Shown: positions 1 through 64,000 of the stretch, one piece after another | Position numbering within the stretch: the first letter of the stretch is position 1 | How the letters are laid out: each line of letters begins with the position of its first letter | NCBI GenBank assembly: GCA_018995085.1 | Contig: GCA_018995085.1_3936.1 | Direction: 5' to 3' (one strand) | Length of the DNA stretch: 64,000 bases | Source of the DNA: a phage | Notes under the pieces: generated by a model | Database searches by the model: none | Seen by the model: the letters and a program-made list of their open reading frames with translations, nothing else | What the model was told of the DNA's origin: nothing | Translations under genes and position numbers: made by a program

Positions 1-124
1 AAAAAAATTCCAACCAGTTGGAAAGTACACTACGAAGGACGTTTGCGCAGAATTTATCAGGATGTGCAAAGCAATAGTGCATCGAGTTACATTATAGTAA
101 AAGGTAAAAAACTGCATTTAGTGT

Positions 125-210
125 AAAGTACTTTACAGGGGGTTATCAAGCTGATAAGATAACCCCAGATAAAGAGCTTTACCACTCAATCCTAAATTGG
201 AGATTCTAAA
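125..210 (+). promoter_or_regulatory. second-type intergenic cassette (AAAGTACTTTACA, GGGG..CCCC hairpin, AGATAAAGAGCTTTAC, SD)
   Basis: near-identical flanks at 921-1006; TTTACA-N17-TAAGAT possible promoter overlapping hairpin. Confidence 0.4.
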
Positions 211-615
211 ATGGCTATTAATAACCGTGAATTATCAATCTTAAAAGCACGTTTGACCGTCAACCGGATTAATGTTCTGACATCATCAGCGCCTGATGAG
301 ACATTGCACAACATTATCGGAAAGATTCAAAGTGTTATCTTAGACGTTGAAAACGTAAAAAACTCATTGGCTGACGTTGCAGCAGGTATCACGCTAGACG
401 GTGCGCAATATGAAATGATTGATATGTTAGGCAAATCAAAGGTTATGAATAAAGAGTTAGACCTAAAAATGTTTCGATTTGCCGTGAAAGTATGGCTATC
501 TGTCGAGTATGATGCTAATTTTGCAATCGCTGATTTCTTCGCCACTTGGTTACAACGTAATTTGACAAATCACGATTTTCGTGGCATCTGCGATGCAATT
601 TATGCAGAACTCTAA
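211..615 (+). CDS. hypothetical early protein
   Basis: ORF track; SD-like GGAGA upstream; first of a tandem run of small plus-strand genes. Confidence 0.6.
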   Translation: MAINNRELSILKARLTVNRINVLTSSAPDETLHNIIGKIQSVILDVENVKNSLADVAAGITLDGAQYEMIDMLGKSKVMNKELDLKMFRFAVKVWLSVEYDANFAIADFFATWLQRNLTNHDFRGICDAIYAEL

Positions 616-624
616 AAAATTTTG

Positions 625-718
625 TTGACACTGGTTTTTAGATAGATTAAATTACACATCAACGGGGAGGGAATGACCTTCCCCACTAAATAAAGTCCTT
701 AAACTAGGAGATTCAAAA
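625..718 (+). promoter_or_regulatory. early promoter-stem-loop cassette (TTGACA-N17-TAAATT, leader hairpin GGGGAGGG..CCTTCCCC, SD TAGGAGA)
   Basis: sigma70-like hexamers with 17-nt spacer read directly; about 60-nt leader nearly identical at five sites. Confidence 0.6.
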
Positions 719-922
719 ATGGCTATTATTAACGGTTTAACCATTGAAACTACACACATCAAAGATATCAAAGTTGGTGATATAGTCCTTTCCCACGGCG
801 TAGAAAAAACTGTCACTGCAAAGGATATCAAAGAGGATTCTTTCATGGGTAGGACTCTCTTCGGTGATTCTTATTGCTTAGGTTATCTTGCAGTTTTAAA
901 AGTTGTCAAAATTAACAAATAA
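719..922 (+). CDS. hypothetical small early protein
   Basis: ORF track; preceded by conserved promoter/hairpin/SD cassette. Confidence 0.6.
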   Translation: MAIINGLTIETTHIKDIKVGDIVLSHGVEKTVTAKDIKEDSFMGRTLFGDSYCLGYLAVLKVVKINK

Positions 923-1006
923 AGTACTTTACAAGGGGCTTATAAGTCTGTAAAGTAAGCCCCAGATAAAGAGCTTTACACAATCCTTAAACTAGGAGAT
1001 TCAAAA
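921..1006 (+). promoter_or_regulatory. second-type intergenic cassette, copy 2
   Basis: same flanking sequence as 125-210 with a different hairpin. Confidence 0.4.
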
Positions 1007-1549
1007 ATGAAATGCTATCACGGAACTACTCAAGAAAATTTCCTCAACCTGATTAATAACGGTGATAAACCATCAGGCGCATGGAATTGTTCGGATATGG
1101 ACGGCAATTTTTACGTGTATCCAGAAAATAAAATCTATGGCGACGATGAGGAAGAAATAGCATCAGAAGGTATCCAACAAGCTCTAGGAAATGCCACTAT
1201 CACCGCAGCTTTCCAGATGAAAACCCAAAATATTGTTATCTTAGAACTCGATATTCCAGAGGATGAGCTGAATGATGATTATTCTTGTGATAATATGTCG
1301 AGTGTGGCAAGTTTTACAGAGTACTTTGATGTAAATTGGATTAAAAAGGTCTATACAACAGAGTTTAACGCTATGTATTCACCTTTTTGTCTTCCTTCAT
1401 TGGATAACCCAAATTTAAACTATCTTGATGAGTCTCTGGAGCTTCTTGCTAAAAGTGTTCAACAGTCGGACAGTATTCAGGTTTTTTGTGACATCATGGA
1501 TACACTGACAGGGAACATTGCAGAAGAGGATTTAAAGAGCTTTTTCTAA
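1007..1549 (+). CDS. hypothetical protein
   Basis: ORF track; SD AGGAGA 8 nt upstream; followed by terminator. Confidence 0.65.
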   Translation: MKCYHGTTQENFLNLINNGDKPSGAWNCSDMDGNFYVYPENKIYGDDEEEIASEGIQQALGNATITAAFQMKTQNIVILELDIPEDELNDDYSCDNMSSVASFTEYFDVNWIKKVYTTEFNAMYSPFCLPSLDNPNLNYLDESLELLAKSVQQSDSIQVFCDIMDTLTGNIAEEDLKSFF

Positions 1550-1581
1550 AAACCTATGCAATCACCTTATAAACACTAATC

Positions 1582-1601
1582 AGCCCCTTGTAGGGGCTTT
1601 T
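1582..1601 (+). terminator. Rho-independent terminator (AGCCCCT-tgt-AGGGGCT + TTTT)
   Basis: GC stem plus T-run directly after stop of 1007..1549. Confidence 0.65.
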
Positions 1602-1615
1602 AGGGGGCTTAAATC

Positions 1616-1849
1616 ATGCTTACAACCATTTATCTCATCCTTTCCATTTGTAACGGCCATTCATGCGATTTTAAAGGGCTTGAGGAGTTCACAGGAAGTA
1701 AAGAAAATGCCATTCAAGTTTGTCAGATAGCAAGGCAAGACTATCCCGCCAGTGATGACATACAATGCTACTTTAAGACAGAAGATGAAGAAGGCATTTA
1801 TTTTGATAGTGTTGACGGTCAATATGAAATTATCATTGAAAAAGACTAG
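1616..1849 (+). CDS. hypothetical small protein
   Basis: ORF track. Confidence 0.5.
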   Translation: MLTTIYLILSICNGHSCDFKGLEEFTGSKENAIQVCQIARQDYPASDDIQCYFKTEDEEGIYFDSVDGQYEIIIEKD

Positions 1850-1940
1850 ACAAGCCTGATAAAAGCTTGTAGAGTGTCAATCAACGGGGAGGGAATAACC
1901 TTCCCCACTAAGTAAAGTCCTTAAACTAGGAGATTCTAAA
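1847..1940 (+). promoter_or_regulatory. early promoter-stem-loop cassette, copy 2 (TAGACA-N17-TAGAGT, weaker hexamers)
   Basis: same leader hairpin and SD as copy 1. Confidence 0.5.
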
Positions 1941-2282
1941 ATGGCTTATGTAACTGTAATTACCGATAAAGAGAATTCATCTTGGTCAACTCAGGTTAGT
2001 GATAAGATGTCACCTATGCAGTGTCTAAAATACTTTGAGCAGTGGAACAAAGGCGAGGATGTAAGCCCCTTTCAGGTAATGCAAATCATCCATACAGATA
2101 ACGAAGGGAATAAAACGACACTGAATAGTGAGTACTATGCAAGCCGTTTTGAAACGAGAAGTAAAACAATGAAGCTTTTACGTGAATCCGGCTATTCTCA
2201 CATTGCCGCGCTAATATGGGATGACCTGCTGAAAAGCCAGCGTATCAGCTATGTAAAACCTGAAAAAATATTCATCAGTTAA
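1941..2282 (+). CDS. hypothetical protein
   Basis: ORF track; preceded by conserved cassette. Confidence 0.6.
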   Translation: MAYVTVITDKENSSWSTQVSDKMSPMQCLKYFEQWNKGEDVSPFQVMQIIHTDNEGNKTTLNSEYYASRFETRSKTMKLLRESGYSHIAALIWDDLLKSQRISYVKPEKIFIS

Positions 2283-2410
2283 TCAATAACTTATAAAAAA
2301 CTTTAAAAAATTACTTGACGATACCCCTTGACAATAGTACATTTGTTCGAGGGGTTTATCTAAAAGGGATTCACTTAAAAGATTCTTTATAGATAAGCTT
2401 AAAAAATTGC

Positions 2411-2503
2411 TTGCAATCAACTATCAAAACAAGTAAATTACTAATCAACGGGGAGGCGATAACCTTCCCCACTAAATAAAGTCCTTAAACTAGGAGATTC
2501 AAA
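2411..2503 (+). promoter_or_regulatory. early promoter-stem-loop cassette, copy 3 (TTGCAA-N17-TAAATT)
   Basis: same leader hairpin and SD. Confidence 0.6.
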
Positions 2504-3034
2504 ATGAACAAGTTCAAAGCTATCAACTATATTCGTTCAAATGCTGTAATGTCTAAGCCTGTTAAAGATACCTACGAATTTCGCTGCAACGGTGTACACT
2601 TCGCAACCATCACTAAATCAGAAAACGGGGCTTATTACGTTCATCGTCGTAATGTTTCGACCGTTGTAGTCTCTCACTTTATGCAAGCTGTAGCAGAATT
2701 ATTACCGTTATTCTTAGAGATTTACTTAGATGAGTGTAAAAACGTTCGCAACCATGTTAAAAACCTTTTAAATGGTTATAAGATGGCTTATGAACGTTCT
2801 ATCAAGAATCTTAACAAGTTCTATAAAGCCCCTGAAAATACTGTATCAATAGCTTATGATGTAAGCGGTGAAATGGCCAACCTCTCTAATGTAGAACAAA
2901 TTAGCCTTTATGATTTACGTCCTAGTGGCTACTCTAAGACTCTCGGTGAAGGTTTATCCTTCAATATCAAGAACTTAGAAAAAACTTTAAAAGATATTGA
3001 AAAAGATATTGACGAGACAATCAAAAGTCTGTAA
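2504..3034 (+). CDS. hypothetical protein
   Basis: ORF track; preceded by conserved cassette. Confidence 0.65.
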   Translation: MNKFKAINYIRSNAVMSKPVKDTYEFRCNGVHFATITKSENGAYYVHRRNVSTVVVSHFMQAVAELLPLFLEIYLDECKNVRNHVKNLLNGYKMAYERSIKNLNKFYKAPENTVSIAYDVSGEMANLSNVEQISLYDLRPSGYSKTLGEGLSFNIKNLEKTLKDIEKDIDETIKSL

Positions 3035-3096
3035 ATTGTCAATCAACGGGGGATAACCTCCCCCACTAAACAAAATCCTAAACTGGAGTTATCAAG
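3009..3096 (+). promoter_or_regulatory. early promoter-stem-loop cassette, copy 4 (TTGACG-N17-TAAATT; hairpin variant GGGGGA..TCCCCC)
   Basis: promoter overlaps stop codon of upstream gene. Confidence 0.6.
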
Positions 3097-3360
3097 ATGG
3101 AAAACGTAGAATTAACCACAATTTTACAAATTGCAACCGACAAAGAAGATGTAGCATTATTCCACCGTATCGAAAGCGATTTGTTCAATGGTGAAATCAT
3201 TAAAGAATCTTACGAAGTTGTCGGATTCAAAGATGGTAAAGCATTTGGCTTTTTTGACCTCGACAAAAGCAAAGCGGTTACAATGTACGATGTTCTATCT
3301 TGTGAAATTCTGACAAAATACAACGAAAAAAGGCTTGCAACCTACGCCAATATGCAGTAA
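3097..3360 (+). CDS. hypothetical small protein
   Basis: ORF track; preceded by cassette variant. Confidence 0.6.
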   Translation: MENVELTTILQIATDKEDVALFHRIESDLFNGEIIKESYEVVGFKDGKAFGFFDLDKSKAVTMYDVLSCEILTKYNEKRLATYANMQ

Positions 3361-3428
3361 ATTACTAATCAACGGGGAGGGAATGACCTTCCCCACTAAA
3401 TAAAGTCCTAAACTGGAGATTCTAAATT
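3335..3428 (+). promoter_or_regulatory. early promoter-stem-loop cassette, copy 5 (TTGCAA-N17-TAAATT)
   Basis: same leader hairpin and SD. Confidence 0.6.
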
Positions 3429-3677
3429 ATGTCAACTATCCGCGTAACTGTTAATGCTTATGGCTGCCACCAACTTGATGCAAAATTCGATATCGGTGGA
3501 ACAGATAATACCTTTGACCTTATCAAAATGCTGATTCAGCAGGTGATACCAGATTATAACCCTACTGATGACTTCTGGAAAGATGCCGTAAAAGAAGCCA
3601 TAAACGAGGAATCTCACTACCATTATTGGGGTGACTTGATTATCTCTCTGTACTACAGCAAACAAGGTTACAACTAA
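3429..3677 (+). CDS. hypothetical small protein
   Basis: ORF track; preceded by conserved cassette; followed by hairpins and terminator. Confidence 0.6.
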   Translation: MSTIRVTVNAYGCHQLDAKFDIGGTDNTFDLIKMLIQQVIPDYNPTDDFWKDAVKEAINEESHYHYWGDLIISLYYSKQGYN

Positions 3678-3715
3678 TCGACGCAGCGGGGCTAAATAGC
3701 CCCAGATACCTTTAC

Positions 3716-3738
3716 AGCCCCTTAAATGGGGCTTTTTT
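3716..3738 (+). terminator. Rho-independent terminator (AGCCCC-ttaaat-GGGGCT + TTTTTT)
   Basis: hairpin plus T6; preceded by a second GGGGC..GCCCC hairpin at 3688-3703. Confidence 0.7.
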
Positions 3739-3739
3739 A

Positions 3740-5340
3740 CGTCTATAAAGAACCCTTTCCTTTCCTTCCCAGAATCTATCCCACTAATTCGATAGAGTCT
3801 ATCCCGTACCTTAAAAAGCAATAACTCTATAGTCTACTCTATAACCTCTTATCAAATCAACTTAAATAAAAGCCAATAACCCCAGAAAGGGGATGGCCCA
3901 TTAAAACGCTCTATAAAGCTCTATAACAGCCTTATCAACCTAACTTAAGCAATCATATTAACCCACTCTAAAAAGCCCTTTATAGAGCTTCCCAGAGCCT
4001 TAAAAGAATCTTATAAGGGTGAAAGCTTATAGGCTGATTAGTATCTTGTGAATGGTTAAACAACCCCCTTGCTAGTCACTAAAAAGCATGTTATAGGGGC
4101 TATAAAGTTACTTCAAAGTTACGTAAAAGAGGCTATAAAGTTACGTAAATGCTAGCCCCCTTAACATTTTCTTAACAATTTCTTAACAATCCCTACATAG
4201 TTATGCTTGTTAGCAACTTGTTAGCCCCTTGTTAAATCTCTGTTAAGACCACGTAAAAGCCTTGTAAGAACCTTTGGCATAGCCTTAAAAGCCCCTGTAA
4301 AGCCCTATAAAGAGCTATCCATACAGTTGAGGGGTAAATACTAGGAAGAGGCTTAAAAGAACTTATAAGGGGCTATAGAGAGCTTTTAAGAGGTATGTTT
4401 AGAGAATCACTAAGAAAGGAAGGGAACGATAAGAAAAGAGATAGTGACCATGTTAATAGCTTGTTAAAAAGATTAAACACTTGTTAGAAACTTGTTAATT
4501 ATCTTAACAAAATAACTCTTTAAAATTAACTTGTCAGCTCTTGTTAGTCATCTGTTAAGATTCTGTAAAACCTATTCAGCACTTGTTAGAAAACTGTTAA
4601 GCTCTTGTTAGTTCTGTTAAGAAACTGTTAAGACCTTTGAAGAGTTGTTAAGAGTTTGAGAGAGTTGTTAAGAGATTGTTAAGGATATTTTAAAATTTTG
4701 CAAAGTACTTGTAAGGGAGCTGTTAAGGGCTACCAAGCAGATATACATCTTCTACAGATATTTTTCAGTTCCTTCAAAGACCCTAAAAAATGACTTGATA
4801 GCCCTATTTTATAAAAATTTTAAAATTCTGAATAATTACCTAGACAGTCTTTTAAAAATACAGGTAGAAACAGGCTTATAAGATACCTTGTTAGTACCGT
4901 GTTAGACCTTGTGAGATAAGGTCTGTGAAGATATTCCTGTTAAGTTTGTTAAAACAGTCTATATAGAGGCTTAGTAGTACCTAGTGAACACCTATAGAGG
5001 GTATCATAGCTAACCTAGAGATTAAGAGGTGTATAGGGGCTTCTAAGAGGGTATAGAGAGATGGTTAAGGTGATTGTATAGGTTGTTAAGAAGGATTGTT
5101 AGAAGAGTGTTTAGAGGGCTATTTAGAAGGGTTATACAGAGGGCTATTAAGACCACTAGATAGTTACTAAGATACTATATAGTACTATATAACTATATAG
5201 AGAGTAAGATTAAGAAGGTTGTTAAGAAGGATAGATATTTTATTCACATATGATGGTGACCCAGAGGTTGGGACAACCGATAAAATTTTATAAAAATATA
5301 AATTTCGTAAATTTTACTCAATAAAAAGCCCCCAATTAAG
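3740..5340. repeat. 1.6 kb ORF-free region with three families of short phased direct repeats
   Basis: CTATAAAG/CTTATAAG family (3744-4400); CTTGTTAG/CTGTTAAG family at roughly 10-12 bp spacing (4170-4730); TATAGAGG/TTAAGAAGG family (4960-5230); AT-rich tract 4740-4860. Confidence 0.8.
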
Positions 5341-5357
5341 GAGGCTCTTAAGATATT

Positions 5358-5951
5358 TTAAATCAGTGTTTCCAGAACTGTTTTTAGTGATGACTTGGTT
5401 GTCTGATAAAAATGAGTAAAGCCATTGTTATTATCGAATACCTGCATCATGATATCATCTCCCTTGATTGGGTACACTCGGATATCATAGTGGAAACCAT
5501 TAAAGACACAAGAGCCATTACAGAATGCACTAAAGTCATCCACTGAGATATACTCTTCATGTCCTGTGATTTTTATACAGATACCTTTACTCGGTCTCTT
5601 AGGATTAATATCTTCCATCACAGACATATTCTGTCCACCAAGAGATACCATAGTGACCACTTTACGGTTCTTCTGTCTAAAGTACATCTTAACTTTCTGT
5701 AAAGTATCTTCATAGAACGGATAAGACTTCTCTACAAAGATTCCTTCAAGTGGCTCTTTACCGTTTTTAACTTCTCTGATATGTCTTACTGAGAAGACAA
5801 GCTGCTCTAGTATGTCAAGGCTTTCTTTGGATAATGCTTCTCGAACATCACTCCAGTCAAGAACTAGGTAGTTACCTTCAACTTCTTTTAAGTTATCTTT
5901 TTCCATAGCTATCACACCGTTATCGTAAAACTTGGTAAGCTGGTACTGCAA
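5358..5951 (-). CDS. hypothetical protein (start may be internal Met near 5906)
   Basis: ORF track; overlaps upstream ORF by 32 nt at the listed start. Confidence 0.55.
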   Translation of the reverse strand: MQYQLTKFYDNGVIAMEKDNLKEVEGNYLVLDWSDVREALSKESLDILEQLVFSVRHIREVKNGKEPLEGIFVEKSYPFYEDTLQKVKMYFRQKNRKVVTMVSLGGQNMSVMEDINPKRPSKGICIKITGHEEYISVDDFSAFCNGSCVFNGFHYDIRVYPIKGDDIMMQVFDNNNGFTHFYQTTKSSLKTVLETLI

Positions 5952-6384
5952 ACTTGTTGCTATTGTTCCTAATAAGGTCTTCTTCTGTTACTAAGAATGT
6001 AATCCCACATAAGTGCGTATAGTGGCTGTCATACTCGAATATTTTAAGTAAGTATTTACCATCATGATAAACAGATTCTACTACACCTTTTGCAACAATC
6101 TTTCCAGTCTTGAAGTCTTTAAGAGGGTATGTATTACCAACTTTAGGGACTGTTTTCACTTCAGGTTCTTTTAGCTTCTCACTAGCTTCTACATCACCTA
6201 GTAAGTTAGAACTTTCAAAAGCTCTGAATCTCATATAAGCTTCTGAACATTCCCAGATAAAACAATGTACAAGAACCTTAGCAGCATGTCTTGAGCAATT
6301 CAACTCATCACAGATTTCTTTGTACATTTCATCTTTAGTTGAATTGGTAAGCATTGCTTTTCGAACTGTTTCTTTAATTTTCAT
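5920..6384 (-). CDS. hypothetical protein
   Basis: ORF track. Confidence 0.55.
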   Translation of the reverse strand: MKIKETVRKAMLTNSTKDEMYKEICDELNCSRHAAKVLVHCFIWECSEAYMRFRAFESSNLLGDVEASEKLKEPEVKTVPKVGNTYPLKDFKTGKIVAKGVVESVYHDGKYLLKIFEYDSHYTHLCGITFLVTEEDLIRNNSNKFAVPAYQVLR

Positions 6385-6802
6385 AAGCTCTCCGAATAAC
6401 CCTATTAAGCATCTCTAAAGTCAGCTTTCCAGACTCTAAATGTGGCATAACAAGTTTTAAAGCTTTTTCAACATCATGCACAACATCTATTATACCTTCT
6501 GCATAGGCTTCTACAAGGATATCTTTTACATTTTGTGATTTACCTTTTTGTGGTATCACTAGACGCATATCAAACTTATTTGCTTGAGGATGGTTCTTAC
6601 CTTGCCAATAACCGTCTTTGTTAAAGCTGATGTAGTCACCGTGGTAAAAGTGTACACCATTAGCTTTAAACTTCTCCAGCACAAGGCATTGAATTGGGTA
6701 TTCAGTATTCCACTCCCTGACTCCTATAACCTTCACTGTTGCGATGTACTCCTGTGTTTTTGCATCTATGATGTCAAGTTCTTGACCAGCTATGATTTGC
6801 AT
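6374..6802 (-). CDS. hypothetical protein
   Basis: ORF track. Confidence 0.55.
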   Translation of the reverse strand: MQIIAGQELDIIDAKTQEYIATVKVIGVREWNTEYPIQCLVLEKFKANGVHFYHGDYISFNKDGYWQGKNHPQANKFDMRLVIPQKGKSQNVKDILVEAYAEGIIDVVHDVEKALKLVMPHLESGKLTLEMLNRVIRRAYEN

Positions 6803-6855
6803 ATTCGCTACCTTCTAAGTTTCTACAAAGGGGCTATCAAGTAACCCCTAAGTTA

Positions 6856-7080
6856 TTACTCAGACTTTTCAGTCTTCTTATCGGATTTCTTACTAGTCTT
6901 CTTCTCAGCTTTCTGCTCAGGTTCCTTCTCAGGAGTTGCCTTGATAACCATATCAAGAAGCTCTGATAAGTCACTCTTCAGCAAAGTAACAGGCTGCTCG
7001 TTGTAGAAGTTTTTGTCAAGATAAACTTTAAACTCTTCTATAGAAGGAAATCCAAAAATTGGTACAGGTGTCTTAATCAT
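6856..7080 (-). CDS. hypothetical small lysine-rich protein
   Basis: ORF track. Confidence 0.45.
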   Translation of the reverse strand: MIKTPVPIFGFPSIEEFKVYLDKNFYNEQPVTLLKSDLSELLDMVIKATPEKEPEQKAEKKTSKKSDKKTEKSE

Positions 7081-7156
7081 TACTTAGTCTCTCCATAGGC
7101 ATCTTTTAAGATTGCCTTGTTAATCATTTCAGCGATTGCAAAACGAACACACACAG

Positions 7157-7690
7157 CTATAATTGTAGGTTGCATTCTTTACTTACCTCTTCAAGTTTAA
7201 CCTCAGAATCCTTAAGTCGTTTCTTATGAACCCTGAATCTCATTAGTGAGATGATAATACCAGCTAAAGGAACAGTATACAAGTACCAGATATCATGTAG
7301 CTTTGCAGTAATCTGTGTAATGGTCAAGTCTTGAGCTATGTAGTTGATTGCTGATACGGCTAGCAATGTTGCTAAGAAGAAAACCAGTATCATAACAATA
7401 TTCAGACAACCTCTGGCGTGGTATTCATGCTTAATGCACTTATTCTTCTCTTCAACAACCCTGTTGTAGTCATTTGTAAAGTCTCTGTAGAAAGCTTTCA
7501 AGTATTCTTGATTGTAGCCTTCAAAGCAACCTGTACCATACCAATAATCACCACCAAAATGTGCTATGATACCAGTATCTCCATTTGGTTTGGTTACTCT
7601 TAAAGAAGTATGATGACGAGTATCCTGGTAATCTATCTTATATCTCTCTTCAAAAATCATTTTCCAACCCCTCTCAATCGTTTGTTCCAT
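7157..7690 (-). CDS. putative membrane protein
   Basis: long hydrophobic segments (LNIVMILVFFLATLLAVSAINYI, YLYTVPLAGIIISL); start may be an internal Met. Confidence 0.5.
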   Translation of the reverse strand: MEQTIERGWKMIFEERYKIDYQDTRHHTSLRVTKPNGDTGIIAHFGGDYWYGTGCFEGYNQEYLKAFYRDFTNDYNRVVEEKNKCIKHEYHARGCLNIVMILVFFLATLLAVSAINYIAQDLTITQITAKLHDIWYLYTVPLAGIIISLMRFRVHKKRLKDSEVKLEEVSKECNLQL

Positions 7691-7875
7691 TCAAGGTCAA
7701 CAAATCTTTGCAGGACTTTCCCTCTAGGTGTTACACCTTTTAAATCTGCATCGTAACAATGGTAAAAGTCACCTTCAGCATGTTTACCATAGCATTTTCT
7801 GATATTCTGGCTTCTGCGATACTGTTCTAACAAGGACAGTTTGTAGTAATCTTCAACTGTAGTTAGTTTTTTCAT
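7657..7875 (-). CDS. hypothetical small protein
   Basis: ORF track. Confidence 0.4.
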   Translation of the reverse strand: MKKLTTVEDYYKLSLLEQYRRSQNIRKCYGKHAEGDFYHCYDADLKGVTPRGKVLQRFVDLEWNKRLRGVGK

Positions 7876-8417
7876 TCTTTCACCATAGCATTTCTGAACT
7901 GACGTTGTGTTTCTCTTGTAATTTCGTTTGGAGTAAACCCTGCTTTTAGCATATCTCTGAAAAGAACTTCTAAATGGTTCCTCTCAATGATGTGAATGGC
8001 ATTCTGAATAGCTGTTTTGCGCTCCTTCAGGTCACTACTAATCTCCTCGCACTTACTGGTAAGTTCTGTGTCAACTTTCTTATAGACTGGCATAACATGT
8101 GCGTAGCAACCTTTATTAGTCTCCATGAAAAATTTAAAAGATTCTTCAGAGTCCTTTAGAGCAATCCCTATAAAGTTCTTGTAAGCACCTGTGAAAGATA
8201 AAGACTCAATCTCAGCAGTTGAGTATACAGTCCCTGCACACAGCCTTGCAGAAGTACTAAATGTGTGGTTTGGTGTCATGTCAAAATCTAAGTTCTTCAG
8301 TGGCCTGAAATAAACAATACCGTTGTGTGAGATATGTGTTACAACAGCCTCAACACTCTTTGACGGATTCTGTTTAACGTACAAAATTATTTTATCTTTT
8401 TCTTTCACTGTAGCCAT
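7872..8417 (-). CDS. hypothetical protein
   Basis: ORF track. Confidence 0.55.
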   Translation of the reverse strand: MATVKEKDKIILYVKQNPSKSVEAVVTHISHNGIVYFRPLKNLDFDMTPNHTFSTSARLCAGTVYSTAEIESLSFTGAYKNFIGIALKDSEESFKFFMETNKGCYAHVMPVYKKVDTELTSKCEEISSDLKERKTAIQNAIHIIERNHLEVLFRDMLKAGFTPNEITRETQRQFRNAMVKE

Positions 8418-8489
8418 ATCTATTCTCCAGAAACTAAAAAGGGAACTACCTCTCGATAGCTCCCATCATAATTAATGTTGTATACTCAG

Positions 8490-9071
8490 TCAAGAGTATT
8501 TTTTAGGCAGTAATGCACTACGCTTGTTACTTTCCTCACTCAGTAGTGCGATAAATTCATCACCTTTGCCTTTCCACGGGCTAAATGTAGGGATGTGTTC
8601 TCTGATAGCCTCAATCACTGTTTTCAGGGCATTGTTCTTTAACCACCAATCAGACACTGCCGAAGCTACAATGTAGTAAGCACCATCATCCGTGAAGATT
8701 GGCTCAGAGATACATGGTGAAATCATAGTGGTAATGATAGAACCATTATTCATGTAGTATGTTCTTTTTTCAACCTTGTCAAGAAGCTTATGAAGGTCTG
8801 CAAAGAGACTCACAACCTCTTTATGGTCAATATCTTTTTCAAGATTTGCTCTGTACTTTAATAGTGCAGCATCAACCTCTTTATCATTGAATTTGAAGTA
8901 CTGGACTTCTTCATTCACACATACACTGATATTGTTGGTGTTTATCGTCAATTTGCACAGTTTGACTGGAGAATTGATGTTAGTCTGAAAAAGTGCTACA
9001 CAGCCTTCTACATTTCCGAAATGTTTTACTAATGTAACTTCTGGTTGGATATGCTCATGTTCTTCTGACAT
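8490..9071 (-). CDS. hypothetical protein
   Basis: ORF track. Confidence 0.55.
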   Translation of the reverse strand: MSEEHEHIQPEVTLVKHFGNVEGCVALFQTNINSPVKLCKLTINTNNISVCVNEEVQYFKFNDKEVDAALLKYRANLEKDIDHKEVVSLFADLHKLLDKVEKRTYYMNNGSIITTMISPCISEPIFTDDGAYYIVASAVSDWWLKNNALKTVIEAIREHIPTFSPWKGKGDEFIALLSEESNKRSALLPKKYS

Positions 9072-9415
9072 TACAGTTTCCTCATTAAATACTTTTTAAG
9101 TTGTGTGTTAGGTTTCTCAAAAACTTCTATAGAAGATATCTTAACAGACTCACCACGCATACCAGTATGTTTGAATATATAGTACTCCAATATCCCTATG
9201 TACTTTGCTGGTAAGTCATACTTGACATACACCGTTACAGAATCTTCAAATTCAACAACCTTTGTGCCATCTTTGTAGTTAAACTCTTTAGGATGGTTGT
9301 AGTTGTCAATGTCATACATTAAAAAGAGTCTTTTACGTTGTAAGTCAAGCTTATTTGTTAAAGACTCTTTAATATCTGAGAAGTTTTTGTACACTGTGAC
9401 ATGGAGCTTACTCAT
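9071..9415 (-). CDS. hypothetical protein
   Basis: ORF track; start/stop coupled with neighbours. Confidence 0.55.
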   Translation of the reverse strand: MSKLHVTVYKNFSDIKESLTNKLDLQRKRLFLMYDIDNYNHPKEFNYKDGTKVVEFEDSVTVYVKYDLPAKYIGILEYYIFKHTGMRGESVKISSIEVFEKPNTQLKKYLMRKL

Positions 9416-17880: not shown

Positions 17881-18017
17881 TTAGCAGATTACTTAGACGA
17901 CCTTAGCGGGTCTTCCTGTAGGGAGGTGGTCTGTATCTCATGTTTTCCAGAACATGTAAATAATCTGAGAAGGGGCTTTACAGTGTTGAGATAATACGGT
18001 AAGCTTCGAATTATAGT

Positions 18018-18100
18018 ATGGGACGATGTTAAGACTCTAAGGCATGAGCAACGGCTTCCAACACCGTTTCAAAGGGGTTCAACTCCTCCGTCCCATGCCA
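18018..18100 (+). tRNA. tRNA-like gene, probable Trp (anticodon CCA) with enlarged D region
   Basis: acceptor ATGGGAC/GTCCCAT perfect, loop TTCCAAC, 83 nt. Confidence 0.45.
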
Positions 18101-18113
18101 AAGTCTTATTAGG

Positions 18114-18203
18114 GGTAGGTAGCGGCTAATGGTAGCCAAACTGTCTTGAAAACAGTTGCCACTGTAGAGATACGGTGAGGGTTCGACTCCTTTACTTACC
18201 GCC
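18114..18203 (+). tRNA. tRNA-Ser (anticodon UGA), type II
   Basis: anticodon stem ACTGT/ACAGT, loop CTTGAAA, 20-nt variable arm. Confidence 0.7.
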
Positions 18204-18459
18204 TAATAAGATTTACTCCGTCCATGCTTGTTCGCATTGTCGGTTTATCCCTCGTGTATTGTCGTACACACTGATAAAACACCTAGTAGGTGTCACGGAG
18301 AAGAGATAATATCAAGCTCTCTAAAGGTTCTAGTCACCGGATTAAACAAGACTATGCAAAGACCTTTTTAGGTCTTTTTAGAGGGCTTCTAAGGTTATTA
18401 GTCGCTTGTTGTGGAACCTTGTTGCTTAGGTTCTTAGAAGTTCTCTAAAAAGATTTAAT

Positions 18460-18538
18460 GGGAGATTGACGGCAACTTGGTAGACCTATCTCGCTTAGAA
18501 CGAGATGCTTGAGGGTTCGAATCCCTTGTCTCCTACCA
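18460..18538 (+). tRNA. tRNA with UAG anticodon loop (Leu-type anticodon) but short variable arm
   Basis: anticodon stem TCTCG/CGAGA, loop CTTAGAA, D-loop AACTTGGTAG, 4-nt variable region. Confidence 0.5.
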
Positions 18539-18545
18539 AATTAAT

Positions 18546-18621
18546 GCAGGTGTAGCAAAATGGTTATGCGGCTGACTCTTAATCAGTAAGACGATGGGTT
18601 CAATTCCCTCCACCTGTACCA
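18546..18621 (+). tRNA. tRNA-Lys (anticodon CUU)
   Basis: loop CTCTTAA; T-arm region similar to the UUU copy. Confidence 0.55.
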
Positions 18622-18627
18622 AACAAT

Positions 18628-18703
18628 GGGGTCATAGTTTATATGGTTAAAATTCGAGTTTTGCAAACTTGGGAACTGAGTTCAATTCTCAGTGACTCCA
18701 CCA
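18628..18703 (+). tRNA. tRNA-Ala (anticodon UGC)
   Basis: loop TTTGCAA; G3:U70 wobble pair in acceptor stem; T-arm CTGAGTTCAATTCTCAG. Confidence 0.7.
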
Positions 18704-18709
18704 ATTAGT

Positions 18710-18784
18710 GCATCCATAGTTTAAACGGGAAAATTACAGTCTTCCAAACTGAGGTTGAGGGTTCGATTCCCTCTGGATGCTCCA
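18710..18784 (+). tRNA. tRNA-Gly (anticodon UCC)
   Basis: acceptor GCATCCA/TGGATGC perfect, loop CTTCCAA. Confidence 0.7.
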
Positions 18785-18791
18785 AATTAAT

Positions 18792-18867
18792 GCTCCTATC
18801 GTATAATTGGTTATTACGGTTGCCTTGTAAGCAACTTATCAGGGTTCGAGTCCTTGTGGGAGCACCA
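18792..18867 (+). tRNA. tRNA-Thr (anticodon UGU)
   Basis: anticodon stem GTTGC/GCAAC, loop CTTGTAA. Confidence 0.7.
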
Positions 18868-18963
18868 ATTCAGAGGTCAAGTGAAAGACCGCTTTGAGTC
18901 AACTGAAGACCGTAACAAATTCCACGGAGTTGAGTTAGCGGCACAACTCCAGACCTCTTTCAT

Positions 18964-19038
18964 ACTCGCTTAGTTTATATGGTAAAACATCACCCTTACA
19001 AGATGAAGAAAAAGGTTCAAGTCCTTTAGTGAGTACCA
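18964..19038 (+). tRNA. tRNA-Val (anticodon UAC)
   Basis: loop CTTACAA, T-arm AAAGGTTCAAGTCCTTT. Confidence 0.6.
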
Positions 19039-19039
19039 T

Positions 19040-19117
19040 GTTCCAGTATCCCAATTGGCAGAGGATGCAAGCTCAAACCTTGTATTAGTGACGGTTCGAA
19101 TCCGTCTTGGAACACCA
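19040..19117 (+). tRNA. tRNA with CAA anticodon loop (Leu-type anticodon) but short variable arm
   Basis: acceptor GTTCCAG/TTGGAAC, loop CTCAAAC, 6-nt variable region. Confidence 0.5.
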
Positions 19118-19122
19118 ATTTT

Positions 19123-19198
19123 GCAGGATTAGTTCAAATGGAAAGAGCAACAGTCTACGAAGCTGTTAATAGGGGTTCGAATCCCTTATCCTGCGCCA
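19123..19198 (+). tRNA. tRNA-Arg (anticodon ACG)
   Basis: acceptor GCAGGAT/ATCCTGC perfect, loop CTACGAA. Confidence 0.65.
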
Positions 19199-19215
19199 GA
19201 TAAAAAGGTGATACT

Positions 19216-19458
19216 ATGCAAACATTAACAGTAGTTGAACATGAAAACTGTGAGAGTATTGAGTTTGTCAGGGTCATTGGTGTTGAACACCACATTTTCT
19301 TAAAAGTTGGATACTTATGTGACCCCGCTAGAGTAGAAAGATTTATACGTGATTGTTTTGGTGGTAGACATCTGAAGAGTGTTATTTTTGAGACAGTTTT
19401 ACCAGAAGGTTTAGAAACGAATAATAACATTTACCTCCTTACGAGGATTAGACAATGA
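19216..19458 (+). CDS. hypothetical small protein embedded in tRNA array
   Basis: ORF track; SD-like AAAGGTGA upstream. Confidence 0.45.
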   Translation: MQTLTVVEHENCESIEFVRVIGVEHHIFLKVGYLCDPARVERFIRDCFGGRHLKSVIFETVLPEGLETNNNIYLLTRIRQ

Positions 19459-20012
19459 GATACTTAAAGTATGCTTCATGGATTTTCTTAGCTTTGTTAG
19501 AGCTATTTGCAGCAATCTTAGCAGTTATCTTAGCACCTTTCGTAGTTCCATTCTACAGTGAGAAGAAAGGACATCTACCTTTCGGGTTCAGATGGATGGA
19601 AACTTATGACAACCCAATTGATGGTGATGAAGGTCACGTTAAAAGATGGGCTAATATTAGATGGATTGGTAAACTAGGTGTCTACATGCAAAGAGTCGGA
19701 TGGCTCTGGAGAAACAAAGCTTATAACTTCTCTTACCATGTATTAGGGAGAGATGTAAAAGATGTTACTAAGTGGAAAGGTAATATCAACGTAAGTTCTG
19801 ACCCTGAAGATAATCAGACAGGTTATCTCCTAATGTGGAACAGTAATGCTTGGGGATTATTCGCTTTTATCCCATCAATTAAAATCTTTGGTAAACAATT
19901 TTACTGGAGAATTTATATTGGATGGAAACTAAAAAGTGTTGTCCCAGAAGAAAGAGCATTCTCAAGGGAAAGAGTTATGTTGGCATTCTTTATTCATCCA
20001 CTGAGAAAGTAA
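19455..20012 (+). CDS. putative membrane protein embedded in tRNA array
   Basis: N-terminal hydrophobic helix (WIFLALLELFAAILAVILAPFVVPF). Confidence 0.5.
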   Translation: MRYLKYASWIFLALLELFAAILAVILAPFVVPFYSEKKGHLPFGFRWMETYDNPIDGDEGHVKRWANIRWIGKLGVYMQRVGWLWRNKAYNFSYHVLGRDVKDVTKWKGNINVSSDPEDNQTGYLLMWNSNAWGLFAFIPSIKIFGKQFYWRIYIGWKLKSVVPEERAFSRERVMLAFFIHPLRK

Positions 20013-20030
20013 AGATTTAAAGGGGATTAG

Positions 20031-20106
20031 TTTACAAGGTTAAAACCTCGGTCTTTGAAATCGAAGAAGTTGGTTCAATTCCAACATCCCCCGCCAATGC
20101 TCCATT
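20031..20106 (+). tRNA. tRNA-Gln (anticodon UUG)
   Basis: loop CTTTGAA, T-arm GTTGGTTCAATTCCAAC, unpaired 1:72. Confidence 0.6.
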
Positions 20107-20108
20107 AC

Positions 20109-20187
20109 TCCAATTGGCAGAGAGGCCAGACTTAAAATCTGTGTTATGTATCGGTTCGAATCCGATATGGAGTACCAAATTTAGCGG
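20109..20187 (+). tRNA. tRNA with UAA anticodon loop (Leu-type anticodon) but short variable arm
   Basis: loop CTTAAAA, T-arm ATCGGTTCGAATCCGAT, 7-nt variable region. Confidence 0.5.
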
Positions 20188-20192
20188 TATAG

Positions 20193-20268
20193 CATAACTG
20201 GCAATGCAGCAGTCTCTGAAGCTGTCTTATTAAGGTTCAAATCCTTATGCCGCTGCCACTTCTAAGGA
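20193..20268 (+). tRNA. tRNA-Gln (anticodon CUG)
   Basis: loop CTCTGAA, D-stem GCAT/ATGC. Confidence 0.55.
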
Positions 20269-20289
20269 TTCTTACGAGAGTCCTTAAAT

Positions 20290-20365
20290 GTGGCCTTATC
20301 ATAAATGGTAATGACCCATGCTGTGAACATGGTCTATACGGGTTCAAATCCCGTAGGTCACCCCA
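20290..20365 (+). tRNA. tRNA-His (anticodon GUG)
   Basis: anticodon stem CCATG/CATGG, loop CTGTGAA, discriminator C. Confidence 0.65.
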
Positions 20366-20370
20366 ATTTA

Positions 20371-20445
20371 TAGTCCAAGTAGCTTATATGGTTAAAGCGC
20401 GTGTCTGAAAAACATGAGAAGAGGGTTCAAATCCCACTGGACTAC
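20371..20445 (+). tRNA. tRNA-Phe (anticodon GAA)
   Basis: acceptor TAGTCCA/TGGACTA perfect, loop CTGAAAA. Confidence 0.65.
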
Positions 20446-20463
20446 CAATTTCAAAGGTGCTTA

Positions 20464-21198
20464 ATGAAAGAGATGACAGAACAAGGTAAGGAGATTTTTA
20501 ATCTCTTAAAAACTGGTAAAGGGTTTTCTAACCCCCTTATTACTGGTGCAGCAGTTCTCGGTGGAACCGTAGCTGCCTCCACATCACTTGTAAGCTCTAT
20601 TAGTTCTGTATCAGACCCTACAGTAAAAGATAAGCTTGTTGCTGCTGGACTTACAACAGTTCTGCTTAACAGCTTTACCACGAGTCTGACAAGCACTACA
20701 TCAACTACCAAAACACTGACAGATTACGGTCAAAAGTCCATTGATGAGTTTTCATCACGTATGCAGGTAGCAAAAGGTTATTCTAATGTTATGGGTGCAG
20801 CAGGTGAACAAGTTGGCTGTACACCATTTAGTGGTATTATGGGTGTTGCTACAGAGTATGGTCAAAAAGCTATTGATACGATTAACAGTGCACTAGACGG
20901 TGTTAATGATGTATTAAGTGATTTACAAGACGCTATTGACAAAGGTCTTGATACTATTTCTGATTTAGCTAACCAAGCTGTTAGTAAGATTAATGAAGGT
21001 ATCTCGAAGATTACAGCTTATGCAGATGAAGTTGTGCAGATGATTGAAGAAGAAGCTGCCCTTATTGCAGAGTACCTTAAAACGAATATCAATGGGTTCT
21101 TAGCAGGTATCTTACCAGACTGGTTTGATGATGCTTGTAAAACTGGTGTAATTGACACTATTGCAACACCAGAAATGAAGAACGCATTACAGAAATAA
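20464..21198 (+). CDS. hypothetical Ser/Thr-rich protein
   Basis: ORF with internal ATG at 20464; the track start at 20401 lies inside tRNA-Phe. Confidence 0.55.
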   Translation: MKEMTEQGKEIFNLLKTGKGFSNPLITGAAVLGGTVAASTSLVSSISSVSDPTVKDKLVAAGLTTVLLNSFTTSLTSTTSTTKTLTDYGQKSIDEFSSRMQVAKGYSNVMGAAGEQVGCTPFSGIMGVATEYGQKAIDTINSALDGVNDVLSDLQDAIDKGLDTISDLANQAVSKINEGISKITAYADEVVQMIEEEAALIAEYLKTNINGFLAGILPDWFDDACKTGVIDTIATPEMKNALQK

Positions 21199-21199
21199 T

Positions 21200-21292
21200 G
21201 GAAGATTAACCCTAAAAGGTAAGGGAGCAGTTTGCTAAACTGCCAGTAGCTGAGAAATCGGTGTACCAGTTCAAGTCTGGTATCTTCCTCCA
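21200..21292 (+). tRNA. tRNA-Ser (anticodon GCU), type II
   Basis: acceptor GGAAGAT/ATCTTCC perfect, loop TTGCTAA, long variable arm. Confidence 0.7.
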
Positions 21293-21296
21293 ATTT

Positions 21297-21372
21297 GAAT
21301 CCGTGACAGAAATGGCTATGTGCCTGTCTGCAAAACAGGTTTATAAGGGTTCGAGTCCCTTCGGATTCTCCA
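21297..21372 (+). tRNA. tRNA-Cys (anticodon GCA)
   Basis: acceptor GAATCCG/CGGATTC perfect, anticodon stem CCTGT/ACAGG, loop CTGCAAA. Confidence 0.7.
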
Positions 21373-21409
21373 AGTTATTTTACTCTCTCTCAATTAAAAT
21401 AATAATAAT

Positions 21410-21469
21410 GCCCTGCTATCAGTATTCTTCCTTTCGCTACCGAAGAGTATTTTTAGACAGGGCTTTTTT
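21410..21469 (+). terminator. long hairpin terminator (GCCCTG..CAGGGC + TTTTTT)
   Basis: stem with nested inner stem followed by T6, at the end of the tRNA array. Confidence 0.55.
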
Positions 21470-21534
21470 ACAGAGTTATACTTTATAAGAAGCCTTATAC
21501 AGTATGTCTCTGACGTACATTGTGGTTTCTCCTT

Positions 21535-21558
21535 GACGGTCTCTGTACCGTCTTTTTT
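21535..21558 (+). terminator. Rho-independent terminator (GACGGT-ctctgt-ACCGTC + TTTTTT)
   Basis: perfect 6-bp stem plus T6. Confidence 0.65.
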
Positions 21559-21594
21559 AAGGGGAAACATGATTAACTATTTGGAGAAAACATA

Positions 21595-21795
21595 ATGAGC
21601 GAGACCGTTTATAAAGAACTTTATGAAGCTAATAAGAAGCTAGAATTTATGCAGAATACTATCATGGCAATTGCAGACAGATTGTCTGTAGCAACAGGTA
21701 TTGATATTAAAGAAGCATCTATGGATGCACTTCTTGATGCTGTTGATGCAAAGTTCGAAGTTAAGAAAGAAGAGACTGCTACAGACTCTGAATAA
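21595..21795 (+). CDS. hypothetical small acidic protein upstream of terminase
   Basis: ORF track; 66 aa, too small for confident small-terminase call. Confidence 0.45.
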   Translation: MSETVYKELYEANKKLEFMQNTIMAIADRLSVATGIDIKEASMDALLDAVDAKFEVKKEETATDSE

Positions 21796-21801
21796 TTCTA
21801 T

Positions 21802-23418
21802 TTGCGGAGGCGCTTAATGGACTTAAATGCTGTTAAGCAGAAGCGAGTGGAAGATGTTAGGAAAGTCCTAGCTGGAGAGTTGGGGCTTTCTGATGAAGTA
21901 AAAGAAATTATTAAATCATTCGGTAAAGACCCCTCTAAATTCCTTCCAACTCAAATTCTGACTTTATTAAGATACACACCAGACCAAGTTCGCCTTATCT
22001 TTAAATTGATGACTGATAAGAATTATGTAGCCCCTCAGCCGGGTTCTCAAGAGGTCTTTTTAAATACTAATGCTGACTTGGTTCTTTATGGTGGTGCTGC
22101 TGGTGCTGGTAAAACTGCTGCATTGTTAATGGACTCTCTAAGATTTATTGAAGACCCTAACTATAATGCTGTATATTTCCGTCGAAATACAACACAGCTA
22201 CAAGGTGGTTTATGGCCTGCTGCAAAGAAACTATTTGGTAAGTTTGGTGGGATTCCTCACGAGCAGAAAATGACTATCACATTCCCTTCTGGGGCAACTA
22301 TCAAGTTTACCTACCTAGAACTTGAAAAGCACGCTGAAGGTCATCAGGGTATTGAGTATTCAGCCATTTACTTTGACGAAGGTACACACTTCTCTGCTTC
22401 ACAGATTTCATACCTACAAACTCGTCTACGTTCTGGGGCTGAAGGTGATTCATACATGAAGATTTCTATGAACCCAGACAGAGACCACTTTATTTACGAT
22501 TGGGTAGAGCCATTCTTAGATGAAGAAGGTTACCCAGACCCTGAAAAGTGTGGTCGTATTCGTTGGTATGTAATGAATGATGGTGTTATGGTTTCTGATT
22601 GGGAGAGAGACAAGATTCTTGAAATGTTTCCTCTTGAGATTCCTCAAACATATACATTCATCTCTGGTACGATTGATGATAACCCAATTCTTGACTTCTT
22701 AGAACCAAAATACCGTGGTAAGTTGGAAAACAACACCCCTGTAAACGTTGCAAGACTTCGTTTCGGTAACTGGAAGGCTCGTGCAGAAGGTTCAAACTAT
22801 TGGCAAAGACAATGGTGTGAAATTGTTGATTCACTCCCAGAAGATGTATTTGATGTTAGAGCATGGGACTTAGCAGCAACTTTACCATCGGAGATTAACC
22901 CTAATCCAGACTGGACAGCAGGTGTTAAGATGGGTAAATCTAAAAAAGACGGTTGCTATTATATCATTGATGTAGTAAGATTTAGAGATAGACCCTCTGG
23001 AGTCGAAACACAAATTAATTTGACTGCTGAAAGTGACGGTAAGCGAACTGGTATTTTTATCCCTCAAGACCCAGGCGCTGCTGGTAAATCCTACGCAACA
23101 TCCCTCATCAGGAAACTTGCCGAGAAAGGTTATCGAGCAAGAGCCAAACCAACAAATAAAGATAAAGTTACCCGCTTTGCGGGATTTTCTGCTGCTTCTG
23201 AAGCTGGACTTGTAAAAGTCTTGAGAGGTAGTTGGAATGAAGCTTACTTTCAAGAGCTTGAAGGCTTTTGTGGCGATGGTAAAACTAAAGATGACCAAGT
23301 GGATGCTACCAGTGATGCTTTCAACAGTCTTAACGAAGTTAAATTATTCAAGCCACCATCAATGGGTGCTCACACAGATTTAGTGAGAGGAAACCCATAT
23401 GAGGGGCTTAGACGTTGA
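21802..23418 (+). CDS. terminase large subunit
   Basis: Walker A VLYGGAAGAGKTAAL; size 538 aa; position ahead of portal; likely true start is ATG at 21817 after GGAGG. Confidence 0.85.
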   Translation: MRRRLMDLNAVKQKRVEDVRKVLAGELGLSDEVKEIIKSFGKDPSKFLPTQILTLLRYTPDQVRLIFKLMTDKNYVAPQPGSQEVFLNTNADLVLYGGAAGAGKTAALLMDSLRFIEDPNYNAVYFRRNTTQLQGGLWPAAKKLFGKFGGIPHEQKMTITFPSGATIKFTYLELEKHAEGHQGIEYSAIYFDEGTHFSASQISYLQTRLRSGAEGDSYMKISMNPDRDHFIYDWVEPFLDEEGYPDPEKCGRIRWYVMNDGVMVSDWERDKILEMFPLEIPQTYTFISGTIDDNPILDFLEPKYRGKLENNTPVNVARLRFGNWKARAEGSNYWQRQWCEIVDSLPEDVFDVRAWDLAATLPSEINPNPDWTAGVKMGKSKKDGCYYIIDVVRFRDRPSGVETQINLTAESDGKRTGIFIPQDPGAAGKSYATSLIRKLAEKGYRARAKPTNKDKVTRFAGFSAASEAGLVKVLRGSWNEAYFQELEGFCGDGKTKDDQVDATSDAFNSLNEVKLFKPPSMGAHTDLVRGNPYEGLRR

Positions 23419-23425
23419 TAGCTAG

Positions 23426-24901
23426 GTGAGAAGAATGGCAGATATTACAGAAACACAAGAAAGCTTACCACCATTTAGAATGGGTGAAGTAGGTTCTTTG
23501 GGTCTGAAGGTTAAGAATGGAAGAATCTATGAAGAACCTCGTCAGGCACTAAGGTTCCCTGAAAGTATTAAAACTTTCCAATTAATGATGCGTGACCCTG
23601 CTGTAGCAGCATCTGTAAATATTATTAAGATGTTTGTCAGAAAAGTCAACTGGAGATTCGTACCTCCAAAGGGAAAAGAGCAAGACCCTAAAATGCTTGA
23701 AAGAGCAGACTTCTTTAATTCTTTAATGGATGACATGGAGCATGATTGGGCAGATTTTATTAATTCTGTAATGTCATTCTGCACTTATGGGTTCTGTGTT
23801 AATGAAAAGGTTTATAAGAAACGTCAGGGTAAGAAAGGAAAGTACCAGTCTAAATTTGATGATGGTCTAATTGGATGGGCTAAATTACCAATCAGAAACC
23901 AATCAACACTTGATAAGTGGTATTTTGACGAAGACTTTAGAAAAGTTACAGGTGTTAGACAGAATCTGAGAAATGTTTCACATATTGCTGGAGCAATTAA
24001 TCTCGGAGAAAAACCACTGACAAGAAAACTTCCACGAGCTAAATTCATGCTGTTTAAGTATGACGATGAATATGGAAATCCAGAAGGTCGTTCACCATTA
24101 CTTAATGCTTATGTACCGTGGAAGTATAAAGTACAGATTGAAGAGTATGAAGCTGTTGGTGTTTCAAGAGACTTGGTAGGTATGCCAAAGATTGGTTTAC
24201 CACCAGATTATCTGGATGAAAATGCAGAACCTGAAAAGAAAGCTTTCGTACAATACTGCAAAACTGTTGTCAACGATATGATTGCTAATGACAGAGCAGG
24301 TTTAATCTGGCCTAGATATATCGACCCAGATACTAAAGAGGATATTTTCGAGTTCTCATTAGTTTCTAGACAGGGTGCTAAAGCATACGATACAGGTTCT
24401 ATTATTGACAGATACTCCAAGCAGATTATGATGGCATTTATGTCAGATGTTCTTGCTATGGGTCAGTCAAAATACGGTTCATTCTCTCTTGCAGACTCTA
24501 AGACAAGCTTATTAGCGATGTCAGTAGATATTCTGCTGAAGCAAATTAAGAACGTAATTAACCGTGACTTAGTTGCACAGACTTATGCTCTTAATATGTG
24601 GGATGATGAAGAACATGTACAAATCACATATGATGATATCGAAACTCCAGACCTTGAAGCAATTGGTTCTTATATTCAGAAGACTGTTGCAGTAGGTGCT
24701 TTGGAAGTTGACAAAGAGCTATCTAACAAGCTTAGAGAGCATATTGGTCTTCCTCCTGCTGATGAGTCTCAGCCAGTATCTGAAAAGCTTTCTCCAAATA
24801 GCCAAAGCCGTTCAGGAGATGGTTATAAGACCGCTGGAGAAGGTACTGCAAAGACACCTTCAGCGAAAGACCCAAGCACAGCAAATAAGGCAAATAAATA
24901 A
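23426..24901 (+). CDS. portal protein
   Basis: 491 aa directly downstream of large terminase; start codon uncertain (ATG at 23435). Confidence 0.65.
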   Translation: MRRMADITETQESLPPFRMGEVGSLGLKVKNGRIYEEPRQALRFPESIKTFQLMMRDPAVAASVNIIKMFVRKVNWRFVPPKGKEQDPKMLERADFFNSLMDDMEHDWADFINSVMSFCTYGFCVNEKVYKKRQGKKGKYQSKFDDGLIGWAKLPIRNQSTLDKWYFDEDFRKVTGVRQNLRNVSHIAGAINLGEKPLTRKLPRAKFMLFKYDDEYGNPEGRSPLLNAYVPWKYKVQIEEYEAVGVSRDLVGMPKIGLPPDYLDENAEPEKKAFVQYCKTVVNDMIANDRAGLIWPRYIDPDTKEDIFEFSLVSRQGAKAYDTGSIIDRYSKQIMMAFMSDVLAMGQSKYGSFSLADSKTSLLAMSVDILLKQIKNVINRDLVAQTYALNMWDDEEHVQITYDDIETPDLEAIGSYIQKTVAVGALEVDKELSNKLREHIGLPPADESQPVSEKLSPNSQSRSGDGYKTAGEGTAKTPSAKDPSTANKANK

Positions 24902-25401
24902 TGGCTGAAGTTATCTCTATTTCAAATGCTACACGAGTGCATTCGTATAGGGGTGTTCTTATTATCACTGACAAATTATCTGTAGAGGCTGGCTCAAGGG
25001 TCAGCCTTTCAGGTTACGTAAGTGACGGTGGAACCTCTGACGTTTTCACTATTTGTAGGTTACTTGATGCTCCAATGAGTGGAAAACCGTTTATTTCAGG
25101 AAATTGTAGTGAAATTGTTAAAATTCCATTTGACAGTTCATGCCTTTTGGGTGTAAAGTTATATAACTGCGAGAATAAACGTATCAGTGTTAATAGCATT
25201 GAAGCCGCTTTCATTACCCTCGACACTGCATTTCAATCTCCAATGACAGTTAATAAAGAAACAAACAGACTTGAATACATTTTTTCACAAAATGATTACA
25301 AAGTACTTGTCAAAGGCAAAGTATATGATATGATTGTAAATGTGGTAGATGAATCTGGTAACCATTCAACAGTCCTTAAACAAAAAGTAAGGTTTAATTA
25401 A
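24901..25401 (+). CDS. hypothetical head-module protein
   Basis: ORF track; coupled start/stop. Confidence 0.5.
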   Translation: MAEVISISNATRVHSYRGVLIITDKLSVEAGSRVSLSGYVSDGGTSDVFTICRLLDAPMSGKPFISGNCSEIVKIPFDSSCLLGVKLYNCENKRISVNSIEAAFITLDTAFQSPMTVNKETNRLEYIFSQNDYKVLVKGKVYDMIVNVVDESGNHSTVLKQKVRFN

Positions 25402-25733
25402 TGGGAACATTAACTATTGATGGTAAGAACAAAATCCTCGCCACGCTAACCCCAACGACTATTATTTTACACAATGTAGACCCAACGGCAGACCCTACAG
25501 CAAATAAGGTTACTCAGCCAGTGGCTATTTATTTTTCTGAACCGGATAATGGCTTAATTGCCTCAGAAGACACAGTTAACATTACTGTCCCAGCTTCTGC
25601 AACGGTCTCACACTATAGCTTGTGGGATGCTAACGATAAATGCGTGGCAACTGGTGCTCTTAGCAAACCTCAATTCTTTGCTGAAGAAGGTATCTATGTT
25701 ATCTCTTCAGTCTCTGTAGATTTAAACAAATAG
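25401..25733 (+). CDS. hypothetical head-module protein
   Basis: ORF track. Confidence 0.5.
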   Translation: MGTLTIDGKNKILATLTPTTIILHNVDPTADPTANKVTQPVAIYFSEPDNGLIASEDTVNITVPASATVSHYSLWDANDKCVATGALSKPQFFAEEGIYVISSVSVDLNK

Positions 25734-25744
25734 GGTGAGTAAAA

Positions 25745-27091
25745 ATGAGTTCGAATATCTTCAGACTTGCTGATAGATTATTCAACCAACCTTTACTAGC
25801 CACTGAATCATTAGCTCACTCAGCAGCAACTTATGTGAATAACAGATTGCTGGGTGATGTCCAAGCAGCAGTAAACTTTGATAAACCCAAAGGTGACGCA
25901 AGAAGTCTTTTAAAAGTAAAAGATGACATTGCTATTATCCCTATTATGGGTGGCTTAACCCATCGTATGACATTCATTGATGCAATGTGTACAGGTGGAT
26001 TAAGCTCTTATGAGGGTTTACGTAGAGGCTTTGACGAAGCTTTAGCAGATGAGTCAATTAAGACTATTGTTCTGCATATTGATTCTGGTGGTGGTGAAGC
26101 TTCAGGTTGCTTTGAATTAGCACGTCACATCATGGCTTCAAGAGGCCAAAAGAAAATTATTGCTTATGTAGATGAGTTCGCTTGTTCCGCTGCATATGCT
26201 CTTGCATCTTCTGCTGAAGAAATTATTGCATCACCAGATGCAGATGTTGGTTCTATTGGTGTAATCATGGTTCATCAGGAATTAACTAAGGCATTTGAAA
26301 AGAATGGCGTAACAATTAACGTCATCAAAGCTGGTGAGTTTAAAGGTATGGGTTCACCATTCCAAGCACTTTCAGAAGAAAGCAAAGAAAGACTTCAAAA
26401 GAGAATTAATGATACCTACGCAACCTTTACAGGTTTTGTAGCTGAAGCTCGTAATATCTCTGAAGAAGCTGTAAAGAATACTGAGGCGAATGTTTATTCT
26501 GCTCAGGAAGCTCTTGAACTTGGTTTAATTAACTCAATCATGTCTCAAGATGATTTCTTAAATTACTTACAAGGTTCTGAAGAGGCTCCTGTAAGTTTAA
26601 ACGTTAACAATTCAGGTGAAGAAATGACTGAACAAGAAAAGCAAGAACTAGAAGCTTTGCGTCTTCAGGTTGCTCAAATGAAAGCTAAAGAACAGGAAGC
26701 TGCTTTGTCAGATTTGACTAATAAGATTTCTGCTTCTGCTGAAGCTTTTGGATTTGATGCAAAAGAAGCTGCAACGACTATTTTAGGTGCTGGTCTTGAT
26801 AACCCTCTAAGTGTTCTGTTTATGAATGCTATGGAAGGTGCTAACCAGAAACTTAATGAAACTATCGCGTCCCATGCTTCTGCAATGGAAGAAAAAGAAT
26901 CAGAAATTACCAAGCTGAAAGAAACTGCTGGTGCTGTTCTTGAACATTCTAACGCTATGGAAGAAGTGGGTAATGACGGCGAAGCTGATTTGGTTGAAGA
27001 AGAAAAAGAACCAGCTAAGAATGCTTCCGAAGACACCGCTGAACAACGCAAACTGGCTCTCCAGAATGCTCTAAAATCTCTTATCAAATAA
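25745..27091 (+). CDS. prohead protease (S49/ClpP-like) with C-terminal acidic scaffold-like domain
   Basis: S49-type serine peptidase region (IVLHIDSGGGE, AYVDEFACSAAYALAS); C-terminal coiled-coil/acidic 150 aa. Confidence 0.75.
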   Translation: MSSNIFRLADRLFNQPLLATESLAHSAATYVNNRLLGDVQAAVNFDKPKGDARSLLKVKDDIAIIPIMGGLTHRMTFIDAMCTGGLSSYEGLRRGFDEALADESIKTIVLHIDSGGGEASGCFELARHIMASRGQKKIIAYVDEFACSAAYALASSAEEIIASPDADVGSIGVIMVHQELTKAFEKNGVTINVIKAGEFKGMGSPFQALSEESKERLQKRINDTYATFTGFVAEARNISEEAVKNTEANVYSAQEALELGLINSIMSQDDFLNYLQGSEEAPVSLNVNNSGEEMTEQEKQELEALRLQVAQMKAKEQEAALSDLTNKISASAEAFGFDAKEAATTILGAGLDNPLSVLFMNAMEGANQKLNETIASHASAMEEKESEITKLKETAGAVLEHSNAMEEVGNDGEADLVEEEKEPAKNASEDTAEQRKLALQNALKSLIK

Positions 27092-27102
27092 GGAACACAA
27101 TA

Positions 27103-27480
27103 ATGGCATATCAAGGTTTTACTAAGTTAGGTAACAGAGAACCTCTGAATGATATCATTCTTTGGGAACAGGTTACACCAACAGGCCACTCTCGTAAAGA
27201 GTATACCCCACAGGCATCTACAGAGTATCGTGTAGGTGAAGTTCTGAAAGCAGATGGTACTAAGGTACAAGCTGGAGAAGAATCTCAAGCAGACTCTGTA
27301 TGTATCGTTAATTTCTACGCAGACCTGCAACTGTCTTACCACGGTCAGTTGAAAGTTGTTGGTATTTACCGCGACGCAGAGCTAAAAGACATGCTTACTC
27401 TTGAATCAAGCGTTGACGCTGATGCAGTCAAGACAGCTCTGGCTGCTAAAGGTATTGATTTCGTACCAACTGGCCTGTGA
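27103..27480 (+). CDS. putative head decoration or capsid accessory protein
   Basis: 125 aa between protease and capsid gene (lambda D-like position); positional only. Confidence 0.35.
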   Translation: MAYQGFTKLGNREPLNDIILWEQVTPTGHSRKEYTPQASTEYRVGEVLKADGTKVQAGEESQADSVCIVNFYADLQLSYHGQLKVVGIYRDAELKDMLTLESSVDADAVKTALAAKGIDFVPTGL

Positions 27481-27513
27481 TAACAATAATAAGACATTCT
27501 GGAGAATTTTACA

Positions 27514-28620
27514 ATGTTGACTAATTCTGAAAAAAGCAGATTTTTCCTTGCTGACCTGACTGGTGAAGTCCAGTCTATCCCAAATACTTATGGGTATATT
27601 TCCAACTTAGGTCTGTTCCGTTCAGCACCAATCACCCAGACGACTTTCCTTATGGACTTGACTGATTGGGATGTTAGCTTGCTTGATGCGGTAGACCGTG
27701 ATAGCCGTAAAGCAGAGACTAGCGCACCTGAGCGTGTTCGTCAAATCAGCTTCCCAATGATGTACTTCAAAGAAGTTGAAAGCATTACTCCTGATGAAAT
27801 TCAGGGTGTACGTCAGCCAGGCACTGCAAACGAACTGACTACTGAAGCTGTAGTACGTGCTAAGAAGCTGATGAAGATTCGTACCAAGTTCGATATTACT
27901 CGTGAGTTCCTGTTTATGCAAGCTCTGAAGGGTAAAGTTGTTGATGCTCGTGGTACTCTGTATGCTGACCTGTACAAGCAGTTCGACGTTGAGAAGAAGA
28001 CTGTTTACTTCGACCTTGACAACCCTAATGCTGACATCGACGCTTCTATTGAAGAACTGCGTATGCACATGGAAGACGAAGCTAAGACTGGCACTGTAAT
28101 CAACGGTGAAGAAATTCACGTAGTTGTTGACCGTGTATTCTTCAGCAAACTGGTTAAGCATCCTAAGATTCGTGACGCTTATCTTGCACAGCAGACTCCA
28201 CTGGCTTGGCAACAGATTACTGGTTCTCTGAGAACTGGTGGTACTGACGGAGTTCAGGCTCACATGAACACCTTCTACTACGGTGGTGTTAAGTTTGTCC
28301 AGTACAACGGTAAGTTCAAAGACAAGCGTGGTAAGGTTCACACTCTGGTGAGCATTGATAGTGTAGCAGCAACTGTTGGTGTTGGTCATGCCTTCCCTAA
28401 CGTATCTATGCTTGGTGAAGCTAACAACATCTTCGAAGTTGCATATGGTCCATGTCCTAAGATGGGTTATGCAAATACACTTGGTCAGGAACTGTACGTA
28501 TTCGAATACGAAAAAGACCGTGACGAAGGTATTGACTTCGAAGCTCACTCTTACATGCTGCCATACTGCACACGTCCTCAGTTGCTGGTAGACGTTCGTT
28601 CTGACGCTAAACCAGACTAA
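27514..28620 (+). CDS. major capsid protein
   Basis: 368 aa, position after protease/scaffold; lambda E-like gene order; SD GGAGA upstream. Confidence 0.65.
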   Translation: MLTNSEKSRFFLADLTGEVQSIPNTYGYISNLGLFRSAPITQTTFLMDLTDWDVSLLDAVDRDSRKAETSAPERVRQISFPMMYFKEVESITPDEIQGVRQPGTANELTTEAVVRAKKLMKIRTKFDITREFLFMQALKGKVVDARGTLYADLYKQFDVEKKTVYFDLDNPNADIDASIEELRMHMEDEAKTGTVINGEEIHVVVDRVFFSKLVKHPKIRDAYLAQQTPLAWQQITGSLRTGGTDGVQAHMNTFYYGGVKFVQYNGKFKDKRGKVHTLVSIDSVAATVGVGHAFPNVSMLGEANNIFEVAYGPCPKMGYANTLGQELYVFEYEKDRDEGIDFEAHSYMLPYCTRPQLLVDVRSDAKPD

Positions 28621-28641
28621 TATTCTTAAGGAGGGTTATGA

Positions 28642-29091
28642 ATGTGTTATACAGGCGACCCAGCCAATAACCCTCTTGATAGAGTAAGAATCCTCTGCAC
28701 AGACACCAATAATGATGAAATTCTTATTGAGCAGTCTGTGCTAGAGTGGTTCTATCTAGAATCTGGAAAGGATGAAAAGAAAGCAGCCATCAAAGCTCTT
28801 AAATATTTACTCTTTCAAGTAGCCAAGATGGGAGATGAGAAGGTTGGTGGTGTTTATTTACGTAACTCTTCCAGATTCAAATCTCTGAAAGCTGTTTATG
28901 ACGACCTTGTTAAAAGCTCTGTTTCAGGACTACCCTATGCAGGTGGTATTAATCAGTGCGACATTGATATGCGTCGTCAGAATCCTTGCTCTGTCAAGAA
29001 ATACACAGAATATGGTGATGCTGCCAGATACGAAGGCAGAGATTACTGCAACCGTGTTAATGGCGTATTTATTATCGAGCGAGATGAATAA
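28642..29091 (+). CDS. head-tail joining protein candidate
   Basis: positional. Confidence 0.4.
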   Translation: MCYTGDPANNPLDRVRILCTDTNNDEILIEQSVLEWFYLESGKDEKKAAIKALKYLLFQVAKMGDEKVGGVYLRNSSRFKSLKAVYDDLVKSSVSGLPYAGGINQCDIDMRRQNPCSVKKYTEYGDAARYEGRDYCNRVNGVFIIERDE

Positions 29092-29573
29092 TGGTTAAAA
29101 GGGTTATTCACCCCGCTAGAGCAAAATTAGTCGGGGCTATGAAGAACTTGCAAACGGCTAATGCTCAAGTTGGGTATTTTCAAGAACAAGGTCAACATAG
29201 CTCTGGTTTTTCTTATCCTGCTTTAATGTATTTACAAGAAGTTATTGGGGTTCCTTCAGCTTCTGGTAAAGTATATCGTAGGTTGTTTGAAATCACTATG
29301 ATGCTAAACAAACAGACCTTGTTAGAGCAGACTAAGAAGAATCTATATAAGCAACTTAGCAGTCTCAACACAGACCCTTCAAATACCTTAGAAGCATTTG
29401 CAAAGAATGCTCAAAAGGCAATTAAAAGAGGTTTTGGTAATTCTGCTATCCTCCCTCCTAACGCACCTTCCACAGTCAAGAAAAAAGGCTTTAATGCACC
29501 TCTTGTTGAGACAGGTGACTTAAGAGATAACCTTGCTTATAAAATTTCTACTAAGAAGGGTATTAAGAAATGA
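29091..29573 (+). CDS. head-tail joining protein candidate
   Basis: positional. Confidence 0.4.
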   Translation: MVKRVIHPARAKLVGAMKNLQTANAQVGYFQEQGQHSSGFSYPALMYLQEVIGVPSASGKVYRRLFEITMMLNKQTLLEQTKKNLYKQLSSLNTDPSNTLEAFAKNAQKAIKRGFGNSAILPPNAPSTVKKKGFNAPLVETGDLRDNLAYKISTKKGIKK

Positions 29574-29971
29574 GACTCTTAAACAGACACAGCTTTGTAG
29601 TAAAGCGTAAAGTCTCTGAAGACGGTTATTACAATGATGATGGTGATTGGGTAGCTTCACAAGATATTGTAGAGGTTAACTGTAAAGGTAATATCCAGCC
29701 ATATATCAAAGGTTCTGTAAAGAATGGTACACAGATTGCTTTACCGGAAGGTATCAGGCTTACCGATACAAGAATCCTGTATACTACATATAAACTTAGA
29801 ACTTCAGATGATGTAGAGTGGAATGAGTCTGACATTGTTATGATTGATGGTCATGAGTATGAAGTATTTATGACTATGGATTGGTCACAGCAATTAGCCC
29901 ATACGTCCCATTATGAATATATCATTATTAGAAGGGATAAAATGAATGCAGTTAGAAACAGCAGAACTTGA
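29570..29971 (+). CDS. tail completion protein candidate
   Basis: positional. Confidence 0.4.
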   Translation: MRLLNRHSFVVKRKVSEDGYYNDDGDWVASQDIVEVNCKGNIQPYIKGSVKNGTQIALPEGIRLTDTRILYTTYKLRTSDDVEWNESDIVMIDGHEYEVFMTMDWSQQLAHTSHYEYIIIRRDKMNAVRNSRT

Positions 29972-30545
29972 AAAAGGTCTAGTTAGAACCTTAGTGGATG
30001 TTATTGGTCACAGACTAGCTCGTGATAAAAATAATAGACCAAACGTAATTAGAGCTTACCCTTCTGATAACTCAAATGACAAAGGTTTAAAACCTGACCA
30101 GCCATCTATTACCGTATATTGTCAAGATGCTGCAACACCTTATGGTTGGGTTCTTGATAAGTTTGTTGAGGATGATGTAGTTTGCTACAGAATTGCTTTT
30201 CAGATTCCTGTACTAATTACGGTGAATGGTAAAGGTGCTCACAGCATCATGCTTGAGCTTAAACAACGATTAGAGATGAGTTCAGTCAGAGATTTAATTC
30301 TTGAAGAGACAGGAGCTACAGTTCTAGACACTGGAGCTATCCCAAATGACTACACTTATCTTAATACAGATTTCGAAAATTCTGCACCTCTTGTTGTAAC
30401 TCTTGTAAAAAATTCAGTCCTGAAAGATGAACGTGGAGGTATTATTGAGCGTGTCATTGTTGATGGTGAATTAGTTTACGAAGAAGGACAAGAGCCACCA
30501 GAATATACTATCCATCTAGATGTAGACTCCAAAGGGGTAAAATAA
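29946..30545 (+). CDS. tail completion protein candidate
   Basis: positional. Confidence 0.4.
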   Translation: MQLETAELEKGLVRTLVDVIGHRLARDKNNRPNVIRAYPSDNSNDKGLKPDQPSITVYCQDAATPYGWVLDKFVEDDVVCYRIAFQIPVLITVNGKGAHSIMLELKQRLEMSSVRDLILEETGATVLDTGAIPNDYTYLNTDFENSAPLVVTLVKNSVLKDERGGIIERVIVDGELVYEEGQEPPEYTIHLDVDSKGVK

Positions 30546-31898
30546 ATGTGGAATCCAATTGTTAATGTAGATATTACATTGAACACCGCAGGAACTACAA
30601 GAGAAGGTTTTGGGCTGCCACTATTTTTAGCTTCAACAGATAACTTTGAAGAAAGAGTCCGTGGTTACACTTCCTTAACTGAAGTTGCTGAAGATTTCGA
30701 TGAGAACTCTGCTGCATATAAAGCTGCTAAACAACTTTGGAGTCAGACTCCTAAAGTAACTCAGCTTTATATTGGTAGACGTGCTATGCAGTACACTGTA
30801 TCAATTCCTGATGAAGTTTCTGAAAGCACAGATTATTCTCTAACTGTAGCTGTTAGTGGTGGAGTTTCTCAGCCATTCCAGTACACTGCACAGTCAGAAG
30901 ATACTGCTGAGAAAGTACTACAGCAGTTTAAAACACAGATTGAAGCAGAGCCTTCTGTTAAAGACCTTGTTACAGTTAATGTAACTGGTTCTGGCGGTTC
31001 AGCAACAATGGTAATTACCAAAGCTGGTGATAATGACTTCGTGAAGGTGACTTCTACAGCACAAACAGTATCAATTGCAAGTACTACTGCTGACACAGCA
31101 TCGACTGCTCTGGCAGCTATTGAAGCTTATTCAACTGACTGGTATTTCATTGCAGCAGAAGACAGAACTCAACAGTTTGTCTTAGCAATGGCTTCTGAGA
31201 TTCAAGCTCGCAAGAAGATTTTCTTTACAGCTAACTCCGATGTAACAGCCCTACAAGGCACAGAATTAGCTAGTGCAAACGATGTTCCAGCACAGCTTGC
31301 TAAGAGTCAGTACACTCGTACCGTTTGCTTGTGGCATCACACAGCAGCAGAAGACTATCCAGAAATGGCATACATCGCTTATGGTGCTCCGTATGATGCA
31401 GGTTCAATTGCTTGGGGTAATGCACAGTTAACTGGTGTAGCTGCTTCTCTACAGCCATCTAATCAGAGACCTCTGACAAGTATTCAGAAGTCAGCTTTAG
31501 ATGCACGTCACTGTAACTTTATTGACCTTGATGGTGGTGTTCCAGTGGTTCGTAGAGGGATTACTTCTGGTGGGGAATGGATTGATATCATCCGTGGTGT
31601 TGACTGGTTAGAATCAGACCTGAAAACTTCTCTGAGAGACTTGCTAATTAACCAGAAGGGTGGTAAGATTACTTATGATGATACTGGTATTACCCGTATT
31701 CGTCAAGTCATTGAAACCTCTCTGCAAAGAGCAGTCAACAGAAACTTCCTGTCATCTTACACAGTTAATGTTCCTAAAGCCTCTCAAGTTGCTTTGGCAG
31801 ACAAGAAAGCTCGTATCCTGAAAGACGTTACCTTCTCAGGTATCTTAGCAGGGGCTATCTTGGATGTTGACTTGAAAGGTACAGTGGCTTACGAATAA
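30546..31898 (+). CDS. putative tail sheath protein
   Basis: 450 aa followed by 148-aa tube-sized gene, chaperones and tape measure (contractile-tail gene order). Confidence 0.5.
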   Translation: MWNPIVNVDITLNTAGTTREGFGLPLFLASTDNFEERVRGYTSLTEVAEDFDENSAAYKAAKQLWSQTPKVTQLYIGRRAMQYTVSIPDEVSESTDYSLTVAVSGGVSQPFQYTAQSEDTAEKVLQQFKTQIEAEPSVKDLVTVNVTGSGGSATMVITKAGDNDFVKVTSTAQTVSIASTTADTASTALAAIEAYSTDWYFIAAEDRTQQFVLAMASEIQARKKIFFTANSDVTALQGTELASANDVPAQLAKSQYTRTVCLWHHTAAEDYPEMAYIAYGAPYDAGSIAWGNAQLTGVAASLQPSNQRPLTSIQKSALDARHCNFIDLDGGVPVVRRGITSGGEWIDIIRGVDWLESDLKTSLRDLLINQKGGKITYDDTGITRIRQVIETSLQRAVNRNFLSSYTVNVPKASQVALADKKARILKDVTFSGILAGAILDVDLKGTVAYE

Positions 31899-31913
31899 TA
31901 GAGGTAAATTGGA

Positions 31914-32360
31914 ATGGCTATGTATCAGCAATATTCCCCTAAAGACGTTGTGTGTAGCTGGAATGGTATTGCCATTGAAGGCTTTGCCCCAGACTCATTC
32001 TTACGTCTACAGAGAACATCACCACTTGTGACACCAGTTGTAGGTGCAGGTGGTCAAGTTGCTCTGACAAGAAATGCAGACAAGACAGGTACTATTGAGA
32101 TTGAGCTAATGCAGACTTCTCTCTCTAACCAGATGCTTTCTGCAATTCAAGCTAAACAAGACAATATGGAACTTGAAGAAGATATCTCTTCTAACTTCGT
32201 AATCTACGACCCATCAGGCTCTGTTCTGGCAACTGGTATTAATGCTTGGTTGCAGGAATTACCGCAGATTGAACTTGGTCGTGACCAGAACTCTAAAACT
32301 TGGATTTTTGGTTGTGAGAAGCTAGACTACACTTCTACAATTCCAGCGTCAAGTGTTTAA
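31914..32360 (+). CDS. putative tail tube protein
   Basis: size and position. Confidence 0.5.
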   Translation: MAMYQQYSPKDVVCSWNGIAIEGFAPDSFLRLQRTSPLVTPVVGAGGQVALTRNADKTGTIEIELMQTSLSNQMLSAIQAKQDNMELEEDISSNFVIYDPSGSVLATGINAWLQELPQIELGRDQNSKTWIFGCEKLDYTSTIPASSV

Positions 32361-32372
32361 TAAATCCTATAA

Positions 32373-32406
32373 GGGGGAGACTTTAAAAGGTCTTCCCCTT
32401 TTTTGT
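32373..32406 (+). terminator. Rho-independent terminator (GGGGAGACC stem, 9 bp, + TTTTTTTG)
   Basis: strong hairpin plus T-run immediately after the putative tube gene. Confidence 0.7.
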
Positions 32407-32433
32407 TTCTTTTAAAAGTATTAAGGAATCACA

Positions 32434-32832
32434 ATGAAAACAGAATCTAGAGTAATTAATGGTAAGAAAGTAAATATCGTTCTGCTTGGGGCAAGAGATG
32501 GTATTAAGATGTCTATGAAGTTGGGTAAAATTGTTGTTCCAACATTTGCACAGATGCTGTCAAGCCTGACTGATAAAGATAAGAAAGAAGCTCCAATGGT
32601 TCCATTTAAAGAACTTGTTGAAGCTTGTTTTGACAGAATTGAAGAAATCAACCTTGAAGAAATGGCTACCCTGTTATTTCAAGGGGCAACTGTCGATGAC
32701 TTCCCACTTAATATTGATACGTACTTCCAAGCAAACTACGGTGAGTTTATTGATTACTTAGCATTTGCGCTGGAGGCAAACTTCGGAAGTTTTTTCGAAG
32801 CAAGCATTTTCAAAAGCCTAACTTCTCAGTAA
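32434..32832 (+). CDS. tail assembly chaperone
   Basis: position before tape measure; slippery TTTTTTC near 3' end. Confidence 0.6.
   Translation: MKTESRVINGKKVNIVLLGARDGIKMSMKLGKIVVPTFAQMLSSLTDKDKKEAPMVPFKELVEACFDRIEEINLEEMATLLFQGATVDDFPLNIDTYFQANYGEFIDYLAFALEANFGSFFEASIFKSLTSQ
32790..32796 (+). promoter_or_regulatory. -1 programmed frameshift slippery site T_TTT_TTC
   Basis: canonical XXXYYYZ heptamer in chaperone frame; the -1 frame is open from here into the 32835..33074 ORF. Confidence 0.55.
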
Positions 32833-32834
32833 AC

Positions 32835-33073
32835 ATGGGTAACACTCTACAGACACCACTAACTGATGCTGCTGTAGAGGCAACCTATGAAGAAGCAGAC
32901 GAGATGAAATTTGTGCTTGCTATTTATGGTATGGAAGGGTGTAAAGAAACACTTGACCAACTCTTTGCTATGACATTCTCTGATTTATTATCATTGAGAC
33001 AATTTCTTGAGATTCAGAGGTCGTATAAAGAGGAAATTGCTTACAACGAACTTAGAAGAGCAGGAAAAATGTA

Positions 33074-33074
<1 letters not shown>
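32835..33074 (+). CDS. tail assembly chaperone frameshift extension
   Basis: ORF in -1 frame relative to 32434..32832, directly upstream of tape measure. Confidence 0.5.
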
Positions 33075-38437
<5,363 letters not shown>

Positions 38438-38438
<1 letters not shown>

Positions 38439-39907
38439 TGGCAGGATTAACTACAACAGGATTACAAACTCTAAGATATCAGGAAATTTTTGATAATATC
38501 AAATCAAGACTTCTTAGAGATATTTCACCAAACCTTGACGTTTCTGAAGATAGCCAATTAGGTCTCTTCCTAGCTTCAATTGCAAGGTCTTTAGCAGATA
38601 CACATGAGATTCTATCAGAAATCTATGACGGCGGGACAATTGACAAGGCTGAAGGATTTAACCTTGATGATATTACAGCTTTGAATGCTGTATACAGATA
38701 TGTTGCTCAGGCAACAAGGGGTCAGGTTGAGTTCACTGGAACAACTGGTGCTACCATCTCTTCAACAACAAGATTGAGAAGTACTGCTGGAAATATCTTT
38801 TATCCAGTTAACAATATTACCCTCACCCCATCATATTGTGTTGAAGCTGTTCTTGAAGTTAACTCTTTACGAACTGATGCAGATTATGTTATTATTATTG
38901 ATAACGTTATTTTCTCATATAAACCAACCTCATCAGACACAATCACCACACTACTAACTAAATTAGCAGAGGTTATTAATGGTGGTATTGTAGCAAAAGC
39001 AGAAGTTATCAATGATGGAGCCTCATTAAGAATCTATAAAGACGAGGGTGATATCATTGCAAGAACAAACCCTATGGTTGTTACTGCGACAACGTTTCTG
39101 ACCTTTACAAAGATTACAACTATCTCAGATGTAGTGGCTGAAGAGGTTGGTGCTATTCCTGCTTTAGCTGGGACTCTTATTGAGATTGAGACAACTGTTG
39201 ATGGTCTTGACAGCATCTATAACAGGTATGACTTAACAACTGGTAGAAACGAAGAAACTGACACAGAACTTAGACAGAGATATTTAGAATCCTTAGCAGT
39301 TACTGGTGTAGGGACTTTGGATGCAATTGTAGCTGCTGTTAAAAGGGTTCAAGGTGTCTCAGATGCTTCAGGTGTTGAAAATGATACTGAAGAGACGAAC
39401 TCAGAAGGTCTTCCACCAAAATCTTTTAAGATTGTCGTAGTCGGTGGTCAAAATGATAATGTTGCTCAAGCAATCTGGGATACAAAACCTGCTGGTATTA
39501 GAGCTTACGGCTCAATTTTTGGTACAGCCCATGATTTAGGTGGTTTAGCACATAATATTTATTTTAGCAGACCAACACCAAAATACGCATTTGTTAAAGT
39601 CTCTTACTCTTTATATGACGAAGAGAGCTTGACAATCCCTGAAGAGGATATCAGAGACAGTATTGTACAAGGTATTAATGCCTACGGAAGAACTCTTAAG
39701 GTTGGTAATGACGTTATCCCTAACAGAATCTACGGATATATCTATGATGTAATTAAAGGTATTGAGATTAATGAGGTGAAAGTAGCATTATCAAACAGCC
39801 AATCAGTTCCACCTAGTGACGGACAATATACTACAGCAAGAATTACTGTTGACGGTGACCAATATACTGTTTGGGAAAGTAGCCAGTATACCATCACTAA
39901 GGAGTAA
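38438..39907 (+). CDS. baseplate J-like protein
   Basis: 489 aa after gp25-like gene (conserved W-J order). Confidence 0.5.
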
Positions 39908-39909
39908 TA

Positions 39910-40764
39910 ATGTTTGAAAAGATTGATAGTGTTTATTATAAAACACTTGATGAAAGGACTGTAACACAGTTTAAAGATAAATTTATCTATACAAGTATCT
40001 TGAAAGCAATCACTGATGAGCTACAAACATTAGAGGATGTTTGCTGGCAGATGCACACAGAGAGAAATATCAGGACGTCAGTAGGCCAACAACTTGATAA
40101 TATTGGCTCACTGATTAAAGTTCCTAGACCTTTAGGTGCAGATGATGAAACATATAGAGCTATGCTTTATATCCAAATCTTCCTAAGACGCTCTGACACC
40201 ACCCCAACATTCTTGCAAAAAGCAATTATGACACTATATGGTGCAACTTTCTCTCAGATTTTTGAGCATATTACTCCTAAGACTGGTGGTATCGTTATCC
40301 GTATCAACACTAGAAAAAGCGTTCTAGATGCTGCATATACGTTGTCAAAGATTTCTGCAACAACTACTGGCTCCGCTGTTATCTTAAGAGATGTTACTTT
40401 AAATGGGACTGCTTGGACACCTGTAGAGGTTGCTGATTCATCACTTGCTATTGTTGATGATAAAGAGAACTGGTTTGTAACTGATGCTAACAGAGGTCTT
40501 GTCACAAATAATACTGGTGGCTCTCTGGAGTCCAACTTAGTAGGTAGTCTTGCAGATGCTGTTGTTATTGATGGTTACTTTAGGGTTGACAGAACAGCAA
40601 ACTCACAGAGTGATGATTATATGACTGTAGATAGGTCCAATAATAGTGGCTATTTCATCGTTGGTAAAGAAGCTATTGCAGGTGGTGCATATGGAATCAT
40701 GGCTGAGGTTGCACAAATTGTCAAAGGCAGAAAAGATAAATCACAACAAGAAGGAAATTCTTAA
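39910..40764 (+). CDS. baseplate or tail fibre attachment protein candidate
   Basis: positional. Confidence 0.4.
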
Positions 40765-41066
40765 TGGCAGTTTTAAATTGGTCTACAAATGAAGTAGATA
40801 CTGATGGTAACCAGTTAAAAGTTTTACCACCACCGGAAGTTCAAGAGACAGGTCTTTTAAAGGGTGAGCCTATGGGTAGACAGTGGTTCAACTATATTAT
40901 CAACTACCTGCTGAATAAAGTAAATGGCACTGTTGGTGAAGTTCGTTCATATGCAACTGAGCAACCAGATTTAGTAGCTAATGGCTGGAACCTCATTAAG
41001 TCTGAGACAGGGACTGCATCAACAAGTACAAGAAACCTTTACACATATGAATATGTAGGAGCTTAA
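40764..41066 (+). CDS. hypothetical tail protein
   Basis: positional. Confidence 0.4.
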
Positions 41067-41068
41067 TA

Positions 41069-42244
41069 ATGGCAGTAGGTGAAATTCAAATTAGTGCCTT
41101 GCCACAAGCGGCCTTACCAATTGATTTGAGTGATATCTTCCATCTTAAGCAAGGTGTTGAGGATAAAAGATGTACGCTTGAACAGTTGTTAGCACCTCAC
41201 GCATCTTTGAGGAATAACCCTCATGGTGTAACGAAATCGCAAGTAGGTCTTGATAATGTTATTAACTCTCTTCAATTAGTTGCAGCTAATAACTTGTCAG
41301 ACATTGTAAATGTTGCTGAGGCAAGAGCAAATCTACAAATTATGTCGTCAGAGGAAGTGAATAACTTAATTCAGCAACATATTGACGACAAAAGCAACCC
41401 ACACAACACAACGAAAGCACAGGTTGGTTTAAGTAATGTTCAGAACTGGACAACATCTAATCTGTACAATGAAGATGCTGATAAGTATGCTACAGCGAGA
41501 GCAGTGAATAATCTATACAAAGCTATCCAAGCATCATATCCAGTGGGTACTATTCATCTATCTGTTAACTCTGCTAACCCATCCACTTACTTGCTTTGTG
41601 GAGGTACTTGGGAGTTAGTTTCTAAAGGTAGGGCACTAGTTGGTTATGATACAGATTCTAGACCTGTTGGTTCAATGTTTGGTTCTCAGACTGTAGCATT
41701 AACAAATAATAATTTACCAGCACATACTCACTCTATCTACCTAACAGGTGGTGGTCATACACACTCTGCAAGTGTATCTATCTCTAGTTTTGATTATGGT
41801 TCAAAAAGTACATCAACTTTTGATTACGGTACAAAAACGACTAATAGTGCTGGTGCTCACACTCACACGTTTAGTGGCACAACAAGTAATGCTGGTAACC
41901 ACAACCATAGAGTCCCTATGAGGGGTAATGATAGGGGTGGCACAAACGCTATTACTGCATCTGCTGATGCTGGTGTTGGTAATGCTATGTATACTGATTT
42001 AGCTGGTGCTCACACCCATAGCTTCTCAGGTACAACTGCATCATCTGGTGCTCATAGCCATACTGTCGCAATTGGTGCTCACAGCCACACTGTTAATATT
42101 GGTTCGCACAGTCATACAGGCACTGTTACTGTTTCTAGCTCTGAGCATACACACTCAGGGACATCTGGTTCTGTTGGTGGTGGTCAAGCTTTCAGTGTTG
42201 AGCAGCCATCTTTTGTAGTGTATGTGTGGCAGAGAACAGCTTAA
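41069..42244 (+). CDS. tail fibre protein with His-x-His repeats
   Basis: AHTHS/HTHS/AHSHTV repeats; C-terminus FSVEQPSFVVYVWQRTA shared with next gene. Confidence 0.65.
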   Translation: MAVGEIQISALPQAALPIDLSDIFHLKQGVEDKRCTLEQLLAPHASLRNNPHGVTKSQVGLDNVINSLQLVAANNLSDIVNVAEARANLQIMSSEEVNNLIQQHIDDKSNPHNTTKAQVGLSNVQNWTTSNLYNEDADKYATARAVNNLYKAIQASYPVGTIHLSVNSANPSTYLLCGGTWELVSKGRALVGYDTDSRPVGSMFGSQTVALTNNNLPAHTHSIYLTGGGHTHSASVSISSFDYGSKSTSTFDYGTKTTNSAGAHTHTFSGTTSNAGNHNHRVPMRGNDRGGTNAITASADAGVGNAMYTDLAGAHTHSFSGTTASSGAHSHTVAIGAHSHTVNIGSHSHTGTVTVSSSEHTHSGTSGSVGGGQAFSVEQPSFVVYVWQRTA

Positions 42245-42290
42245 TTTCTTTACAGGGGCTTTATAGCCCCTTTTAAGAGGAAAATTCATA

Positions 42291-44840
42291 ATGGCAGATT
42301 ACAAATTGAGTCAGTTAAACTCAATCGACACAATTCGTTCAGAAGACCTATTGCACATCAGAGTTAAGAAAAGACCTGAAATGTTGGGTGACGAAGACCG
42401 TAGAATGACCTATCAAGACTTCTTAGCTTCCTTCAAACTAGAAAGGTTTGTTCAGATTGCTGGAAGTAATATGACTGGGGATTTAGGTATTGTCAAGTTA
42501 CTTTATGGTGGTAAGGCAGTATTTGACCCTACAGGTTCTTCTGAAATTACTATTGGGGATGTTTTAAAGACTTTTAAACTTAACGCAAATGGTCTTAAAC
42601 TAACTATTGCAGATGCTTCAAGGTCAGCAACTGTTTATCATACTCTGAATAAGCCAAGTCCTAATGAGCTTGGTATGAGAACTAATGAAGAGAATGATGC
42701 AAGATATGCAAGGCTTGCTGTTACAAACACATTCTCTGGAACTCAGAACATTCAAGGTGATGCTAACTTACTTCGTCTTAGAAACCAGAATGCAAATAAT
42801 GCGCAATATATTGAGGGTGTGAACTTAGATGGTTCAGCTAGATGGTGGGTTGGTATTGGTAGTAATGGCTCTGATGAAGTAAAACTGTACAATAACAAAT
42901 ACAACTCAGCTTTGACTATTGCAAGCAATATCTCTGTTAATAAGTCTTTAGCAATCACTGGGCAAGTTCAACCTTCAGATTTCTCTAACTTAGATGCTAG
43001 ATACTTCACTCAGACAGTTGCTAATCAGAGATTTGCACAGTTAGCTGGCAATAATACTTTTACAGGTGCTAACACATTTAGGACTATGAGTGTTATTTCA
43101 AATGCTGCTGCTATCACACTGCAATGTGCATCAGCAAACGAATCCCTGTATCTACTTGCAAAAGATTATGAAGGTGGAAACTTATGGTATCTTGGTAAAG
43201 GTAGTTCAGGTGCTGGTGTAACTATCTACAACTATACCACTAACACCTCTTTGGTCTTAGATGCTGCTGGAGTATCAGCAAATAAAAATGTCAGAATCAC
43301 TGGACAAGTTCAACCTTCAGATTGGGCTAACATTGACTCTAGATATATTCCGGCAGCAACATTAAGTACAATTGCAAGAACTAATGCAAGGAATACTTTT
43401 AATGGTGTACAGACAGTTGTTACGGATAATGAAGGTCTGATTGTTAAAAACTCTACTCAGAATAGACCATTATATATTCGTGGTGTGGACACTACTAATG
43501 TATCAAGATGGTGGATTGGTGTTGGTGGTGCTGATACGAATGATGTTACCCTAAATAACAGTTATTCTGGAACCCAATTGGTTCTCGGAAATACAACATC
43601 ATACATTAACAAAACATTGACTATTGCTGGACAAGTTCAACCTTCAGATTTCTCTAACTTAGATGCTAGATACTTTACGCAAAGTGCTAGTGATAGCAGA
43701 TACCTAAGAATCAGAAGTACTAGTTTTAATTTAGGAAACGGTGAAAAGTGGGCTAAAATCGCTACTGTTGTAATGCCACAATCAACATCTACGGCAGTCA
43801 TTGAGGTTTTTGGAGGTGCTGGTTTTAATGCGAATAACCCATACCAAGCAGGTAAGTGTGAAATTGTTTTACGAACGTCAAATAATAATCCAAAGGATTT
43901 AAATGCTGTAGCTTGGAGAACAGCAGATAATGCCCTCATCACGGATATTGGTTATATTAACACTTCTGGTGACACTTATGATATTTACTGTAAGGTTGGT
44001 GGCTACCAAAATTCTACGGTATCTAGGGTTCAATCTTCTAGTAATGCAAGTGTACAGTTGTTTGAAGTCCCGCAAACATTTGATGATGCTCCACAAGGTA
44101 TTGTGAAGGGTACAATTGCAAAATACTACACAAGTTTGCAAAAACCAACCCCTTCAGATATTGGTGCATACACTAAAGCAGAAACTGACCAGAAGATTGC
44201 AGAAGCAATTAGTGACTCTACAGACCTGAATAAAATCTATCCAGTAGGTATTGTGACGTGGTTTAACAGTAATGTCAACCCAAACACAGCACTTCCTGGG
44301 TTAACTTGGACGTACCTGAATAATGGTGTTGGTAGAACTATTAGAATTGCAGCAGCAAACGGTTCAGATGTTGCTACAACTGGTGGTTCAGACTCTGTAA
44401 CGTTGTCTGTTGGTAACTTACCTTCACACACGCACAGCTTCTCTGCTACTACTTCATCATTTGACTATGGTACTAAGACTTCTAGCACAACTGGTAACCA
44501 CAACCACAACAGAGGTACTATGGAGATTACTGGTTCATTTGGTTACTTCAGAAGTGACGCTAGTAGCTTCTACACAGCAAGTGGTGCATTCTACCTCGGT
44601 AGTCAGGCAGGTTCTAAAGGGTATACTGGTAACAACTTTACTAATGGTATCCCTGTCAACTTCAACGCATCAAGAAACTGGTCTGGTGTAACGAATACAA
44701 CAGGTAACCACAGCCACACTGTTGGTATTGGTGCTCACAGCCACACAGTTAGCGGTAACACAGGTGGTACTGGTTCTGGTTCAGCATTTAGTGTTACTAA
44801 CCAGTTCTACAAGTTAATGGCTTGGGTAAGAACTGCTTAA
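42291..44840 (+). CDS. long tail fibre protein with internal repeats and His-x-His C-terminal region
   Basis: 849 aa; triplicated GQVQPSD(F/W)(S/A)N(L/I)D(A/S)RY(F/I) segments; SHTHSF/HNHN/AHSHTV; C-terminus FSVTNQFYKLMAWVRTA. Confidence 0.65.
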   Translation: MADYKLSQLNSIDTIRSEDLLHIRVKKRPEMLGDEDRRMTYQDFLASFKLERFVQIAGSNMTGDLGIVKLLYGGKAVFDPTGSSEITIGDVLKTFKLNANGLKLTIADASRSATVYHTLNKPSPNELGMRTNEENDARYARLAVTNTFSGTQNIQGDANLLRLRNQNANNAQYIEGVNLDGSARWWVGIGSNGSDEVKLYNNKYNSALTIASNISVNKSLAITGQVQPSDFSNLDARYFTQTVANQRFAQLAGNNTFTGANTFRTMSVISNAAAITLQCASANESLYLLAKDYEGGNLWYLGKGSSGAGVTIYNYTTNTSLVLDAAGVSANKNVRITGQVQPSDWANIDSRYIPAATLSTIARTNARNTFNGVQTVVTDNEGLIVKNSTQNRPLYIRGVDTTNVSRWWIGVGGADTNDVTLNNSYSGTQLVLGNTTSYINKTLTIAGQVQPSDFSNLDARYFTQSASDSRYLRIRSTSFNLGNGEKWAKIATVVMPQSTSTAVIEVFGGAGFNANNPYQAGKCEIVLRTSNNNPKDLNAVAWRTADNALITDIGYINTSGDTYDIYCKVGGYQNSTVSRVQSSSNASVQLFEVPQTFDDAPQGIVKGTIAKYYTSLQKPTPSDIGAYTKAETDQKIAEAISDSTDLNKIYPVGIVTWFNSNVNPNTALPGLTWTYLNNGVGRTIRIAAANGSDVATTGGSDSVTLSVGNLPSHTHSFSATTSSFDYGTKTSSTTGNHNHNRGTMEITGSFGYFRSDASSFYTASGAFYLGSQAGSKGYTGNNFTNGIPVNFNASRNWSGVTNTTGNHSHTVGIGAHSHTVSGNTGGTGSGSAFSVTNQFYKLMAWVRTA

Positions 44841-44847
44841 TCCCTTG

Positions 44848-44877
44848 TTGACTGATTGTTAAGATGGTGTTAATATT
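44848..44877 (+). promoter_or_regulatory. sigma70-like promoter TTGACT-N17/18-TAATAT
   Basis: hexamers read directly upstream of 44920 gene. Confidence 0.45.
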
Positions 44878-44919
44878 CTTTATGGGTATTCTCACCATCT
44901 TGGCTGATGAGGTGATTAA

Positions 44920-45114
44920 ATGCCTACAATCCTAGCAATTCTTCTAAAAAATCTAGGTAGCTTCTTCTGGAAACTCATTTTATCCCTTCTAAGTGAATAC
45001 ATGATTGAGAAAGTGTTCTTTAAGCTTGCAAGATACCTTGCGAGTAAAACAGATACACCTATTGATGATGAGTTCGTAGATAACTTAGAAAAAGCTTTTA
45101 AGGGGGAGAAATAA
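44920..45114 (+). CDS. small membrane protein (holin-like candidate)
   Basis: 64 aa, hydrophobic N-terminal half. Confidence 0.35.
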   Translation: MPTILAILLKNLGSFFWKLILSLLSEYMIEKVFFKLARYLASKTDTPIDDEFVDNLEKAFKGEK

Positions 45115-45486
45115 ATGAAGTGGCTAGAGGAAGCTTTTAAAAATAATATTGGTGCAATTGTAGTTGGTATTTTTAGTGTTATCGGGATGTATACCACTAT
45201 GCAAGTTTCAAGTGGTAAGCAAGAAGTGTCTGTCACAACAAAGTTACAGCAGCTAGATAATTATTCCAAAAGTAACTATTCAGCTATTCGTGATTTACAG
45301 TCTGACATGAGACTGATTCAGCTAGGTATGGAGAACCAGAAAGTCCAGTTAGAGAATGTTAAGGGTGAGAATGCGAAACTTACCAAAACTCTTGATAAAT
45401 TCTCTGACAGTGTGAACAATCTGGCCCAATCAGTATCAGCCTTGCAAGCTATTACTGAAAAGAACACAAAGAATACTGAAAAATAA
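45115..45486 (+). CDS. membrane-anchored coiled-coil protein
   Basis: N-terminal TM helix (IGAIVVGIFSVIGMY) then coiled-coil. Confidence 0.4.
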   Translation: MKWLEEAFKNNIGAIVVGIFSVIGMYTTMQVSSGKQEVSVTTKLQQLDNYSKSNYSAIRDLQSDMRLIQLGMENQKVQLENVKGENAKLTKTLDKFSDSVNNLAQSVSALQAITEKNTKNTEK

Positions 45487-45494
45487 AATTTTAA

Positions 45495-45520
45495 GGCTCC
45501 CGTAAAAAGGAGCCTTTTTT
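45495..45520. terminator. bidirectional terminator (GGCTCC-cgtaaaaa-GGAGCC + TTTTTT)
   Basis: hairpin between convergent genes with T-run on plus strand and A-run upstream. Confidence 0.7.
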
Positions 45521-45524
45521 GTTT

Positions 45525-46424
45525 TTACTTACCTACTGACAGAGGTGCTTCAATCTTCCCTGCATGTTGGTAGTTGTTAATACCACCAATAAAATCACTT
45601 GCAGTAAGATGTTTCAGGTCACTTAAAGTATTAAGTGGTAGACCAATCTCAAAAGTTGGTGCATGGAACTCTTCATTGTTCATCAGTTCATAAACCTGCT
45701 TCATATGGTTCTGATAAATCTGAGTATCCCCAAAGACACCTATCAAGTACCGTGGAGTGTATCCAGTCATCTTACAAAGAACTTCTAAGATGAAGCCGTA
45801 AGACGCAATGTTAAATGGAAGTCCTAAAAAGGTGTCTACAGAACGCTGATACCATTGCAAATCCACTTCACCTTCATTAGTGATATAAATCTGAAACAGA
45901 ACATGACAAGGTGCTAAAGCCATTGAGTTTGCTGCAATATCTGCTGCATTCCAAGCATTAACAAGCATGTAACGGTCTGTGATATCACCCTTCATCTTTG
46001 TTACTAAGGTCTCTAGTTGGTCTACAACACAACCATTATGACCTTCAAAGTTTCTCCACTGAACCCCATAGATTCTCCCACCTGCATCATCTAACCAATC
46101 TTGTTCAGAAGAATAATTAGAGCTTAACCAGCGTTTAAAATCATCTGACCAGATAGTCCAGCGTTCCCCATCATTTTCACCCCAAGTACGGTAACGGAGT
46201 TCACCCAGCTTATTCTCACCATTCAGGAACCATAAAGCTTCCCCAATAACTTGCCGTGTAAACACCTGTTTAGATGTTAAGAGTGGGAAACCAGTCCTCA
46301 TATCAAAGCGAAACTTAGGTGGAGCAAATGCAGAGATAACATCTCCAGTTCGTGTAGTACGCAGTTCACCAACTGATAAAACATGGTTCAGGATATCTTT
46401 GTAACTTGTATCTGCTTGTGACAT
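45525..46424 (-). CDS. thyA: thymidylate synthase
   Basis: ThyA active-site region (ALAPCHVLFQ) and conserved C-terminal block; 299 aa. Confidence 0.9.
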   Translation of the reverse strand: MSQADTSYKDILNHVLSVGELRTTRTGDVISAFAPPKFRFDMRTGFPLLTSKQVFTRQVIGEALWFLNGENKLGELRYRTWGENDGERWTIWSDDFKRWLSSNYSSEQDWLDDAGGRIYGVQWRNFEGHNGCVVDQLETLVTKMKGDITDRYMLVNAWNAADIAANSMALAPCHVLFQIYITNEGEVDLQWYQRSVDTFLGLPFNIASYGFILEVLCKMTGYTPRYLIGVFGDTQIYQNHMKQVYELMNNEEFHAPTFEIGLPLNTLSDLKHLTASDFIGGINNYQHAGKIEAPLSVGK

Positions 46425-46425
46425 A

Positions 46426-46971
46426 TCAAAAGTGTCCTTTTACTTGTGGAACATAAATTTCAAAGGTTGCTTTACCATCCTCTGATGGTTTTGACTGTAC
46501 CTTTGTAAATACACTGTTATCATACAGCTTCTCAAAGAAGTTTTCAAAAGGTAAATACACAGTGGCCTCTTCAGTAACTTTATGGAAAACTGTATGGAAA
46601 ACTACACCAGCATATGGTAAAGCATTGACAAGGACACCTGCACCACCAATTACAAAGACATCTTCATCAATAGAGCTATCGAGATACTTCAAAAATGCTC
46701 CAAAGGATTCTTTGCTGGCCTTAGCATACATTACCTCATCTTTGCCAAAGTCTATGCCTAAGTATGGTACAGAATTTGTTAAGATGAGGTTTGCACGTTC
46801 TGGTAAAGGTTTACTACCCAGAGTCTTGAAAGTCTCATTACCCATCACTACTAAGTTGTTTTTAGTGATTCTCTTAAACTCTTTCATATCCTGTTTATGT
46901 CGAGGCCACGGCATACCAGTTGGAGTACCAAACTCCCCATTTTCACCACTTGCAAAGATTAATTTAATCAT
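46426..46971 (-). CDS. folA: dihydrofolate reductase
   Basis: DHFR N-terminal pattern (IFA.GENG..G.P.GMPW) and VMG..TF; adjacent to thyA. Confidence 0.85.
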   Translation of the reverse strand: MIKLIFASGENGEFGTPTGMPWPRHKQDMKEFKRITKNNLVVMGNETFKTLGSKPLPERANLILTNSVPYLGIDFGKDEVMYAKASKESFGAFLKYLDSSIDEDVFVIGGAGVLVNALPYAGVVFHTVFHKVTEEATVYLPFENFFEKLYDNSVFTKVQSKPSEDGKATFEIYVPQVKGHF

Positions 46972-47228
46972 TTTGTAAATCCTTTCTTAATGAACCAGTT
47001 GATAACATTCTTCACAGCTTTATTGCTATGGTAGATTAAGTGTGGTGTAGGTTGGTATGAACCATAAGCCCAGAAAGCAATGATTTCATTACACCCTGTA
47101 CACCTTGTACTCTCTTCAGCGATATGACCGTTGACTATTTCACTTACCTCACCTTGCAAGTCTGTACATCCACAATGTGGACATCGGATAGGTGTTCCAT
47201 CAGACTCATAGCAGTATTCAATTTTCAT
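46968..47228 (-). CDS. small zinc-finger-like protein
   Basis: CPHCGC..CTGC cysteine pairs. Confidence 0.45.
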   Translation of the reverse strand: MKIEYCYESDGTPIRCPHCGCTDLQGEVSEIVNGHIAEESTRCTGCNEIIAFWAYGSYQPTPHLIYHSNKAVKNVINWFIKKGFTK

Positions 47229-47744
47229 TTATTTAACCTCAAAAACTGGTTCAAGAACCAATATAAAGTCTACACAGTCATCTTCTTCATCCAGAATACC
47301 ATCAAAGTTCTTAGGAACGAAGTCGAAGAGGCTCATCACAAAACAGTCAGAAGTAACCTTTATAGTTCCTCCCATGTTCTCTACAGTTAACACTGTACGA
47401 CTTTCTTTTACCTCCCTCAGAAGATTACCCACAAAGTCATCTAAGAAGTACTTCATCAATGGCTTAAAACCTTTAGGATAATCTGTGCCAGAGTATGTTT
47501 CAATCTGAGGCACAAGCTTAACATTTATACTAGTCTTTGTTAAGAACGTGTTAGAGAACATGCTATCAGGTAACTTACAAACAGTCTTTCCAGTATCTTC
47601 ATGTTCAATCTCAACAAAACCAGCTTCGTCGCCACATGTGACTATTTTAAAAGATGCTTCATTATCACCCTGTGAAGCCATAAACTTTTTAAGCATCGTT
47701 TTAAGGAAATCTGCATGAGCATCTTGTAAGTAGATATCAATCAT
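47229..47744 (-). CDS. hypothetical protein
   Basis: ORF track. Confidence 0.55.
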   Translation of the reverse strand: MIDIYLQDAHADFLKTMLKKFMASQGDNEASFKIVTCGDEAGFVEIEHEDTGKTVCKLPDSMFSNTFLTKTSINVKLVPQIETYSGTDYPKGFKPLMKYFLDDFVGNLLREVKESRTVLTVENMGGTIKVTSDCFVMSLFDFVPKNFDGILDEEDDCVDFILVLEPVFEVK

Positions 47745-47757
47745 AGTTAATCACCTA

Positions 47758-48117
47758 TTATGGGAACAGACACTTAATGTCGTCGTTTTTGAAAACAAAA
47801 CTCGTGTAGTTATGACCGTCAACATCCAGCCAAACAGCCTGAACATCTACACCATCAAGATTCTGGTAAAGCTCTTTGATGAAGTGGTCTTTCACAATCT
47901 GACTGCTAGTTGTTTCCAGCTTAATGTTCGAGATTGCTGAACCTACAGCCATATAGCCCATGACACGTTTCTTCTCAGTATGCTTAATCTTACCATCTTT
48001 GTAAGCCATAATGAGATTGGAGAGAATCTTCACACCATAATACTTTTCAAGGTGAGTAGGTACACCATAAAAGCCTAATGCGAAGTTTTCAGAGTGGATA
48101 ATGTTTTCACGTTTCAT
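47758..48117 (-). CDS. hypothetical protein
   Basis: ORF track. Confidence 0.5.
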   Translation of the reverse strand: MKRENIIHSENFALGFYGVPTHLEKYYGVKILSNLIMAYKDGKIKHTEKKRVMGYMAVGSAISNIKLETTSSQIVKDHFIKELYQNLDGVDVQAVWLDVDGHNYTSFVFKNDDIKCLFP

Positions 48118-48118
48118 A

Positions 48119-48448
48119 TTAATCTGCCAGCCTTAAATTGAAATTAACACCAAATTTTTCACATACTTCCAACATATACTCAAGGGAGACATTACCAGTG
48201 AGGTGGATTATGTTGGATACGCGAGCCTGAGAGATACCACAAATTTTAGCAACTTGCTCTTGAGAAAGACCTCTGGATTTAATCTCTTTCTTAAAACGGT
48301 GTGCAACGAAATCTCTCATTTCGTCTACATCCATTGGACAAACATAACTCTCCATTTCAGCCTCTCTGTCAGCCTCCCAATCATCTTGTGGAGCATAAGG
48401 GTCAAAAACTTCATTCATCTTTCTTCTTCCGTTTACGTGAAGTGTCAA
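48119..48448 (-). CDS. putative helix-turn-helix DNA-binding protein
   Basis: GLSQEQVAKICGISQARVSNI resembles an XRE-type HTH. Confidence 0.45.
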   Translation of the reverse strand: MTLHVNGRRKMNEVFDPYAPQDDWEADREAEMESYVCPMDVDEMRDFVAHRFKKEIKSRGLSQEQVAKICGISQARVSNIIHLTGNVSLEYMLEVCEKFGVNFNLRLAD

Positions 48449-48623
48449 TTAATGAATCTATGTTTGTAGCCCTAACCTTTTCACGTTCATCGTTAAGATA
48501 ATCATCAAGAGCCTTTTCAATCTGTGAATCATCTTGACAGATGACTGTAAATACTGTAAAGCCGTCTGTATCATCGACTATCTTACCATAACCGCTTCTG
48601 GGATGTAACTTTTTAAGAGCCAT
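48411..48623 (-). CDS. hypothetical small protein
   Basis: ORF track. Confidence 0.4.
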   Translation of the reverse strand: MALKKLHPRSGYGKIVDDTDGFTVFTVICQDDSQIEKALDDYLNDEREKVRATNIDSLIDTSRKRKKKDE

Positions 48624-48624
48624 A

Positions 48625-49008
48625 TCAAATACCTGTGCAGCTTCTGTTTTCTAAGAAATACTCAACACCATACATAGCTTTTTGCATCAAATCTTCTTTA
48701 AACTGGATACGGTGGTTGAGCATCGCCTGTACATCAATATCGTCATGGTGTTTCTCTTTAATGTTTGCAGATTGCAGGAAATACTCTGCAAGAACACGAT
48801 ACTGATAGTCAGTTACCTTATCAGTCATCTCTGTCAAAGATTCTTCAGAGATTGGTTTAAGTAACTCACCTTTAGATAGCGCAACACCTTTTACAATCTG
48901 GCAAGTATCTTCTGGAACACCTGATAAGTCCACATTTGGAAGTTCTGTTGCATTGACTGGTAAGTTCATTGCCATAACCATTGCAGCAGCTAATAAAACC
49001 TTTTTCAT
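48625..49008 (-). CDS. secreted/periplasmic protein with signal peptide
   Basis: N-terminus MKKVLLAAAMVMAMNLPVNA is a typical Sec signal. Confidence 0.55.
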   Translation of the reverse strand: MKKVLLAAAMVMAMNLPVNATELPNVDLSGVPEDTCQIVKGVALSKGELLKPISEESLTEMTDKVTDYQYRVLAEYFLQSANIKEKHHDDIDVQAMLNHRIQFKEDLMQKAMYGVEYFLENRSCTGI

Positions 49009-49256
49009 AATGACCTCAAAGTTATATTAAATTTTGTATTACATTGAGTATAAAAATAAGCTATAACACCTGACTTGTCAACAGATTTTATAGCTTATTT
49101 GGCAGATTTTTTATAAGGCTACTGCCATCCTTCCATACCAGACTACACCATGCCAGACCAGACTTCACATCGCCTTACCGTGCAATACATCACTTAAAAA
49201 CCCTTTTCAAAGACTCTTAAGTGATGCTGGTGAGTACCCGTTGGTTTATGCTGCTC

Positions 49257-49284
49257 AGTATACTCACCAAATTTTCTATGTCAA
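49257..49284 (-). promoter_or_regulatory. sigma70-like promoter on minus strand (TTGACA-N16-TATACT)
   Basis: reverse complement of 49257-49284 reads TTGACATAG..TATACT. Confidence 0.55.
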
Positions 49285-49441
49285 CAACTTTTTATATAAA
49301 AGTCCTGATAGCTATATGTGTTACAAAACAGAAGATTGTGAACAAGACACCCATTGCAAAGGATGTGTTCAAAAGTTTACTTGTGATGTAAGACAATACA
49401 AAGACAACTAATGCAAACAGAATGATTGTGCTTAACATAGT

Positions 49442-50578
49442 TTACTCATAATCCCTAATAACTAGCCCGACAGGGAACTGTAAAGAACCCTTACGAGTCA
49501 TCTTCTGGAACTGAACCGTTAAAGGCTTCCCGATGAACTCTTCAGGATGTTCAGCAAGATACTGTTTCTTCTCGTGTGTAGTTTTCCATGAGACATCTAC
49601 AAAGACGTTAGGAAGAGTCTCTACAACGAACTTACCATGACCACGTTTATCAGTCTTTACCCCAGTCACTTTAAACTCTTCAGTGTGCATCTTCTTGTGT
49701 TTAATCAAGAAGTATGAACGGTGACCACACTCGTAGAAAGATTCTTCAGAGATTGAACGGTACATTGCACCTTCAAACTTAGCTTCAACCCACTTATCAT
49801 GAGCTTCATCAAACTCTTCCCAAGAGTTTACACGACGGGATTTAACAGGAACAACTTTACAGCCGTCTCTAAAGTCATTCAATGGTGAAGTCTCAATAAT
49901 ATCTCTACGCTCAGGCCACGTCTTAGTACTGTCACAGATATCATACCAGTAAAACTTGAGTAGATGTCGGTCAGGATTGTCTTCATTTTTAATCATGGAG
50001 ACAATATCTTCTAAGTCCAACCCATGAGCATAAACCTCCCCGTCAAACTCATCAACGTCTGCATGGAGTCTTAACATAGTCATAATGTCAGGTGTTAGCT
50101 CAGTAGGTATTTTATAAACAGTATTCTCACGAGAATAAGCCGTGAAACTAACTGAATCATCACCTCTTGAAATTCTACAACGGACACCATCAAGTTTTGG
50201 TTGAGCATCAGCAGGGAACTTCAGATACTTTGCATGGCTAACCTTTGCAGCATCATGAGCAAGCTGTACACCTACCTTCTCAGTATTCTGTGCAGACTCT
50301 TTTGTGTAAGCGTAACCTTTACGGTCTACTTGTTTCTTATACTTAGCAGAAACTTCAAAGAGAGCTTGCTGTTCAGCGTTACGCTCATTCTTTTTACCGA
50401 TGTTTTTAGGTTCTGCTGTATACTCTTCAAACATCATCTTGCCATTTTCTTTACCGTAGGTTGTAATAACTTTGTCACCTACAGCAACACATGACCAGAT
50501 GTTAAAAGAGCCATCTTTATTTTGTTTGTACAGTATTGTCATTTTATTCCTCTGAGTGATACCAAGTATTGCAAGCAT
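49442..50578 (-). CDS. ATP-dependent DNA ligase
   Basis: KxDG adenylation motif (PKLDGVRC); 378 aa; start may be internal Met near 50542. Confidence 0.8.
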   Translation of the reverse strand: MLAILGITQRNKMTILYKQNKDGSFNIWSCVAVGDKVITTYGKENGKMMFEEYTAEPKNIGKKNERNAEQQALFEVSAKYKKQVDRKGYAYTKESAQNTEKVGVQLAHDAAKVSHAKYLKFPADAQPKLDGVRCRISRGDDSVSFTAYSRENTVYKIPTELTPDIMTMLRLHADVDEFDGEVYAHGLDLEDIVSMIKNEDNPDRHLLKFYWYDICDSTKTWPERRDIIETSPLNDFRDGCKVVPVKSRRVNSWEEFDEAHDKWVEAKFEGAMYRSISEESFYECGHRSYFLIKHKKMHTEEFKVTGVKTDKRGHGKFVVETLPNVFVDVSWKTTHEKKQYLAEHPEEFIGKPLTVQFQKMTRKGSLQFPVGLVIRDYE

Positions 50579-50735
50579 TACATGCGTAAAGCTCTAAGTC
50601 GTTTTTATCTGGTTTATGAAAACAGTTCGCTCCGCAGTGGCAACGAAACGGCTTTCCACCAACTGTCAGGATGAAGGATTGAACCTTTCCATCAGGAGTT
50701 CGTACAGCATTTTTATGTTTATCTTCTTTGTTCAT
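50544..50735 (-). CDS. small zinc-ribbon protein (paralog A)
   Basis: FRCHCGANCFHKPD..YACNAC; paralog of 51060..51263. Confidence 0.55.
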   Translation of the reverse strand: MNKEDKHKNAVRTPDGKVQSFILTVGGKPFRCHCGANCFHKPDKNDLELYACNACNTWYHSEE

Positions 50736-50808
50736 TTTATCTCTTGTCTCACAAGCTATGCAACCTTTTGAGTAGAAGTAGTGCCAAGCACAACCATCAA
50801 AGCTCTCT

Positions 50809-51063
50809 TTAGTGATTAATTGAATTTACTAATTCCATGTGTTTTTCGTAGAAACATAAACATTTTTTATCTTGCTCATTTATGTAGCTCTCATAAAATT
50901 CTGGTGATTCTGGTCTTTCACCAAATGAAATAACCTTTAGGTAGTACTTCCCATATGTGGAGCTATCTAACCAAGAGTCAAATAGTAATTTCTTAGTATT
51001 AGTCTTTGGAGGGATTACCAAACTTTTCTCATACAATTCCTTCATTTCTTGAGTTATCTTCAT
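50809..51063 (-). CDS. hypothetical protein
   Basis: ORF track. Confidence 0.5.
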   Translation of the reverse strand: MKITQEMKELYEKSLVIPPKTNTKKLLFDSWLDSSTYGKYYLKVISFGERPESPEFYESYINEQDKKCLCFYEKHMELVNSINH

Positions 51064-51263
51064 TGCATATCCTTAATCTTACCTAAGAACCTTACCCCGC
51101 AGTTATTACACTCGTATATGTCTAACTTTGTGTTATCAGGTTTGTGAAAACAGTTTGACCCACAACGACACCGGAATAGTTTACCATCAACACGAAGAAT
51201 GAACGTCTCAAGCTCACCCTCTTCTGTAAGAACTGCGTTCTTCAATTTATCTCCTACAGTCAT
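51060..51263 (-). CDS. small zinc-ribbon protein (paralog B)
   Basis: FRCRCGSNCFHKPD..YECNNC. Confidence 0.55.
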   Translation of the reverse strand: MTVGDKLKNAVLTEEGELETFILRVDGKLFRCRCGSNCFHKPDNTKLDIYECNNCGVRFLGKIKDMQ

Positions 51264-51565
51264 TTTCTTTTACCACCAATCTCTACGTCGATAACTTGAA
51301 CATCACCAGCAACATCAAACTTATGAATGATACTTTCCACAGTGTAAGTCCAACCCTCAATGCGAACCAATTCACCTTCTCGTGGGACGATTGGGTTACG
51401 TTGAGCTACGGTTGTAGTGGAGTGAACAACATCATAACAATAGGTATAGTTGACTAGGACTTCCATCGTAAAAACCTCACTCAATAACCGTAGTGTGTGA
51501 TTGACTATTTTTACCATATCTATAAGATGTTGTTGTTTGAGAGTTTGGACATCTGACAACAACAA
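51260..51565 (-). CDS. hypothetical protein
   Basis: ORF track; start may be internal Met near 51466. Confidence 0.45.
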   Translation of the reverse strand: MLLSDVQTLKQQHLIDMVKIVNHTLRLLSEVFTMEVLVNYTYCYDVVHSTTTVAQRNPIVPREGELVRIEGWTYTVESIIHKFDVAGDVQVIDVEIGGKRK

Positions 51566-51737
51566 TATCTGTGCTTATTGCATCCCCATTTAACTTATAG
51601 ACTTTGCAATCTTGCATCTCTGGTGGGAGGCTATAAGAAGCATTTTTGTCCTCGTAAGATGGATTACAGCCAGATATAAAGATAACACCAAGCACAATTA
51701 CTGCTTTCCACATAATACTTCTCCTATTACTGTTCAC
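51477..51737 (-). CDS. putative lipoprotein
   Basis: signal peptide with lipobox ISGC (MWKAVIVLGVIFISGC); small Cys-containing mature protein. Confidence 0.5.
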   Translation of the reverse strand: MNSNRRSIMWKAVIVLGVIFISGCNPSYEDKNASYSLPPEMQDCKVYKLNGDAISTDIVVVRCPNSQTTTSYRYGKNSQSHTTVIE

Positions 51738-51899
51738 GATGTTCTACTTCTCTGTACGTTCGTCGATAGTCTATAATAAGTTGTGCTAATTCGTTGCTTT
51801 TAACATTCGAACGTAGCAGTTGCCAATCAAAACCTTTACCGACTCTTCCATATAAACTAAATAATTTTACTTTGCGTTTCATTTTGGTATCCCCAATAC

Positions 51900-52127
51900 T
51901 CAGAGGTCAATGCTAATACGTTCACCCTTAAGGACTCCTGTACGGTCCCTTGCAATCTTACCGTCAACAATAAGGATGTGTGCAGACCTTAAAGATTCAC
52001 TATTAAAACCTTTTACGAACTTACTAGGCATCACCACAATAAGCATCTCCTGAATCAAATCTGGAGTATAGCAGTTTTCGTGAAGTTGCTGAATAACGTC
52101 TGCAAGTGTCATTTTTGATGTCTCCAA
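51900..52127 (-). CDS. hypothetical small protein
   Basis: ORF track. Confidence 0.45.
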   Translation of the reverse strand: METSKMTLADVIQQLHENCYTPDLIQEMLIVVMPSKFVKGFNSESLRSAHILIVDGKIARDRTGVLKGERISIDL

Positions 52128-52324
52128 TACTCAATGTCAATAAGTTCTTGTGCAATGCTTTTAAGGTTACTTTTAAGGAAAACTTTCTCACCACCAGACA
52201 GGGAAGTGTTATCAATGAGTCTATTCATTTTCTCAAACAACTTCTGCTTACGGTTCTTGATAGTTTCCTTTGAAGCACCTTTCATCATTGCTGCATGGGT
52301 TCTTCCACGGTGACTCATAATCAC
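52109..52324 (-). CDS. hypothetical small protein
   Basis: ORF track. Confidence 0.45.
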   Translation of the reverse strand: MIMSHRGRTHAAMMKGASKETIKNRKQKLFEKMNRLIDNTSLSGGEKVFLKSNLKSIAQELIDIEYWRHQK

Positions 52325-52369
52325 TCCTATATAAGATATTGTATAAGGTACTCTTCCATGAGCACCTTG

Positions 52370-52921
52370 TCAACTTAGTTTTGCAAACTCTCCGTGGAGT
52401 TTCACAGCAGCTTCACAGTAAGCTTTATGGGCTTCTTCAGGCGTGTCAAACATACCAAGATGATAGTTTTTGCCTTGTAAACGTATCATTGCTCGAAACC
52501 TTTTATTTATCTTCTGTACACCTTTTGGCAACCCAGATGGGGACTTTCTTGACCGATTGCAAGCGTTTTGTGAAGCTGTACAAACCCTTAAATTCAAGTA
52601 CCTATTGTCCCAACCGTCCCCATTCTTATGGTCAACCTGTAAGGTTTTATCAGGCAGATATCCATCCACATACAAGATAACTAAACGATTTGCTTGGTAA
52701 CTCCTTCCATCAATCAACAACTGAACTGACTTGTGTCCATCAGTATTTGTTCTGTAGTTTCCAGCCCTCTTACCTCCAAATCTAGAGTTAAAGTTTGCAT
52801 TACCTTCTCTAAACTTCCAAGTAAAGACCCCTGCATCGGGGTCATACTCTAAAAGCTCCTTAAGACGAATTTCTGTAATCATTTCAACACCATCAATGTA
52901 CTTCCAACCAGCTCTTACCAA
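52370..52921 (-). CDS. HNH-AP2 homing endonuclease
   Basis: HNH motif VDHKNGDGWDNRYLNLRVCTASQN plus AP2-like KRFRAMIRLQGKNYHLGMFDTPEEAHKAY; abuts DNA polymerase gene. Confidence 0.8.
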   Translation of the reverse strand: MVRAGWKYIDGVEMITEIRLKELLEYDPDAGVFTWKFREGNANFNSRFGGKRAGNYRTNTDGHKSVQLLIDGRSYQANRLVILYVDGYLPDKTLQVDHKNGDGWDNRYLNLRVCTASQNACNRSRKSPSGLPKGVQKINKRFRAMIRLQGKNYHLGMFDTPEEAHKAYCEAAVKLHGEFAKLS

Positions 52922-55622
52922 CCTTACCTGTGCCAGTTACAAGCGTCTCACTCTTCAAACCTAAATTCTTAGATGCCTGACCATACATCCAGTCAGTTAT
53001 GGCTTTAACTTCTTGAGTCATACTTTCTGGGCATTCCCAACTGTTTTCATCGTGGTATGCCAGCAAAAGCCTAGCACCAATTGCTGGTTTTCGTCCATTT
53101 AATTTTGTCAATCCTTCTTCACATGCTCTTCTACAAGCAAGGTTAATTGCCTCATTTTGAATCTGAGCCTCTGAACCCATGAGCAAATAATTCAATAACT
53201 TATGTGGAGATTTACACCACAACCAAGCTCCAGCAACCTTTACAAAACCCCCTTTAGAGATTGCAGCAGTCTTACCAAACACCTCTTCAAGTGCCTTTTT
53301 AGTTGCTTTGTAGTCAGCTTCCAAGTCATCTAACAGCTTCTTAATTTTAGGCAAACGAATAAAGTAAGTCTGTTTAGTCAGTGCGCCTTCCTGAGTAGTT
53401 GCAGCTTTAATCGTCTTAGCAAACTTCTCATCACCTGCACCGAACAGCAGTGCATAGATACCATTCTTAGCTTTCTTACGACCCTTACTAATCTCATGGA
53501 GAAGGTTCTCATCCTGAGTAGCTCGACAAGTCAAGATATCCTGCTCATCATTCAAGCTAAAGTAAATACTGTTCAGTGTATGTGCATCAGTCCCTGAATA
53601 GACAACGTACAGGTCATTCTCAGAGTCATAGCGAAGGTACTTATCAATCTCTGGGTTGAGGTACTCATCAAAATGTTTGCAGTAATAGCGTCCATCTTCT
53701 TGACGAATAAACTCAATCTCTTCTTTGCCTTGCGTTACCGCTTTGGTGAACTCTTTATCACCCATAAAGTTGCAAAGGAGAACTAGCTGGGCTGAGTTCA
53801 TGTCTACAGAGACAACGTTAGTACCTTCTTCACAAATCCACACTGCCCTCATTGGTTCCCCATAGACAGCAGCACCAGACGGTACGTTTACAATACCATA
53901 TTGTGTCATACGTCCAGTTGAAGTGCCAAATACCATTGCACCAGCACTAAGGCGACCATCAGGACGAATCTGGTTCAGCCAACCTTTTTCATCATCCTTT
54001 GAGTTCTCAATAGTTCTGCGTCGGTGCATCAAAGTATAGTACTTAGCAATCTTCTGTCCAAGCTCACCTTCAATCGTATCATAAGACGATTCAGTAAGTT
54101 TTGGTGAAGTACGGATTAGGCAAGGCTCAAGTAAATCTGTGTATTTCTTCACAGACCAGTTATGCTCAATGTACTGTACACCTTCATGTTCAACATAACT
54201 CAATCCACACCGCTCAACCATTTCCTGCCACTTAGGATGCTTTGTAATCATCTTTTTATTGTCTTTGAAACGACAAACTTTGACAGGGCGACCATCTGAG
54301 TCTTTCTTGTAGTTCCAGTCATCTGGAATCCAACCAACTGATTTCAAGTAGTCTTTAACAACTGCTACCTGAGTCATACGAGAAACTTCAAACTCAATTG
54401 GTGTATATGGTGCATCAATCAAACCTGTGTAGCGACTTGACTCAAGTTCAAAGTGGTTAACAACGTGGCTGTTATAGTACTTCACAGTTTTGACTGTTTT
54501 TACTGGCTTCCAGTCTTTGCATTTCTTACCAATCTTTGCATTCAACTCATTGCAAATTGCACGAGCATCCTTCATTGCTACAAAGCCTTCCTTGTACTCT
54601 TCACCAGTTACAGAGTTGGTTGGTGTATAGCAATTTCTCTTTTCAATGTTAAAAATCTTTGTAGTTGGCTTACCAAATGGTTTGATTTCATATGTCTGCA
54701 TCTCACCATTACGTACCTGTTGACGATACTTTGTCTTAGGATACTTGGTAATCCTCTTCAGTCCATCTGCATGACCAAATGTTTCAACATACTCATTCCA
54801 AGCTTTTGCAAACTCTTCTCCAGTGACTTTACCTTTGGTCTTAATAGTTGGAGGTAGATGTGGTTCAACCTCTGAGGCAAGCTCATTAGTCAACTTGTCA
54901 AGCTCCTTTACATGGAACTCCATAAGCTCCTTATCAGCTTTCCAACCATTGATAGCTTGTTGACTCATCCAGAAAGATGTTTCTTTAGCTCGCATGTAGG
55001 TTTCATAAGTGTCTATGCCACACTTCTTAAGCTTGAGATACTCATTATCAAGTGCCCGTTTAGTTTTGGCGTTAATACGAATATCTTCTACAACACGAGT
55101 GAAGATTTCTGCATTCCACACACCCCAATGCTCAATCTCTGGTTTACGAACACCAACACGAGCACCCCATGCAGCCAAACCATGAGCACCTTTATAACCC
55201 TTTGGAGTTGGTCTATCCATCCACTGAACACGAGACTGAATAAGAGAATCCTGAAAGAAATTACTCCACGGCTTACATTTTGGATTATCAAAGTTCCATA
55301 AATCCGGTGCAATGTGATTGAAAACCCACCAGTCATAACCGAGACCATTATGGATACAAAGTCGTTTTGCCTTTAACGCAAACTCAACACCTTCACGTAA
55401 ACCACCCTTAATGTACTTAGTGTACTTGTGACCGAGGATAGGCTCATCTGTGAAGACCCATACAGGTGGCTCTTCATCGTCAGATTTATAGTCTGCAAAA
55501 GCCATTACGTGAACTTTAGTGAACTCAAGGAGTAAACCATCAGTTTCTGTATCACCAACTAAATGTAAGTTCTTAAAATCTACGTTTTCCATTTTTACTC
55601 CCTCTAAAATCATTAACCTCAT
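52893..55622 (-). CDS. DNA polymerase, family A (Pol I/T7-like)
   Basis: 909 aa with family A polymerase core; clustered with ligase and primase-helicase. Confidence 0.8.
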   Translation of the reverse strand: MRLMILEGVKMENVDFKNLHLVGDTETDGLLLEFTKVHVMAFADYKSDDEEPPVWVFTDEPILGHKYTKYIKGGLREGVEFALKAKRLCIHNGLGYDWWVFNHIAPDLWNFDNPKCKPWSNFFQDSLIQSRVQWMDRPTPKGYKGAHGLAAWGARVGVRKPEIEHWGVWNAEIFTRVVEDIRINAKTKRALDNEYLKLKKCGIDTYETYMRAKETSFWMSQQAINGWKADKELMEFHVKELDKLTNELASEVEPHLPPTIKTKGKVTGEEFAKAWNEYVETFGHADGLKRITKYPKTKYRQQVRNGEMQTYEIKPFGKPTTKIFNIEKRNCYTPTNSVTGEEYKEGFVAMKDARAICNELNAKIGKKCKDWKPVKTVKTVKYYNSHVVNHFELESSRYTGLIDAPYTPIEFEVSRMTQVAVVKDYLKSVGWIPDDWNYKKDSDGRPVKVCRFKDNKKMITKHPKWQEMVERCGLSYVEHEGVQYIEHNWSVKKYTDLLEPCLIRTSPKLTESSYDTIEGELGQKIAKYYTLMHRRRTIENSKDDEKGWLNQIRPDGRLSAGAMVFGTSTGRMTQYGIVNVPSGAAVYGEPMRAVWICEEGTNVVSVDMNSAQLVLLCNFMGDKEFTKAVTQGKEEIEFIRQEDGRYYCKHFDEYLNPEIDKYLRYDSENDLYVVYSGTDAHTLNSIYFSLNDEQDILTCRATQDENLLHEISKGRKKAKNGIYALLFGAGDEKFAKTIKAATTQEGALTKQTYFIRLPKIKKLLDDLEADYKATKKALEEVFGKTAAISKGGFVKVAGAWLWCKSPHKLLNYLLMGSEAQIQNEAINLACRRACEEGLTKLNGRKPAIGARLLLAYHDENSWECPESMTQEVKAITDWMYGQASKNLGLKSETLVTGTGKVGKSWLEVH

Positions 55623-55652
55623 ACATTACTGCAAAAAATTATAAAAAGCAAG

Positions 55653-55677
55653 TTGACAATGTACTTGACAAGGTGTT
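55653..55677. promoter_or_regulatory. conserved 25-nt motif GTTGACAATGTACTTGACAAGGTGT in divergent promoter region
   Basis: 24 of 25 nt identical to 13611-13635; two TTGACA hexamers. Confidence 0.5.
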
Positions 55678-55849
55678 AATCTTTGCGAAGTGGGTTTTTA
55701 CTTAAAAGGTTACTTAACAGTTTAACTATACAGATACTTTAAAACTCTTAAAAGATTATTTAATAGCTTTTAAAAAGCTTTAAAGTATAACGTATAGAAT
55801 ACGTTAAGATAAAAGATTAAAACTTAATAGTTACTTAAAAGAGGCTTAC

Positions 55850-56272
55850 ATGCAGAAAATGTTTGTTCACCCAGACATAGCTGACTTTGTTAGAGCTTTG
55901 CAGAAGTTGGAAGAACTTGACATTGCTGCTCAACGGGAATATGCTCACCATCACAGGAGAATGGTTGATATACAACATGAAATAGAGTTGTCTGAAAACT
56001 ATGAAGATGACTTAAAATGCTCTGTATTTGAGCATATGAAAGATGTTGCTACAGCGAGACGTAAAGCTAAAGACACAGTTGCTTTACTAGATTCTCTTAA
56101 AAAGAGGTTGCAAAGTGGTACAGACCTGTGTAATCTAGCGTCACTGATTAACGATGTTGAAACTTCTTGGGATAGGCACTATTATCCACGTTCTGAAAAG
56201 ACACTTGACTTTTCTTCATCTGAAAACTTAAAATGTTCTAGAAAGAAACTTAACCAACTGAGAGAGAAATAA
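55850..56272 (+). CDS. hypothetical protein
   Basis: ORF track. Confidence 0.55.
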   Translation: MQKMFVHPDIADFVRALQKLEELDIAAQREYAHHHRRMVDIQHEIELSENYEDDLKCSVFEHMKDVATARRKAKDTVALLDSLKKRLQSGTDLCNLASLINDVETSWDRHYYPRSEKTLDFSSSENLKCSRKKLNQLREK

Positions 56273-56273
56273 T

Positions 56274-57074
56274 ATGAATATCGATGTAGAAAAGATGCTT
56301 GAAGAAAAAGGTATTGACGAAGCATTTTTAATCAATGCCGTAGAAAGCATGGCTATGATTCTTCGTGGGAACAACTACACAGAACAGTTTATGCCTGCAA
56401 GCTATAACTTGCCTGAAGACAAGTCTGATAACGGTGCTTTTGCAGAACAGGTCAACATGATGCTTTGCGACAAAACACTTGCTTTAGCATCTATCGTTGT
56501 AGGTGTTGATGCTCTTGCAGAGTTCATTTTTTATGAGATGCAGAAAAATGACTATATTGCCATGACCACTGAAGAAAAAGACTTGCTACTACTCGCAGGT
56601 AATGATGAGCTAATTGACCTGTTAATTTCATCAACCAGTGCTGTTATGGCTGCTCTTGAGAAGCGAATGGAAGAGAAGTTGTCACGATATGAAAAACTTG
56701 ATTGGGGTGTAGAAGAACTAAACCCACGAATCAAGGAGATTATCCAGCAAACTAAAGAGTCTTTGGAAGAAGCTGTTGAGAATGACTCTGTAGCTGATAT
56801 AGAACCGCTTCAGGTGAAAGTTGCACTGATGATTCCAGCTATCTCTACGATGATGAATATCGTTGCACTAATCCAACTTTCACAGATGATGGGTGTGAGT
56901 ATTGAGTTCATTGAAGAGATGACTGGTGGCGTCAGTATGCAAGCAATCAATGATGTTTTGGTGAACATTGGTGCTTCCATCATTGAGGAGAAACTACGCA
57001 TTAACTTCGGTGATGATTTTGTGAAGCAAATCTCAGCTATGACTGAAAAAGAGTCTGCTGAGCAACTGCACTAA
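56274..57074 (+). CDS. hypothetical protein
   Basis: ORF track; followed by terminator. Confidence 0.55.
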   Translation: MNIDVEKMLEEKGIDEAFLINAVESMAMILRGNNYTEQFMPASYNLPEDKSDNGAFAEQVNMMLCDKTLALASIVVGVDALAEFIFYEMQKNDYIAMTTEEKDLLLLAGNDELIDLLISSTSAVMAALEKRMEEKLSRYEKLDWGVEELNPRIKEIIQQTKESLEEAVENDSVADIEPLQVKVALMIPAISTMMNIVALIQLSQMMGVSIEFIEEMTGGVSMQAINDVLVNIGASIIEEKLRINFGDDFVKQISAMTEKESAEQLH

Positions 57075-57092
57075 GTCTTTATAAATCTTACA

Positions 57093-57116
57093 AGCCTCCT
57101 TAGTTGGGGGCTTTTT
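57093..57116 (+). terminator. Rho-independent terminator (AGCCTCC-ttagtt-GGGGGCT + TTTTT)
   Basis: GC hairpin plus T-run. Confidence 0.65.
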
Positions 57117-57135
57117 AGTAATTAATGGAGATAAA

Positions 57136-57879
57136 ATGAGTAATATTATCGCCTTTACTGGAAAGGCACGTTCTGGAAAAGACACCTCATGTTCTATTGT
57201 GAAGAACATTTTAGAGGATGAGTATGGCTACAATGTTGAAGTAATGGCCTTTGCAGACAACCTTAAACTATCTGCATCAAAGATATTTGACTTGACTTGG
57301 AATGACCTGTACGGTGAAACTAAAGAGACTCCACAGGTTTTTGACTTATCATATCCTGAACTGATGTTTAAAGTTACGGAAGCTATGGAGTTCACCTTCA
57401 GAGATGAACGTTACCATATGGACTTCAAGCTTATGTCAGAGTTAACCGGACGATTAATCATGGAGCTTAAGAAGGTTGCTAAACCTACCCTATTAACACG
57501 TCTGGGATTTAGTAAAAAGTATAAATTCTCATCAAGACAAATTCAACAGATTTGGGGTACTGAAGTTGTCCGTAAAGTAATGGGCGACAAGTTCTGGTCT
57601 AAAGACCTTGAAAAAAGAATGGTTAGATTCCATGAAATGTGCTCACTTAGAAATCAATATGGTTTTGTCTTAATCAGTGATTTAAGATTTGACTCTGAAG
57701 CTGAATGGCTGAGTAGATTTGCACACCAAACTATTGAAGTAAAAAGAGACAATGTGGACAAAGTTTCATCACATGTTTCAGAAAATGGGATTTCTACAAA
57801 ATATGAGCGTGACATTATTCATAATAATGGTACTCTTGCAGACCTTGAGAACAAGCTAAGAGCCATCATTAAAGTTTAA
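57136..57879 (+). CDS. deoxynucleoside monophosphate kinase (T4 gp1-like)
   Basis: P-loop FTGKARSGKDT; collinear similarity to T4 dNMP kinase (HVSE, NNGTLADL near C-terminus). Confidence 0.75.
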   Translation: MSNIIAFTGKARSGKDTSCSIVKNILEDEYGYNVEVMAFADNLKLSASKIFDLTWNDLYGETKETPQVFDLSYPELMFKVTEAMEFTFRDERYHMDFKLMSELTGRLIMELKKVAKPTLLTRLGFSKKYKFSSRQIQQIWGTEVVRKVMGDKFWSKDLEKRMVRFHEMCSLRNQYGFVLISDLRFDSEAEWLSRFAHQTIEVKRDNVDKVSSHVSENGISTKYERDIIHNNGTLADLENKLRAIIKV

Positions 57880-57887
57880 AAGAGAGA

Positions 57888-58088
57888 ATGAAGATGAGAG
57901 TAAAAGACAATTTTAAAGTTATTGACCACCGTTTAGTGGAACTCTCATCTCTTTCCAATGAGGTAATGATTGAACGTCTTAAGAGAGTTGAATCACGAAG
58001 GAAAGAGATTGCAGATGAAATTCATGAACTGGACAAGATTGAAAATGGATTGAAGGCAGAACTACAACGAAGAGGTGCTAATGTCTAA
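57888..58088 (+). CDS. hypothetical small coiled-coil protein
   Basis: ORF track. Confidence 0.45.
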   Translation: MKMRVKDNFKVIDHRLVELSSLSNEVMIERLKRVESRRKEIADEIHELDKIENGLKAELQRRGANV

Positions 58089-60066
58089 AGGTCGTAAATT
58101 GAAAGAGGCTGGTCAGTTTGTTGGTCATTGCGCATGTCCACGTTGTGGTTCATCAGATGCTGGTTCAATCTATCATCATGACGATGATTCTTATTCAATG
58201 ACCTGCTTTAGTTGTAACAAGGGTTTCCCAGAGTGGGATTTTGATAAAGGACAAATCGTGAGCACTTATTCTACTGGTTCAGACAATAAAAACCGTACTT
58301 TCCGTGGAATGGACTTAGAAGATGTAAAAGAAAACCTAGAAGCAATGGACTTGAAAGACAGGAAGATTCCTGCAAAAGTCCTTGAACGCTTAGGTATCAA
58401 GGTTGACATTGACAGTGATGGTGAAATTGACGCACATTTCTACCCAACTTACAAACGTAATGAAGATGGTAAGCTAGAACATGTTGGCTACCGTGTTCGT
58501 CACCGTTACCCAGAAGACCATCCAAAAGAGCACCTACGTGGTAAGCTAAAAGACTTTTCTGGTGGTGTTGGAGACATTAAAGGTGAACTAGCAATGTTCG
58601 GTTCATGGATTGCTCCAGAAGGTGGTAACCGTCTATTCATCTGGGAAGGTGAGATGGAATGTGCGACAGCAATCTATATGACTTCTCTTGCGATTAAGGA
58701 CAAATCTCGTCGTAAGAATTACTGTCACGTATCTGTTCCGTCAGGTGCAAACATTAAGTCTATCAAAGATAACTATCAGTACATTACATCATTTGATGAA
58801 ATTTACTTGTGCTTTGATAACGATGAAGCAGGTGCTAAAGCTACCAAAGAGGCTGCTGGTATCCTACCTATTGAGAAGGTTCGTTTATTCCAGTATCCAG
58901 AAGGTGTAAAAGACCTTAACGAATGGTGGACAAAGTTCTATAAAGAGAAAGACACAGTTCTTGAAGGGTTTAAGCAGCGTATCTACAATGCGCCCCGTTA
59001 CTGCCCTGCTGGTATCAAGAACTTCGCAGATGGTTTTGAGGCAATGAAGAATCGTGGTCAGATTCCATTGATTCCTTTCCCAGAATCTTTCGGAGATTTG
59101 AACAGGCTGACTTATGGCGGTTATGGTTTAGGTGAGATTACAACTCTGGCAGCACCATCTTCAGTGGGTAAATCAGCATACACTCGTGAAATGATTTATA
59201 CTGCTTGGAAAGATACCGATTACAATATTGGTGTAATTCCGGTCGAAGATACCTATGAAGAGTTGATGGAGATGCTCTGTGCAATCCACCTCAGCAAGCA
59301 GATTTCTGAGATTCCTTATGACGAACGTGATTGGGATGAATTGAAGGAAGCACATGCAGAGCTATCTAAAGGTCGTCGTATCCACATCGTAGACCATCAA
59401 GGTGCAATTGACCAAGATAACCTGCTGGAATTTGTTGACTATCTTGTTAACAGTTTAGACTGTAAGATTATTATTCTTGACCCTATTACGTTGGCTCTGT
59501 CACGTTCAGATACGGATGAAGAGGAAGTTTTGTCTGAACTATTGCGCCGTTGCAAACGCTACCAGTATGCACAGGTGAACGTCTGTCACGTTCGTAAGAG
59601 CGCAGGGGGTCAGAAAGCCAACTCTGAAGGTGGAGATATCTCTGAAGAGGATATCAAAGGCTCTGGTGCGTATTTCCAGATTTCTATGAACAACATTCTG
59701 TTAATGCGTAACAAGGTTGACCCAGACCCTGTTAAGAAAAACTTGACAAAAATCAAGTTAACTAAGTGCCGTCGGCATGGTAAGTCAACTGGTATTGCTG
59801 GTCATACTTGGTACAATCCAGATACAGGACGTCTCATCAAAGCATCTGGTTGTGGAGTTGACATTGATGGTGCAGCAGAAAACATTCGCCAGCAGTTTGG
59901 TATTGGTGAAGTTGAAGACCATTACGATGACTCTTTGCCACATTATGAGGATGAAGTGTTTGACCGTGAGACTGGTGAAGTCTATACTGAAGAGCAGCGT
60001 CAAAGCTCAACGATTCCACCTGTATTAAGTGAGGATGTAGATGACTGCCCGTTCGAAACTGAGTGA
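58075..60066 (+). CDS. primase-helicase (T7 gp4-like)
   Basis: N-terminal zinc ribbon CPRCG..CFSCNKGF, TOPRIM-like DNDEAG, helicase Walker A APSSVGKSAYTRE. Confidence 0.85.
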   Translation: MLMSKGRKLKEAGQFVGHCACPRCGSSDAGSIYHHDDDSYSMTCFSCNKGFPEWDFDKGQIVSTYSTGSDNKNRTFRGMDLEDVKENLEAMDLKDRKIPAKVLERLGIKVDIDSDGEIDAHFYPTYKRNEDGKLEHVGYRVRHRYPEDHPKEHLRGKLKDFSGGVGDIKGELAMFGSWIAPEGGNRLFIWEGEMECATAIYMTSLAIKDKSRRKNYCHVSVPSGANIKSIKDNYQYITSFDEIYLCFDNDEAGAKATKEAAGILPIEKVRLFQYPEGVKDLNEWWTKFYKEKDTVLEGFKQRIYNAPRYCPAGIKNFADGFEAMKNRGQIPLIPFPESFGDLNRLTYGGYGLGEITTLAAPSSVGKSAYTREMIYTAWKDTDYNIGVIPVEDTYEELMEMLCAIHLSKQISEIPYDERDWDELKEAHAELSKGRRIHIVDHQGAIDQDNLLEFVDYLVNSLDCKIIILDPITLALSRSDTDEEEVLSELLRRCKRYQYAQVNVCHVRKSAGGQKANSEGGDISEEDIKGSGAYFQISMNNILLMRNKVDPDPVKKNLTKIKLTKCRRHGKSTGIAGHTWYNPDTGRLIKASGCGVDIDGAAENIRQQFGIGEVEDHYDDSLPHYEDEVFDRETGEVYTEEQRQSSTIPPVLSEDVDDCPFETE

Positions 60067-60474
60067 TAGCTATAAAAGAGAGGGGTTCACACCCTTCTTT
60101 GAAGAAAAAAGTTTAAATAAATTTCAGGAAGAGTGTTTGACAAAGATTGATAGGTTCTATAGAATGCTCTGCATGAAATGTGATGGAGGCGTTGAGGTAG
60201 AAGAAAACTTCCATCACAGTATTATTACAGTCACTATTACTATACCTCAGCATAATATTGGTTGGCTGTTTATAATGAAAGAAAATGTGTTTGAATATCA
60301 AGTATATCGGAGAATATCATGAAACACTCTAAAGCATTTGAAAAAGTTTTTGGTGATTCCTTAAAAGCCACTGCTGGAAAACCAGCAAAATACTATGAAG
60401 AAAAACGTGTAAGAACTGGAAAAACTGCACGTAAAGCAGCTTCTAAAGATAAGCACAACTTCCAGTAATTAGTA

Positions 60475-60503
60475 TTTGACAATAGAGTATCAACAAACTA
60501 GAA
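60475..60503 (+). promoter_or_regulatory. sigma70-like promoter TTGACA-N17-TAGAAT
   Basis: hexamers read directly upstream of 60541 gene. Confidence 0.55.
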
Positions 60504-60540
60504 TTGGTACTCTTCATAAATTGAGATAGAGGTTTAAATA

Positions 60541-61398
60541 ATGTCTAAAGTTGTTAAAATGAAAGCTCCGGTAGAGAAGTACAACGGTACTGAGCGTCAA
60601 ACTCTGCGTTACCTGCTGAAAGATGTCTGGTTTTATTACCTGAACACTTCACCACGTCCGGGAAAAGGTAAGTCTATTGATAAGAAATTCCCAGGAAAAG
60701 ACTGTAACTACAGCGTATCAATTCTGGCAGAAGACGGTAACAAACTGTTTAAAGAGTTTACTAAGTCTAAGAAAAATCCAGAAGGCTGGGATAAAGTCAC
60801 CACTGAAGCAGTTGATGCAGATGACTTCGAAGAGAAGTTTGGTTGTAAACCACCTTTTGAAGCAGACACTTACTACATCTTGAAAGTAAGTCGTGCAGCA
60901 GCTTATAAGGATGGTGCTGTATGGACAGCTAAACAGTCATTCCCTGTAATGCTGATTGAAGAAGTAAATGGTAAGCGTGTAGCTGTTAAGCAGCCAATGA
61001 AGAAAATCAAAGCTCAAGCATCTGATAAACATGAAGATGACAAGAACTATGATGTAATTCACCCAGATATTGCAGTTGGCAACGGTTCTTTTGGTAGTGT
61101 GATTCTTTCTACTCACTTCTACACTTTTGAGAACAATGTTCTGACAAAACCTATTCAGGAACAGTTTATCATTGATACTCTTGTGCCTTACACTGGTGGT
61201 AACGGTGCTAATGGTGAACCTGAACTGGATGAAGATGAACTGGCTATGCTTGGTCTTGATGGTGTCGAAGATAACGGTGAAATCACTGAAGAAGATGCAA
61301 CAGACCATAAATCTTCGAATGAGTCTGATGATGGTGATGATGAAGATTTGCCAGACCCAGATGACGAAGAGGATGAAGACTTCGATACAGAAGACTAA
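60541..61398 (+). CDS. putative single-stranded DNA-binding protein with acidic C-terminal tail
   Basis: strongly acidic C-terminal 60 aa ending EEDEDFDTED; position in replication module. Confidence 0.4.
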   Translation: MSKVVKMKAPVEKYNGTERQTLRYLLKDVWFYYLNTSPRPGKGKSIDKKFPGKDCNYSVSILAEDGNKLFKEFTKSKKNPEGWDKVTTEAVDADDFEEKFGCKPPFEADTYYILKVSRAAAYKDGAVWTAKQSFPVMLIEEVNGKRVAVKQPMKKIKAQASDKHEDDKNYDVIHPDIAVGNGSFGSVILSTHFYTFENNVLTKPIQEQFIIDTLVPYTGGNGANGEPELDEDELAMLGLDGVEDNGEITEEDATDHKSSNESDDGDDEDLPDPDDEEDEDFDTED

Positions 61399-61417
61399 TC
61401 TCTAAAAGTTACTTTAA

Positions 61418-61444
61418 AGCCCTGTACTTAGTATGGGGCTTTTT
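61418..61444 (+). terminator. Rho-independent terminator (AGCCCT..GGGGCT + TTTTT)
   Basis: hairpin plus T-run after 60541..61398. Confidence 0.6.
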
Positions 61445-61460
61445 CATATGGAGAGCCATA

Positions 61461-62501
61461 ATGGAGAAGTACACATTAACAAAGCTTCCCGATTCAGTTA
61501 CACATGTCTTTATTGACTCTGACAGTATTGCCTATAAAGGTGCTTGTGTAGTTGAGAAAGCAAAATATAAATACGTCAATAAACTCACAGCAGAAGAATC
61601 TGAGCCATTTGATAATGCGAAAGATGCTGCAAGATGGTTAGCAGACCAGAGAATCCTTGTGGAAGAGCTTGGCCTGACATTTGATGAAGATGAATGGGAA
61701 AGACAGACTTGGAAAGAAGCTAAGAGTGAAAAAGAAGCTATCATGGCTACTCAACAGGTGCTTCAGGAATGGCTTAAGGTTGTTGGTAAAGAGAGAACTT
61801 GGGTAGGTTATTTAACAGAGAAAGGTGTGCATAAACATAAAGACATTAAAGGTCTTGAGCACCAATATCAAGGTAACCGTAAAGATGCTGTCACACCAAC
61901 ACACTTAGTTGCTTGTCGTGAATATCTTTTATCCAGACCAGAGTTCAAGCTTTTAAAGGGTGGCTTCGAAGCTGATTCAATTGTAATTGCTAAAGCTGAA
62001 AAGATGGGTAAGAAAGCTGCTCTTATGAGTATTGACAAAGACCTTCGACAAGCTGAAGGAACTTATTGTATTGATATGACTTATGAAAAATCACCACTAA
62101 TCTTTATTGCTGACAATAATGTTGGTGATATCTGGGATTGTCCTATCAAGTCAAAACCAAAAGCTGCAAAAACAGTTGGTGTAGGTTTTAAATTCTTGTG
62201 CTATCAGGCTGTTGCTGGAGATAATGCAGACAACTACTTCGGACTTAAAGGTGCTGGTAAAGTAGCTGTGATGAATGCTTTAGATGGTAAAGAGACCTAC
62301 AAAGAGTGTCTTGATGCTATCTATGAACTCTATGCTAAAAAAGACTCTTACACCTATGTATCATGGGATGGACAGACTGTTACAAAGACACCGTTAGAAC
62401 TAATGGAACAGCATTTCTGGATAGCTTATCAAGAAAGAAATCCAAAAGATAATTTCTCTTTTAAGAAATATAATTGGGAGCCGTGTATGAATGAAGATTA
62501 A
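61461..62501 (+). CDS. 5'-3' exonuclease / flap endonuclease (T5 D15-like)
   Basis: FIDSDSIAYKG N-terminal motif, FEADSIVIA and GDNADNYFGLKGAG blocks. Confidence 0.7.
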   Translation: MEKYTLTKLPDSVTHVFIDSDSIAYKGACVVEKAKYKYVNKLTAEESEPFDNAKDAARWLADQRILVEELGLTFDEDEWERQTWKEAKSEKEAIMATQQVLQEWLKVVGKERTWVGYLTEKGVHKHKDIKGLEHQYQGNRKDAVTPTHLVACREYLLSRPEFKLLKGGFEADSIVIAKAEKMGKKAALMSIDKDLRQAEGTYCIDMTYEKSPLIFIADNNVGDIWDCPIKSKPKAAKTVGVGFKFLCYQAVAGDNADNYFGLKGAGKVAVMNALDGKETYKECLDAIYELYAKKDSYTYVSWDGQTVTKTPLELMEQHFWIAYQERNPKDNFSFKKYNWEPCMNED

Positions 62502-62988
62502 AGGATTTGGCAATTGCCCCACCTATGGTCATTGGGTATCTTTATGTGGGGAAGTTGACCCCACTAAACATTTTGGTTTTGTCTATTTAGTACACTGTAA
62601 GAAGACTGGACAATATTATATCGGAAAGAAACAGCTTAACAGTGTGACCAAAAGAAAAGTTGCTGGGAAGACTCGGAAGAAGGTAGTCACTAAGGAAAGT
62701 GATTGGATGACTTACGAGACTTCTTCTGAGTATATTAAAAAAGATATTGAAAGCTTTGGAAAGGAATCTTTTGACTTTTACATTATCCAAACCTACTACA
62801 CGAAAGGTGGTTTAGTTTATGGTGAAGCAAACCTTCAACATAAATTCGATGTAATGACAAAAAGGATTGACTCTAAGCTCAGACTCTTCTACAATGCCAA
62901 TATTGCAGCAATTAAGTTTATTACTAAAGAAACTTATGAAGATGCTGAAAAAAGAATCCATAAGGTAATGAAAGCGAATTGTGCTTGA
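62491..62988 (+). CDS. GIY-YIG-like protein (T5orf172-type)
   Basis: FVYLVHCKKTGQYYIGKK matches GIY-(10)-YIG spacing. Confidence 0.45.
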   Translation: MKIKGFGNCPTYGHWVSLCGEVDPTKHFGFVYLVHCKKTGQYYIGKKQLNSVTKRKVAGKTRKKVVTKESDWMTYETSSEYIKKDIESFGKESFDFYIIQTYYTKGGLVYGEANLQHKFDVMTKRIDSKLRLFYNANIAAIKFITKETYEDAEKRIHKVMKANCA

Positions 62989-62994
62989 TAACTA

Positions 62995-63240
62995 TTGAGA
63001 GAGAATAAAATGTTTAACAAAAGTAAAGCTGTGAGTCATGTAGCAAAGGTTGACAGCAAGATTGAAGAACTTGAGCGCATTCTTGCAAATGCCAGAGAGT
63101 CAATAATTAAAGAAGTTGAAGCTGTTGAATCTCAAATGCAGCACCTAATGCTTAAACGTCAAGAGTTACGTGAGCATCTGGAATATATTGAAACACGAGA
63201 GCTAAAAGTTAACAGATTTTTAAGGAGTCCGAATGTTTAA
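62995..63240 (+). CDS. hypothetical small coiled-coil protein
   Basis: ORF track. Confidence 0.45.
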   Translation: MRENKMFNKSKAVSHVAKVDSKIEELERILANARESIIKEVEAVESQMQHLMLKRQELREHLEYIETRELKVNRFLRSPNV

Positions 63241-63988
63241 CTCAAGAGAATCAGTAAAAAACTGGAATCTTCGTTGTGGAAACACCCAAAAGCAACCTTA
63301 CAGCAATGAGTATTGGGAATCTTTGAAATCTCAATCTCTGTGTATGCTTGAGGAAGCAAAAGAGCTTGTAAAAGCAATTGAAGAGAAAGACCCCATTGAG
63401 ACACTGGATGCTCAGGCAGATTTGCAATATGTTCTTGATGGTTTGATTTACCTGTCACAACATGACCATAATGGTGCTATGGAAGCTGTTTGCCATAATA
63501 ATGACCTGAAGTACACAGACGACTATGAAGAAGCTTTAAAACGTCTTGCAGATATTGAGAAGCGTACTGGTCAAGAGTGTATCATCAGAATGTCAGTAGT
63601 TGATGGTAAAGAATGGTATGCAATTGTTCGTGCAGCCGATGGGAAGATTATGAAGCAATCTAATCTCCCTAAAGTTCAGCTTGGTGAATACATTGTAGAA
63701 CTTGAAAGCCAAGAACTTTTTGTGGTAGTATCTGACACATGCGTTATCTGCAAAGGTATTGTATGTAGCTTAAAGGATTTGGGTGTAGATGGTTTTGTAG
63801 AAGTTAATCCAATTACCTCTAAAGCAGATAAAGATTTCTGTAAAGAGAATGGACTATGGATTGCAGATATTGTCTACTATGATGGTGAGCAGTTCCATGT
63901 AACCTCATACCCGAAACTGAATTATGATGCTAATAACCTGAAGTGCTGGTTAAAAGGGGTTGGTTATAATGGATTCACAGAACATTAA
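63233..63988 (+). CDS. hypothetical protein, possible MazG-like nucleotide pyrophosphohydrolase
   Basis: EEAKELVKAIEE and DAQADLQYVLDGL resemble all-alpha NTP pyrophosphatase motifs; weak. Confidence 0.3.
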   Translation: MFNSRESVKNWNLRCGNTQKQPYSNEYWESLKSQSLCMLEEAKELVKAIEEKDPIETLDAQADLQYVLDGLIYLSQHDHNGAMEAVCHNNDLKYTDDYEEALKRLADIEKRTGQECIIRMSVVDGKEWYAIVRAADGKIMKQSNLPKVQLGEYIVELESQELFVVVSDTCVICKGIVCSLKDLGVDGFVEVNPITSKADKDFCKENGLWIADIVYYDGEQFHVTSYPKLNYDANNLKCWLKGVGYNGFTEH

Positions 63989-64000
63989 TAAAGAAGGTGT

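Follow-up and report, generated by a model that had tools for sequence, protein, structure and literature searches.

The window analysed here (that is, the whole 64,000-nucleotide stretch of DNA) belongs to a Felix O1-like phage, a Felixounavirus, and carries near its start two full copies of an intergenic element, hereafter the family-2 cassette, which always lies between two same-strand genes. Both copies have the same order from 5′ to 3′: a stop codon, an A/T-rich stretch, a predicted −35 hexamer, a GGGG..CCCC stem-loop that overlaps the predicted −10 hexamer, GGAG and ATG.

124–182, + strand: core of copy 1 (stop codon, predicted −35, hairpin with predicted −10, conserved 3′ flank)
124–126, + strand: TAA stop codon of the upstream ORF, which runs off the window start; within the conserved TAAAGTACTTTA box
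125–137, + strand: 5′ flank AAAGTACTTTACA of copy 1, from sequence reading
132–137, + strand: predicted −35 hexamer TTTACA of copy 1 (site 132–160; 9/12 consensus matches; TG present)
139–147 and 158–166, + strand: arms GGGGTTATC and GATAACCCC of the inner hairpin of copy 1 (9 bp, loop 148–157; RNAfold and covariation)
152–160, + strand: predicted extended −10 of copy 1 (TG 152–153, n, TAAGAT 155–160), after a 17-nt spacer (138–154)
167–182, + strand: 3′ flank AGATAAAGAGCTTTAC of copy 1, from sequence reading
167–213, + strand: predicted leader of copy 1 (GGAG Shine–Dalgarno 199–202, ATG 211–213 of a 134-aa ORF)
920–980, + strand: core of copy 2, from sequence reading and chance controls
920–922, + strand: TAA stop codon of ORF 719–922
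921–933, + strand: 5′ flank AAAGTACTTTACA of copy 2, from sequence reading
928–933, + strand: predicted −35 hexamer TTTACA of copy 2 (promoter site 928–956)
935–943 and 955–963, + strand: arms GGGGCTTAT and GTAAGCCCC of the inner hairpin of copy 2 (9 pairs including one U·G, loop 944–954; RNAfold)
951–956, + strand: predicted −10 hexamer TAAAGT of copy 2, after a 17-nt spacer (934–950)
964–979, + strand: 3′ flank AGATAAAGAGCTTTAC of copy 2, from sequence reading
964–1009, + strand: predicted leader of copy 2 (GGAG 995–998, ATG 1007–1009 of a 180-aa ORF)
124–135 and 170–181; 920–931 and 967–978: palindromes TAAAG-NN-CTTTA, centres 46 bp apart

Both TAA stops lie within the A/T-rich TAAAGTAC, 5 nt ahead of TTTACA, as they do in relatives; in the near-identical relative Pr103Blw, a CDS end at 1966 corresponds to window position 126. 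On the basis of the usual 6–8-nt distance to the −10, the likely +1 positions are A167 and A964. Repeat families D5 and D8 reach to and beyond the ATG, and no Pfam family was found for any of the eight downstream ORFs.

The recurrence of this intergenic element, first noted in a reading of the sequence only, is real and exceeds what chance would give in AT-rich DNA: CCCCAGATAAAGAGCTTTAC with up to three mismatches matches twice (0.00 expected, 100 shuffles), as does CTTTACA-N20-45-CCCAGATA (0.00 expected). The two copies (repeat family D13, 80% identity overall) have differing hairpin bodies between identical flanks, as that reading had stated. A motif search in related phages, which it had proposed, recovered the same element at 3–10 copies per genome in the examined Felixounavirus, Mooglevirus and Kolesnikvirus records and in related viral contigs; Pr103Blw has four copies, and its positions 1964–2022 are identical to the core of copy 1. 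Essentially all copies recovered by a hairpin-anchored search contain CTTTACA. For analysis of variation, 194 instances from viral contigs and phage records were reduced to 68 distinct cores; because these variants are related to one another and were partly ascertained through exact flank patterns, counts of variants are not counts of independent events.

A supposed third, related copy at 3700–3738 fared less well. It shares CCCCAGATA and CTTTACA with family 2 in the window genome, but has neither the 5′ flank nor a −35/−10 pair, and its TTTACA is not kept in relatives (CCTGAAAA, CCCTAACA, CCTGCAAA); we therefore rejected 3687–3738 as a member. The first hairpin at this site opens with the (C)AACGGGG of a second kind of cassette, family 1, and a canonical intrinsic terminator (3716–3733, with a T-run) closes the gene cluster.

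3687–3740, + strand: end-of-cluster double hairpin, not a family-2 member (GGGGCT/AGCCCC at 3688–3693/3698–3703, then AGATACCTTTACA at 3704–3716, then the terminator)
616–722, 1838–1943, 2402–2506, 3005–3099 and 3326–3431: family-1 cassettes, in the same gene cluster as family 2

Family 1 shares with family 2 the GGGG..CCCC hairpin style and the GGAG region, and a similar ATAAAGnnCTT box follows its hairpin, but its promoter (TTGACA or TTGCAA, 17 nt, TAAATT) lies wholly upstream, with the hairpin in the 5′ UTR.

The proposal that the element is a structured regulatory one, with a stem that matters more than its sequence, finds support in folding and covariation. The 95-nt contexts of the two copies fold far better than shuffles in RNAfold (−29.7 and −25.2 kcal/mol; z = −4.9 and −4.8). 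Across 49 ungapped variants, 98.9% of stem cells are paired versus 91.2% in shuffles, and the covariation score is 0.247 versus 0.108, a value reached by none of 500 shuffles, with slid registers giving at most 0.09. Compensatory changes convert GGGG/CCCC to GGTG/CACC; pair 3 changes from G-C to U-A, pair 5 from C-G through U·G to U-A, and pair 9 takes six types. The 49 U·G or G·U pairs would be A·C mismatches on the opposite strand, such that these pairs work on the + strand only. Judged from these patterns, the 9-bp G+C-rich stem is under selection. An Rfam search gave no family at the gathering score, the sole match over the element being a miRNA-precursor model (22 bits versus 104, E = 0.42).

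The hairpin body is, however, not as free to vary as had been supposed, given that an invariant TA...T follows the TTTACA in the 5′ flank at a distance of 17–18 nt. TAnnnT follows TTTACA in 67 of the 68 distinct cores, at a spacing of 17 nt (59 cores) or 18 nt (8 cores), and a TGn extension is present in 41 of these 67; when each core's own loop is shuffled, the TTTACA-17/18-TAnnnT arrangement arises in 12.7% of cases, and the variant set holds 52 distinct loops. In a MAFFT alignment the TA, located in the hairpin loop, is invariant, and positions 3–5 of the hexamer carry nearly no information (0.08–0.28 bits). The stem pair with the final T of the −10 hardly varies (46 of 49 variants have A-U), whereas the adjacent pair takes five standard types in the 49 variants and six in all 68. 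In the 44-nt length class the absent base is one that follows the −10, which leaves the spacer at 17 nt. This fixed geometry points to the 5′ flank as a sigma-70 −35 region, with the −10 held in the loop and 3′ arm. Two such promoters (TTTACA/TGATATCTT and TTTACA/TGGTAGGAT) were already tabulated for UAB_Phi87 from BPROM predictions (Table S1, PMC4837284). Counting against a promoter, TTTACA with TAAAGT or TAAGAT matches the consensus at just 9 of 12 positions, and strong TTGACA-17-TAAATT promoters of family 1 are nearby, so a second promoter would not be strictly needed. RT-PCR timings in Felix O1 are only loosely compatible with early promoters: the peak is at 5 min for ORFs 16 and 20, which lie directly downstream of the element, and at 25 min for ORF 17, which also follows a copy. 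A search of the literature found no mapped 5′ or 3′ transcript ends from a Felix O1-like phage. A promoter by itself does not account for the 3′ flank AGATAAAGAGCTTTAC being so very strongly conserved.

We suggest that the family-2 element is probably a composite sigma-70 promoter/stem-loop cassette, built like the promoter-early stem-loop (PeSL) cassettes of T4-like phages, in which one stretch serves two uses. On double-stranded DNA, host sigma-70 RNA polymerase would recognize TTTACA as the −35 and, after a spacer of 17–18 bp, TAnnnT as the −10, frequently with the TGn extension, and would initiate at the purine right behind the CCCC run (approximately A167 and A964), thereby giving the downstream small early gene its own A/U-rich leader of about 44 nt with a GGAG ribosome-binding site. 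In RNA from promoters farther upstream, the same stretch would form the 9-bp G+C-rich hairpin. The 5′ arm would double as promoter spacer, the loop and 3′ arm would contain the −10, and the CCCC run would be the discriminator. The hairpin begins 13 nt past the upstream stop codon and would stand just beyond a terminating ribosome, where it would most likely attenuate or pause read-through or provide the upstream cistron with a protective 3′ end; either effect would insulate each gene cassette. Promoter firing and stabilization are what we infer from the sequence, and the attenuator role is taken entirely from the RB49 reporter result described below.

The distribution of the cassettes suggests a further consequence for genome plasticity. 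They sit between small orphan early genes and bound indels between relatives, and gene-order differences among the window phage, Pr103Blw, wV8, Felix O1, Barry, heid and Mordin fall mostly between cassettes of both hairpin families. Family-2 copies are in tandem or duplicated in Mordin and Barry, and hairpin bodies are discordant with the phylogeny of the adjacent genes. Because it is repeated many times, the approximately 90-bp cassette may provide homology for recombination that adds, deletes or swaps small early genes.

Could the element instead act only as RNA? An imperfect palindrome of about 58 nt could serve to process or stabilize a polycistronic early mRNA between its cistrons, similar to the RNase III sites of T7, with an outer helix (UAAAGU/GCUUUA), a middle helix (CUUUA/UAAAG), the inner 9-bp stem and only incidental promoter hexamers; cleavage would part the cistrons, with a protective hairpin left at the 3′ end. 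RNAfold indeed pairs both conserved flanks in both copies (approximately 20 bp in three tiers, with 1×1 and 3×3 internal loops), conservation of the 3′ flank would be explained by complementarity to a constrained 5′ flank, and the invariable position between same-strand genes fits. Pairing of the outer helix exceeds that of shuffles (94.7% versus 92.6%; 0 of 2,000 reach it) and includes a few compensatory changes (AAAT../GATTTA, U·G to U-A, U·G to C-G), but its changes are mixed overall (approximately 11 compatible versus 7 incompatible), and the middle helix gives no test because it never varies. Moreover, the 5′ strands of both helices (124–135) lie under a ribosome that terminates at TAA 124–126 and would often be unpairable, no Rfam family matches, and neither the loop TA fixed 17–18 nt from TTTACA across 52 loops nor the sparing of the spacer by length changes is accounted for. 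We consider this explanation, which takes up the processing role suggested in the first reading, unlikely and secondary. Similarly improbable, in our estimate, is a more tightly coupled device, either a bifunctional 58-nt palindrome or one in which the flanking TAAAG-NN-CTTTA boxes are operators that time early shut-off. In the former, a double-strand-specific RNase would cut the three-tier hairpin of read-through RNA, or polymerase would stall, at the CCCC-A junction, such that processed and newly initiated transcripts would have one common leader; in the latter, the boxes would bind a putative phage factor. If either were true, a single integrated device would combine cassette mobility with promoter firing and with termination or processing upstream, beyond the mere overlap of a promoter and a hairpin.

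Operators on their own (that is, the same palindromes as DNA sites for a phage regulator that silences the promoter, or for a cassette recombinase) seem very unlikely. Each flank is a nearly invariant inverted repeat, the boxes flank the −35 and the +1 to +15 region as in a classical repressor layout, and a protein recognizing GGGG..CCCC has been speculated on by Arbiol et al. too (PMC2839356). Matches to TAAAGNNCTTTA with up to one mismatch number 22 (5.9 expected), 13 of them in the first 4.3 kb; this enrichment, however, is largely that of the two cassette families themselves, and ATAAAGAGCT is enriched only about twofold. No candidate binding protein was found, and the inner stem tolerates T·G on one strand only, which argues for RNA rather than for the symmetry of duplex DNA. 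A plain intrinsic terminator, on either strand, is extremely unlikely, even though a G+C-rich 9-bp stem lies right behind a stop codon, the wV8 record annotates 8081–8125 as a minus-strand Rho-independent terminator, and the RB49 stem-loop lowered reporter expression as a terminator does. No T-run follows the stem on the + strand (AGATAAAG; AGAUAAAG), and on the − strand the stem is followed by a variable base (the one fully variable position, 0.26 bits) and GUAAAG; given the lack of a U-run and a terminator scan that flags neither copy on either strand, classical intrinsic termination is unlikely. The cluster also has no minus-strand genes and already possesses the genuine terminator at 3716–3733.

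Among known systems, the RNase III sites of the T7 early genes (for example, R1.1) are intercistronic irregular hairpins of about 60 nt with an internal loop, in the early polycistronic region of a virulent coliphage, and contain no promoter. The family-2 element has a similar early intercistronic position, and the fold predicted for it would be similar in size, irregularity and internal loop; it differs in possessing a predicted promoter and in that its lower helices, invariant or only weakly covarying, would be masked by terminating ribosomes. The element itself has been recorded before: the "57 bp direct repeats" of Felix O1, to which no function was given (Whichard et al. 2010, PMC3185647), are identical to it in sequence, with the repeat CTTTACATGGGGCTTAAAAGTCTGTAAAGTAAGCCCCAGATAAAGAGCTTTACCACT found between genes 15/16 and 19/20 of Felix O1, and the wV8 GenBank features DR_1, DR_7 and DR_9 overlie element copies. 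In these sources and in that for UAB_Phi87 it figures as a repeat or as one of 42 promoter hits, and they mention neither hairpin, covariation, composite nature nor a link to gene shuffling.

The closest counterpart to the proposed composite cassette is the PeSL of RB49/phi1, T4/PST and KVP40/nt-1 (Arbiol et al. 2010, PMC2839356; Comeau et al. 2014, PMC4122927), which is made up of an upstream stop codon set in A/T-rich DNA, a promoter of the sigma-70 type, a GGGG..CCCC stem-loop that includes G-T pairs, a Shine–Dalgarno sequence and ATG, and in which the stem-loop lies between the −35 and −10 or overlaps the −10 (PMC2839356); RB49 intergenic sequences (for example, 199/198 and 186/185) show this layout on reading. 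An RB49 PeSL stem-loop cut downstream lacZ as much as rrnB T1 did (PMC2839356). That stem-loop, scored as a terminator, likewise has no U-run. PeSLs lie between orphan ORFs of hyperplastic regions (PMC2839356), and the two elements are alike in their parts and order, in approximately 90–100 conserved bp, in their many copies among small orphan early ORFs and in the coincidence of copies with indels and replacements between close relatives; the family-1 arrangement corresponds to the subclass of PeSLs whose stem-loop follows the −10. The hosts of the two elements are distinct phages (Straboviridae for PeSLs, Ounavirinae for family 2), BLAST found no sequence similarity between the family-2 element and RB49, and family 2 has TTTACA and a weaker −10 where PeSLs have TTGACA, as well as mutually complementary flanks that could extend the hairpin to about 20 bp. 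Given a sigma-70-type pair, a stop codon in A/T-rich surroundings, a stem-loop, a Shine–Dalgarno sequence and ATG, clustered copies and a link to indels, a likeness recognized here at the level of sequence alone, the family-2 cassette is best understood as a further instance of an element type already known, the PeSL design.

Both full copies of the repeated intergenic element that the sequence-only reading had placed at 125-180 and 921-980 (family 2: a 5' flank with TTTACA, a GGGG..CCCC hairpin and a conserved 3' flank) are present exactly there, and could be read from the sequence as the following parts.

125-137, + strand: 5' flank of copy 1, AAAGTACTTTACA
139-147 and 158-166, + strand: hairpin arms of copy 1
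167-182, + strand: 3' flank of copy 1, AGATAAAGAGCTTTAC
921-933, + strand: 5' flank of copy 2, AAAGTACTTTACA
935-943 and 955-963, + strand: hairpin arms of copy 2
964-979, + strand: 3' flank of copy 2, AGATAAAGAGCTTTAC

A motif frequency at chance level, which that reading had named as the outcome that would undo it, was not observed: two matches were obtained both for the 20-mer CCCCAGATAAAGAGCTTTAC and for the gapped pattern CTTTACA-N20-45-CCCAGATA, against 0.00 expected from shuffles, and the contexts of both copies are far more stably folded than their shuffles (z = -4.9 and -4.8). Together with the covariation of the stem (see below), these shuffle controls rule out chance or a low-complexity repeat, and the element is real and under selection. 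The related copy proposed at 3700-3738 had to be dropped from the family, as it has in common with family 2 only CCCCAGATA and lacks the 5' flank and the promoter; relatives do not keep its TTTACA (in wV8, Felix O1 and heid, that place has other sequence). Its hairpin resembles that of the first family (that is, the other hairpin cassettes of the cluster), opens with the first family's CAACGGGG in several relatives and is followed by a canonical terminator.

The element is widespread among relatives. A 95-nt query over copy 1 matched 1347 places in 272 phage records, comprising Escherichia, Salmonella, Shigella and Citrobacter phages (the Felix O1 group) and Erwinia phages. Regular-expression scans of fetched regions found 3-9 family-2 copies per genome in Felixounavirus (wV8, Felix O1, Barry and heid), Mooglevirus (Mordin) and Kolesnikvirus (SunLIRen/Tian). 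In IMG/VR, a search with the exact pattern brought in about 20 further contigs (80-90 kb), each carrying at most 10 copies. After matches without a hairpin were discarded as chance matches, the collection held 194 instances with 68 distinct cores; an Rfam search returned nothing matching the element.

The hairpin body, previously described as variable, proved to be constrained. In 67 of the 68 distinct cores, TAnnnT follows the TTTACA of the 5' flank at 17 nt (59 variants) or 18 nt (8 variants), preceded by TGn in 41 of the 67. The hexamers at this position are of 14 kinds (for example, TATCTT, TAAGAT, TAGTAT, TAAAGT, TACCAT and TAATCT); in a MAFFT alignment their first two bases (TA) are invariant, the last T is altered in a single singleton variant and positions 3-5 carry only 0.08-0.28 bits, which is how a sigma-70 -10 element is conserved. 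Given that the TA is unpaired and lies within the loop, structure cannot account for it, and shuffling each variant's own loop gave a correctly spaced TAnnnT in 12.7% of trials (52 distinct loops). The 44-nt length class, which includes copy 1, has its missing base downstream of the -10 and keeps a 17-nt spacer; length variation respects this putative promoter layout. A generic promoter scan calls both copies, at 132-160 (with TG) and 928-956, and published BPROM output for the relative UAB_Phi87 lists TTTACA/TGATATCTT and TTTACA/TGGTAGGAT (PMC4837284).

Of the earlier proposal, that the stem but not its sequence is important, one half holds: covariation upholds the stem, but the body carries the constrained, predicted -10. 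Among 49 ungapped variants, 98.9% of stem cells are paired (91.2% when shuffled) and the covariation score is 0.247 against 0.108 for shuffles, none of 500 of which reached it; registers slid by 1-3 columns score at most 0.09. Pair 5 runs through C-G, U.G and U-A, pair 9 takes six pair types, and GGGG/CCCC becomes GGTG/CACC in Erwinia phages. On the + strand, 49 of the pairs are wobbles (U.G or G.U) that would read A.C on the opposite strand, and this bias points to a stem that would act as RNA or single-stranded + strand DNA rather than as a symmetric duplex site. Judged from sequence variation, the stem is selected independently of the promoter, and this selection is on the + strand. The pair that holds the final T of the -10 hardly varies (A-U in 46 of 49), while the adjacent pair varies freely; stem and predicted promoter constraints are superimposed on the same bases.

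In the wV8 record, family-2 sequence is labelled as direct repeats and, at one place, as a terminator on the minus strand, a reading ruled out by the variable base after the stem and the lack of a T-run; on the + strand, the terminator scan found no U-run after the hairpin. If read-through is lowered at all, this would be in the way seen for the RB49 stem-loop in a reporter assay (PMC2839356). The flanks also pair with each other in RNAfold (UAAAGU with GCUUUA, CUUUA with UAAAG), forming with the inner stem about 20 bp in three tiers. The middle helix shows no variation at all among variants, and the outer helix is paired in 94.7% of cases against 92.6% when shuffled, with compensatory and disruptive changes mixed. 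The 5' strands of both helices are no more than about 12 nt away from the upstream stop codon and would therefore be covered by a terminating ribosome, whereas the inner stem, starting 13 nt past the stop codon, would stay free of it. We read the 5' flank as mainly the -35 with an upstream A/T-rich region, and take the transcript leader to begin with the 3' flank. No feature is less well accounted for than how strongly this 3' flank is conserved, and for this reason RNA processing and an operator stay alive as rival explanations. A dispersed binding motif was rejected, as ATAAAGAGCT is only about twofold enriched, mostly from the cassettes themselves, and so was a second promoter in the 3' flank (TTTACC...), which has no TAnnnT at a usable distance.

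Other forms of control were weighed against the predicted sigma-70 promoter. The 5' flank reads GTGCTTTA in many relatives, which prompted the idea of a T4-type middle promoter with a MotA box; however, the box would lie 19 nt from the -10, whereas this distance is 11-13 nt in T4 middle promoters. The Felix O1 authors also reported no factors modifying polymerase specificity (PMC3185647), and the idea was rejected. A literature check found no support for T4 early promoters favouring a GTTTAC-type -35, and such a preference is not counted as evidence here. A 'RegB-like' label in Erwinia phage Tian, where the ORF at 1047-1559 of the fetched region is called 'putative T4 endoribonuclease RegB', suggested RegB-type cleavage of GGAG sites as in T4. 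This annotation looks wrong, and the idea was dropped, because that ORF matches the SLT lytic transglycosylase domain in Pfam (E = 5e-5) rather than RegB, as does, weakly, Felix O1 ORF3 (3582-4130 of the fetched region). The searchable literature yielded no transcript maps, 5' or 3' ends, for Felix O1-like phages. End-point RT-PCR of Felix O1 assigns to the 5-min class ORFs 16 and 20, each of which lies immediately behind a copy. ORF 19 falls in the 25-min class, but so does ORF 17, which has a copy upstream too; the timing is at best a weak hint of a promoter role.

Bases 1-4500 of the window align from end to end with Felix O1-like myoviruses (257 phage records), with Escherichia phage vB_EcoM-Pr103Blw closest at 97.6%. 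The copies sit in the closing part of a + strand cluster made up of small ORFs (67-180 aa), none of which matched a family in a Pfam search. Only two copies are seen because the window begins mid-cluster, and Pr103Blw has two more just upstream of its start. A terminator at 3716-3733 closes the cluster, followed by about 1.6 kb of repeat-rich non-coding DNA, after which Pr103Blw has its annotated short terminal repeat. This ORF-free stretch (3740-5350), adjoining the position of that direct repeat, is dense in TGTTA(A/G) repeats spaced at roughly 11 bp and in CTATAAAG boxes (15 in the window against 3.1 expected, 8 of the 15 in 2385-4312), and may be an origin, packaging or terminal-recognition region. 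Elsewhere, a hairpin at 1582-1598 (AGCCCCTTGTAGGGGCT, then TTTAGGG) separates the 180-aa ORF from the 77-aa ORF; the wV8 and Barry annotations call this hairpin a terminator, but our scan flags it on the minus strand only. The 77-aa ORF behind it lacks a promoter of its own. The first family occupies five places, identified by sequence, promoter scan and repeat families.

616-722: first-family cassette
1838-1943: first-family cassette
2402-2506: first-family cassette
3005-3099: first-family cassette
3326-3431: first-family cassette

Its promoters have a -35 of TTGACA, TTGCAA or TTGACG, a 17-nt spacer and a -10 of TAAATT, followed by a 5'-UTR hairpin (AACGGGGAGG..CCTTCCCCAC), a ATAAAGTCCTTAA box and a GGAG ribosome-binding site. 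The copy at 1838-1943 has a weaker, promoter-like site (TAGACA-17-TAGAGT, 1847-1875) with an inverted repeat, ACAAGC..GCTTGT (1850-1870), within the spacer, a third way of combining hairpin and promoter in this cluster. At 194-228 and 702-736, cassette homology (repeat family D8) continues past the start codon for about six codons (ATGGCTATTAATAACCGT and ATGGCTATTATTAACGGT), and several otherwise unrelated early ORFs therefore have a common N-terminus, which also joined them in BLAST clustering (family 'B').

Gene-order maps of seven genomes (the window, Pr103Blw, wV8, Felix O1, Barry, heid and Mordin) place most of the differences between cassettes. One extra gene with one family-2 cassette lies between genes D and E in wV8, and three genes are absent between two cassette positions in Felix O1. 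The order M-N-J in Felix O1 is H-I-J in wV8 and M-H-I-N-J in Mordin, with family-2 copies at those junctions in Mordin and, for junctions within the mapped regions, in Felix O1 and wV8. Two elements in direct tandem with no intervening gene (Mordin, 2417-2517 of the fetched region) and a 127-bp tandem duplication of one element and the end of the upstream gene (Barry, 1447-1711 of the fetched region) look like traces left when copies recombined with each other. Ahead of gene A, the hairpin body in the window shares 72-75% identity with its counterparts in wV8, Felix O1 and heid (gene A, 90-92%) but 90% with that of Mordin (gene, 71%), and hairpin bodies therefore move independently of their neighbours.

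The sequence was listed by Whichard et al. (2010) without comment as 'two 57 bp direct repeats' between Felix O1 genes 15/16 and 19/20 (PMC3185647). We consider it likely that it is a composite early promoter/stem-loop cassette like the PeSLs of T4-like phages, which join strong sigma-70 promoters to GGGG..CCCC stem-loops, cluster among orphan ORFs and mediate indels (Arbiol et al. 2010, PMC2839356; Comeau et al. 2014, PMC4122927). A repeat unexplained in Felix O1-type genome records since 2009-2010 would thereby gain an explanation, and an orphan host-takeover gene cluster would gain predicted early promoters and transcript boundaries, in a phage group commonly employed against Salmonella and E. 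coli in biocontrol and therapy and for typing them. With -35 and spacer length fixed and many versions of the -10, family 2 is also a compact natural promoter series of possible engineering use. Family 2 has every anatomical feature of the PeSL definition, its functions here being predicted, and the RB49 intergenic regions 199/198 and 186/185 hold the -10 in the loop and 3' arm exactly as family 2 does; the first family has its counterpart in those PeSLs whose stem-loop comes after the -10. Although there is no sequence similarity between family 2 and RB49, and homology is not demonstrable from sequence, family 2 is, in its predicted functions, the PeSL design in another lineage of phages: a promoter written in a hairpin, whose repeated copies serve as portable linkers joining small early genes. 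This suggests that the design is not peculiar to T4-like phages but turns up again, with no similarity in sequence, in a myovirus subfamily unrelated to them, and such recurrence points to a general way in which early-gene cassettes are insulated and shuffled.

Follow-up and report, generated by a model that had tools for sequence, protein, structure and literature searches.

What are the short, nearly identical repeats that precede small genes near the start of this phage sequence, and what is the role of the hairpin that each of them carries? The window, i.e., the whole 64-kb stretch of DNA that was analyzed, comes from a Felix O1-like myovirus (Felixounavirus), its best match being vB_EcoM-Pr103Blw. 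Eight small genes, none of whose proteins has a known function, occupy positions 211–3677 of the + strand and form the distal part of a hyperplastic block that starts upstream of the window: 211–615 (134 aa), 719–922 (67 aa), 1007–1549 (180 aa), 1616–1849 (77 aa), 1941–2282 (113 aa), 2504–3034 (176 aa), 3097–3360 (87 aa) and 3429–3677 (82 aa). The block ends at an intrinsic terminator, AGCCCCTTAAATGGGGCT followed by TTTTTT (3716–3739, + strand), which is the positional counterpart of Felix O1 t23 and whose stem (3716–3733) was the only call of a terminator scan inside the window's part of the block. Homologs of the 67-aa gene at 719, with ~50% identity, occur in T4-like and T1-like phages. The genes had been described as early in an earlier note on this DNA. 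This agrees with Felix O1 RT-PCR data for ORFs 16, 20, 21 and 22, which were maximal at 5 min, but not for ORFs 14, 17, 19 and 23 of the same block, which were maximal at 25 min (PMC3185647); early timing is documented only in part and is not uniform.

Five copies of one cassette, here called type A, were found on the + strand. They share a layout consisting of an A-tract, TTGnnn, 17 nt, TAnnnT, 10 nt, a G/C hairpin of 6–8 bp, about 22 nt, GGAG and ATG. Cassette 1 (611–721), which precedes the 67-aa gene, contains an A-tract (616–621), the putative −35 hexamer TTGACA (625–630), the putative −10 hexamer TAAATT (648–653), TCAAC (659–663), the hairpin (664–684), GGAG (707–710) and ATG (719); the stop codon of the preceding gene (613–615) lies 9 nt before the −35. 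The corresponding parts of cassette 2 (1838–1943), located upstream of the 113-aa gene, are TAGACA (1847–1852), the TAG of which ends gene 1616–1849, TAGAGT (1870–1875), TCAAC (1881–1885), hairpin (1886–1906), GGAG (1929–1932) and ATG (1941). Cassette 3 (2400–2506), in front of the 176-aa gene, has an A-tract (2401–2406), TTGCAA (2411–2416), TAAATT (2434–2439), TCAAC (2445–2449), hairpin (2450–2470), GGAG (2493–2496) and ATG (2504). Both remaining copies have their −35 within the 3′ end of the upstream gene (2504–3034 and 3097–3360, respectively), and the TAA of their −10 is its stop codon. They are cassette 4 (3000–3099; 87-aa gene), with TTGACG (3009–3014), TAAATT (3032–3037), TCAAC (3043–3047), a short hairpin GGGGGA/TCCCCC (3048–3064), GGAG (3085–3088) and ATG (3097), and cassette 5 (3326–3431; 82-aa gene), with TTGCAA (3335–3340), TAAATT (3358–3363), TCAAC (3369–3373), hairpin (3374–3394), GGAG (3415–3418) and ATG (3429).

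The earlier note had placed the five sites correctly, each with an exact 17-nt spacer and, in four copies, a TAAATT −10. In every copy, 10 nt lie between the −10 and the stem, and GGAG is separated from ATG by 5–9 nt. The 8-bp hairpin attributed to every copy was seen in three of them (one G.U pair included), whereas the stem at 2450–2470 has 7 bp, or 8 with a bulge, and that at 3048–3064 has 6 bp. A 39-nt core matched four sites with no more than three mismatches, compared with 0.00 expected by chance, and a covariance model run over the whole window with filters off detected exactly five copies (E values from 4e-11 to 3e-5; next match, 0.79).

The genes behind these cassettes are not all consecutive, as had been supposed, because genes 1007 and 1616 intervene; they are preceded by a second cassette type and by a terminator-like hairpin, respectively. 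The second type (type B), a family interleaved with type A, had been overlooked previously. It consists of TTTACA-N17-TAnnnT wrapped in a covarying stem of ~21 bp and alternates with type A copies. One type B cassette (123–213, + strand) precedes the 134-aa gene, with TTTACA at 132–137, TAAGAT at 155–160 and a stem at 123–182 (123–129/176–182, 131–135/170–174 and 139–147/158–166). The other (920–1009, + strand) precedes the 180-aa gene, with TTTACA at 928–933, TAAAGT at 951–956 and a stem at 920–978 (920–925/973–978, 927–931/967–971 and 935–943/955–963). In both window copies the Shine-Dalgarno (SD) leader downstream of the stem is the same as in type A. The stem spans the −10, lies upstream of the predicted start and shows clear covariation. 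Type B −10 sequences vary (TAAGAT, TAAAGT, TATCTT, TATGAT, TAGTAT, TAATAT) and keep three key positions, the exceptions in this type being one copy with TAAAGC and one with an 18-nt spacer. A type-B-like remnant is also present just upstream of the block-end terminator (3688–3715, + strand).

Two further elements were observed on the + strand. The element at 1582–1618, upstream of the 77-aa gene, has a hairpin (AGCCCC-TTGT-AGGGGCT), TTT and a different SD, and no promoter-like hexamers were found in it. An additional promoter-like site, TTGACG-N17-TACATT (2315–2352), is located in the 221-nt gap upstream of cassette 3 and carries an inverted repeat, CCCCTTGA/TCGAGGGG, across the −10. Nearly every intergenic gap of the block holds a stem, at varying positions relative to the promoter.

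Conservation among relatives, which the earlier note had named as its own test, was upheld: the cassette occurred in 247 phage records, with 1–9 matching places listed per record, and all carriers were Ounavirinae (Felixounavirus, Mooglevirus and Suspvirus). A detailed comparison was based on 54 copies of type A, taken from ten phages that represent these three genera. Across this set, hexamers, 17-nt spacing and the place of the hairpin are retained, and the spacer and hairpin sequences vary. This pattern fits sigma70 promoters with transcripts that would begin 2–3 nt upstream of the hairpin.

In a first set, all 49 distinct leaders folded into a hairpin directly downstream of TCAAC or TCAGAC. 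Among 119 distinct leaders there were 44 hairpin alleles with loops of 4–14 nt; examples are GGGGAGGG/CCTTCCCC, GGGAGG/CCTCCC, GGGGGA/TCCCCC, GGGGC/GCCCC, GGGA/TCCC and GGGC/GCCC, with loops such as GAAA, GAGA, AAUGA, GAUAA and AAGCAA, some of them GNRA. The stem is a G-run/C-run of 6–8 bp (−10 to −14 kcal/mol), and despite the turnover of its sequence it starts 10–11 nt downstream of the −10 in 54/54 copies. Native combinations of 5′ and 3′ halves were more stable than chimeras (−9.3 versus −7.0 kcal/mol; none of 2000 permutations was as good), the alleles compared being related by descent. G.U pairs outnumbered A.C mismatches 20 to 1, which suggests that the structure forms on the + (mRNA) strand. 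A formal pair count in a model-based alignment found no double-sided changes in the type A hairpin, and shuffled controls paired equally well; since the arms are G-runs and C-runs, pairing was still 90–93% after the 3′ partner was slid by −1 or −2. The case for structural selection on the type A stem thus rests on allele turnover and the chimera test. The hairpin is absent upstream of family 22 in Sf18 and degenerate in two copies of EcSzw-2, and therefore it is not essential. No U-tract follows the type A stem, whose tail is ACUAAAUAAAG, and the terminator scan called none of the five hairpins; by sequence, therefore, the type A hairpin does not look like an intrinsic (Rho-independent) terminator. 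An Rfam search of positions 1–8000 (E up to 1) gave a single match, with a microRNA model (minus strand; 22 bits versus a gathering threshold of 104), which is a chance hit.

We consider it probable that this Felix O1-like phage uses the five repeats as self-contained expression cassettes and that the hairpin protects the 5′ end of its own transcript. Each cassette would be a host sigma70 promoter (A-tract near −42, TTGnnn, 17-nt spacer, TAnnnT), with transcription predicted to begin within the conserved TCAAC, at its CA, 7–8 nt downstream of the −10. The mRNA would then begin with 2–3 free nt, followed by the G/C stem-loop of 6–8 bp, an A-rich spacer of ~22 nt and then CCT(T)AAACT(A)GGAG, a standard ribosome-binding region that lies 5–9 nt before ATG. 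In this position, the hairpin might shield the 5′ end from 5′-end-dependent decay by RppH and then RNase E, which seems to be its most likely role. The influence on transcript stability or translation that the earlier note suggested for the hairpin is plausible. It has been reported that 5′ structures stabilize mRNA because both RppH and RNase E require single-stranded 5′ ends (PMC3997798). On read-through transcripts from upstream, the same hairpin may possibly serve as a 3′ barrier or a weak attenuator as well. Against this protective role it counts that a free 5′ end of 2–3 nt is perhaps still sufficient for RppH. In the literature that we searched, no transcription-start or transcript-stability data were found for any Felix O1-like phage.

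It is possible, though on balance doubtful, that the hairpin acts mainly on transcripts coming from upstream, the promoter being real and the hairpin only incidentally placed with respect to the start. It could then be a terminator or attenuator that insulates each gene, as in the published model of promoter early stem-loops (PeSLs) of T4-type phages, or a 3′ barrier that guards the upstream message after endonucleolytic cuts in the following A/U-rich stretch. A PeSL stem-loop was indeed found to reduce lacZ expression as strongly as rrnB T1 (PMC2839356), and the sequence downstream of the hairpin is A/U-rich and single-stranded. In addition, the stem lies downstream of the start in type A, across the −10 in type B and without any promoter before gene 1616. 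The type B stem, being upstream of the predicted start, would form only in read-through RNA and yet covaries clearly, which favors intergenic hairpins that act in read-through RNA rather than at 5′ ends. However, the missing U-tract and the lack of terminator calls do not agree with such a role for type A, and the fixed start of its stem is more than a purely read-through function would need.

Whether the cassettes contain promoters at all was judged from the same 54 copies, and it is improbable, in our view, that they do not. If so, a single long transcript from the first promoter would cover the block, the repeats would be intercistronic hairpin and ribosome-binding signals, and the hexamer-like words would have arisen incidentally from A/T richness and from the ends of coding regions. 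Such words are common: a consensus scan returned 33 promoter-like sites in 8 kb versus 24.7 expected. It matched the copies at 625, 1847 and 3009, whereas those at 2411 and 3335, which agree at only 8/12 positions, were under the threshold. The hexamers agree with the consensus at only 4–5 of 6 positions, and promoter matches in a single sequence are weak evidence, near chance level. Conservation is also higher in TCAAC (1.74 bit per position, the maximum of all elements), in the SD leader and in the hairpin than it is in the hexamers. Against this stands the comparative evidence. TTGnnn-N17-TAnnnT with an upstream A-run, located at the position of a UP element, is kept in 53/54 copies, TTG and TA...T being nearly invariant, and mean information is 1.28 bit per position for the −35 and 1.52 for the −10, compared with 0.43 for the spacer. 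Because the spacers of paralogous cassettes are unrelated and some of them coding, the hexamers are maintained and not merely copied. Similarly, the type B −10 varies and still retains its three key positions. In each of the nine loci that cover the block start, a type A copy is the first cassette downstream of terminator t13; its promoter is near consensus (TTGACT/TTGACA-N17-TAGTAT/TACTAT) and has an A/T-rich stretch upstream. One cassette copy in NC_028825 carries a promoter annotation. From these patterns we infer both promoter activity and the transcription start of the cassettes.

It is highly improbable that the hairpin and TCAAC form a binding site for a phage or host protein, either an N-like antiterminator that is loaded onto RNA polymerase so that it passes the terminators of the block or a translational repressor that silences early genes. 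The strong conservation of TCAAC and a hairpin just downstream of the promoter, as in nut and put sites, would suit such a site, and the Felix O1 paper does not settle how transcription passes many terminators. On the other hand, stem and loop sequences are unconserved, which argues against sequence-specific recognition; no boxA-like partner motif was seen in the cassettes, Rfam offered no match, the hairpin was lost in one copy, and the sole terminator called in the window's part of the block is that at the block end. It is hardly credible that the repeats lack a regulatory role and are just selfish or neutral repeated DNA, whether as miniature mobile elements or as remnants of tandem duplications: although there are many near-identical copies per genome and the Felix O1 genome paper lists them as direct repeats only, all copies are on the coding strand, begin at the stop codon of the preceding ORF, end in the SD and ATG of a real ORF and keep their architecture across three genera, and neither type A nor type B copies were found outside positions 1–3700 in the other 60 kb of the window, nor were any found on the opposite strand.

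The genes between the cassettes are variable. In ten relatives the block contains 9–18 genes of unknown function between collinear flanks, the gene strings differ, and the cassettes are confined to this block; the 87-aa gene at 3097 was present in 123 records and the gene at 211 in 234. The cassette type before gene families 17, 2, 3 and 10 depends on the phage, type A copies being present in some and type B copies in others. FO1a and Si3 contain three deletion junctions that are hybrid cassettes, in which the promoter half of one is fused to the leader half of another, and one crossover lies within a 7-nt ATCAAAA common to two spacers. In HMD-P10, a cassette is followed by an additional, inserted gene, and the SD leader is duplicated. 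The view of the region as hyperplastic was therefore upheld by its variable gene number, swapped cassette types and hybrid junctions. The −10 shows concerted evolution, being TAAATT in most copies of Felixounavirus and TAAAGT in most copies of Mooglevirus and Suspvirus. A unit of 60–100 nt stands before most genes of the block, alternating with the second cassette type, and we propose that recombination between copies homogenizes the cassettes within a lineage and deletes, inserts and re-pairs whole genes, as has been described for the PeSLs of T4-type phages.

This organization is similar to that of PeSLs (Arbiol et al. 2010, PMC2839356; Comeau et al. 2014, PMC4122927), and the likeness proposed in the earlier note held in form: a sigma70-type promoter with an upstream A-tract or A/T-rich region, a G-run/C-run stem-loop a short distance behind the −10, an upstream gene that stops inside or just before the promoter and an SD with a start codon at the 3′ end. 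Published PeSL anatomy includes a subclass with the stem-loop downstream of the −10 (PMC2839356), and the subclass overlapping the −10 compares with type B. PeSL stem-loops are often polyG/polyC and occupy five possible positions relative to the promoter, and the type A and B stems fit this description. In both systems many copies cluster in a hyperplastic region before genes of unknown function, and indels between relatives end in cassettes (here, the FO1a, Si3 and HMD-P10 junctions). For PeSLs, recombination between neighboring copies has also been described to give encapsidated mini-circles. As both the form of the cassette and the shuffling match, the analogy with T4-type PeSLs holds. There are also differences. 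The carriers here are Ounavirinae myoviruses of 86–89 kb and not T4-like phages (Straboviridae), which is a taxonomic limit of the original PeSL description and not a mechanistic one. About 10–16 copies are present in one block of 6–7 kb, compared with ~50 over several regions in T4-type phages, and the whole 5′ leader and ribosome-binding region are standardized too. Finally, the stem without a U-tract is not terminator-like, whereas terminator activity was shown for a PeSL.

Other known systems resemble parts of the cassette. Stabilizers in the ompA and papA 5′ UTRs (Emory, Bouvet and Belasco 1992, reviewed in PMC3997798) likewise have a hairpin near the 5′ end (predicted here), an unstructured leader and then a strong ribosome-binding site, and the mechanism would similarly be that RppH and RNase E find no single-stranded 5′ end; however, they are unique to one gene, and the element here is repeated and modular. 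RNase III hairpins of T7 (R0.3 to R1.3) are also intercistronic stems in a phage early operon, and the type B stem of ~21 bp, interrupted by internal loops, is in the RNase III length class, but it contains a promoter, which T7 sites do not. Type A was rejected as an RNase III site of the T7 early type because its 6–8 bp are too short (~20 bp required). The nut sites of lambda (boxA and boxB) share a small hairpin close behind an early promoter, and in both cases the phage has many intrinsic terminators. The cassettes differ from them in having no conserved loop, no boxA, a free stem sequence and five to seven copies per operon, and identity with nut/boxB was rejected since the loops vary over the 44 alleles and no conserved boxA-like motif is present.

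Gene gain, loss and swapping at such units are already known for T4-type phages; the Felix O1-like cassettes are a system of the PeSL kind outside T4-like phages. A further reading, which we find rather unlikely, is that the block is a phage gene-cassette system of universal adaptors, in which the type B stretch doubles as a promoter in DNA and as a ~21-bp stem in RNA. In the first cassette copy, the only one checked, the adaptor closes all three reading frames. If this reading were true, each adaptor would close the reading frames and then bring its promoter, its RNA hairpin and its standard ribosome-binding region, and any small gene placed between two adaptors would be expressed at once. 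The type B stem in read-through RNA would be a substrate of RNase III or would cause decay to stall, and the output of each gene would be insulated from its neighbors. Genes flanked by adaptors could then be excised, inverted in order and transferred to unrelated phages.

Five copies of the type A cassette, which consists of a promoter, a G/C hairpin, a leader with a Shine-Dalgarno (SD) sequence and an ATG, are present on the + strand of the window (-35 hexamers at 625, 1847, 2411, 3009 and 3335), and the observation of the earlier note was confirmed at all five sites. The spacer is exactly 17 nt in every copy, and the -10 hexamer is TAAATT in four and TAGAGT in one. It is followed by 10 nt ending in TCAAC, a hairpin made of a G-run and a C-run, 20-22 nt, GGAG, 5-9 nt and the ATG. 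A 39-nt core occurred four times with up to 3 mismatches (0.00 expected), and an unfiltered scan of all 64 kb, using a covariance model built on TCAAC, the hairpin and the tail, detected these five sites only (next E 0.79). An Rfam scan of window 1-8000, with E values up to 1, gave no relevant match. The hairpin was the dominant predicted structure in each copy (-10 to -14 kcal/mol for the stem alone). The previously proposed 8-bp stem holds for three copies, whereas one copy has 7 bp and one 6 bp. Folding also revealed a second, weak pairing, UCC(U)/(A)GGA, which encloses part of the SD in all five. The genes behind the cassettes start at 719, 1941, 2504, 3097 and 3429; five small genes are indeed served, but they are not strictly consecutive, with other elements located before the genes starting at 211, 1007 and 1616. 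The element before 1616 is of a third kind and consists of a GC hairpin with TTT after it. Cassette 1 contains stops in three frames before the SD (TGA 626, TAA 648, TAA 691), so an upstream ORF joined there would end inside the cassette. An additional promoter-like sequence, TTGACG-N17-TACATT (2315-2352), with an 8-bp inverted repeat (CCCCTTGA/TCGAGGGG) spanning its -10, lies within a 221-nt gap before cassette 3 and has no ORF directly after it; in Mooglevirus relatives, a 46-aa gene occupies the equivalent gap.

Nucleotide comparison matched window 1-8000 to 258 phage records at ~88-92% identity, nearly all of them Felix O1-like myoviruses of Escherichia, Salmonella, Shigella and Citrobacter. 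The closest was Escherichia phage vB_EcoM-Pr103Blw (99-100% identity for a cassette and three small proteins). The cassettes form the end of a + strand unit whose Felix O1 equivalent begins at rIIA. By position, the terminator at 3716-3739 is the counterpart of Felix O1 t23. It is immediately preceded by a gene-less remnant of the second cassette type, type B (GGGGCTAAATAGCCCC AGATACCTTTAC, 3688-3715). The window holds the distal part (211-3677) of a block of small genes located between terminators t13 and t23. Pfam and PHROGs searches with its eight window proteins yielded matches of unknown function only; the accessory genes of the block probably serve host take-over or anti-defence. In the relative AYO145A, the block from t13 to t23 contains 14 small genes, nearly each behind a 62-103-nt cassette (seven type A and five type B); upstream of t13, by contrast, genes overlap or abut. 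AYO145A (L002) also has, at 8400-8600 and beyond the left end of the window, a 520-nt gap between t13 and the first cassette; in this gap a motif resembling TTTTCA..A.TGTGCAGGTA recurs four or five times, and the copies may be binding sites governing the first promoter of the block.

Block sequences were compared among nine annotated relatives from three genera, together with IMG/VR contigs, and promoter statistics were calculated for 54 type A cassettes anchored on TCAAC. Information per position was 1.28 bit in the -35 (TTG...) and 1.52 bit in the -10 (TA...T), compared with 0.43 bit in the spacer, whose length was 17 nt in 53 of the 54; an A-run was found near -42. Spacer sequences were unrelated between paralogous cassettes, and several were the coding ends of upstream genes, which argues that the hexamers and their spacing were kept by selection, beyond mere inheritance with a duplicated block. 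In type B cassettes TTTACA was invariant, and the -10 (TAAGAT, TAAAGT, TATCTT, TATGAT, TAGTAT or TAATAT) kept the three key sigma70 positions; the exceptions were TAAAGC in one copy and an 18-nt spacer in one. In all nine loci that cover the block start, the first cassette after t13 was type A, with a near-consensus promoter and an A/T-rich stretch upstream. One GenBank record labels one cassette copy as a promoter. Judged from these sequence patterns, the hexamers of both types are very probably promoters for the host RNA polymerase. A T4 MotA-box middle promoter, suggested by the word GCTTGCAA, was considered and set aside: this word lies ~18 bp from the -10, and MotA boxes lie 11-13 bp from it. 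An N4-type hairpin promoter for a virion RNA polymerase was also dropped, as the hairpins come after canonical sigma70 boxes and Felix O1 was reported to encode no RNA polymerase (PMC3185647).

All 49 distinct type A leaders of the first set could be folded into a hairpin directly after TCAAC or TCAGAC, and addition of the IMG/VR contigs gave 119 distinct leaders with 44 hairpin alleles. The stems varied in both register and composition (GGGGAGGG/CCTTCCCC, GGGAGG/CCTCCC, GGGGGA/TCCCCC, GGGAAGG/CCTTCCC, GGGGC/GCCCC, GGGA/TCCC, GGGC/GCCC), and the loops ranged from GNRA tetraloops up to 14 nt. Chimeras of 5' and 3' halves from different alleles folded worse than native pairs (-7.0 versus -9.3 kcal/mol), and none of 2000 permutations was as good. 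The stems contained 20 G.U pairs versus one A.C pair, which fits a structure of the mRNA strand. Plain MAFFT alignment of the leaders mis-registered hairpins of unequal length and was unusable for pair counting. In a covariance-model alignment of 127 matches, pairing was 93.7%; however, a formal pair count on this alignment found no double-sided substitutions in the stem and no excess of pairing over shuffled controls, and sliding the partner by one or two columns preserved pairing nearly equally, because both arms are homopolymer-like. The type A hairpin is therefore clearly conserved as a feature, and formal covariation is not claimed for its stem. The first cassette of the relative fjerdesal (L001, 1261-1307) has GGGGGGGGGGGGGAAATGCCGGACCCC as its hairpin, which contains a 13-G run, and the same record carries a 12-A run before another cassette; both long runs are probably homopolymer sequencing errors.

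What might this hairpin do? In every copy the stem begins 10 nt past the -10 (11 with TCAGAC). Transcription in E. coli starts most often 7 nt past the -10, preferably at a purine that follows a pyrimidine. By these rules and this distance, the predicted start is the CA of TCAAC, and the mRNA would begin with AAC or AC, with the stem directly after. Both RppH and the 5' sensor of RNase E require single-stranded 5' ends, and this explains why ompA, papA and similar mRNAs are stabilised by a 5' stem-loop (PMC3997798). The type A hairpin would act in this manner at the 5' end of its own transcript, against RppH and RNase E. A serious rival, compatible with such a role, is that the hairpin functions in read-through RNA as a 3' barrier or weak attenuator. 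The latter is the published model for the promoter-early stem-loop (PeSL) cassettes of T4-type phages (PMC2839356), the type A hairpin is present in any read-through transcript as well, and the stem of type B cassettes can form in read-through RNA only. However, the type A stem has no U-tract and was not called in a terminator scan, and an intrinsic terminator was rejected on these grounds. It is unlikely that the hairpin is a site for a sequence-specific protein, as both the stem and the loop vary in sequence and the hairpin has been lost altogether from one copy; an RNase III site was rejected because of the shortness of the stem. A role at the 5' end is preferred for the type A hairpin, mainly because the geometry is fixed in three genera despite complete turnover of the stem sequence.

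Type B cassettes (123-182 and 920-978) stand in front of the genes at 211 and 1007; the earlier note had missed them, and they share the SD leader with type A. Their layout is (A)AAGTACTTTACA, 17 nt, TAnnnT, ..CCCCAGATAAAGAGCTTTAC, and the sequence folds into an interrupted ~21-bp stem around the promoter-like hexamers (z = -3.5 and -3.0). Related loci provided 95 distinct copies. One outer pair was G-C in 74, U-A in 11 and A-U in one, inner pairs flipped between U-A and A-U (74/21 and 17/71), and one position had four pair types. In the alignment, 84.9% of cells paired, versus 41-51% when slid. U.G pairs, which would be A.C mismatches on the opposite strand, were frequent. Formal covariation was thus demonstrated for the type B stem. 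As RNA, it would form only in read-through transcripts. A single type B sequence seems to be both a DNA promoter and an RNA structure, possibly an RNase III-type site, and this promoter inside a clearly covarying RNA stem is a more interesting lead than type A.

The SD leader (window 696-718 and its equivalents) was examined in 289 distinct contexts from all loci and had two forms that were never mixed, CCT-TAAACT-AGG (87 contexts) and CC-TAAACT-GG (202 contexts). In the small hairpin around the SD, the T and A added in the longer form would be paired, and the two forms represent either a paired indel or alleles spread by recombination. A scan of IMG/VR with a 14-nt leader yielded extra Ounavirinae contigs and many single chance matches, with no carrier evident outside Ounavirinae.

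Clustering of block proteins from ten loci gave strings of 9-18 genes between conserved flanks. For instance, Si3 lacks protein families 15-9-6 and 7-13, FO1a and CHB7 lack family 13, and HMD-P10 alone carries family 23. Families 2, 3, 10 and 17 have type A cassettes in some phages and type B in others. The junctions were hybrid cassettes: in FO1a, the promoter half usually found with family 13 is followed by the family 3 leader, and Si3 has family 2 joined to the promoter half from the family 15 cassette. A second Si3 deletion had its crossover in the heptamer ATCAAAA, common to two promoter spacers, and left the sole 18-nt spacer of the set. Promoter halves were also swapped without gene loss (family 8 and 15 cassettes, FO1a and Si3 versus HMD-P10). 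Within lineages the cassettes are homogenised: most Felixounavirus copies have TAAATT as their -10, and most of those in Mooglevirus and Suspvirus have TAAAGT. In the phage collection, the gene at 211 was found in 234 records, that at 3097 in 123 and that at 719 (at least 60% identity) in ~180. The 67-aa product of the last gene (719-922) also has ~50%-identity homologs in unrelated lytic phages, including T4-like Straboviridae (e.g., Citrobacter phage Miller, among small genes adjoining denV), T1-like siphoviruses (~50 kb) and a Vibrio phage; this gene is widely travelled.

Other repeats were observed in the window. Within the non-coding gap 3740-5330, 1 kb (4172-5225) contains 27 of the 101 YTGTTAR heptamers of the window, the majority lying on the + strand and many at intervals of exactly 11 nt (4207/4218/4229/4240, 4583/4594/4605, 4665/4676), with further short repeats (GGGGCTATAAAG-like) nearby. 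The array sits between two convergent transcription units and looks iteron-like; is it an origin, a packaging site or a regulator-binding site? Three tandem ~249-nt repeats in a coding region (11022-11607; repeat families D7 and D9) are consistent with repeated 83-aa domains of a structural protein.

Genome papers on Felix O1-like phages give generic promoter predictions or direct repeats only. The 2010 Felix O1 paper records the two main repeats simply as direct repeats, assigns them no function and leaves open how transcription passes the many terminators (PMC3185647). In the full-text literature searched, no paper mentioned PeSLs together with Felix O1-like phages, and a search that was partly unspecific (returning generic RNA-seq papers) found no Felixounavirus transcriptome or start-site map. 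In anatomy and behaviour, the cassettes agree with PeSLs on five features that sequence can test, and the interpretation proposed in the earlier note is supported in every testable part. They differ from T4-type PeSLs in that they occur in another phage group, in few copies and in one block, have a fully standardised leader and ribosome-binding region, and lack the U-tract. Promoter activity, the start site and hairpin function are what we infer from sequence. The cassettes are a PeSL-kind system outside T4-like phages, a useful yet unsurprising finding to phage specialists.

Salmonella typing makes use of Felix O1-like phages, which have also been proposed for biocontrol and therapy. The cassette itself is a small, naturally occurring expression unit; its sites could predictably be used for engineering, and they are also where co-infecting therapeutic phages could undergo unwanted recombination. 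The reading as internal sigma70 promoters with a standard leader provides a concrete predicted start-site map for ~250 sequenced genomes and marks the single block where accessory genes are exchanged. The evidence also suggests that recombination-driven shuffling in the PeSL mode extends beyond T4-like phages.

Follow-up and report, generated by a model that had tools for sequence, protein, structure and literature searches.

The closest described counterparts of the locus analysed here are the direct terminal repeats (DTRs) of Felixounavirus phages. For UAB_Phi87, a DTR of 608 bp was determined experimentally through the Bal31 sensitivity of two restriction fragments and subsequent run-off sequencing (Bardina et al. 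2016, PMC4837284), and its printed sequence runs from AACATTTTCTTAACAA to GTTAAGGGCTACCAA and is also quoted as ending GATGTTAAGGGCTACCAA (PMC4837284). Terminal repeats of 581 bp were assigned to the Felixounavirus Pr103Blw by PhageTerm (PMC8303462), the announcement of E9, also based on PhageTerm, describes the genome as linear and DTR-bearing, and for Felix O1 short terminal repeats were inferred from the difference between the sequence and the size estimated by PFGE (PMC3185647). A tree of large terminases places the Felix O1-type DTR phages in a clade (PMC4837284), and no small terminase has been annotated in these phages (PMC3185647, PMC4837284). The Felixounavirus DTR literature found provides the length and sequence of the repeat and does not describe an internal architecture of phased motifs.

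More distant comparisons are provided by phages in which short repeated words lie in or beside the sites of genome processing. DTRs of the T7 type derive from concatemers with a single repeat per junction, through boundary cuts on opposite strands followed by strand-displacement synthesis. The T7 sequence contains the word CCTAAAG in three copies inside the 160-bp terminal repeat and in 8-11 copies beside it, at a spacing of 13 bp. The arrays beside the terminal repetition are called SRL and SRR and, to our knowledge, the function of the T7 short-repeat arrays is not settled. The R sites of lambda cosB and the pacL and pacR boxes of SPP1 are multi-site recognition regions for the small terminase.

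The locus compared with these systems lies in a phage assembly of which a single stretch of 64,000 nucleotides was analysed (hereafter, the window). The region at 3740-5328 is non-coding and is flanked by convergent gene blocks, each of which is closed by a terminator-like hairpin. The last gene of the rightward block (3429-3677) is followed by a Rho-independent terminator at 3716-3733 on the plus strand and the last gene of the leftward block (5358-5951) by another at 5329-5343 on the minus strand; the homologous places in KhF3 are both annotated as terminators. An initial reading made from the sequence only (the sequence-only reading) had described a 1.6-kb stretch free of ORFs between convergent blocks, and this description holds, as the longest ORF on either strand of 3822-5357 measures 37 aa. 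A mechanical ORF of 129 aa on the minus strand (3432-3821) overlaps the left edge of the region by 82 bp and is antisense to the last plus-strand gene.

Phage identity and the probable position of the chromosome ends

The genome is that of a Felixounavirus, a Felix O1-like myovirus. The segment at 3700-5360 matches 256 phage records at ~80-93% identity, nearly all of them Felixounavirus or Mooglevirus, and the window displays the Felix O1 gene order plus an island of 25 tRNAs. The counterpart gap in Felix O1 sits between ORF23 (plus strand) and ORF24 (minus strand), and the DTRs of the described Felixounavirus phages are likewise positioned between homologues of these two genes. A T5-like injection-stop region was considered for this locus and dropped after the taxon had been identified as Felixounavirus.

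In the hit tables, several records start or stop exactly at the homologue of position 4155 and contain a second copy of the segment that follows. Four records with exact direct terminal repeats at both ends (E9, 580 bp; ECP2307, 592 bp; SeKF_63, 613 bp; NBEco005, 651 bp) start at the homologue of G4155 and end at the homologue of C4734. The repeats of all four begin with GCCCCCTTAACA and finish with GTTAAGGGCTACC, and outside of the repeats AAGCAGATATACA follows the left-end copy and ...GTTACGTAAATGCTA precedes the right-end copy. The end-matching records span four countries, with E9 originating from the Philippines, SeKF_63 from Canada, and ECP2307 from China.

Transferred to the window, the DTR coordinates are 4155-4734, and these delimit the TGTTAAG array described below and nothing else. 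This segment is present as a single copy in the window and as two exact copies in the records of relatives. The UAB_Phi87 locus aligns with the region at 87% identity and its experimental DTR corresponds to positions ~4163-4736. The boundary boxes of UAB_Phi87 span 614 bp and the run-off ends are 8 and 2 bp apart from the record-based ends, which reconciles the two lengths (614 - 8 + 2 = 608) and leaves the exact cut positions uncertain.

The feature is homologous to an experimental DTR and its boundary sequences fall at the start and end points of linear records, which assigns it to the Felixounavirus DTR, a class already published. We place the probability at about 85% that the region represents the junction of both physical chromosome ends, with a 580-bp DTR (4155-4734; four records, UAB_Phi87, and Pr103Blw) collapsed to one copy in a permuted assembly and with the ends assigned through ~90% homology. 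Permutation and collapse are indicated by the single copy of the segment, which has unique DNA from one genome end on its left and from the other on its right; the true genome length would thus be the assembly length plus ~580 bp. Among the options listed in the sequence-only reading, the coincidence of the array with the DTR of the four records and of UAB_Phi87 bears out the one in which assembly has placed a terminal-repeat boundary in the interior. The comparison with related phages that had been proposed as a check revealed that the region is conserved and that their ends map to the homologues of 4155 and 4734.

The Felixounavirus DTRs in UAB_Phi87, Pr103Blw, and Felix O1 are homologous to the segment at ~87-96% identity and possess the same boundary boxes. 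They differ in length, with 567-658 bp in relatives compared to 580 bp here, through indels of 10-11 and 21-24 bp, and in placement, with the repeats of relatives' records at the ends and the one copy in the window internal.

Phased repeats, boundary boxes, and constraint

All of the repeat families that had been noted from the letters were found in their reported places. The word TGTTAR occurs in 26 copies on the plus strand and 4 copies on the minus strand of 3740-5328, of which 19 and 4, respectively, lie in 4155-4734. Compared with 1000 dinucleotide-preserving shuffles, 19 copies in 580 bp exceed the expectation of 1.09 ± 1.0 and the maximum of 6, and elsewhere in the 64 kb the word forms only one trivial cluster of three copies (47518-47549). 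Copies in the array are spaced by 11, 20, 22, and 33 bp and phase coherence is maximal at 10.25 bp, in agreement with the spacing of about one helical turn that had been claimed for it.

The orientation of the copies changes along the DTR. Three inverted copies (CTTAACA, 11-bp spacing, minus strand) occupy the extreme left edge at 4161-4189 and are 99% conserved among 13 relatives, and 23 direct copies of TGTTAR or TGTAAR, phased at ~10.25 bp, extend on the plus strand from 4208 to 4727, up to the right boundary. As a consequence of this opposed orientation, the path inward from either physical end meets a G/C-rich box and then CTTAACA words ~11 bp apart.

The boundaries themselves are marked by fixed boxes on the plus strand (in the sequences that follow, a slash denotes the DTR boundary). 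The left box, GCTA/GCCCCCTTAACATT (4151-4168), varies by at most three substitutions in 25 loci and can be aligned across three lineages, and the right box, GTTAAGGGCTACC/AAGCAGATATACA (4722-4747), varies by at most four substitutions in 25 loci. Besides their copies in the window, at 4151 and 4722, both boxes recur in 24 further loci, and the length of the DTR ranges from 567 to 658 bp among the loci. An additional box, GATATTTTAAAATTTTGCAAAG (4684-4705, plus strand), lies ~30 bp inside the right boundary and occurs in Felixounavirus, Kolesnikvirus, and Pectobacterium phage Arno18.

On either side of the DTR, the region would consist of unique DNA from opposite ends of the virion chromosome. 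The left flank (3740-4154), assigned to the virion right end, contains the words CTATAAAG, CTCTATAA, and CTTATAAG and a tandem duplication of 32-33 bp at 4090-4154; the copies of GGCTATAAAGTTAC at 4098 and 4131, which had been noted as a duplication of that word, are part of this larger unit. The right flank (4735-5328), assigned to the virion left end, contains an AT-rich tract (4790-4860), a TGTTAG cluster (4889-4952), a hairpin (4905-4923), and the words TATAGAG and TTAAGARG (4960-5230, with copies at 4962-5222). The tract that had been described as AT-rich does reach 75% A+T at 4740-4860, compared with 61% for the whole window, but is not exceptional for the genome, where 256 other 60-bp windows match or exceed the AT-richness of 4795-4854.

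The three parts of the region differ in their degree of constraint. Variable sites make up a fraction of 0.39 of the left flank, the most variable part of the region, 0.28 of the DTR, and 0.145 of the right flank, the most conserved part, relative to 0.35-0.45 in the adjacent genes. In Moogle-like relatives the region is 0.72-0.82 identical (right flank, 0.73-0.81) versus 0.58-0.73 for the neighboring genes. By these alignments, constraint on the non-coding DNA equals or exceeds that on the surrounding genes, and the right flank is more conserved than its neighbors; this flank probably holds further cis-acting signals for DTR processing and packaging.

Constraint within the DTR is concentrated on the repeated word. 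Identity to the window, taken over 24 distinct sequences, is 96.2% in the motif columns versus 86.3% in the other DTR columns, with a Mann-Whitney p = 8e-13 that overstates independence because the sequences are phylogenetically related. Indels of at least 4 bp in the DTR alignment, most of them within the DTR and two just beyond the right boundary, measure 8-12 bp (13 distinct events), 21-24 bp (8 events), or 48 bp (1 event), and among the events counted none measures 2-7 or 13-20 bp. On the basis of the alignment, these sizes would reflect either the maintenance of helical phase or the gain and loss of whole repeat units.

The same elements can be recognized in other lineages of the Ounavirinae. 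The record of the Kolesnikvirus Erwinia phage vEam_W_28 has a DTR of ~442 bp at its ends, with inverted copies in the left half and direct TGTTAAG copies in the right half. It shares the left-boundary box as TAGCC.C..TT.ACATT and the right-boundary boxes as GATAT.TTAA.ATTTTGCAAAG ... /..AGATATACA ... CTTCAAAG, with AGATATACA kept just outside of the DTR, and in the left flank of Erwinia phages the word CTTCTAAG takes the place of CTATAAAG. Pectobacterium phage Arno18 has the layout of vEam_W_28, and in these Erwinia and Pectobacterium relatives longer inverted arrays are found at the same place. The arrays face outward in both phages although the DNA is otherwise unalignable. TGTTAAG sites and boundary boxes, as recognized by sequence comparison, are common to three Ounavirinae lineages. 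Outside of the Ounavirinae, the inspected high-copy matches of an IMG/VR scan for three spaced TGTTAAG copies proved to be perfect tandem repeats or coding repeats without relation to the array, and they gave no sign of this type of array in other phage groups.

Proposed role in packaging and alternative functions of the repeats

By analogy, the architecture of the array has a precedent in T7, without homology. Both phages combine a short exact DTR with imperfect words of 7-8 bp inside and adjoining it, and the concatemer junctions of T7 contain one copy of the repeat, as proposed here. The words differ (CCTAAAG in T7, TGTTAAG here) and share no sequence homology, and no T7-like record was present among the DNA matches of the region. 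Further differences from T7 are that most copies here lie within the DTR, that they form two opposed, outward-facing arrays, and that the phage, a myovirus, encodes no phage RNA polymerase and has a large terminase of the T4 type (Terminase_6). The resemblance to lambda cosB and the SPP1 pac regions lies in several phased copies of a short word beside the cut site, an arrangement that suggests wrapping of the DNA on an oligomeric small terminase; the locus has such multiple phased sites beside its cut positions. Unlike the exact short DTR here, lambda and SPP1 produce cohesive ends or headful cuts, and they use 3-5 sites compared with the ~27 candidate sites of this locus.

Numerous phased sites that lie on one side of the helix and point at both boundaries, fixed boxes, and whole-turn indels together raise the possibility that the arrays are a recognition and cutting platform by which the terminase is recruited and oriented, a proposal built on these analogies that we rate at slightly less than an even chance. 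The packaging recognition site suggested in the sequence-only reading is thus compatible with the identity of the DTR, and what the repeats themselves do is a matter of inference. Under the terminase proposal, replication would produce concatemers with one DTR per junction, and a packaging complex would assemble on the helically phased TGTTAAG sites that face outward to both DTR boundaries. This complex, composed of the large terminase and a sequence-specific partner, possibly the DUF5681 protein, would cut one strand at the boundary box TA/GCCCCCTTAACA and the opposite strand at the box GGGCTACC/AAGCAGATATACA, after which strand-displacement synthesis would duplicate the repeat and supply each packaged genome with a full copy. 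The staggered-nick model is one that we infer for Felix O1-type phages by borrowing it from T7.

Cutting at the DTR boundaries would be expected of the large terminase, encoded on the plus strand at 21802-23418 (Terminase_6N and Terminase_6C; phrog_979, terminase large subunit). A candidate for the small terminase is a protein of 123 aa encoded on the plus strand at 13762-14133 (Pfam DUF5681, E = 2e-14), and what nominates it is its gene neighborhood. In two of four unrelated contigs examined, a DUF5681 gene overlaps the start of the large-terminase gene, and in the two others, which are prophage-like, it follows a ParB-methylase gene and precedes a large unannotated gene; in this genome 7.7 kb separate it from the large-terminase gene. 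The AlphaFold model (pLDDT 69) consists of a basic, glycine/proline-rich N-terminal arm and a helical hairpin; a PDB search with the protein sequence returned no match, and Foldseek against the PDB nothing below E = 2.6. The main text of the essentiality paper on the Felixounavirus Bas63 contains no result for the intergenic region or for the DUF5681 gene. It is a tentative suggestion, less probable than the terminase platform as such, that DUF5681 is a small terminase that docks on the TGTTAAG arrays and, with the DTR wrapped around it, brings the large terminase into place for nicks on opposite strands at the two boundary boxes. Similarly speculative is the corollary that the right flank would act as a second essential cis element, in packaging initiation or end replication.

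The sites may instead bind a protein other than the terminase, one that protects the ends, functions in ejection or anchoring, or belongs to the host nucleoid. Their place in the DTR would then follow from a need of the DNA ends for protection against RecBCD or for retention at the portal or tail. The sites are restricted to the two ends of the chromosome and point outward at each, and the lack of an annotated small terminase in Felix O1-type phages would be consistent with such a role. No candidate end-binding protein was identified, however, while DUF5681 is available as a candidate small terminase, and a terminase platform would account equally well for the boundary boxes and whole-turn indels, such that we regard this explanation as unlikely.

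A replication origin of the iteron type, in which the phased repeats bind an initiator and the AT-rich tract at 4790-4860 melts, either in place of or in addition to a role in the DTR, is less likely again. The superficial match to the origins of plasmids and lambda-like ori is apparent, as phased direct repeats adjoin a tract of 75-79% A+T, the right flank is more conserved than genes and likely has a cis function beyond the cut sites, and one DnaA-box-like sequence, TTATTCACA, occurs at 5240-5248. Iteron-type origins, however, are accompanied by an adjacent initiator gene or a cluster of DnaA boxes, both of which are absent here. DnaA boxes number 6 in the window versus 10.6 expected, with just one in the region, and the flanking genes encode no initiator-like domain (no Pfam domain and only PHROGs of unknown function). 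The array is also exactly co-extensive with the terminal repeat, and the AT-richness is ordinary for the genome. The origin suggested in the sequence-only reading thus found no backing. In the cumulative GC-skew analysis recommended along with it, the turning points track gene orientation and no origin-specific signal appears in the region.

It is highly improbable that the repeats lack a protein-binding role altogether and are simple sequence generated by slippage, within a DTR under no demand other than the identity of its two copies, which would serve recombination or annealing. Slippage in an 11-bp repeat array would be expected to yield indels of 10-11 and 21-23 bp, as seen here, and perfect tandem repeats of TGTTAAG do occur by chance in unrelated viral contigs. 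Such an origin is at odds with motif cores that are more conserved than the spacers, with the persistence of the word and its outward arrangement in Erwinia and Pectobacterium phages, the DTRs of which cannot otherwise be aligned, and with a run of copies that is interrupted and irregular in spacing, as slippage arrays are not.

Equally improbable is that the region encodes small proteins or non-coding RNA overlooked by the rules of ORF calling. Some GenBank records do annotate 1-6 tiny hypothetical ORFs here, but the five small ORFs of the region are intact in just 1-7 of 13 relatives. When variable sites in the alignment of 13 relatives were counted per codon phase, the substitutions were about equally common at the three positions, without 3-base periodicity, in the left flank (55/52/54), the center (52/53/58), and the right flank (26/32/28), whereas the coding flanks displayed third-position periodicity (13/9/29 and 24/8/10). 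Folding z-scores of 120-nt windows on both strands gave no consistent signal, although a small number of these windows were marginally more stable than shuffles (z down to -3), and a scan of 3000-6000 with Rfam returned two sub-threshold chance matches and none near threshold. Sigma-70 promoter-like sites occur at the frequency of shuffled sequence (10 versus 8.0 ± 2.3), none of them strong, and both adjacent operons end ahead of the region. A partition site, the remaining function raised from the letters, has nothing in its favor, with no ParA/ParB-type domains in a domain scan of the neighboring genes and Felixounavirus phages described as virulent (PMC3185647, PMC4837284).

Implications for Felix O1-type phages

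These findings overturn nothing established. The detail that appears to be undescribed comprises the outward-facing phased arrays, the boundary boxes across the Ounavirinae, the whole-turn indels, the hyper-conserved right flank, and the candidate for the small terminase. For annotators, the genome would truly begin at ~4155 and end at ~4734, and the tiny ORFs called in this region by some pipelines would be spurious. Far from being arbitrary sequence, the DTR of Felix O1-type phages consists of conserved phased sites and fixed boxes common to Erwinia and Pectobacterium relatives. For a phage group that is widely used in therapy and diagnostics, and that so far has no defined small terminase or packaging signal, the analysis offers a concrete cis element and a candidate partner protein. 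Should the proposed interaction prove true, DUF5681 would gain a function, and a packaging and DTR-processing signal would be defined for the first time in a myovirus with T7-like ends.

The non-coding right flank of the terminal repeat

Comparison with related phages shows that conservation in this neighbourhood is highest outside any gene, in the non-coding flank to the right of the direct terminal repeat (DTR; window 4735-5290). Variable sites make up a fraction of 0.145 of this flank but 0.35-0.45 of the genes next to it, and conservation reaches 97-99% in many of the flank's 30-bp blocks. Between copies of the TGTTAG word the flank carries a hairpin, GACCTT-gtgagat-AAGGTC (window 4905-4923), in which all positions are conserved. 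A single DnaA-box-like site, TTATTCACA, lies at window 5240-5248, and such sites are not enriched across the window (6 observed vs 10.6 expected).

Inserts and shared words of the terminal repeat

Some relatives, UAB_Phi87 and SeKF_63 among them, carry a palindromic insert of 22-23 bp, ATTGGTATTGTTACCAATCCCT, inside the DTR. The insert occupies more than one position among these repeats (window-equivalent ~4410, 4506/4533 and 4589, in the compared loci L006 and L017 and in IMG/VR loci) and is inverted once, and part of the difference in position may be alignment ambiguity. Separately, a terminator-like hairpin on the minus strand at window 42259, GGGGCTATAAAGCCCCTGTAAAG, uses in its loop and tail CTATAAAG and CTGTAAAG, words that also occur in the left flank and the DTR. 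Similar words are present in 57-bp repeats that have been described in Felix O1 (PMC3185647).

Genes near the genome end and around the terminase

Just upstream of the genome end, an 87-aa ORF (window 3097-3360) matches phrog_7022, a family to which no function is assigned. Neither Felix O1 nor UAB_Phi87 has a counterpart in the syntenic position, where identity is ~0. The ORF is an accessory-gene indel. Between the gene for the DUF5681 protein, a candidate small terminase subunit (window 13762-14133), and the large-terminase gene (window 21802-23418), in an interval that includes window 15796-21372, lie a Ro60-like gene homologue and 25 tRNA genes grouped in an island. Directly upstream of the large-terminase gene is a helical ORF of 66 aa (window 21595-21795).

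Related database records

GU169904.1, a 147-kb record named 'Staphylococcus phage SA1', contains this Felix O1-type region at 135379-137081 with ~89-90% identity and is probably either a chimera or contaminated. NBEco005 (MN994499.1; compared as loci L013 and L014) is annotated as circular, yet an exact 651-bp repeat occurs at both ends of the record, which shows that the genome is linear with a DTR.

Follow-up and report, generated by a model that had tools for sequence, protein, structure and literature searches.

Three tRNA genes with leucine anticodons and short variable arms in a Felix O1-like phage most likely encode ordinary type I leucine tRNAs

The tRNA array of a Felix O1-like phage (Felixounavirus) raises the question of what is encoded by three genes that carry leucine anticodons on tRNA bodies with short variable arms. 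The window analyzed here is a stretch of 64,000 nucleotides of the phage DNA. An initial annotation, which took bacterial tRNALeu to be a type II tRNA, proposed that the genes encode either leucine tRNAs of unusual architecture or bodies of another isotype that could recode leucine codons during infection. Its premise is too strong as a universal statement, since type I tRNALeu occurs in Streptomyces coelicolor, where tRNALeu(CAA) of this type has been documented (PMC6614811), in many Actinobacteria, and in about one-third of the viral tRNALeu genes sampled. The short design was found to be common in phages and Actinobacteria; the three genes most likely specify ordinary working leucine tRNAs, and recoding is not supported.

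The genes were called independently with ARAGORN and with the Rfam tRNA covariance model RF00005 (gathering score of 29 bits), and the features of the locus are collected in Table 1. All three leucine tRNAs are members of RF00005, although Leu-UAG is marginal (30.5 versus 29 bits). Each folds as a cloverleaf in which the acceptor stem is 7 bp, the anticodon loop is 7 nt and includes U33, and the T arm fits GTTCRANYC. The anticodon loops assigned by Rfam are CUUAGAA (UAG), CUCAAAC (CAA), and CUUAAAA (UAA), and the anticodons are the same as those determined by ARAGORN; neither program placed an anticodon at a different position. The boundaries initially assigned to the first two genes were exact, whereas the third gene, assigned to 20109-20187, was off by 10 nt.

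Table 1. Coordinates of the leucine tRNA genes, the internal controls, and the surrounding array features
Feature	Position	Strand	Remarks
tRNA-Leu(UAG)	18460-18538	+	79 nt, CCA encoded; ARAGORN, Rfam 30.5 bits
tRNA-Leu(CAA)	19040-19117	+	78 nt, CCA encoded; ARAGORN, Rfam 44.0 bits
tRNA-Leu(UAA)	20099-20177	+	79 nt, CCA encoded; ARAGORN, Rfam 47.5 bits
tRNA array with the three Leu genes	15796-21372	+	25 tRNAs (ARAGORN), small ORFs interspersed
tRNA-Ser(UGA)	18114-18203	+	90 nt, long variable arm; internal type II control
tRNA-Ser(GCU)	21200-21292	+	93 nt, long variable arm; internal control
tRNA-Tyr(GUA)	16355-16442	+	88 nt, long variable arm; internal control
Two candidate sigma-70-like promoters, TTGACA first hexamers	15649-15769	+	Directly upstream of first tRNA; consensus match only
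Candidate terminator-like hairpin, then T run	21535-21552	+	Follows the final tRNA; the array transcript may end here; matched to a consensus only

The order of the array is the same in Felix O1-like phages. A tRNA-like element at 17437-17518, together with weak upstream matches to the tmRNA model, was considered as a possible tmRNA and rejected, because ARAGORN finds none and the acceptor stem closes locally. A sequence search of the PDB with the DUF2828/DUF7788 ORF upstream of the array returned no significant match. The "tRNA-OTHER" annotations of relatives were also considered as possible leucine genes; in FSL SP-012 this label is attached to two serine tRNAs and a histidine tRNA, and the leucine genes are annotated as tRNA-Leu. 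A divergent Leu-UAG allele is labeled tRNA-OTHER in a few records; it is a Leu(UAG) according to ARAGORN, and the "tRNA-Thr" given for one match to it is only an overlapping neighbor gene.

Segmentation of the genes gave variable regions of 5 nt (UGCUU) for Leu-UAG, 6 nt (AUUAGU) for Leu-CAA, and 7 nt (GUUAUGU) for Leu-UAA. For comparison, the variable regions of the five E. coli K-12 tRNALeu are 13-15 nt, that of the tyrosine tRNA of the array is 15 nt, and those of its two serine tRNAs, correctly recognized at the outset as type II, are ~19-21 nt. None of the three leucine tRNAs has the long-arm stem-loop (more than ~10 nt) of a class II tRNA. Type I tRNALeu is defined by a leucine anticodon and a short variable loop that is unpaired, spans 5 nt or more, and takes in nucleotide 48 (PMC6614811), and each of the three tRNAs has this form. 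No long variable arm had been misassigned, and no long-arm tRNALeu was found in the window by ARAGORN or in the array by a permissive Rfam scan. The short arms, and the lack of a canonical tRNALeu in the array, were therefore described accurately in the initial annotation.

The short-arm cloverleaf was examined in 20 diverse viral homologs, in which 97.8% of the cells are paired and 141 have changed on both sides; an equally good result was obtained in 0 of 500 shuffles. Leu-CAA and Leu-UAA were found with at least 95% identity in ~250 phage genomes each, whereas the region around the leucine genes is only 80-99% identical overall. Because of this conservation and covariation, the three genes are not chance matches. 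Single-sequence minimum-free-energy folding was uninformative as evidence for a tRNA; the z-scores were -0.5 to -1.8 for the three leucine tRNAs, and the canonical tyrosine tRNA also reached only -0.3.

The E. coli LeuRS requires A73, A15-U48, G18G19, and A20a (PMC9976931). Inspection of the identity elements, which had been proposed as a check, revealed A73 and a leucine-type D/T corner: all three tRNAs have A73, U8, U48 as the last variable base, and the T loop UUCGAAU with U54/A58. The D arms of Leu-CAA (UCC-C-AAUUGGCAG-A-GGA) and Leu-UAA (CUC-C-AAUUGGCAG-A-GAG) are 17 nt in length and have exactly the arrangement seen in all five tRNALeu of E. coli, with a 3-bp stem, an unpaired 13.22, and the series A14 A15 U16 U17 G18 G19 Y20 A20a G21 A22. 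In both of these tRNAs A15-U48, G18G19, A20a, and U54-A58 are found at the E. coli positions.

The comparison with E. coli included leuW (UAG), leuX (CAA), and leuZ (UAA), which have the same anticodons as the phage tRNAs, in addition to leuT (CAG) and leuU (GAG). The shared features are A73, U8, A14, A15-U48, G18G19, A20a, the 17-nt D arm, and the unpaired 13.22. The E. coli tRNAs differ in their length of 85-87 nt and in a variable stem-loop in place of the unpaired nucleotides of the phage tRNAs. Their T loop is mostly UUCAAGU rather than UUCGAAU, and leuW has G37 where Leu-UAG has A37. A G1.U72 pair is present in Leu-UAG and Leu-UAA, as it is in leuZ and leuU. Leu-UAA has a C27.U43 mismatch and, like leuZ, A36A37A38. 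The 3:70 pairs of the three tRNAs are G-C, U-A, and U-A.

Leu-UAG has a degenerate D arm and a score just over the Rfam threshold. U48, the GG, the A after GGU, and U54/A58 are all present, but the 19-nt D arm is irregular, with no more than two clean G-C pairs, a C.C mismatch, and two extra D-loop nucleotides, and the register of A14/A15 is uncertain because of the two extra nucleotides. The gene is polymorphic among relatives; the allele in the window has one D-loop C more than most of them, and two alleles differ at three anticodon-stem pairs by compensatory double changes. The Leu(UAG) of the T5-like phage TrudiRoth is 75% identical to Leu-UAG of the window; both D arms begin with UUGACGG, and the T arms do not differ. 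In the T5-like gene the D stem is regular, with 3 bp (ACG/CGU), and the layout is G13...A22, whereas the Felix-type gene has one inserted nucleotide (two in the allele of the window) and the C.C mismatch.

Assignment of isotype by raw identity to 30 E. coli K-12 tRNAs, with the variable region and anticodon left out, failed its control, since the nearest neighbor was the E. coli tRNA of the same isotype for only 3 of 25 phage tRNAs. Raw identity thus lacked power and was replaced with signatures of identity elements. A73 was found in 40/40 short viral leucine tRNAs. The combination of A73, A15, U48, and an unpaired 13.22 was found in 35/37 short viral leucine tRNAs and in 5/5 leucine tRNAs of E. 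coli; of the other class I viral tRNAs, only 13/545 had it.

The short form is not confined to the Felix O1-like phages. TrudiRoth has two leucine tRNAs of 77 nt beside serine tRNAs of 94-95 nt and a tyrosine tRNA of 91 nt, and homologs of the short leucine tRNA are found in BF23 ("tRNAL1"), pork29, and other T5-like phages, where genes of 77 nt lie in coliphage arrays with long serine and tyrosine tRNAs. Enterococcus phage EFGrKN has a 74-nt leucine tRNA with a D arm identical to that of Leu-CAA, and leucine tRNAs of 74-78 nt are present in phages of Acinetobacter, Aeromonas, Lactobacillus, Erwinia, and Pectobacterium. In a sample from IMG/VR, collected with a T-arm/A73/CCA seed pattern rather than as a census, 36/91 leucine, 0/37 serine, and 1/19 tyrosine tRNAs were short. 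When the loci with the seed pattern in a leucine tRNA were left out, the short form accounted for 12/42 leucine tRNAs versus 0/39 serine and tyrosine tRNAs (p = 2e-4). Short and long leucine tRNAs are mixed at 9 of the viral loci. After masking of the variable region and the anticodon, the closest gene at another locus was a short one for 33/40 short genes versus 9/57 long genes, and the three tRNAs of the window have an identity of 0.71-0.82 to other short leucine tRNAs versus 0.52-0.54 to the E. coli type II leucine tRNAs. Judged by these comparisons, the short leucine tRNAs are a coherent lineage rather than scattered recent deletions.

In many Actinobacteria the only chromosomal gene for Leu(UAA/CAA/UAG) is also a short tRNALeu, and the short form therefore needs no phage-specific advantage. 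Within the D arm of Leu-CAA, the 15-nt core CCCAATTGGCAGAGG has exact matches in type I tRNALeu genes on actinobacterial chromosomes, a part of which have the complete D arm, and in cellular genomes 100/100 tRNAs that hold it are short leucine tRNAs. No description of short-arm tRNALeu in phages was found in the literature searched; among the nearest items are a single sentence about a tRNA cluster in mycobacteria (PMC6582537) and the implication that only three tRNALeu of M. tuberculosis have long loops (PMC11541572).

Codon usage of the phage, which had been proposed for comparison with that of the host, was determined for 16 long ORFs. UUA, UUG, and CUA make up 54.5% of the leucine codons and CUG only 13%, in a window with a GC content of 38.8%. 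In the major capsid gene 16/28 leucine codons are CUG, and this highest-expressed late gene is thus independent of the three tRNAs. The positions of individual codons were compared in one protein, the terminase, for 20 codons and 96 homologs of no more than 58% identity. The alignment columns at CUA, UUA, and UUG were 56%, 47%, and 38% leucine, respectively, compared with 54% for CUU and 4% for non-leucine positions. The corresponding values for LIVMF were 92%, 74%, and 72%. Recoding is expected to place the codons on non-leucine positions of a conserved protein, and this was not seen in the terminase.

The genes, fold, anticodons, identity nucleotides, conservation, spread, codon usage, and leucine-like codons computed here make it likely that the three genes encode functional type I leucine tRNAs that are charged by the host LeuRS. 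Of the two original alternatives, leucine tRNAs of unusual architecture are thus supported by the LeuRS identity set and the leucine-like behavior of the codons. The three tRNAs are most likely cotranscribed with the other genes of the array and processed by host enzymes that need only trim them, the CCA being encoded, and the host LeuRS most likely supplies the leucine. On the ribosome, Leu-UAA and Leu-CAA would then supplement the decoding of UUA/UUG, and Leu-UAG that of CUA/CUG and possibly CUU. Against this reading stand the failure of the E. coli LeuRS to charge a type I tRNALeu from Streptomyces, taken up below, the degenerate D arm of Leu-UAG, the C27.U43 mismatch of Leu-UAA, and the prevalence of CUG in the major capsid gene. 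The E. coli LeuRS recognizes A73 and the corner made up of the D and T loops together with the variable region (A15-U48, G18G19, A20a, and U54-A58) rather than the anticodon or the long arm. Loss of the long arm is therefore tolerated for leucine but not for serine or tyrosine.

There is precedent for such recognition. Variants of E. coli tRNALeu that lack both the long arm and the anticodon arm remain active, and an engineered minimal tRNALeu is charged and edited by the E. coli LeuRS given A73 and the D/T-loop contacts (Larkin et al. 2002, summarized in PMC9976931). Those constructs were derived from E. coli, whereas the phage tRNAs are natural, still have their anticodon arm, and differ from E. 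coli tRNALeu in every stem. The animal mitochondrial tRNALeu(UUR) is likewise type I; it has no long arm, and A73 and A14 determine its identity (PMC9976931), but it is organellar, structurally fragile, and served by its own LeuRS, and is likened to the phage tRNAs by architecture only.

Recoding, in which the leucine anticodons would be charged with another amino acid and leucine codons partly recoded in infection, is extremely improbable. The atypical architecture invites it, and the irregular D arm of Leu-UAG could in principle weaken recognition by LeuRS. However, A73 and the rest of the leucine signature are present; there is no G3:U70 for AlaRS, and neither a long arm nor G73 for SerRS. 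Other synthetases read anticodon bases that are absent from these three tRNAs. UUA, UUG, and CUA of the terminase fall on leucine-rich columns as CUU does, and the genes are near-invariant over hundreds of phages of hosts with standard decoding. It is also quite unlikely that the tRNAs are charged poorly or not at all in enteric hosts and are kept as decoys for defenses that target tRNAs, because they help to process or space the array, or as hitch-hikers that came from a lineage whose LeuRS is competent with type I tRNALeu. To our knowledge, the E. coli LeuRS has been tried on a type I tRNALeu in just one published experiment, the negative one with the Streptomyces tRNA. In that test a transcript of S. 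coelicolor tRNALeu(CAA) was not charged and the E. coli enzyme was called type II-only; crystal contacts of its C-terminal domain with arm nucleotides 47f-47i are cited in the same report (PMC6614811). The exact match of CCCAATTGGCAGAGG in actinobacterial type I tRNALeu, which suggests a foreign origin, and the polymorphism and weak D arm of Leu-UAG are consistent with poor charging. The S. coelicolor and actinobacterial tRNAs share with Leu-CAA this D-arm core, A73, and a variable loop of ~5 nt, but S. coelicolor tRNALeu(CAA) differs from the phage tRNAs in having C48 in place of U48, and the LeuRS of S. coelicolor contains a specialized leucine-specific domain and does not use A73 (PMC6614811). 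The phage tRNAs, by contrast, would have to be charged by a LeuRS of the E. coli type. C48 may be the cause of the failure of the E. coli LeuRS to charge the Streptomyces tRNA. Against poor charging, all of the E. coli identity nucleotides are retained in the phage tRNAs, U48 included; Leu-CAA and Leu-UAA are near-invariant inside a more variable region; compensatory changes keep the stems paired; and the anticodons fit the enriched codons of the phage.

A different question is whether loss of the arm is adaptive, either by evading toxins or nucleases of the host that hold class II tRNAs by the arm or by sparing the phage tRNA while the host tRNALeu is attacked. We regard this as unlikely, although the short leucine tRNAs are a coherent lineage by the nearest-neighbor and identity values given above, and the short form persists in phages of hosts that have only type II tRNALeu. 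A precedent is the nucleotidyltransferase toxin MenT3, which needs the long variable loop on tRNASer and acts on tRNALeu once the orientation of the long loop is altered (PMC11541572). AbiEii, a toxin of an abortive-infection family, is placed in the DUF1814 superfamily with the MenT toxins in a preprint abstract (10.64898/2026.01.19.700257). On the other side, the serine and tyrosine tRNAs of the same arrays keep their arms, though their synthetases need them; many viral arrays mix short and long leucine tRNAs; and phage T4, whose clustered tRNALeu(UAA) also serves UUA/UUG, retains an 87-nt type II tRNA. We know of no toxin in Enterobacteria that targets the tRNALeu arm, which also argues against adaptive loss. 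It is a doubtful, rather speculative extension that short-arm tRNALeu, about one-third of viral tRNALeu, is a mobile lineage among unrelated phages that is kept for evasion of arm-dependent toxins or nucleases or for selective disabling of host tRNALeu. Were this extension true, an E. coli-type LeuRS would charge a type I tRNALeu that occurs in nature, in conflict with the published type II-only statement.

Phages thus provide a natural experiment on tRNA identity, in which the arm has been dropped from leucine tRNAs, never from serine tRNAs, and almost never from tyrosine tRNAs, as the identity rules of E. coli predict. The leucine tRNAs of Felix O1-like and T5-like coliphages are short-arm only and very well conserved, despite the type II-only label on the E. 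coli LeuRS. If the host LeuRS charges them, then the rule needs revision and engineers gain natural scaffolds of compact size; otherwise, the genes must serve another role. For annotation, a short tRNA with a leucine anticodon in a phage or actinobacterial genome is to be read as a tRNALeu, and neither as an artefact nor as a signal of recoding.

Within positions 15796-21372 of the window, 25 tRNA genes were detected with ARAGORN, all on the + strand; three of these have leucine anticodons and are denoted here as Leu-UAG, Leu-CAA, and Leu-UAA. The same three genes were recovered by the Rfam tRNA covariance model (gathering score, 29), which is independent of ARAGORN, and the anticodon loops in the Rfam alignment are CUUAGAA, CUCAAAC, and CUUAAAA, respectively. 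Since the two programs agree on these loops, the anticodon positions are not the artifact of one program, and they are those read in the initial annotation. That annotation had also located Leu-UAG and Leu-CAA exactly, and placed Leu-UAA 10 nt too far to the right. The coordinates are collected in the table below.

Features of the tRNA array and other regions of the window
Feature	Coordinates	Strand	Details
tRNA-Leu(UAG)	18460-18538	+	79 nt, ARAGORN; Rfam tRNA model, 30.5 bits
tRNA-Leu(CAA)	19040-19117	+	78 nt, ARAGORN; Rfam tRNA model, 44.0 bits
tRNA-Leu(UAA)	20099-20177	+	79 nt, ARAGORN; Rfam tRNA model, 47.5 bits
Promoter-like sites	15649, 15740		upstream of array; consensus match only
Promoter-like site	17204		inside array; consensus match only
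Terminator-like hairpin	21535		after last tRNA; consensus match only
DUF2828/DUF7788 ORF	14215-15630	+	471 aa; directly upstream of array
CAU-anticodon tRNA, first	16049-16125	+	U73
CAU-anticodon tRNA, second	17035-17111	+	U73
Partial tRNA-like match	16697-16747	+	RF00005, 22 bits, E = 0.48
tRNA-like gene	17437-17518	+	RF00005, 31.7 bits
tRNA-Ser(GCU)	21200-21292	+	U73
Major capsid gene	27514-28620	+	

With the acceptor stem, the anticodon position, and the T arm as fixed reference points for segmentation, the variable regions were determined to be UGCUU (5 nt), AUUAGU (6 nt), and GUUAUGU (7 nt) for Leu-UAG, Leu-CAA, and Leu-UAA, respectively. In E. coli K-12, the variable regions of the five tRNALeu species are 13-15 nt and the tRNAs are 85-87 nt long; the short variable arms first reported are thus confirmed. 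Long arms are kept by both Ser tRNAs of the array, which are 90 and 93 nt long, and by its Tyr tRNA, at 88 nt; the two serine tRNAs had correctly been assigned to type II. No further Leu tRNA was found in the window by ARAGORN, or in the array by a permissive Rfam scan, which bears out the earlier view that the array has no long-arm tRNA-Leu.

Two explanations had been offered for these genes: leucine tRNAs of unusual architecture, or leucine anticodons on the body of another isotype that could recode leucine codons. The leucyl-tRNA synthetase (LeuRS) of E. coli needs A73, an A15-U48 pair, G18G19, A20a, and the D/T-loop contacts; the anticodon and the long arm are not required, and armless variants of E. 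coli tRNALeu remain active (PMC9976931). All three phage genes have A73, U8, an encoded CCA, the T loop UUCGAAU (U54, A58), and a U at the last position of the variable region, which is position 48. The 17-nt D arms of Leu-CAA (UCC-C-AAUUGGCAG-A-GGA) and Leu-UAA (CUC-C-AAUUGGCAG-A-GAG) share with all five E. coli tRNALeu (GCG-G-AAUUGGUAG-A-CGC) a 3-bp stem, an unpaired 13.22, A14, A15, G18G19, and A20a. Leu-UAG is exceptional, with a 19-nt D arm in which just two G-C pairs are clean; the D loop of this allele has one C more than most relatives. Alanine and serine are established as the only identities besides leucine that ignore the anticodon, and neither G3:U70 (the alanine mark) nor a long arm with G73 (the serine mark) is present in any of the three Leu tRNAs.

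The same signature was determined for short Leu tRNAs more broadly, using a sample of 109 viral loci with 681 tRNAs obtained by scanning IMG/VR with a generic T-arm/A73/CCA pattern; this is a seeded sample and not a census. Among 40 short Leu tRNAs, A73 is found in 40, A15 in 38, a U-ending variable region in 39, and the 3-bp D stem with unpaired 13.22 in 36. The combined Leu signature is present in 35/37 short viral Leu tRNAs and 5/5 E. coli Leu tRNAs, and is rare in the other class I tRNAs of the same viral loci (13/545). These counts indicate that the short forms are leucine tRNAs rather than class I bodies with a new anticodon. The short-arm cloverleaf is supported by 20 diverse short Leu tRNAs, in which 97.8% of the cells are paired and both sides have changed in 141 cells. 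Since ARAGORN preselects cloverleaves, the paired fraction is to some extent built in, but the compensatory changes are not. Covariation was found at 18 of 20 pairs, and 0/500 shuffles were as good.

Recoding was addressed directly by aligning the large terminase subunit with 96 homologs, each of no more than 58% identity. The mean leucine content of the columns is 56% for CUA (n = 6), 47% for UUA (n = 9), and 38% for UUG (n = 5), relative to 54% for CUU and 4% at non-leucine positions; the corresponding means for LIVMF are 92, 74, and 72%. In this alignment of 20 codons, UUA, UUG, and CUA mean leucine. Recoding is not supported, whereas leucine tRNAs of unusual architecture are supported by A73, U48, the Leu-type D arm of Leu-CAA and Leu-UAA, and the viral signature counts.

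The GC content of the window is 38.8%. In 16 long ORFs, UUA, UUG, and CUA account for 26.7, 16.7, and 11.1% of the leucine codons (54.5% together), and CUG for merely 13.1%. In E. coli, CUG is about half of all leucine codons and CUA about 4%. The phage is thus enriched in codons that the host serves poorly, and these are the ones covered by the three anticodons. In the major capsid gene, CUG provides 16 of the 28 leucine codons, versus 13% in the pooled long ORFs; this late gene, the most highly expressed, seems to be tuned to the tRNAs of the host rather than to those of the phage.

Almost the entire tRNA region can be aligned, at 94-97% identity, with Felix O1, wV8, Alf5, and ~200 further Felixounavirus genomes, which come from Escherichia, Salmonella, Shigella, and Citrobacter, and public records already label the three genes tRNA-Leu. 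Leu-CAA and Leu-UAA are almost invariant, each with at least 95% identity in ~250 records; identity across the 5.7 kb around the Leu genes varies from 80 to 99%. Within Felixounavirus, alleles of ~100, 94, and 85% identity make the Leu-UAG locus polymorphic, the 85% class differing in the anticodon stem by three compensatory pair swaps and one U.U. Leu-UAG is homologous to Leu(UAG) of T5-like phages, which suggests that tRNA genes or arms have been exchanged between phage families.

Several other features were noted. The tRNA-like gene inside the array is not called by ARAGORN. Its acceptor stem (CGGGGCG/CGCCUCG) has G3.U70 and is followed by A73 and an encoded CCA; G3:U70 with A73 is the alanine identity mark. 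The D arm is replaced by 4 nt, the T arm is normal, the variable region is ~22 nt, and the canonical reading of the anticodon arm (GCGGU-CUUCUAA-ACCGC) is UCU. Its GC content is 59% versus 39% for the genome. Relatives with 82-100% identity occur in 263 records of phages that belong to unrelated groups (Felix O1-like, ~146-150 kb genomes, the 348-kb jumbo phages 121Q/PBECO4/7t3, and Klebsiella and Vibrio phages), labeled tRNA-OTHER, tRNA-TERM, tRNA-Leu, or not at all. The E. coli Met tRNAs compared with the two CAU-anticodon tRNAs have A73, and the two E. coli tRNASer compared with tRNA-Ser(GCU) have G73. The first CAU-anticodon tRNA is called by ARAGORN and has no Rfam tRNA match even at E ≤ 1. 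The partial match between the Asp and Lys tRNAs spans positions 7-64 of the RF00005 model and includes a hairpin resembling a T arm; it is possibly a tRNA gene in decay. A sequence search of solved structures with the 471-aa ORF gave no significant match.

BLAST with the three genes gave more distant matches without an arm insertion, several of which were confirmed by ARAGORN or by record annotation. In the T5-like phage TrudiRoth, two Leu tRNAs are 77 nt long (Ser, 94-95 nt; Tyr, 91 nt), and a homolog is present in BF23 and many other T5-like phages. The Leu tRNA of Enterococcus phage EFGrKN is 74 nt (Ser, 87 nt), and its D arm is identical to that of Leu-CAA. Leu tRNAs of 74-78 nt were found in Acinetobacter phiAbaA1, Aeromonas AhP_Mru1, Lactobacillus LpeD, Erwinia Hena2, and Pectobacterium Wc4-1; T4 differs, with a type II tRNALeu of 87 nt. 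In the IMG/VR sample, the viral variable regions are bimodal in length (4-7 or 9-25 nt). With the variable region and anticodon masked, the nearest neighbor in another locus is short for 33/40 short genes versus 9/57 long genes, and the three Leu tRNAs of the window have identities of 0.71-0.82 to other short Leu tRNAs and 0.52-0.54 to E. coli tRNALeu. This likeness, together with the EFGrKN D arm and the T5-like homolog, points to old lineages of short-arm tRNAs, one or a few in number, that move between phages, rather than to recent deletions from host genes.

Cellular relatives were identified by scanning one genome per species for the 15-nt core of the Leu-CAA D arm, CCCAATTGGCAGAGG, which gave 120 loci. 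All 100 of the cellular tRNAs that hold CCCAATTGGCAGAGG are short tRNALeu (UAA 57, CAA 23, UAG 11, GAG 5, and CAG 4), and 80 are the sole tRNA within 8 kb; a few lie in large arrays, such as a Cylindrospermum locus with 26 tRNAs. The majority are lone chromosomal genes of Actinobacteria (Nocardia, Gordonia, Rhodococcus, Mycobacterium, Corynebacterium, and Arthrobacter), with some from other phyla. A type I tRNALeu(CAA) has been published for Streptomyces coelicolor (PMC6614811), only three tRNALeu of M. tuberculosis have long loops (PMC11541572), and a short-loop tRNALeu is noted in one sentence on a mycobacterial tRNA cluster (PMC6582537). These sources agree with the scan, and the architecture is therefore of a known kind. 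The premise of a type II bacterial tRNA-Leu holds as a rule to which the short tRNALeu of many Actinobacteria are a large exception.

The simplest reading of the missing arm is that LeuRS can do without it, so that a short lineage can persist. For Ser and Tyr tRNAs the arm is required; in the IMG/VR sample, Ser tRNAs are never short (0/37) and Tyr tRNAs almost never (1/19), versus 36/91 for Leu. After removal of loci with the seed pattern inside a Leu tRNA, the values are 12/42 for Leu and 0/39 for Ser and Tyr together (p = 2e-4). Loss of the arm could instead be an adaptive escape from toxins that grip it, by analogy with MenT3, which grips the long arm of tRNASer (PMC11541572), but we consider this unlikely.

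Fan et al. found that the type I tRNALeu(CAA) transcript of S. coelicolor is not leucylated by E. coli LeuRS, an enzyme they describe as charging only type II (PMC6614811). Yet short-arm tRNALeu are strongly conserved in coliphages, and of all the points in the analysis this conflict is the most interesting. The S. coelicolor tRNA has C48, whereas the phage Leu tRNAs keep the U48 needed by E. coli LeuRS, and this difference could plausibly account for the failure. In summary, the three genes are genuine, with good conservation, and are most probably functional tRNAs for leucine with a type I architecture, for which charging is predicted; as such, they add new phage members to a kind that is known but has drawn little notice.

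Follow-up and report, generated by a model that had tools for sequence, protein, structure and literature searches.

The window analysed here, by which we mean the whole stretch of phage DNA (64 kb), spans ~73% of a phage genome of ~88 kb; the phage is a virulent enterobacterial myovirus and almost certainly belongs to the genus Felixounavirus (subfamily Ounavirinae), with Escherichia phage wV8 as its nearest relative. The window is a fragment, and the terminal ~24 kb of the genome lie outside it. We hold with the same near certainty that its contractile tail, lambda-style head, T7-style replication and many tRNAs are an inherited architecture that is fixed in the genus, and not a recent or peculiar mosaic. 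This combination of modules is already known from the Felix O1 genome paper of 2010 and the Bas63 virion structure of 2025.

More than 200 Felixounavirus genomes were collinear with the whole window, at 92-97% nucleotide identity. Three complete genomes were compared locally by blastn: wV8 (NC_012749, ICTV species Felixounavirus wV8; 95.5% identity across 97% of the window), KEP2 (93.9% identity, 94% coverage) and NRG857CP1 (93.6%, 91%). For a genus, ICTV requires genome-wide nucleotide similarity of 70% or more; similarity over the window was above this value, tested on 64 of ~88 kb. The structural block (21595-44900) was 97.3% identical to wV8 at 98% coverage, and at least 80% of it was covered by 238 of the 309 matching records. 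For the replication part (45000-64000), JK55, ekra and Alf5 gave 95% identity at 97% coverage; for the early region (1-21600), finno and heid gave 93% at 95%. ORF by ORF, gene order corresponded one-to-one with that annotated for wV8 and Alf5 in RefSeq, G+C content was 0.34-0.43 per 2-kb bin (~39%, as in the genus), and chains from Felixounavirus virion structures in the PDB were near-identical to the decoration, capsid and sheath proteins of the window. These chains serve as a proxy for the virion; members of the genus are myoviruses with a T=9 head and genomes of about 84-90 kb. The literature counted for this placement comprises PMC8300805, PMC3185647 and PMC12609058.

The modules are those described in an earlier note on this DNA, made from the sequence alone, which judged their combination unusual enough to justify careful taxonomic placement. 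The modules largely stand, their rarity does not: the same combination occurs in the >200 genomes and in Felix O1. Careful placement is not needed either, as the window lies inside Felixounavirus at the identity to wV8 given above, and the note itself had named clear assignment to a well-described genus sharing this set of modules as evidence against its view. An unplaced or newly recombinant phage, which recently brought together a contractile tail, a lambda-like head and a T7-like replisome of separate lineages, would fit the fact that the nearest characterised relatives of its proteins span several groups (lambda-E capsid and S49 protease, Mu portal, T4 terminase, P2-like baseplate, T7 gp4, gp5, gp2.5 and gp6), but it is extremely improbable: the identical combination, in identical order, is found in all those deposited genomes (90-97% nucleotide identity) and had been reported in Felix O1 by 2010 (PMC3185647), and phiEa21-4 and other distant Ounavirinae also have the homolog of the predicted single-stranded DNA-binding protein (SSB). 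Together, these observations indicate that the mosaic is ancient and fixed at the level of the subfamily. The Felix O1 paper reports 39% GC and 22 tRNAs; in that phage the polymerase is nearest to those of T7/SP6-type podoviruses and the primase/helicase is T7-like. The head protease is of the S49 type, the portal resembles Mu gp29 and one baseplate protein P2 gpV, and a dNMP kinase, ThyA and DHFR are present (PMC3185647).

Within the genus, no single record of the phage collection (August 2025) reached 95% identity x coverage across the whole window, indicating that the isolate represents a strain, and perhaps a species, different from those of all deposited genomes. ICTV draws the species line at 95%. 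A new species-level lineage of Felixounavirus, built by recombination among co-circulating members, is a slightly favoured refinement of the placement and no true rival to it. The product of identity and coverage with wV8 was ~92.6% over the window, the best records changed from third to third (wV8/ECOH1 in the structural, JK55/ekra in the replication and finno/heid in the early third), their best products were about 95%, 92% and 88% respectively, together under the species line, and identity was patchy, at 87-99% in bins of 2 kb. Against this, just three complete genomes were compared locally with 64 of ~88 kb available, identity x coverage from blastn merely approximates VIRIDIC, and a closer isolate may exist beyond the August 2025 collection. 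New Felixounavirus species are also routinely reported, so that one more would have little significance.

The head module is encoded on the plus strand. It starts with a T4-type large terminase (21802..23418; Terminase_6N/6C, E 2e-43 and 4e-33), whose true start is probably at ~21817, judging from the wV8 terL comparison, followed by a Mu gp29-type portal (23426..24901; PF06074, Portal_Mu, E 1.5e-26), two small virion genes (166 and 110 aa) in the interval between portal and protease (24901..25733), and an S49 (SppA/lambda gpC-type) head maturation protease (25745..27091; PF01343, E 6.6e-39), which also matched TIGR00706 above cut-off and SppA structures at E 4e-20. The 110-aa product may correspond to the Bas63 whisker protein gp5, from its position and a weak GP4-fibre Pfam match (PF23140, E 2e-4, below cut-off). 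The head decoration protein Dec (27103..27480) matched PDB 9ncf_J at E 7e-76, and also 9c2d and 9c3a; its predicted model (pLDDT 55) was too poor to add information. Cryo-EM of a close relative shows Dec as a beta-tulip trimer at the quasi-threefold axes, with an alpha domain divergent from that of lambda (PMC12609058). In RefSeq and PHROGs, Dec is mislabelled 'tail protease', a mislabel flagged in the same paper. The major capsid protein belongs to the lambda gpE family with the HK97 fold (27514..28620; PF03864, E 1.9e-78; PDB 9ncf_A, E 4e-249), and the connector/neck genes for adaptor, head completion and tail terminator follow (28642..30545; phrog_222 Neck1; PF23961 tail terminator, E 1.6e-11).

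The earlier note had proposed a lambda-like head with a scaffold gene and a gene in the decoration position. The likeness to lambda holds for the S49 protease, Dec and the gpE-family capsid protein, but not for the Mu-type portal, the T4-type terminase or the T=9 capsid of a relative, and the decoration-position gene, a bold guess from the letters alone, does encode a real beta-tulip decoration protein. A separate scaffold gene was not evident. Neither the 166-aa nor the 110-aa product is a scaffold. Residues ~290-448 of the protease are Glu/Ala/Lys-rich and scaffold-like, and its gene contains an internal ATG at 26626 with AGGTGA 4 nt ahead. The scaffold would at best be these C-terminal ~150 residues, for which such a role is plausible, and a nested Nu3-like product is hypothetical.

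The tail genes continue on the plus strand. The contractile sheath (30546..31898; phrog_205, E 5e-125; PDB 9mt4_Q, E 4e-282) is followed directly 3' by the tail tube (31914..32360; PF11681, E 3e-7) and then by the pair of tail assembly chaperones (32434..33074; PF21822, E 1e-19). Reading the sequence directly revealed a -1 slippery heptamer, T_TTT_TTC, at 32790-32796, from which the -1 frame is open through into the second ORF (32835-33074). The tape measure protein (33074..35281) was assigned from wV8 gp074 and its position, and its distal part is ~90% identical to that of relatives. The baseplate block (35281..40764) comprises a Dit-like protein, the hub, a P2 gpV-like spike, a W-like wedge (38019-38438), a J-like wedge (38438-39907) and one additional baseplate protein, based on PF21821, PF18352 and PF04865, phrog_196 and phrog_120, and the wV8 annotation. 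The sheath- and tube-sized genes ahead of the chaperones and the W/J-type baseplate of the earlier note are thus borne out by profile and PDB matches and the slippery site. Two tail fibre genes (41069-42244 and 42291-44840; wV8 annotation) complete the block, and their span (41069..44840) is a variable region between genomes.

Three replication proteins are related to those of T7. The family A DNA polymerase (52893..55622, minus strand; PF00476; phrog_17, E 3e-113) has T7 gp5 as its nearest solved relative, its best PDB matches all being gp5 (E 1e-10). The bifunctional primase-helicase of T7 gp4 type (58075..60066, plus strand) has Toprim and DnaB-like (DnaB_C) domains and matched T7 gp4 in the PDB at E 2e-40 over gp4 residues 120-549, which spans both. 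The 5'-3' exonuclease of FEN/T7 gp6 type (61461..62501, plus strand; phrog_107, E 2e-63) matched T7 gp6 by BLASTP at E 2e-6 with the DKD and GDxxDxYxG catalytic motifs aligned; PF02739 (5_3_exonuc_N) and PF01367 (5_3_exonuc) matched in order at sub-threshold level, and the Pol I 5'-nuclease region matched at E 1e-4. A phage RNA polymerase was not found among the ORFs of the window, in which only the DNA polymerase and one tail fibre exceed 800 aa. None is encoded by Felix O1 (PMC3185647).

A 285-aa protein encoded between the gp4-like and gp6-like genes (60541..61398, plus strand) is predicted to be a gp2.5-family SSB. It is assigned to phrog_3877 ('unknown function'), was 'hypothetical' in 30 of 30 records sampled from the 302 phage records with a homolog, as is the homolog bas63_0055 in the Bas63 annotation, and is present in distant Ounavirinae, e.g. 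Erwinia phage phiEa21-4. Alignment showed an acidic C-terminal tail and an invariant F281 four residues from the end. A profile built from Ounavirinae only reached a remote group with E-values down to 3e-14 (1.84 billion proteins), a profile of this remote group only reached T7 gp2.5 at E 3.4e-10, and the combined profile reached PDB 1je5 at E 2.4e-7; 23 of the 39 aligned members matched phrog_112 (Gp2.5-like SSB). The AlphaFold model was unusable (pLDDT 44), so that the SSB call depends on this transitive sequence evidence.

An unrelated acidic protein, e.g. a DNA mimic or an anti-defence protein with a tail that merely resembles that of an SSB, is an unlikely alternative to which several observations would be congenial: the single sequence and the narrow family profile had no direct Pfam, NCBIfam or PDB match, hhalign of the family against a single gp2.5 sequence was weak (probability 26%) and spanned just 25 columns, and the protein exceeds gp2.5 in length by ~50 residues, with the conserved Phe four residues before the end instead of terminal. 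However, both steps of the profile chain reach high significance and take in the OB-fold core as well as the tail, the conserved GNGS hairpin of the family aligns with GGGS of gp2.5, the bridging sequences fall largely (23/39) in the gp2.5 PHROG, and the gene sits between two T7-type replication genes. We therefore regard it as likely that the 285-aa protein is the Ounavirinae ortholog of T7 gp2.5, in an isolate that may also be a new species of the genus. Linking this 'hypothetical' protein to gp2.5 would be a small gain over the known annotation. If the assignment is true, Ounavirinae myoviruses possess the core of a T7-type replisome (SSB, primase-helicase, polymerase and exonuclease), with a longer variant of the SSB.

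The window also encodes a T4 gp1-type deoxynucleotide monophosphate kinase (57136..57879, plus strand; PF21448, E 1e-20) and, on the minus strand, thymidylate synthase (ThyA, 45525-46424; PF00303, E 1e-72), dihydrofolate reductase (DHFR, 46426-46971; PF00186, E 1.9e-22) and an ATP-dependent DNA ligase (49442..50578; PF01068, E 2e-9; OB_2 match below cut-off). An HNH_3 + AP2 homing endonuclease (52370..52921, minus strand) overlaps the 3' end of the polymerase gene and is present in Alf5 and Bas63 but not in wV8. Further genes on the plus strand encode a SegE-like GIY-YIG endonuclease domain protein (62491..62988; PF19835, E 4.9e-28) and a MazG-like nucleotide pyrophosphohydrolase (63233..63988; PF01503, E 8e-6). 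In RefSeq and PHROGs, the GIY-YIG protein carries the label 'NAD synthetase'.

The tRNA array (15796..21372, plus strand) contains 25 tRNAs by ARAGORN, with small ORFs interspersed and an HNH endonuclease at 17482-17880. Rfam gave 24 tRNA matches, one of them a marginal extra at 17437-17515. The number is within the genus range of roughly 20-26; wV8 has 26 (also ARAGORN). The array falls just outside 21595-63988, the interval covered by the earlier note. That note's large tRNA set, family A polymerase, gp4-like primase-helicase and FEN-type exonuclease were nevertheless all recovered (the last three as T7 gp5, gp4 and gp6 matches), as were the dNMP kinase, thymidylate synthase and DHFR by Pfam, and the acidic-tail SSB-like protein, a bold reading from sequence, is backed by the two significant profile steps to gp2.5. 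A Hoc-like hexamer decoration protein, Hex-Dec (11003..12136, minus strand; Ig domains, Hoc-like PHROGs), is encoded outside the structural block; this gene is commonly mislabelled 'tail protein'.

From close relatives and homology, the phage works as follows. The T4-type terminase drives DNA through the Mu-type portal, filling a capsid of HK97 fold and T=9 geometry that is made of the lambda-E-family coat protein, matured by the S49 protease, whose C-terminus is the putative scaffold, and cemented by beta-tulip Dec trimers and by the Hoc-like hexamer protein encoded elsewhere. The contractile sheath/tube tail is assembled on the tape measure, together with a V/W/J baseplate of P2 type and with the help of the frameshifted chaperones. 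Replication uses the predicted gp2.5-like SSB, the gp4-like primase-helicase, the gp5-like family A polymerase and the gp6-like 5'-3' exonuclease, plus the ATP-dependent ligase, supplied by the T4-style dNMP kinase, ThyA and DHFR. The array of ~25 tRNA genes would act in translation; the Felix O1 paper suggests that tRNAs could affect the translation rate given codon differences between phage and host (PMC3185647).

Compared with known systems, the head resembles that of lambda in the C-D-E order of the S49 protease, small beta-tulip decoration and PF03864 capsid genes. It differs from lambda in the portal and terminase (Mu gp29-type and T4-type vs gpB and gpA), in the two extra virion genes between portal and protease, in the second, Hoc-like decoration protein, and in the T=9 capsid of a relative (PMC12609058) vs T=7 in lambda. 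The replication genes resemble those of T7 in the gp4, gp5 and gp6 homologs and, through the profile chain, a probable gp2.5 homolog. An ATP-dependent ligase is also present, with gp1.3 as a T7 counterpart. In contrast to T7, the polymerase has 909 aa (704 in T7), the genes are spread over both strands, with T4-type nucleotide enzymes and homing endonucleases encoded among them, and the virion is that of a myovirus. The likeness to T4 consists in the gp1-type dNMP kinase, thymidylate synthase and DHFR, all in the window. [quoted passage not shown] It differs from wV8 in having the HNH endonuclease beside the polymerase gene (52370-52921), another HNH allele in the tRNA block and an intact Dec gene, which is split in two in the wV8 record, and in lacking wV8 genes 94/95 and the HNH gene of wV8 between the exonuclease and GIY-YIG genes; the distal tape measure and the long tail fibre are just ~90% identical. 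The stretches absent from wV8 are HNH cassettes found in other members of the genus. Escherichia phage JohannRWettstein (Bas63) is a different isolate with a replication block 95.5% identical over 95%, and cryo-EM of its whole virion shows a T=9 capsid, beta-tulip Dec, Hoc-like Hex-Dec, a collar with whiskers and two types of fibre (PMC12609058).

Megablast searches against 50,697 phage records assigned all three thirds of the window to one phage group, with the taxonomy lines of the matching records reading Caudoviricetes; Ounavirinae; Felixounavirus. Bases 21595-44900 were 97.3% identical to Escherichia phage wV8 over 98%, and matched 309 phage records (238 of them at a coverage of at least 80%). 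Bases 45000-64000 were approximately 95% identical to JK55, ekra and Alf5 over 97%, and bases 1-21600 were approximately 93% identical to finno and heid over 95%. In local blastn, the complete wV8 genome covered 97% of the window at an identity of 95.5%, with KEP2 and NRG857CP1 slightly more distant. The window has a G+C content of approximately 39%, its ORFs are arranged in long blocks of same-orientation genes, and the gene order corresponds one-to-one with the RefSeq annotations of wV8 and Alf5. Three segments (17523-17876, 50750-51259 and 52113-52896) have no wV8 counterpart. They are homing-endonuclease cassettes or small genes found elsewhere in the genus; their reading as novel insertions was rejected, because other Felixounavirus members have these HNH cassettes.

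The earlier note had considered the mixture of modules in this DNA unusual enough to require careful placement. The features it annotated from the raw sequence are real and were annotated well, but the combination is not unusual. The Felix O1 genome paper reported a polymerase most similar to podovirus polymerases including those of SP6 and T7, a primase/helicase resembling the versions of T7-like phages, a head protease with an S49 motif, a portal related to Mu gp29, a baseplate protein related to P2 gpV, genes for dNMP kinase, thymidylate synthase, DHFR, a 5'-exonuclease, a ligase and 22 tRNAs, and no encoded RNA polymerase (PMC3185647). A comparative study found the genomic structure to be highly conserved across the genus (PMC8300805). 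The window thus falls clearly in a genus that shares its module combination and is already well described, which refutes the note's reading by the note's own criterion. It is an ordinary Felixounavirus, with an architecture that was already known.

Identity to the relatives was patchy (blastn): most of the structural block lay at 97-99%, the early region at 87-93%, and the distal tape measure and long tail fibre at approximately 90%. At 34001-36000 (distal tape measure and start of the Dit-like gene), identity was approximately 90% to all three relatives compared, with 97-98% in the flanks. This local divergence hot spot is consistent with the paper on Bas63 (Escherichia phage JohannRWettstein), which reported reduced identity in tape measure proteins (PMC12609058). 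The best-matching record was not the same for the three thirds of the window, and no record reached 95% identity x coverage across it, a blastn product that only approximates the official species measure. The usual species rule is 95%; therefore, the isolate may represent a species of its own, which is routine for this genus. Felix O1-like sequence was also present in the records of Staphylococcus phage SA1 (GU169904.1), Campylobacter phage A132 (MG065664.1) and Listeria phage LPML1 (OK283618.1). It was 92-99% identical in SA1 and A132 and 51% at the protein level in LPML1, and the host labels or assembly purity of these records look questionable.

In the head module, Pfam and PHROGs identified a T4-type large terminase, a Mu-type portal, an S49 protease and a lambda-E-family major capsid protein. 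For the capsid and sheath proteins, the PDB holds solved virion chains that matched almost perfectly. The gene predicted from its position to encode a decoration protein (Dec, 27103-27480) had no Pfam match. Its family profile confirmed the prediction, matching the PDB entries 9ncf_J, 9c2d_J and 9c3a (E 7e-76), deposited as "Head stabilization/decoration protein"; the AlphaFold model (pLDDT 55) was too poor for a fold search. The Bas63 capsid (T=9) carries 540 copies of Dec, a beta-tulip protein of the class that includes lambda gpD, but its alpha domain is divergent. Hexamers are decorated by a Hoc-like protein whose gene lies more than 10 kb away from the structural module, and the virion has a collar-whisker complex related to podophage GP4 (PMC12609058). 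In the window, the Hoc-like protein is an Ig-repeat ORF on the minus strand (11003-12136). In the window, Dec is encoded by a single intact ORF of 125 codons, while the wV8 record (L001 6009-6385) has two overlapping CDSs (genes 62 and 63), both named 'tail protease'. This split probably stems from a frameshift error in the sequencing of the 2009 record.

The scaffold gene proposed by the earlier note was not recovered: no separate scaffold gene was evident in the head module. Two small genes between the portal and the protease were considered as scaffold candidates and rejected, as one of them encodes a 110-aa counterpart of the Bas63 whisker protein gp5; both are virion accessory genes. The last 150 or so residues of the protease are rich in Glu, Ala and Lys, and its ORF has an internal ATG at 26626 preceded by an AGGTGA motif. 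From these two features, we infer that a scaffold nested in the protease gene, in the style of lambda Nu3, is plausible.

The proposed order of sheath and tube genes before the chaperones, and the W/J-type baseplate, agreed with Pfam and PHROGs, which identified a tail terminator, sheath, tube, tail assembly chaperone, Dit-like protein, baseplate hub, P2 gpV-like spike, W-like wedge protein and baseplate J protein. The arrangement of the chaperone pair, read directly from the sequence, is canonical: the zero frame has a T_TTT_TTC heptamer at 32790-32796, the -1 frame is open from there into the second chaperone ORF, and this ORF stops at the start of the tape measure gene.

The replication enzymes were also as predicted. 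The family A polymerase (909 aa) matched PF00476, and its best solved relatives were all T7 gp5 (E 1e-10). The gp4-like primase-helicase (663 aa) has Toprim and DnaB-like domains and matched both the primase and the helicase parts of T7 gp4 (E 2e-40). The FEN-type exonuclease had no above-threshold Pfam match; it showed ordered sub-threshold matches to both 5'-3' exonuclease domains and matched the 5'-nuclease region of Pol I (E 1e-4) and T7 gp6 (E 2e-6, the catalytic motifs being aligned). Pfam matches were clear for the dNMP kinase (T4 gp1 family), thymidylate synthase and DHFR, all anticipated by the earlier note, and for an ATP-dependent ligase. An HNH_3+AP2 homing endonuclease gene (52370-52921, minus strand) shares 29 nt with the 3' end of the DNA polymerase gene; Alf5 and Bas63 have it, and wV8 lacks it. 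In several relatives, the polymerase or the ligase is annotated as two CDSs, suggesting that mobile elements have inserted there. The 266-aa product of 56274-57074 (plus strand) is labelled 'minor tail protein' (phrog_4251; RefSeq). It had no Pfam match and a weak match to the CcrC recombinase C-terminus (E 9.5e-4); this structural label looks doubtful, because the gene sits within the replication block.

The remaining replisome candidate was the acidic-tail, SSB-like 285-aa product of 60541-61398 (plus strand), which ends in ...DDGDDEDLPDPDDEEDEDFDTED. It falls in phrog_3877 ('unknown function'), and of the 302 records with a homolog, 30 were sampled and every one labels it "hypothetical", including the BASEL annotation of Bas63. 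As a single sequence, it gave nothing meaningful in Pfam, NCBIfam or the PDB, nor did a narrow profile of its family in the PDB, and its AlphaFold model (13-sequence alignment) was unusable for a fold search (pLDDT 44). Direct comparison of the narrow profile with the single T7 gp2.5 sequence (hhalign) gave a probability of 26% with only 25 columns aligned; consequently, the link to T7 gp2.5 was built through remote relatives. A profile of 13 Ounavirinae-type sequences retrieved 63 proteins from 1.84 billion representatives (E-values down to 3e-14), approximately 50 of them 200-245 aa long. A profile of 54 of these remote proteins, built without any Ounavirinae or T7 sequence, detected residues 72-232 of T7 gp2.5 (E 3.4e-10, PDB-sized search space), and the combined alignment matched PDB 1je5 (E 2.4e-7). 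Among 39 aligned members, 23 matched phrog_112 ("Gp2.5-like ssDNA binding protein"); five aligned relatives matched Pfam SBB_T7 and two Enc34_ssDNA-bd. An acidic C-terminal tail, with an aromatic residue at or near its end, is present in nearly all relatives; the Ounavirinae family has an invariant Phe four residues from the C-terminal end. The acidic tail of T7 gp2.5 was reported to contact the polymerase and the helicase (PMC10359462). On this remote-profile evidence, the 285-aa protein is probably a gp2.5-family SSB, in line with the earlier prediction. Felix O1 is not named in the main text of the study of remote gp2.5 homologs by Lopes et al. 2010, and its supplement could list the assignment.

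The large tRNA set noted earlier comprises 25 genes in a single array (15796-21372). It is a genus trait (ARAGORN counted 26 in wV8 vs. 25 in the window). A marginal extra tRNA at 17437-17515 (plus strand; Rfam 31.7 bits, cut-off 29), not called by ARAGORN, overlaps the start of an HNH endonuclease ORF (17482-17880). The wV8 site equivalent to 17437-17880 holds a tRNA-Trp(cca) and a different HNH allele, and the extra tRNA may have been disrupted or replaced by the homing endonuclease. Directly upstream of the array, 14215-15630 (plus strand) encodes a 471-aa DUF2828 + DUF7788 protein (phrog_850 'RNA-binding protein'; some records call it 'vWFA protein'), which could conceivably act in tRNA or RNA handling.

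At 3825-5357, where the plus-strand early genes and the minus-strand block run towards each other, approximately 1.5 kb lack any ORF of at least 40 aa. This stretch is dense in TGTTAA(G)A / CTTAACA motifs with a 10-11-nt period in both orientations, and could be an origin or a protein-binding array. Its wV8 counterpart (13885-15530) is approximately 92% conserved and unannotated, and is not among the features discussed in the Felix O1 genome paper (PMC3185647). At 616-3418, four to five copies of an intergenic cassette of approximately 87 nt precede successive small early genes, each with a TTGACA-type promoter box, a GGGGAGGG...CCTTCCCC hairpin and a ribosome-binding site (repeat families D1 and D3). 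Their counterparts in wV8 are annotated as DR repeats.

The practical value of the finding lies in annotation. Besides the gp2.5-family assignment, the window shows three persistent mislabels. Dec is called 'tail protease' and the Hoc-like protein 'tail protein', and both labels are wrong for these decoration proteins (PMC12609058). The third, 'NAD synthetase', is carried by 62491-62988 (plus strand) in RefSeq wV8 and Alf5 and in phrog_447. This ORF matched the Pfam SegE GIY-YIG endonuclease domain (E 4.9e-28), which indicates that the label is probably a propagated mis-annotation.

For the Felix O1-like genus, hundreds of isolates have been sequenced, a reference genome paper appeared in 2010 and the whole virion was solved by cryo-EM in 2025. 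The finding is thus a rediscovery of a published architecture and has little weight as a discovery; for phages, arguing from a mosaic of modules without consulting databases gives only a weak signal of novelty. The additions are limited to a few annotation corrections and a probable function for one conserved hypothetical gene, since the gp2.5-family assignment, if right, gives a function to a gene left hypothetical across the genus.

Compared with known systems, the proposed lambda-like head holds in part. The protease-decoration-capsid trio keeps the C-D-E order and families of lambda, whereas the portal, the terminase and the triangulation number depart from it. With regard to T7, if the SSB assignment holds, the window has counterparts of gp2.5, gp4, gp5 and gp6, together with an ATP-dependent ligase.
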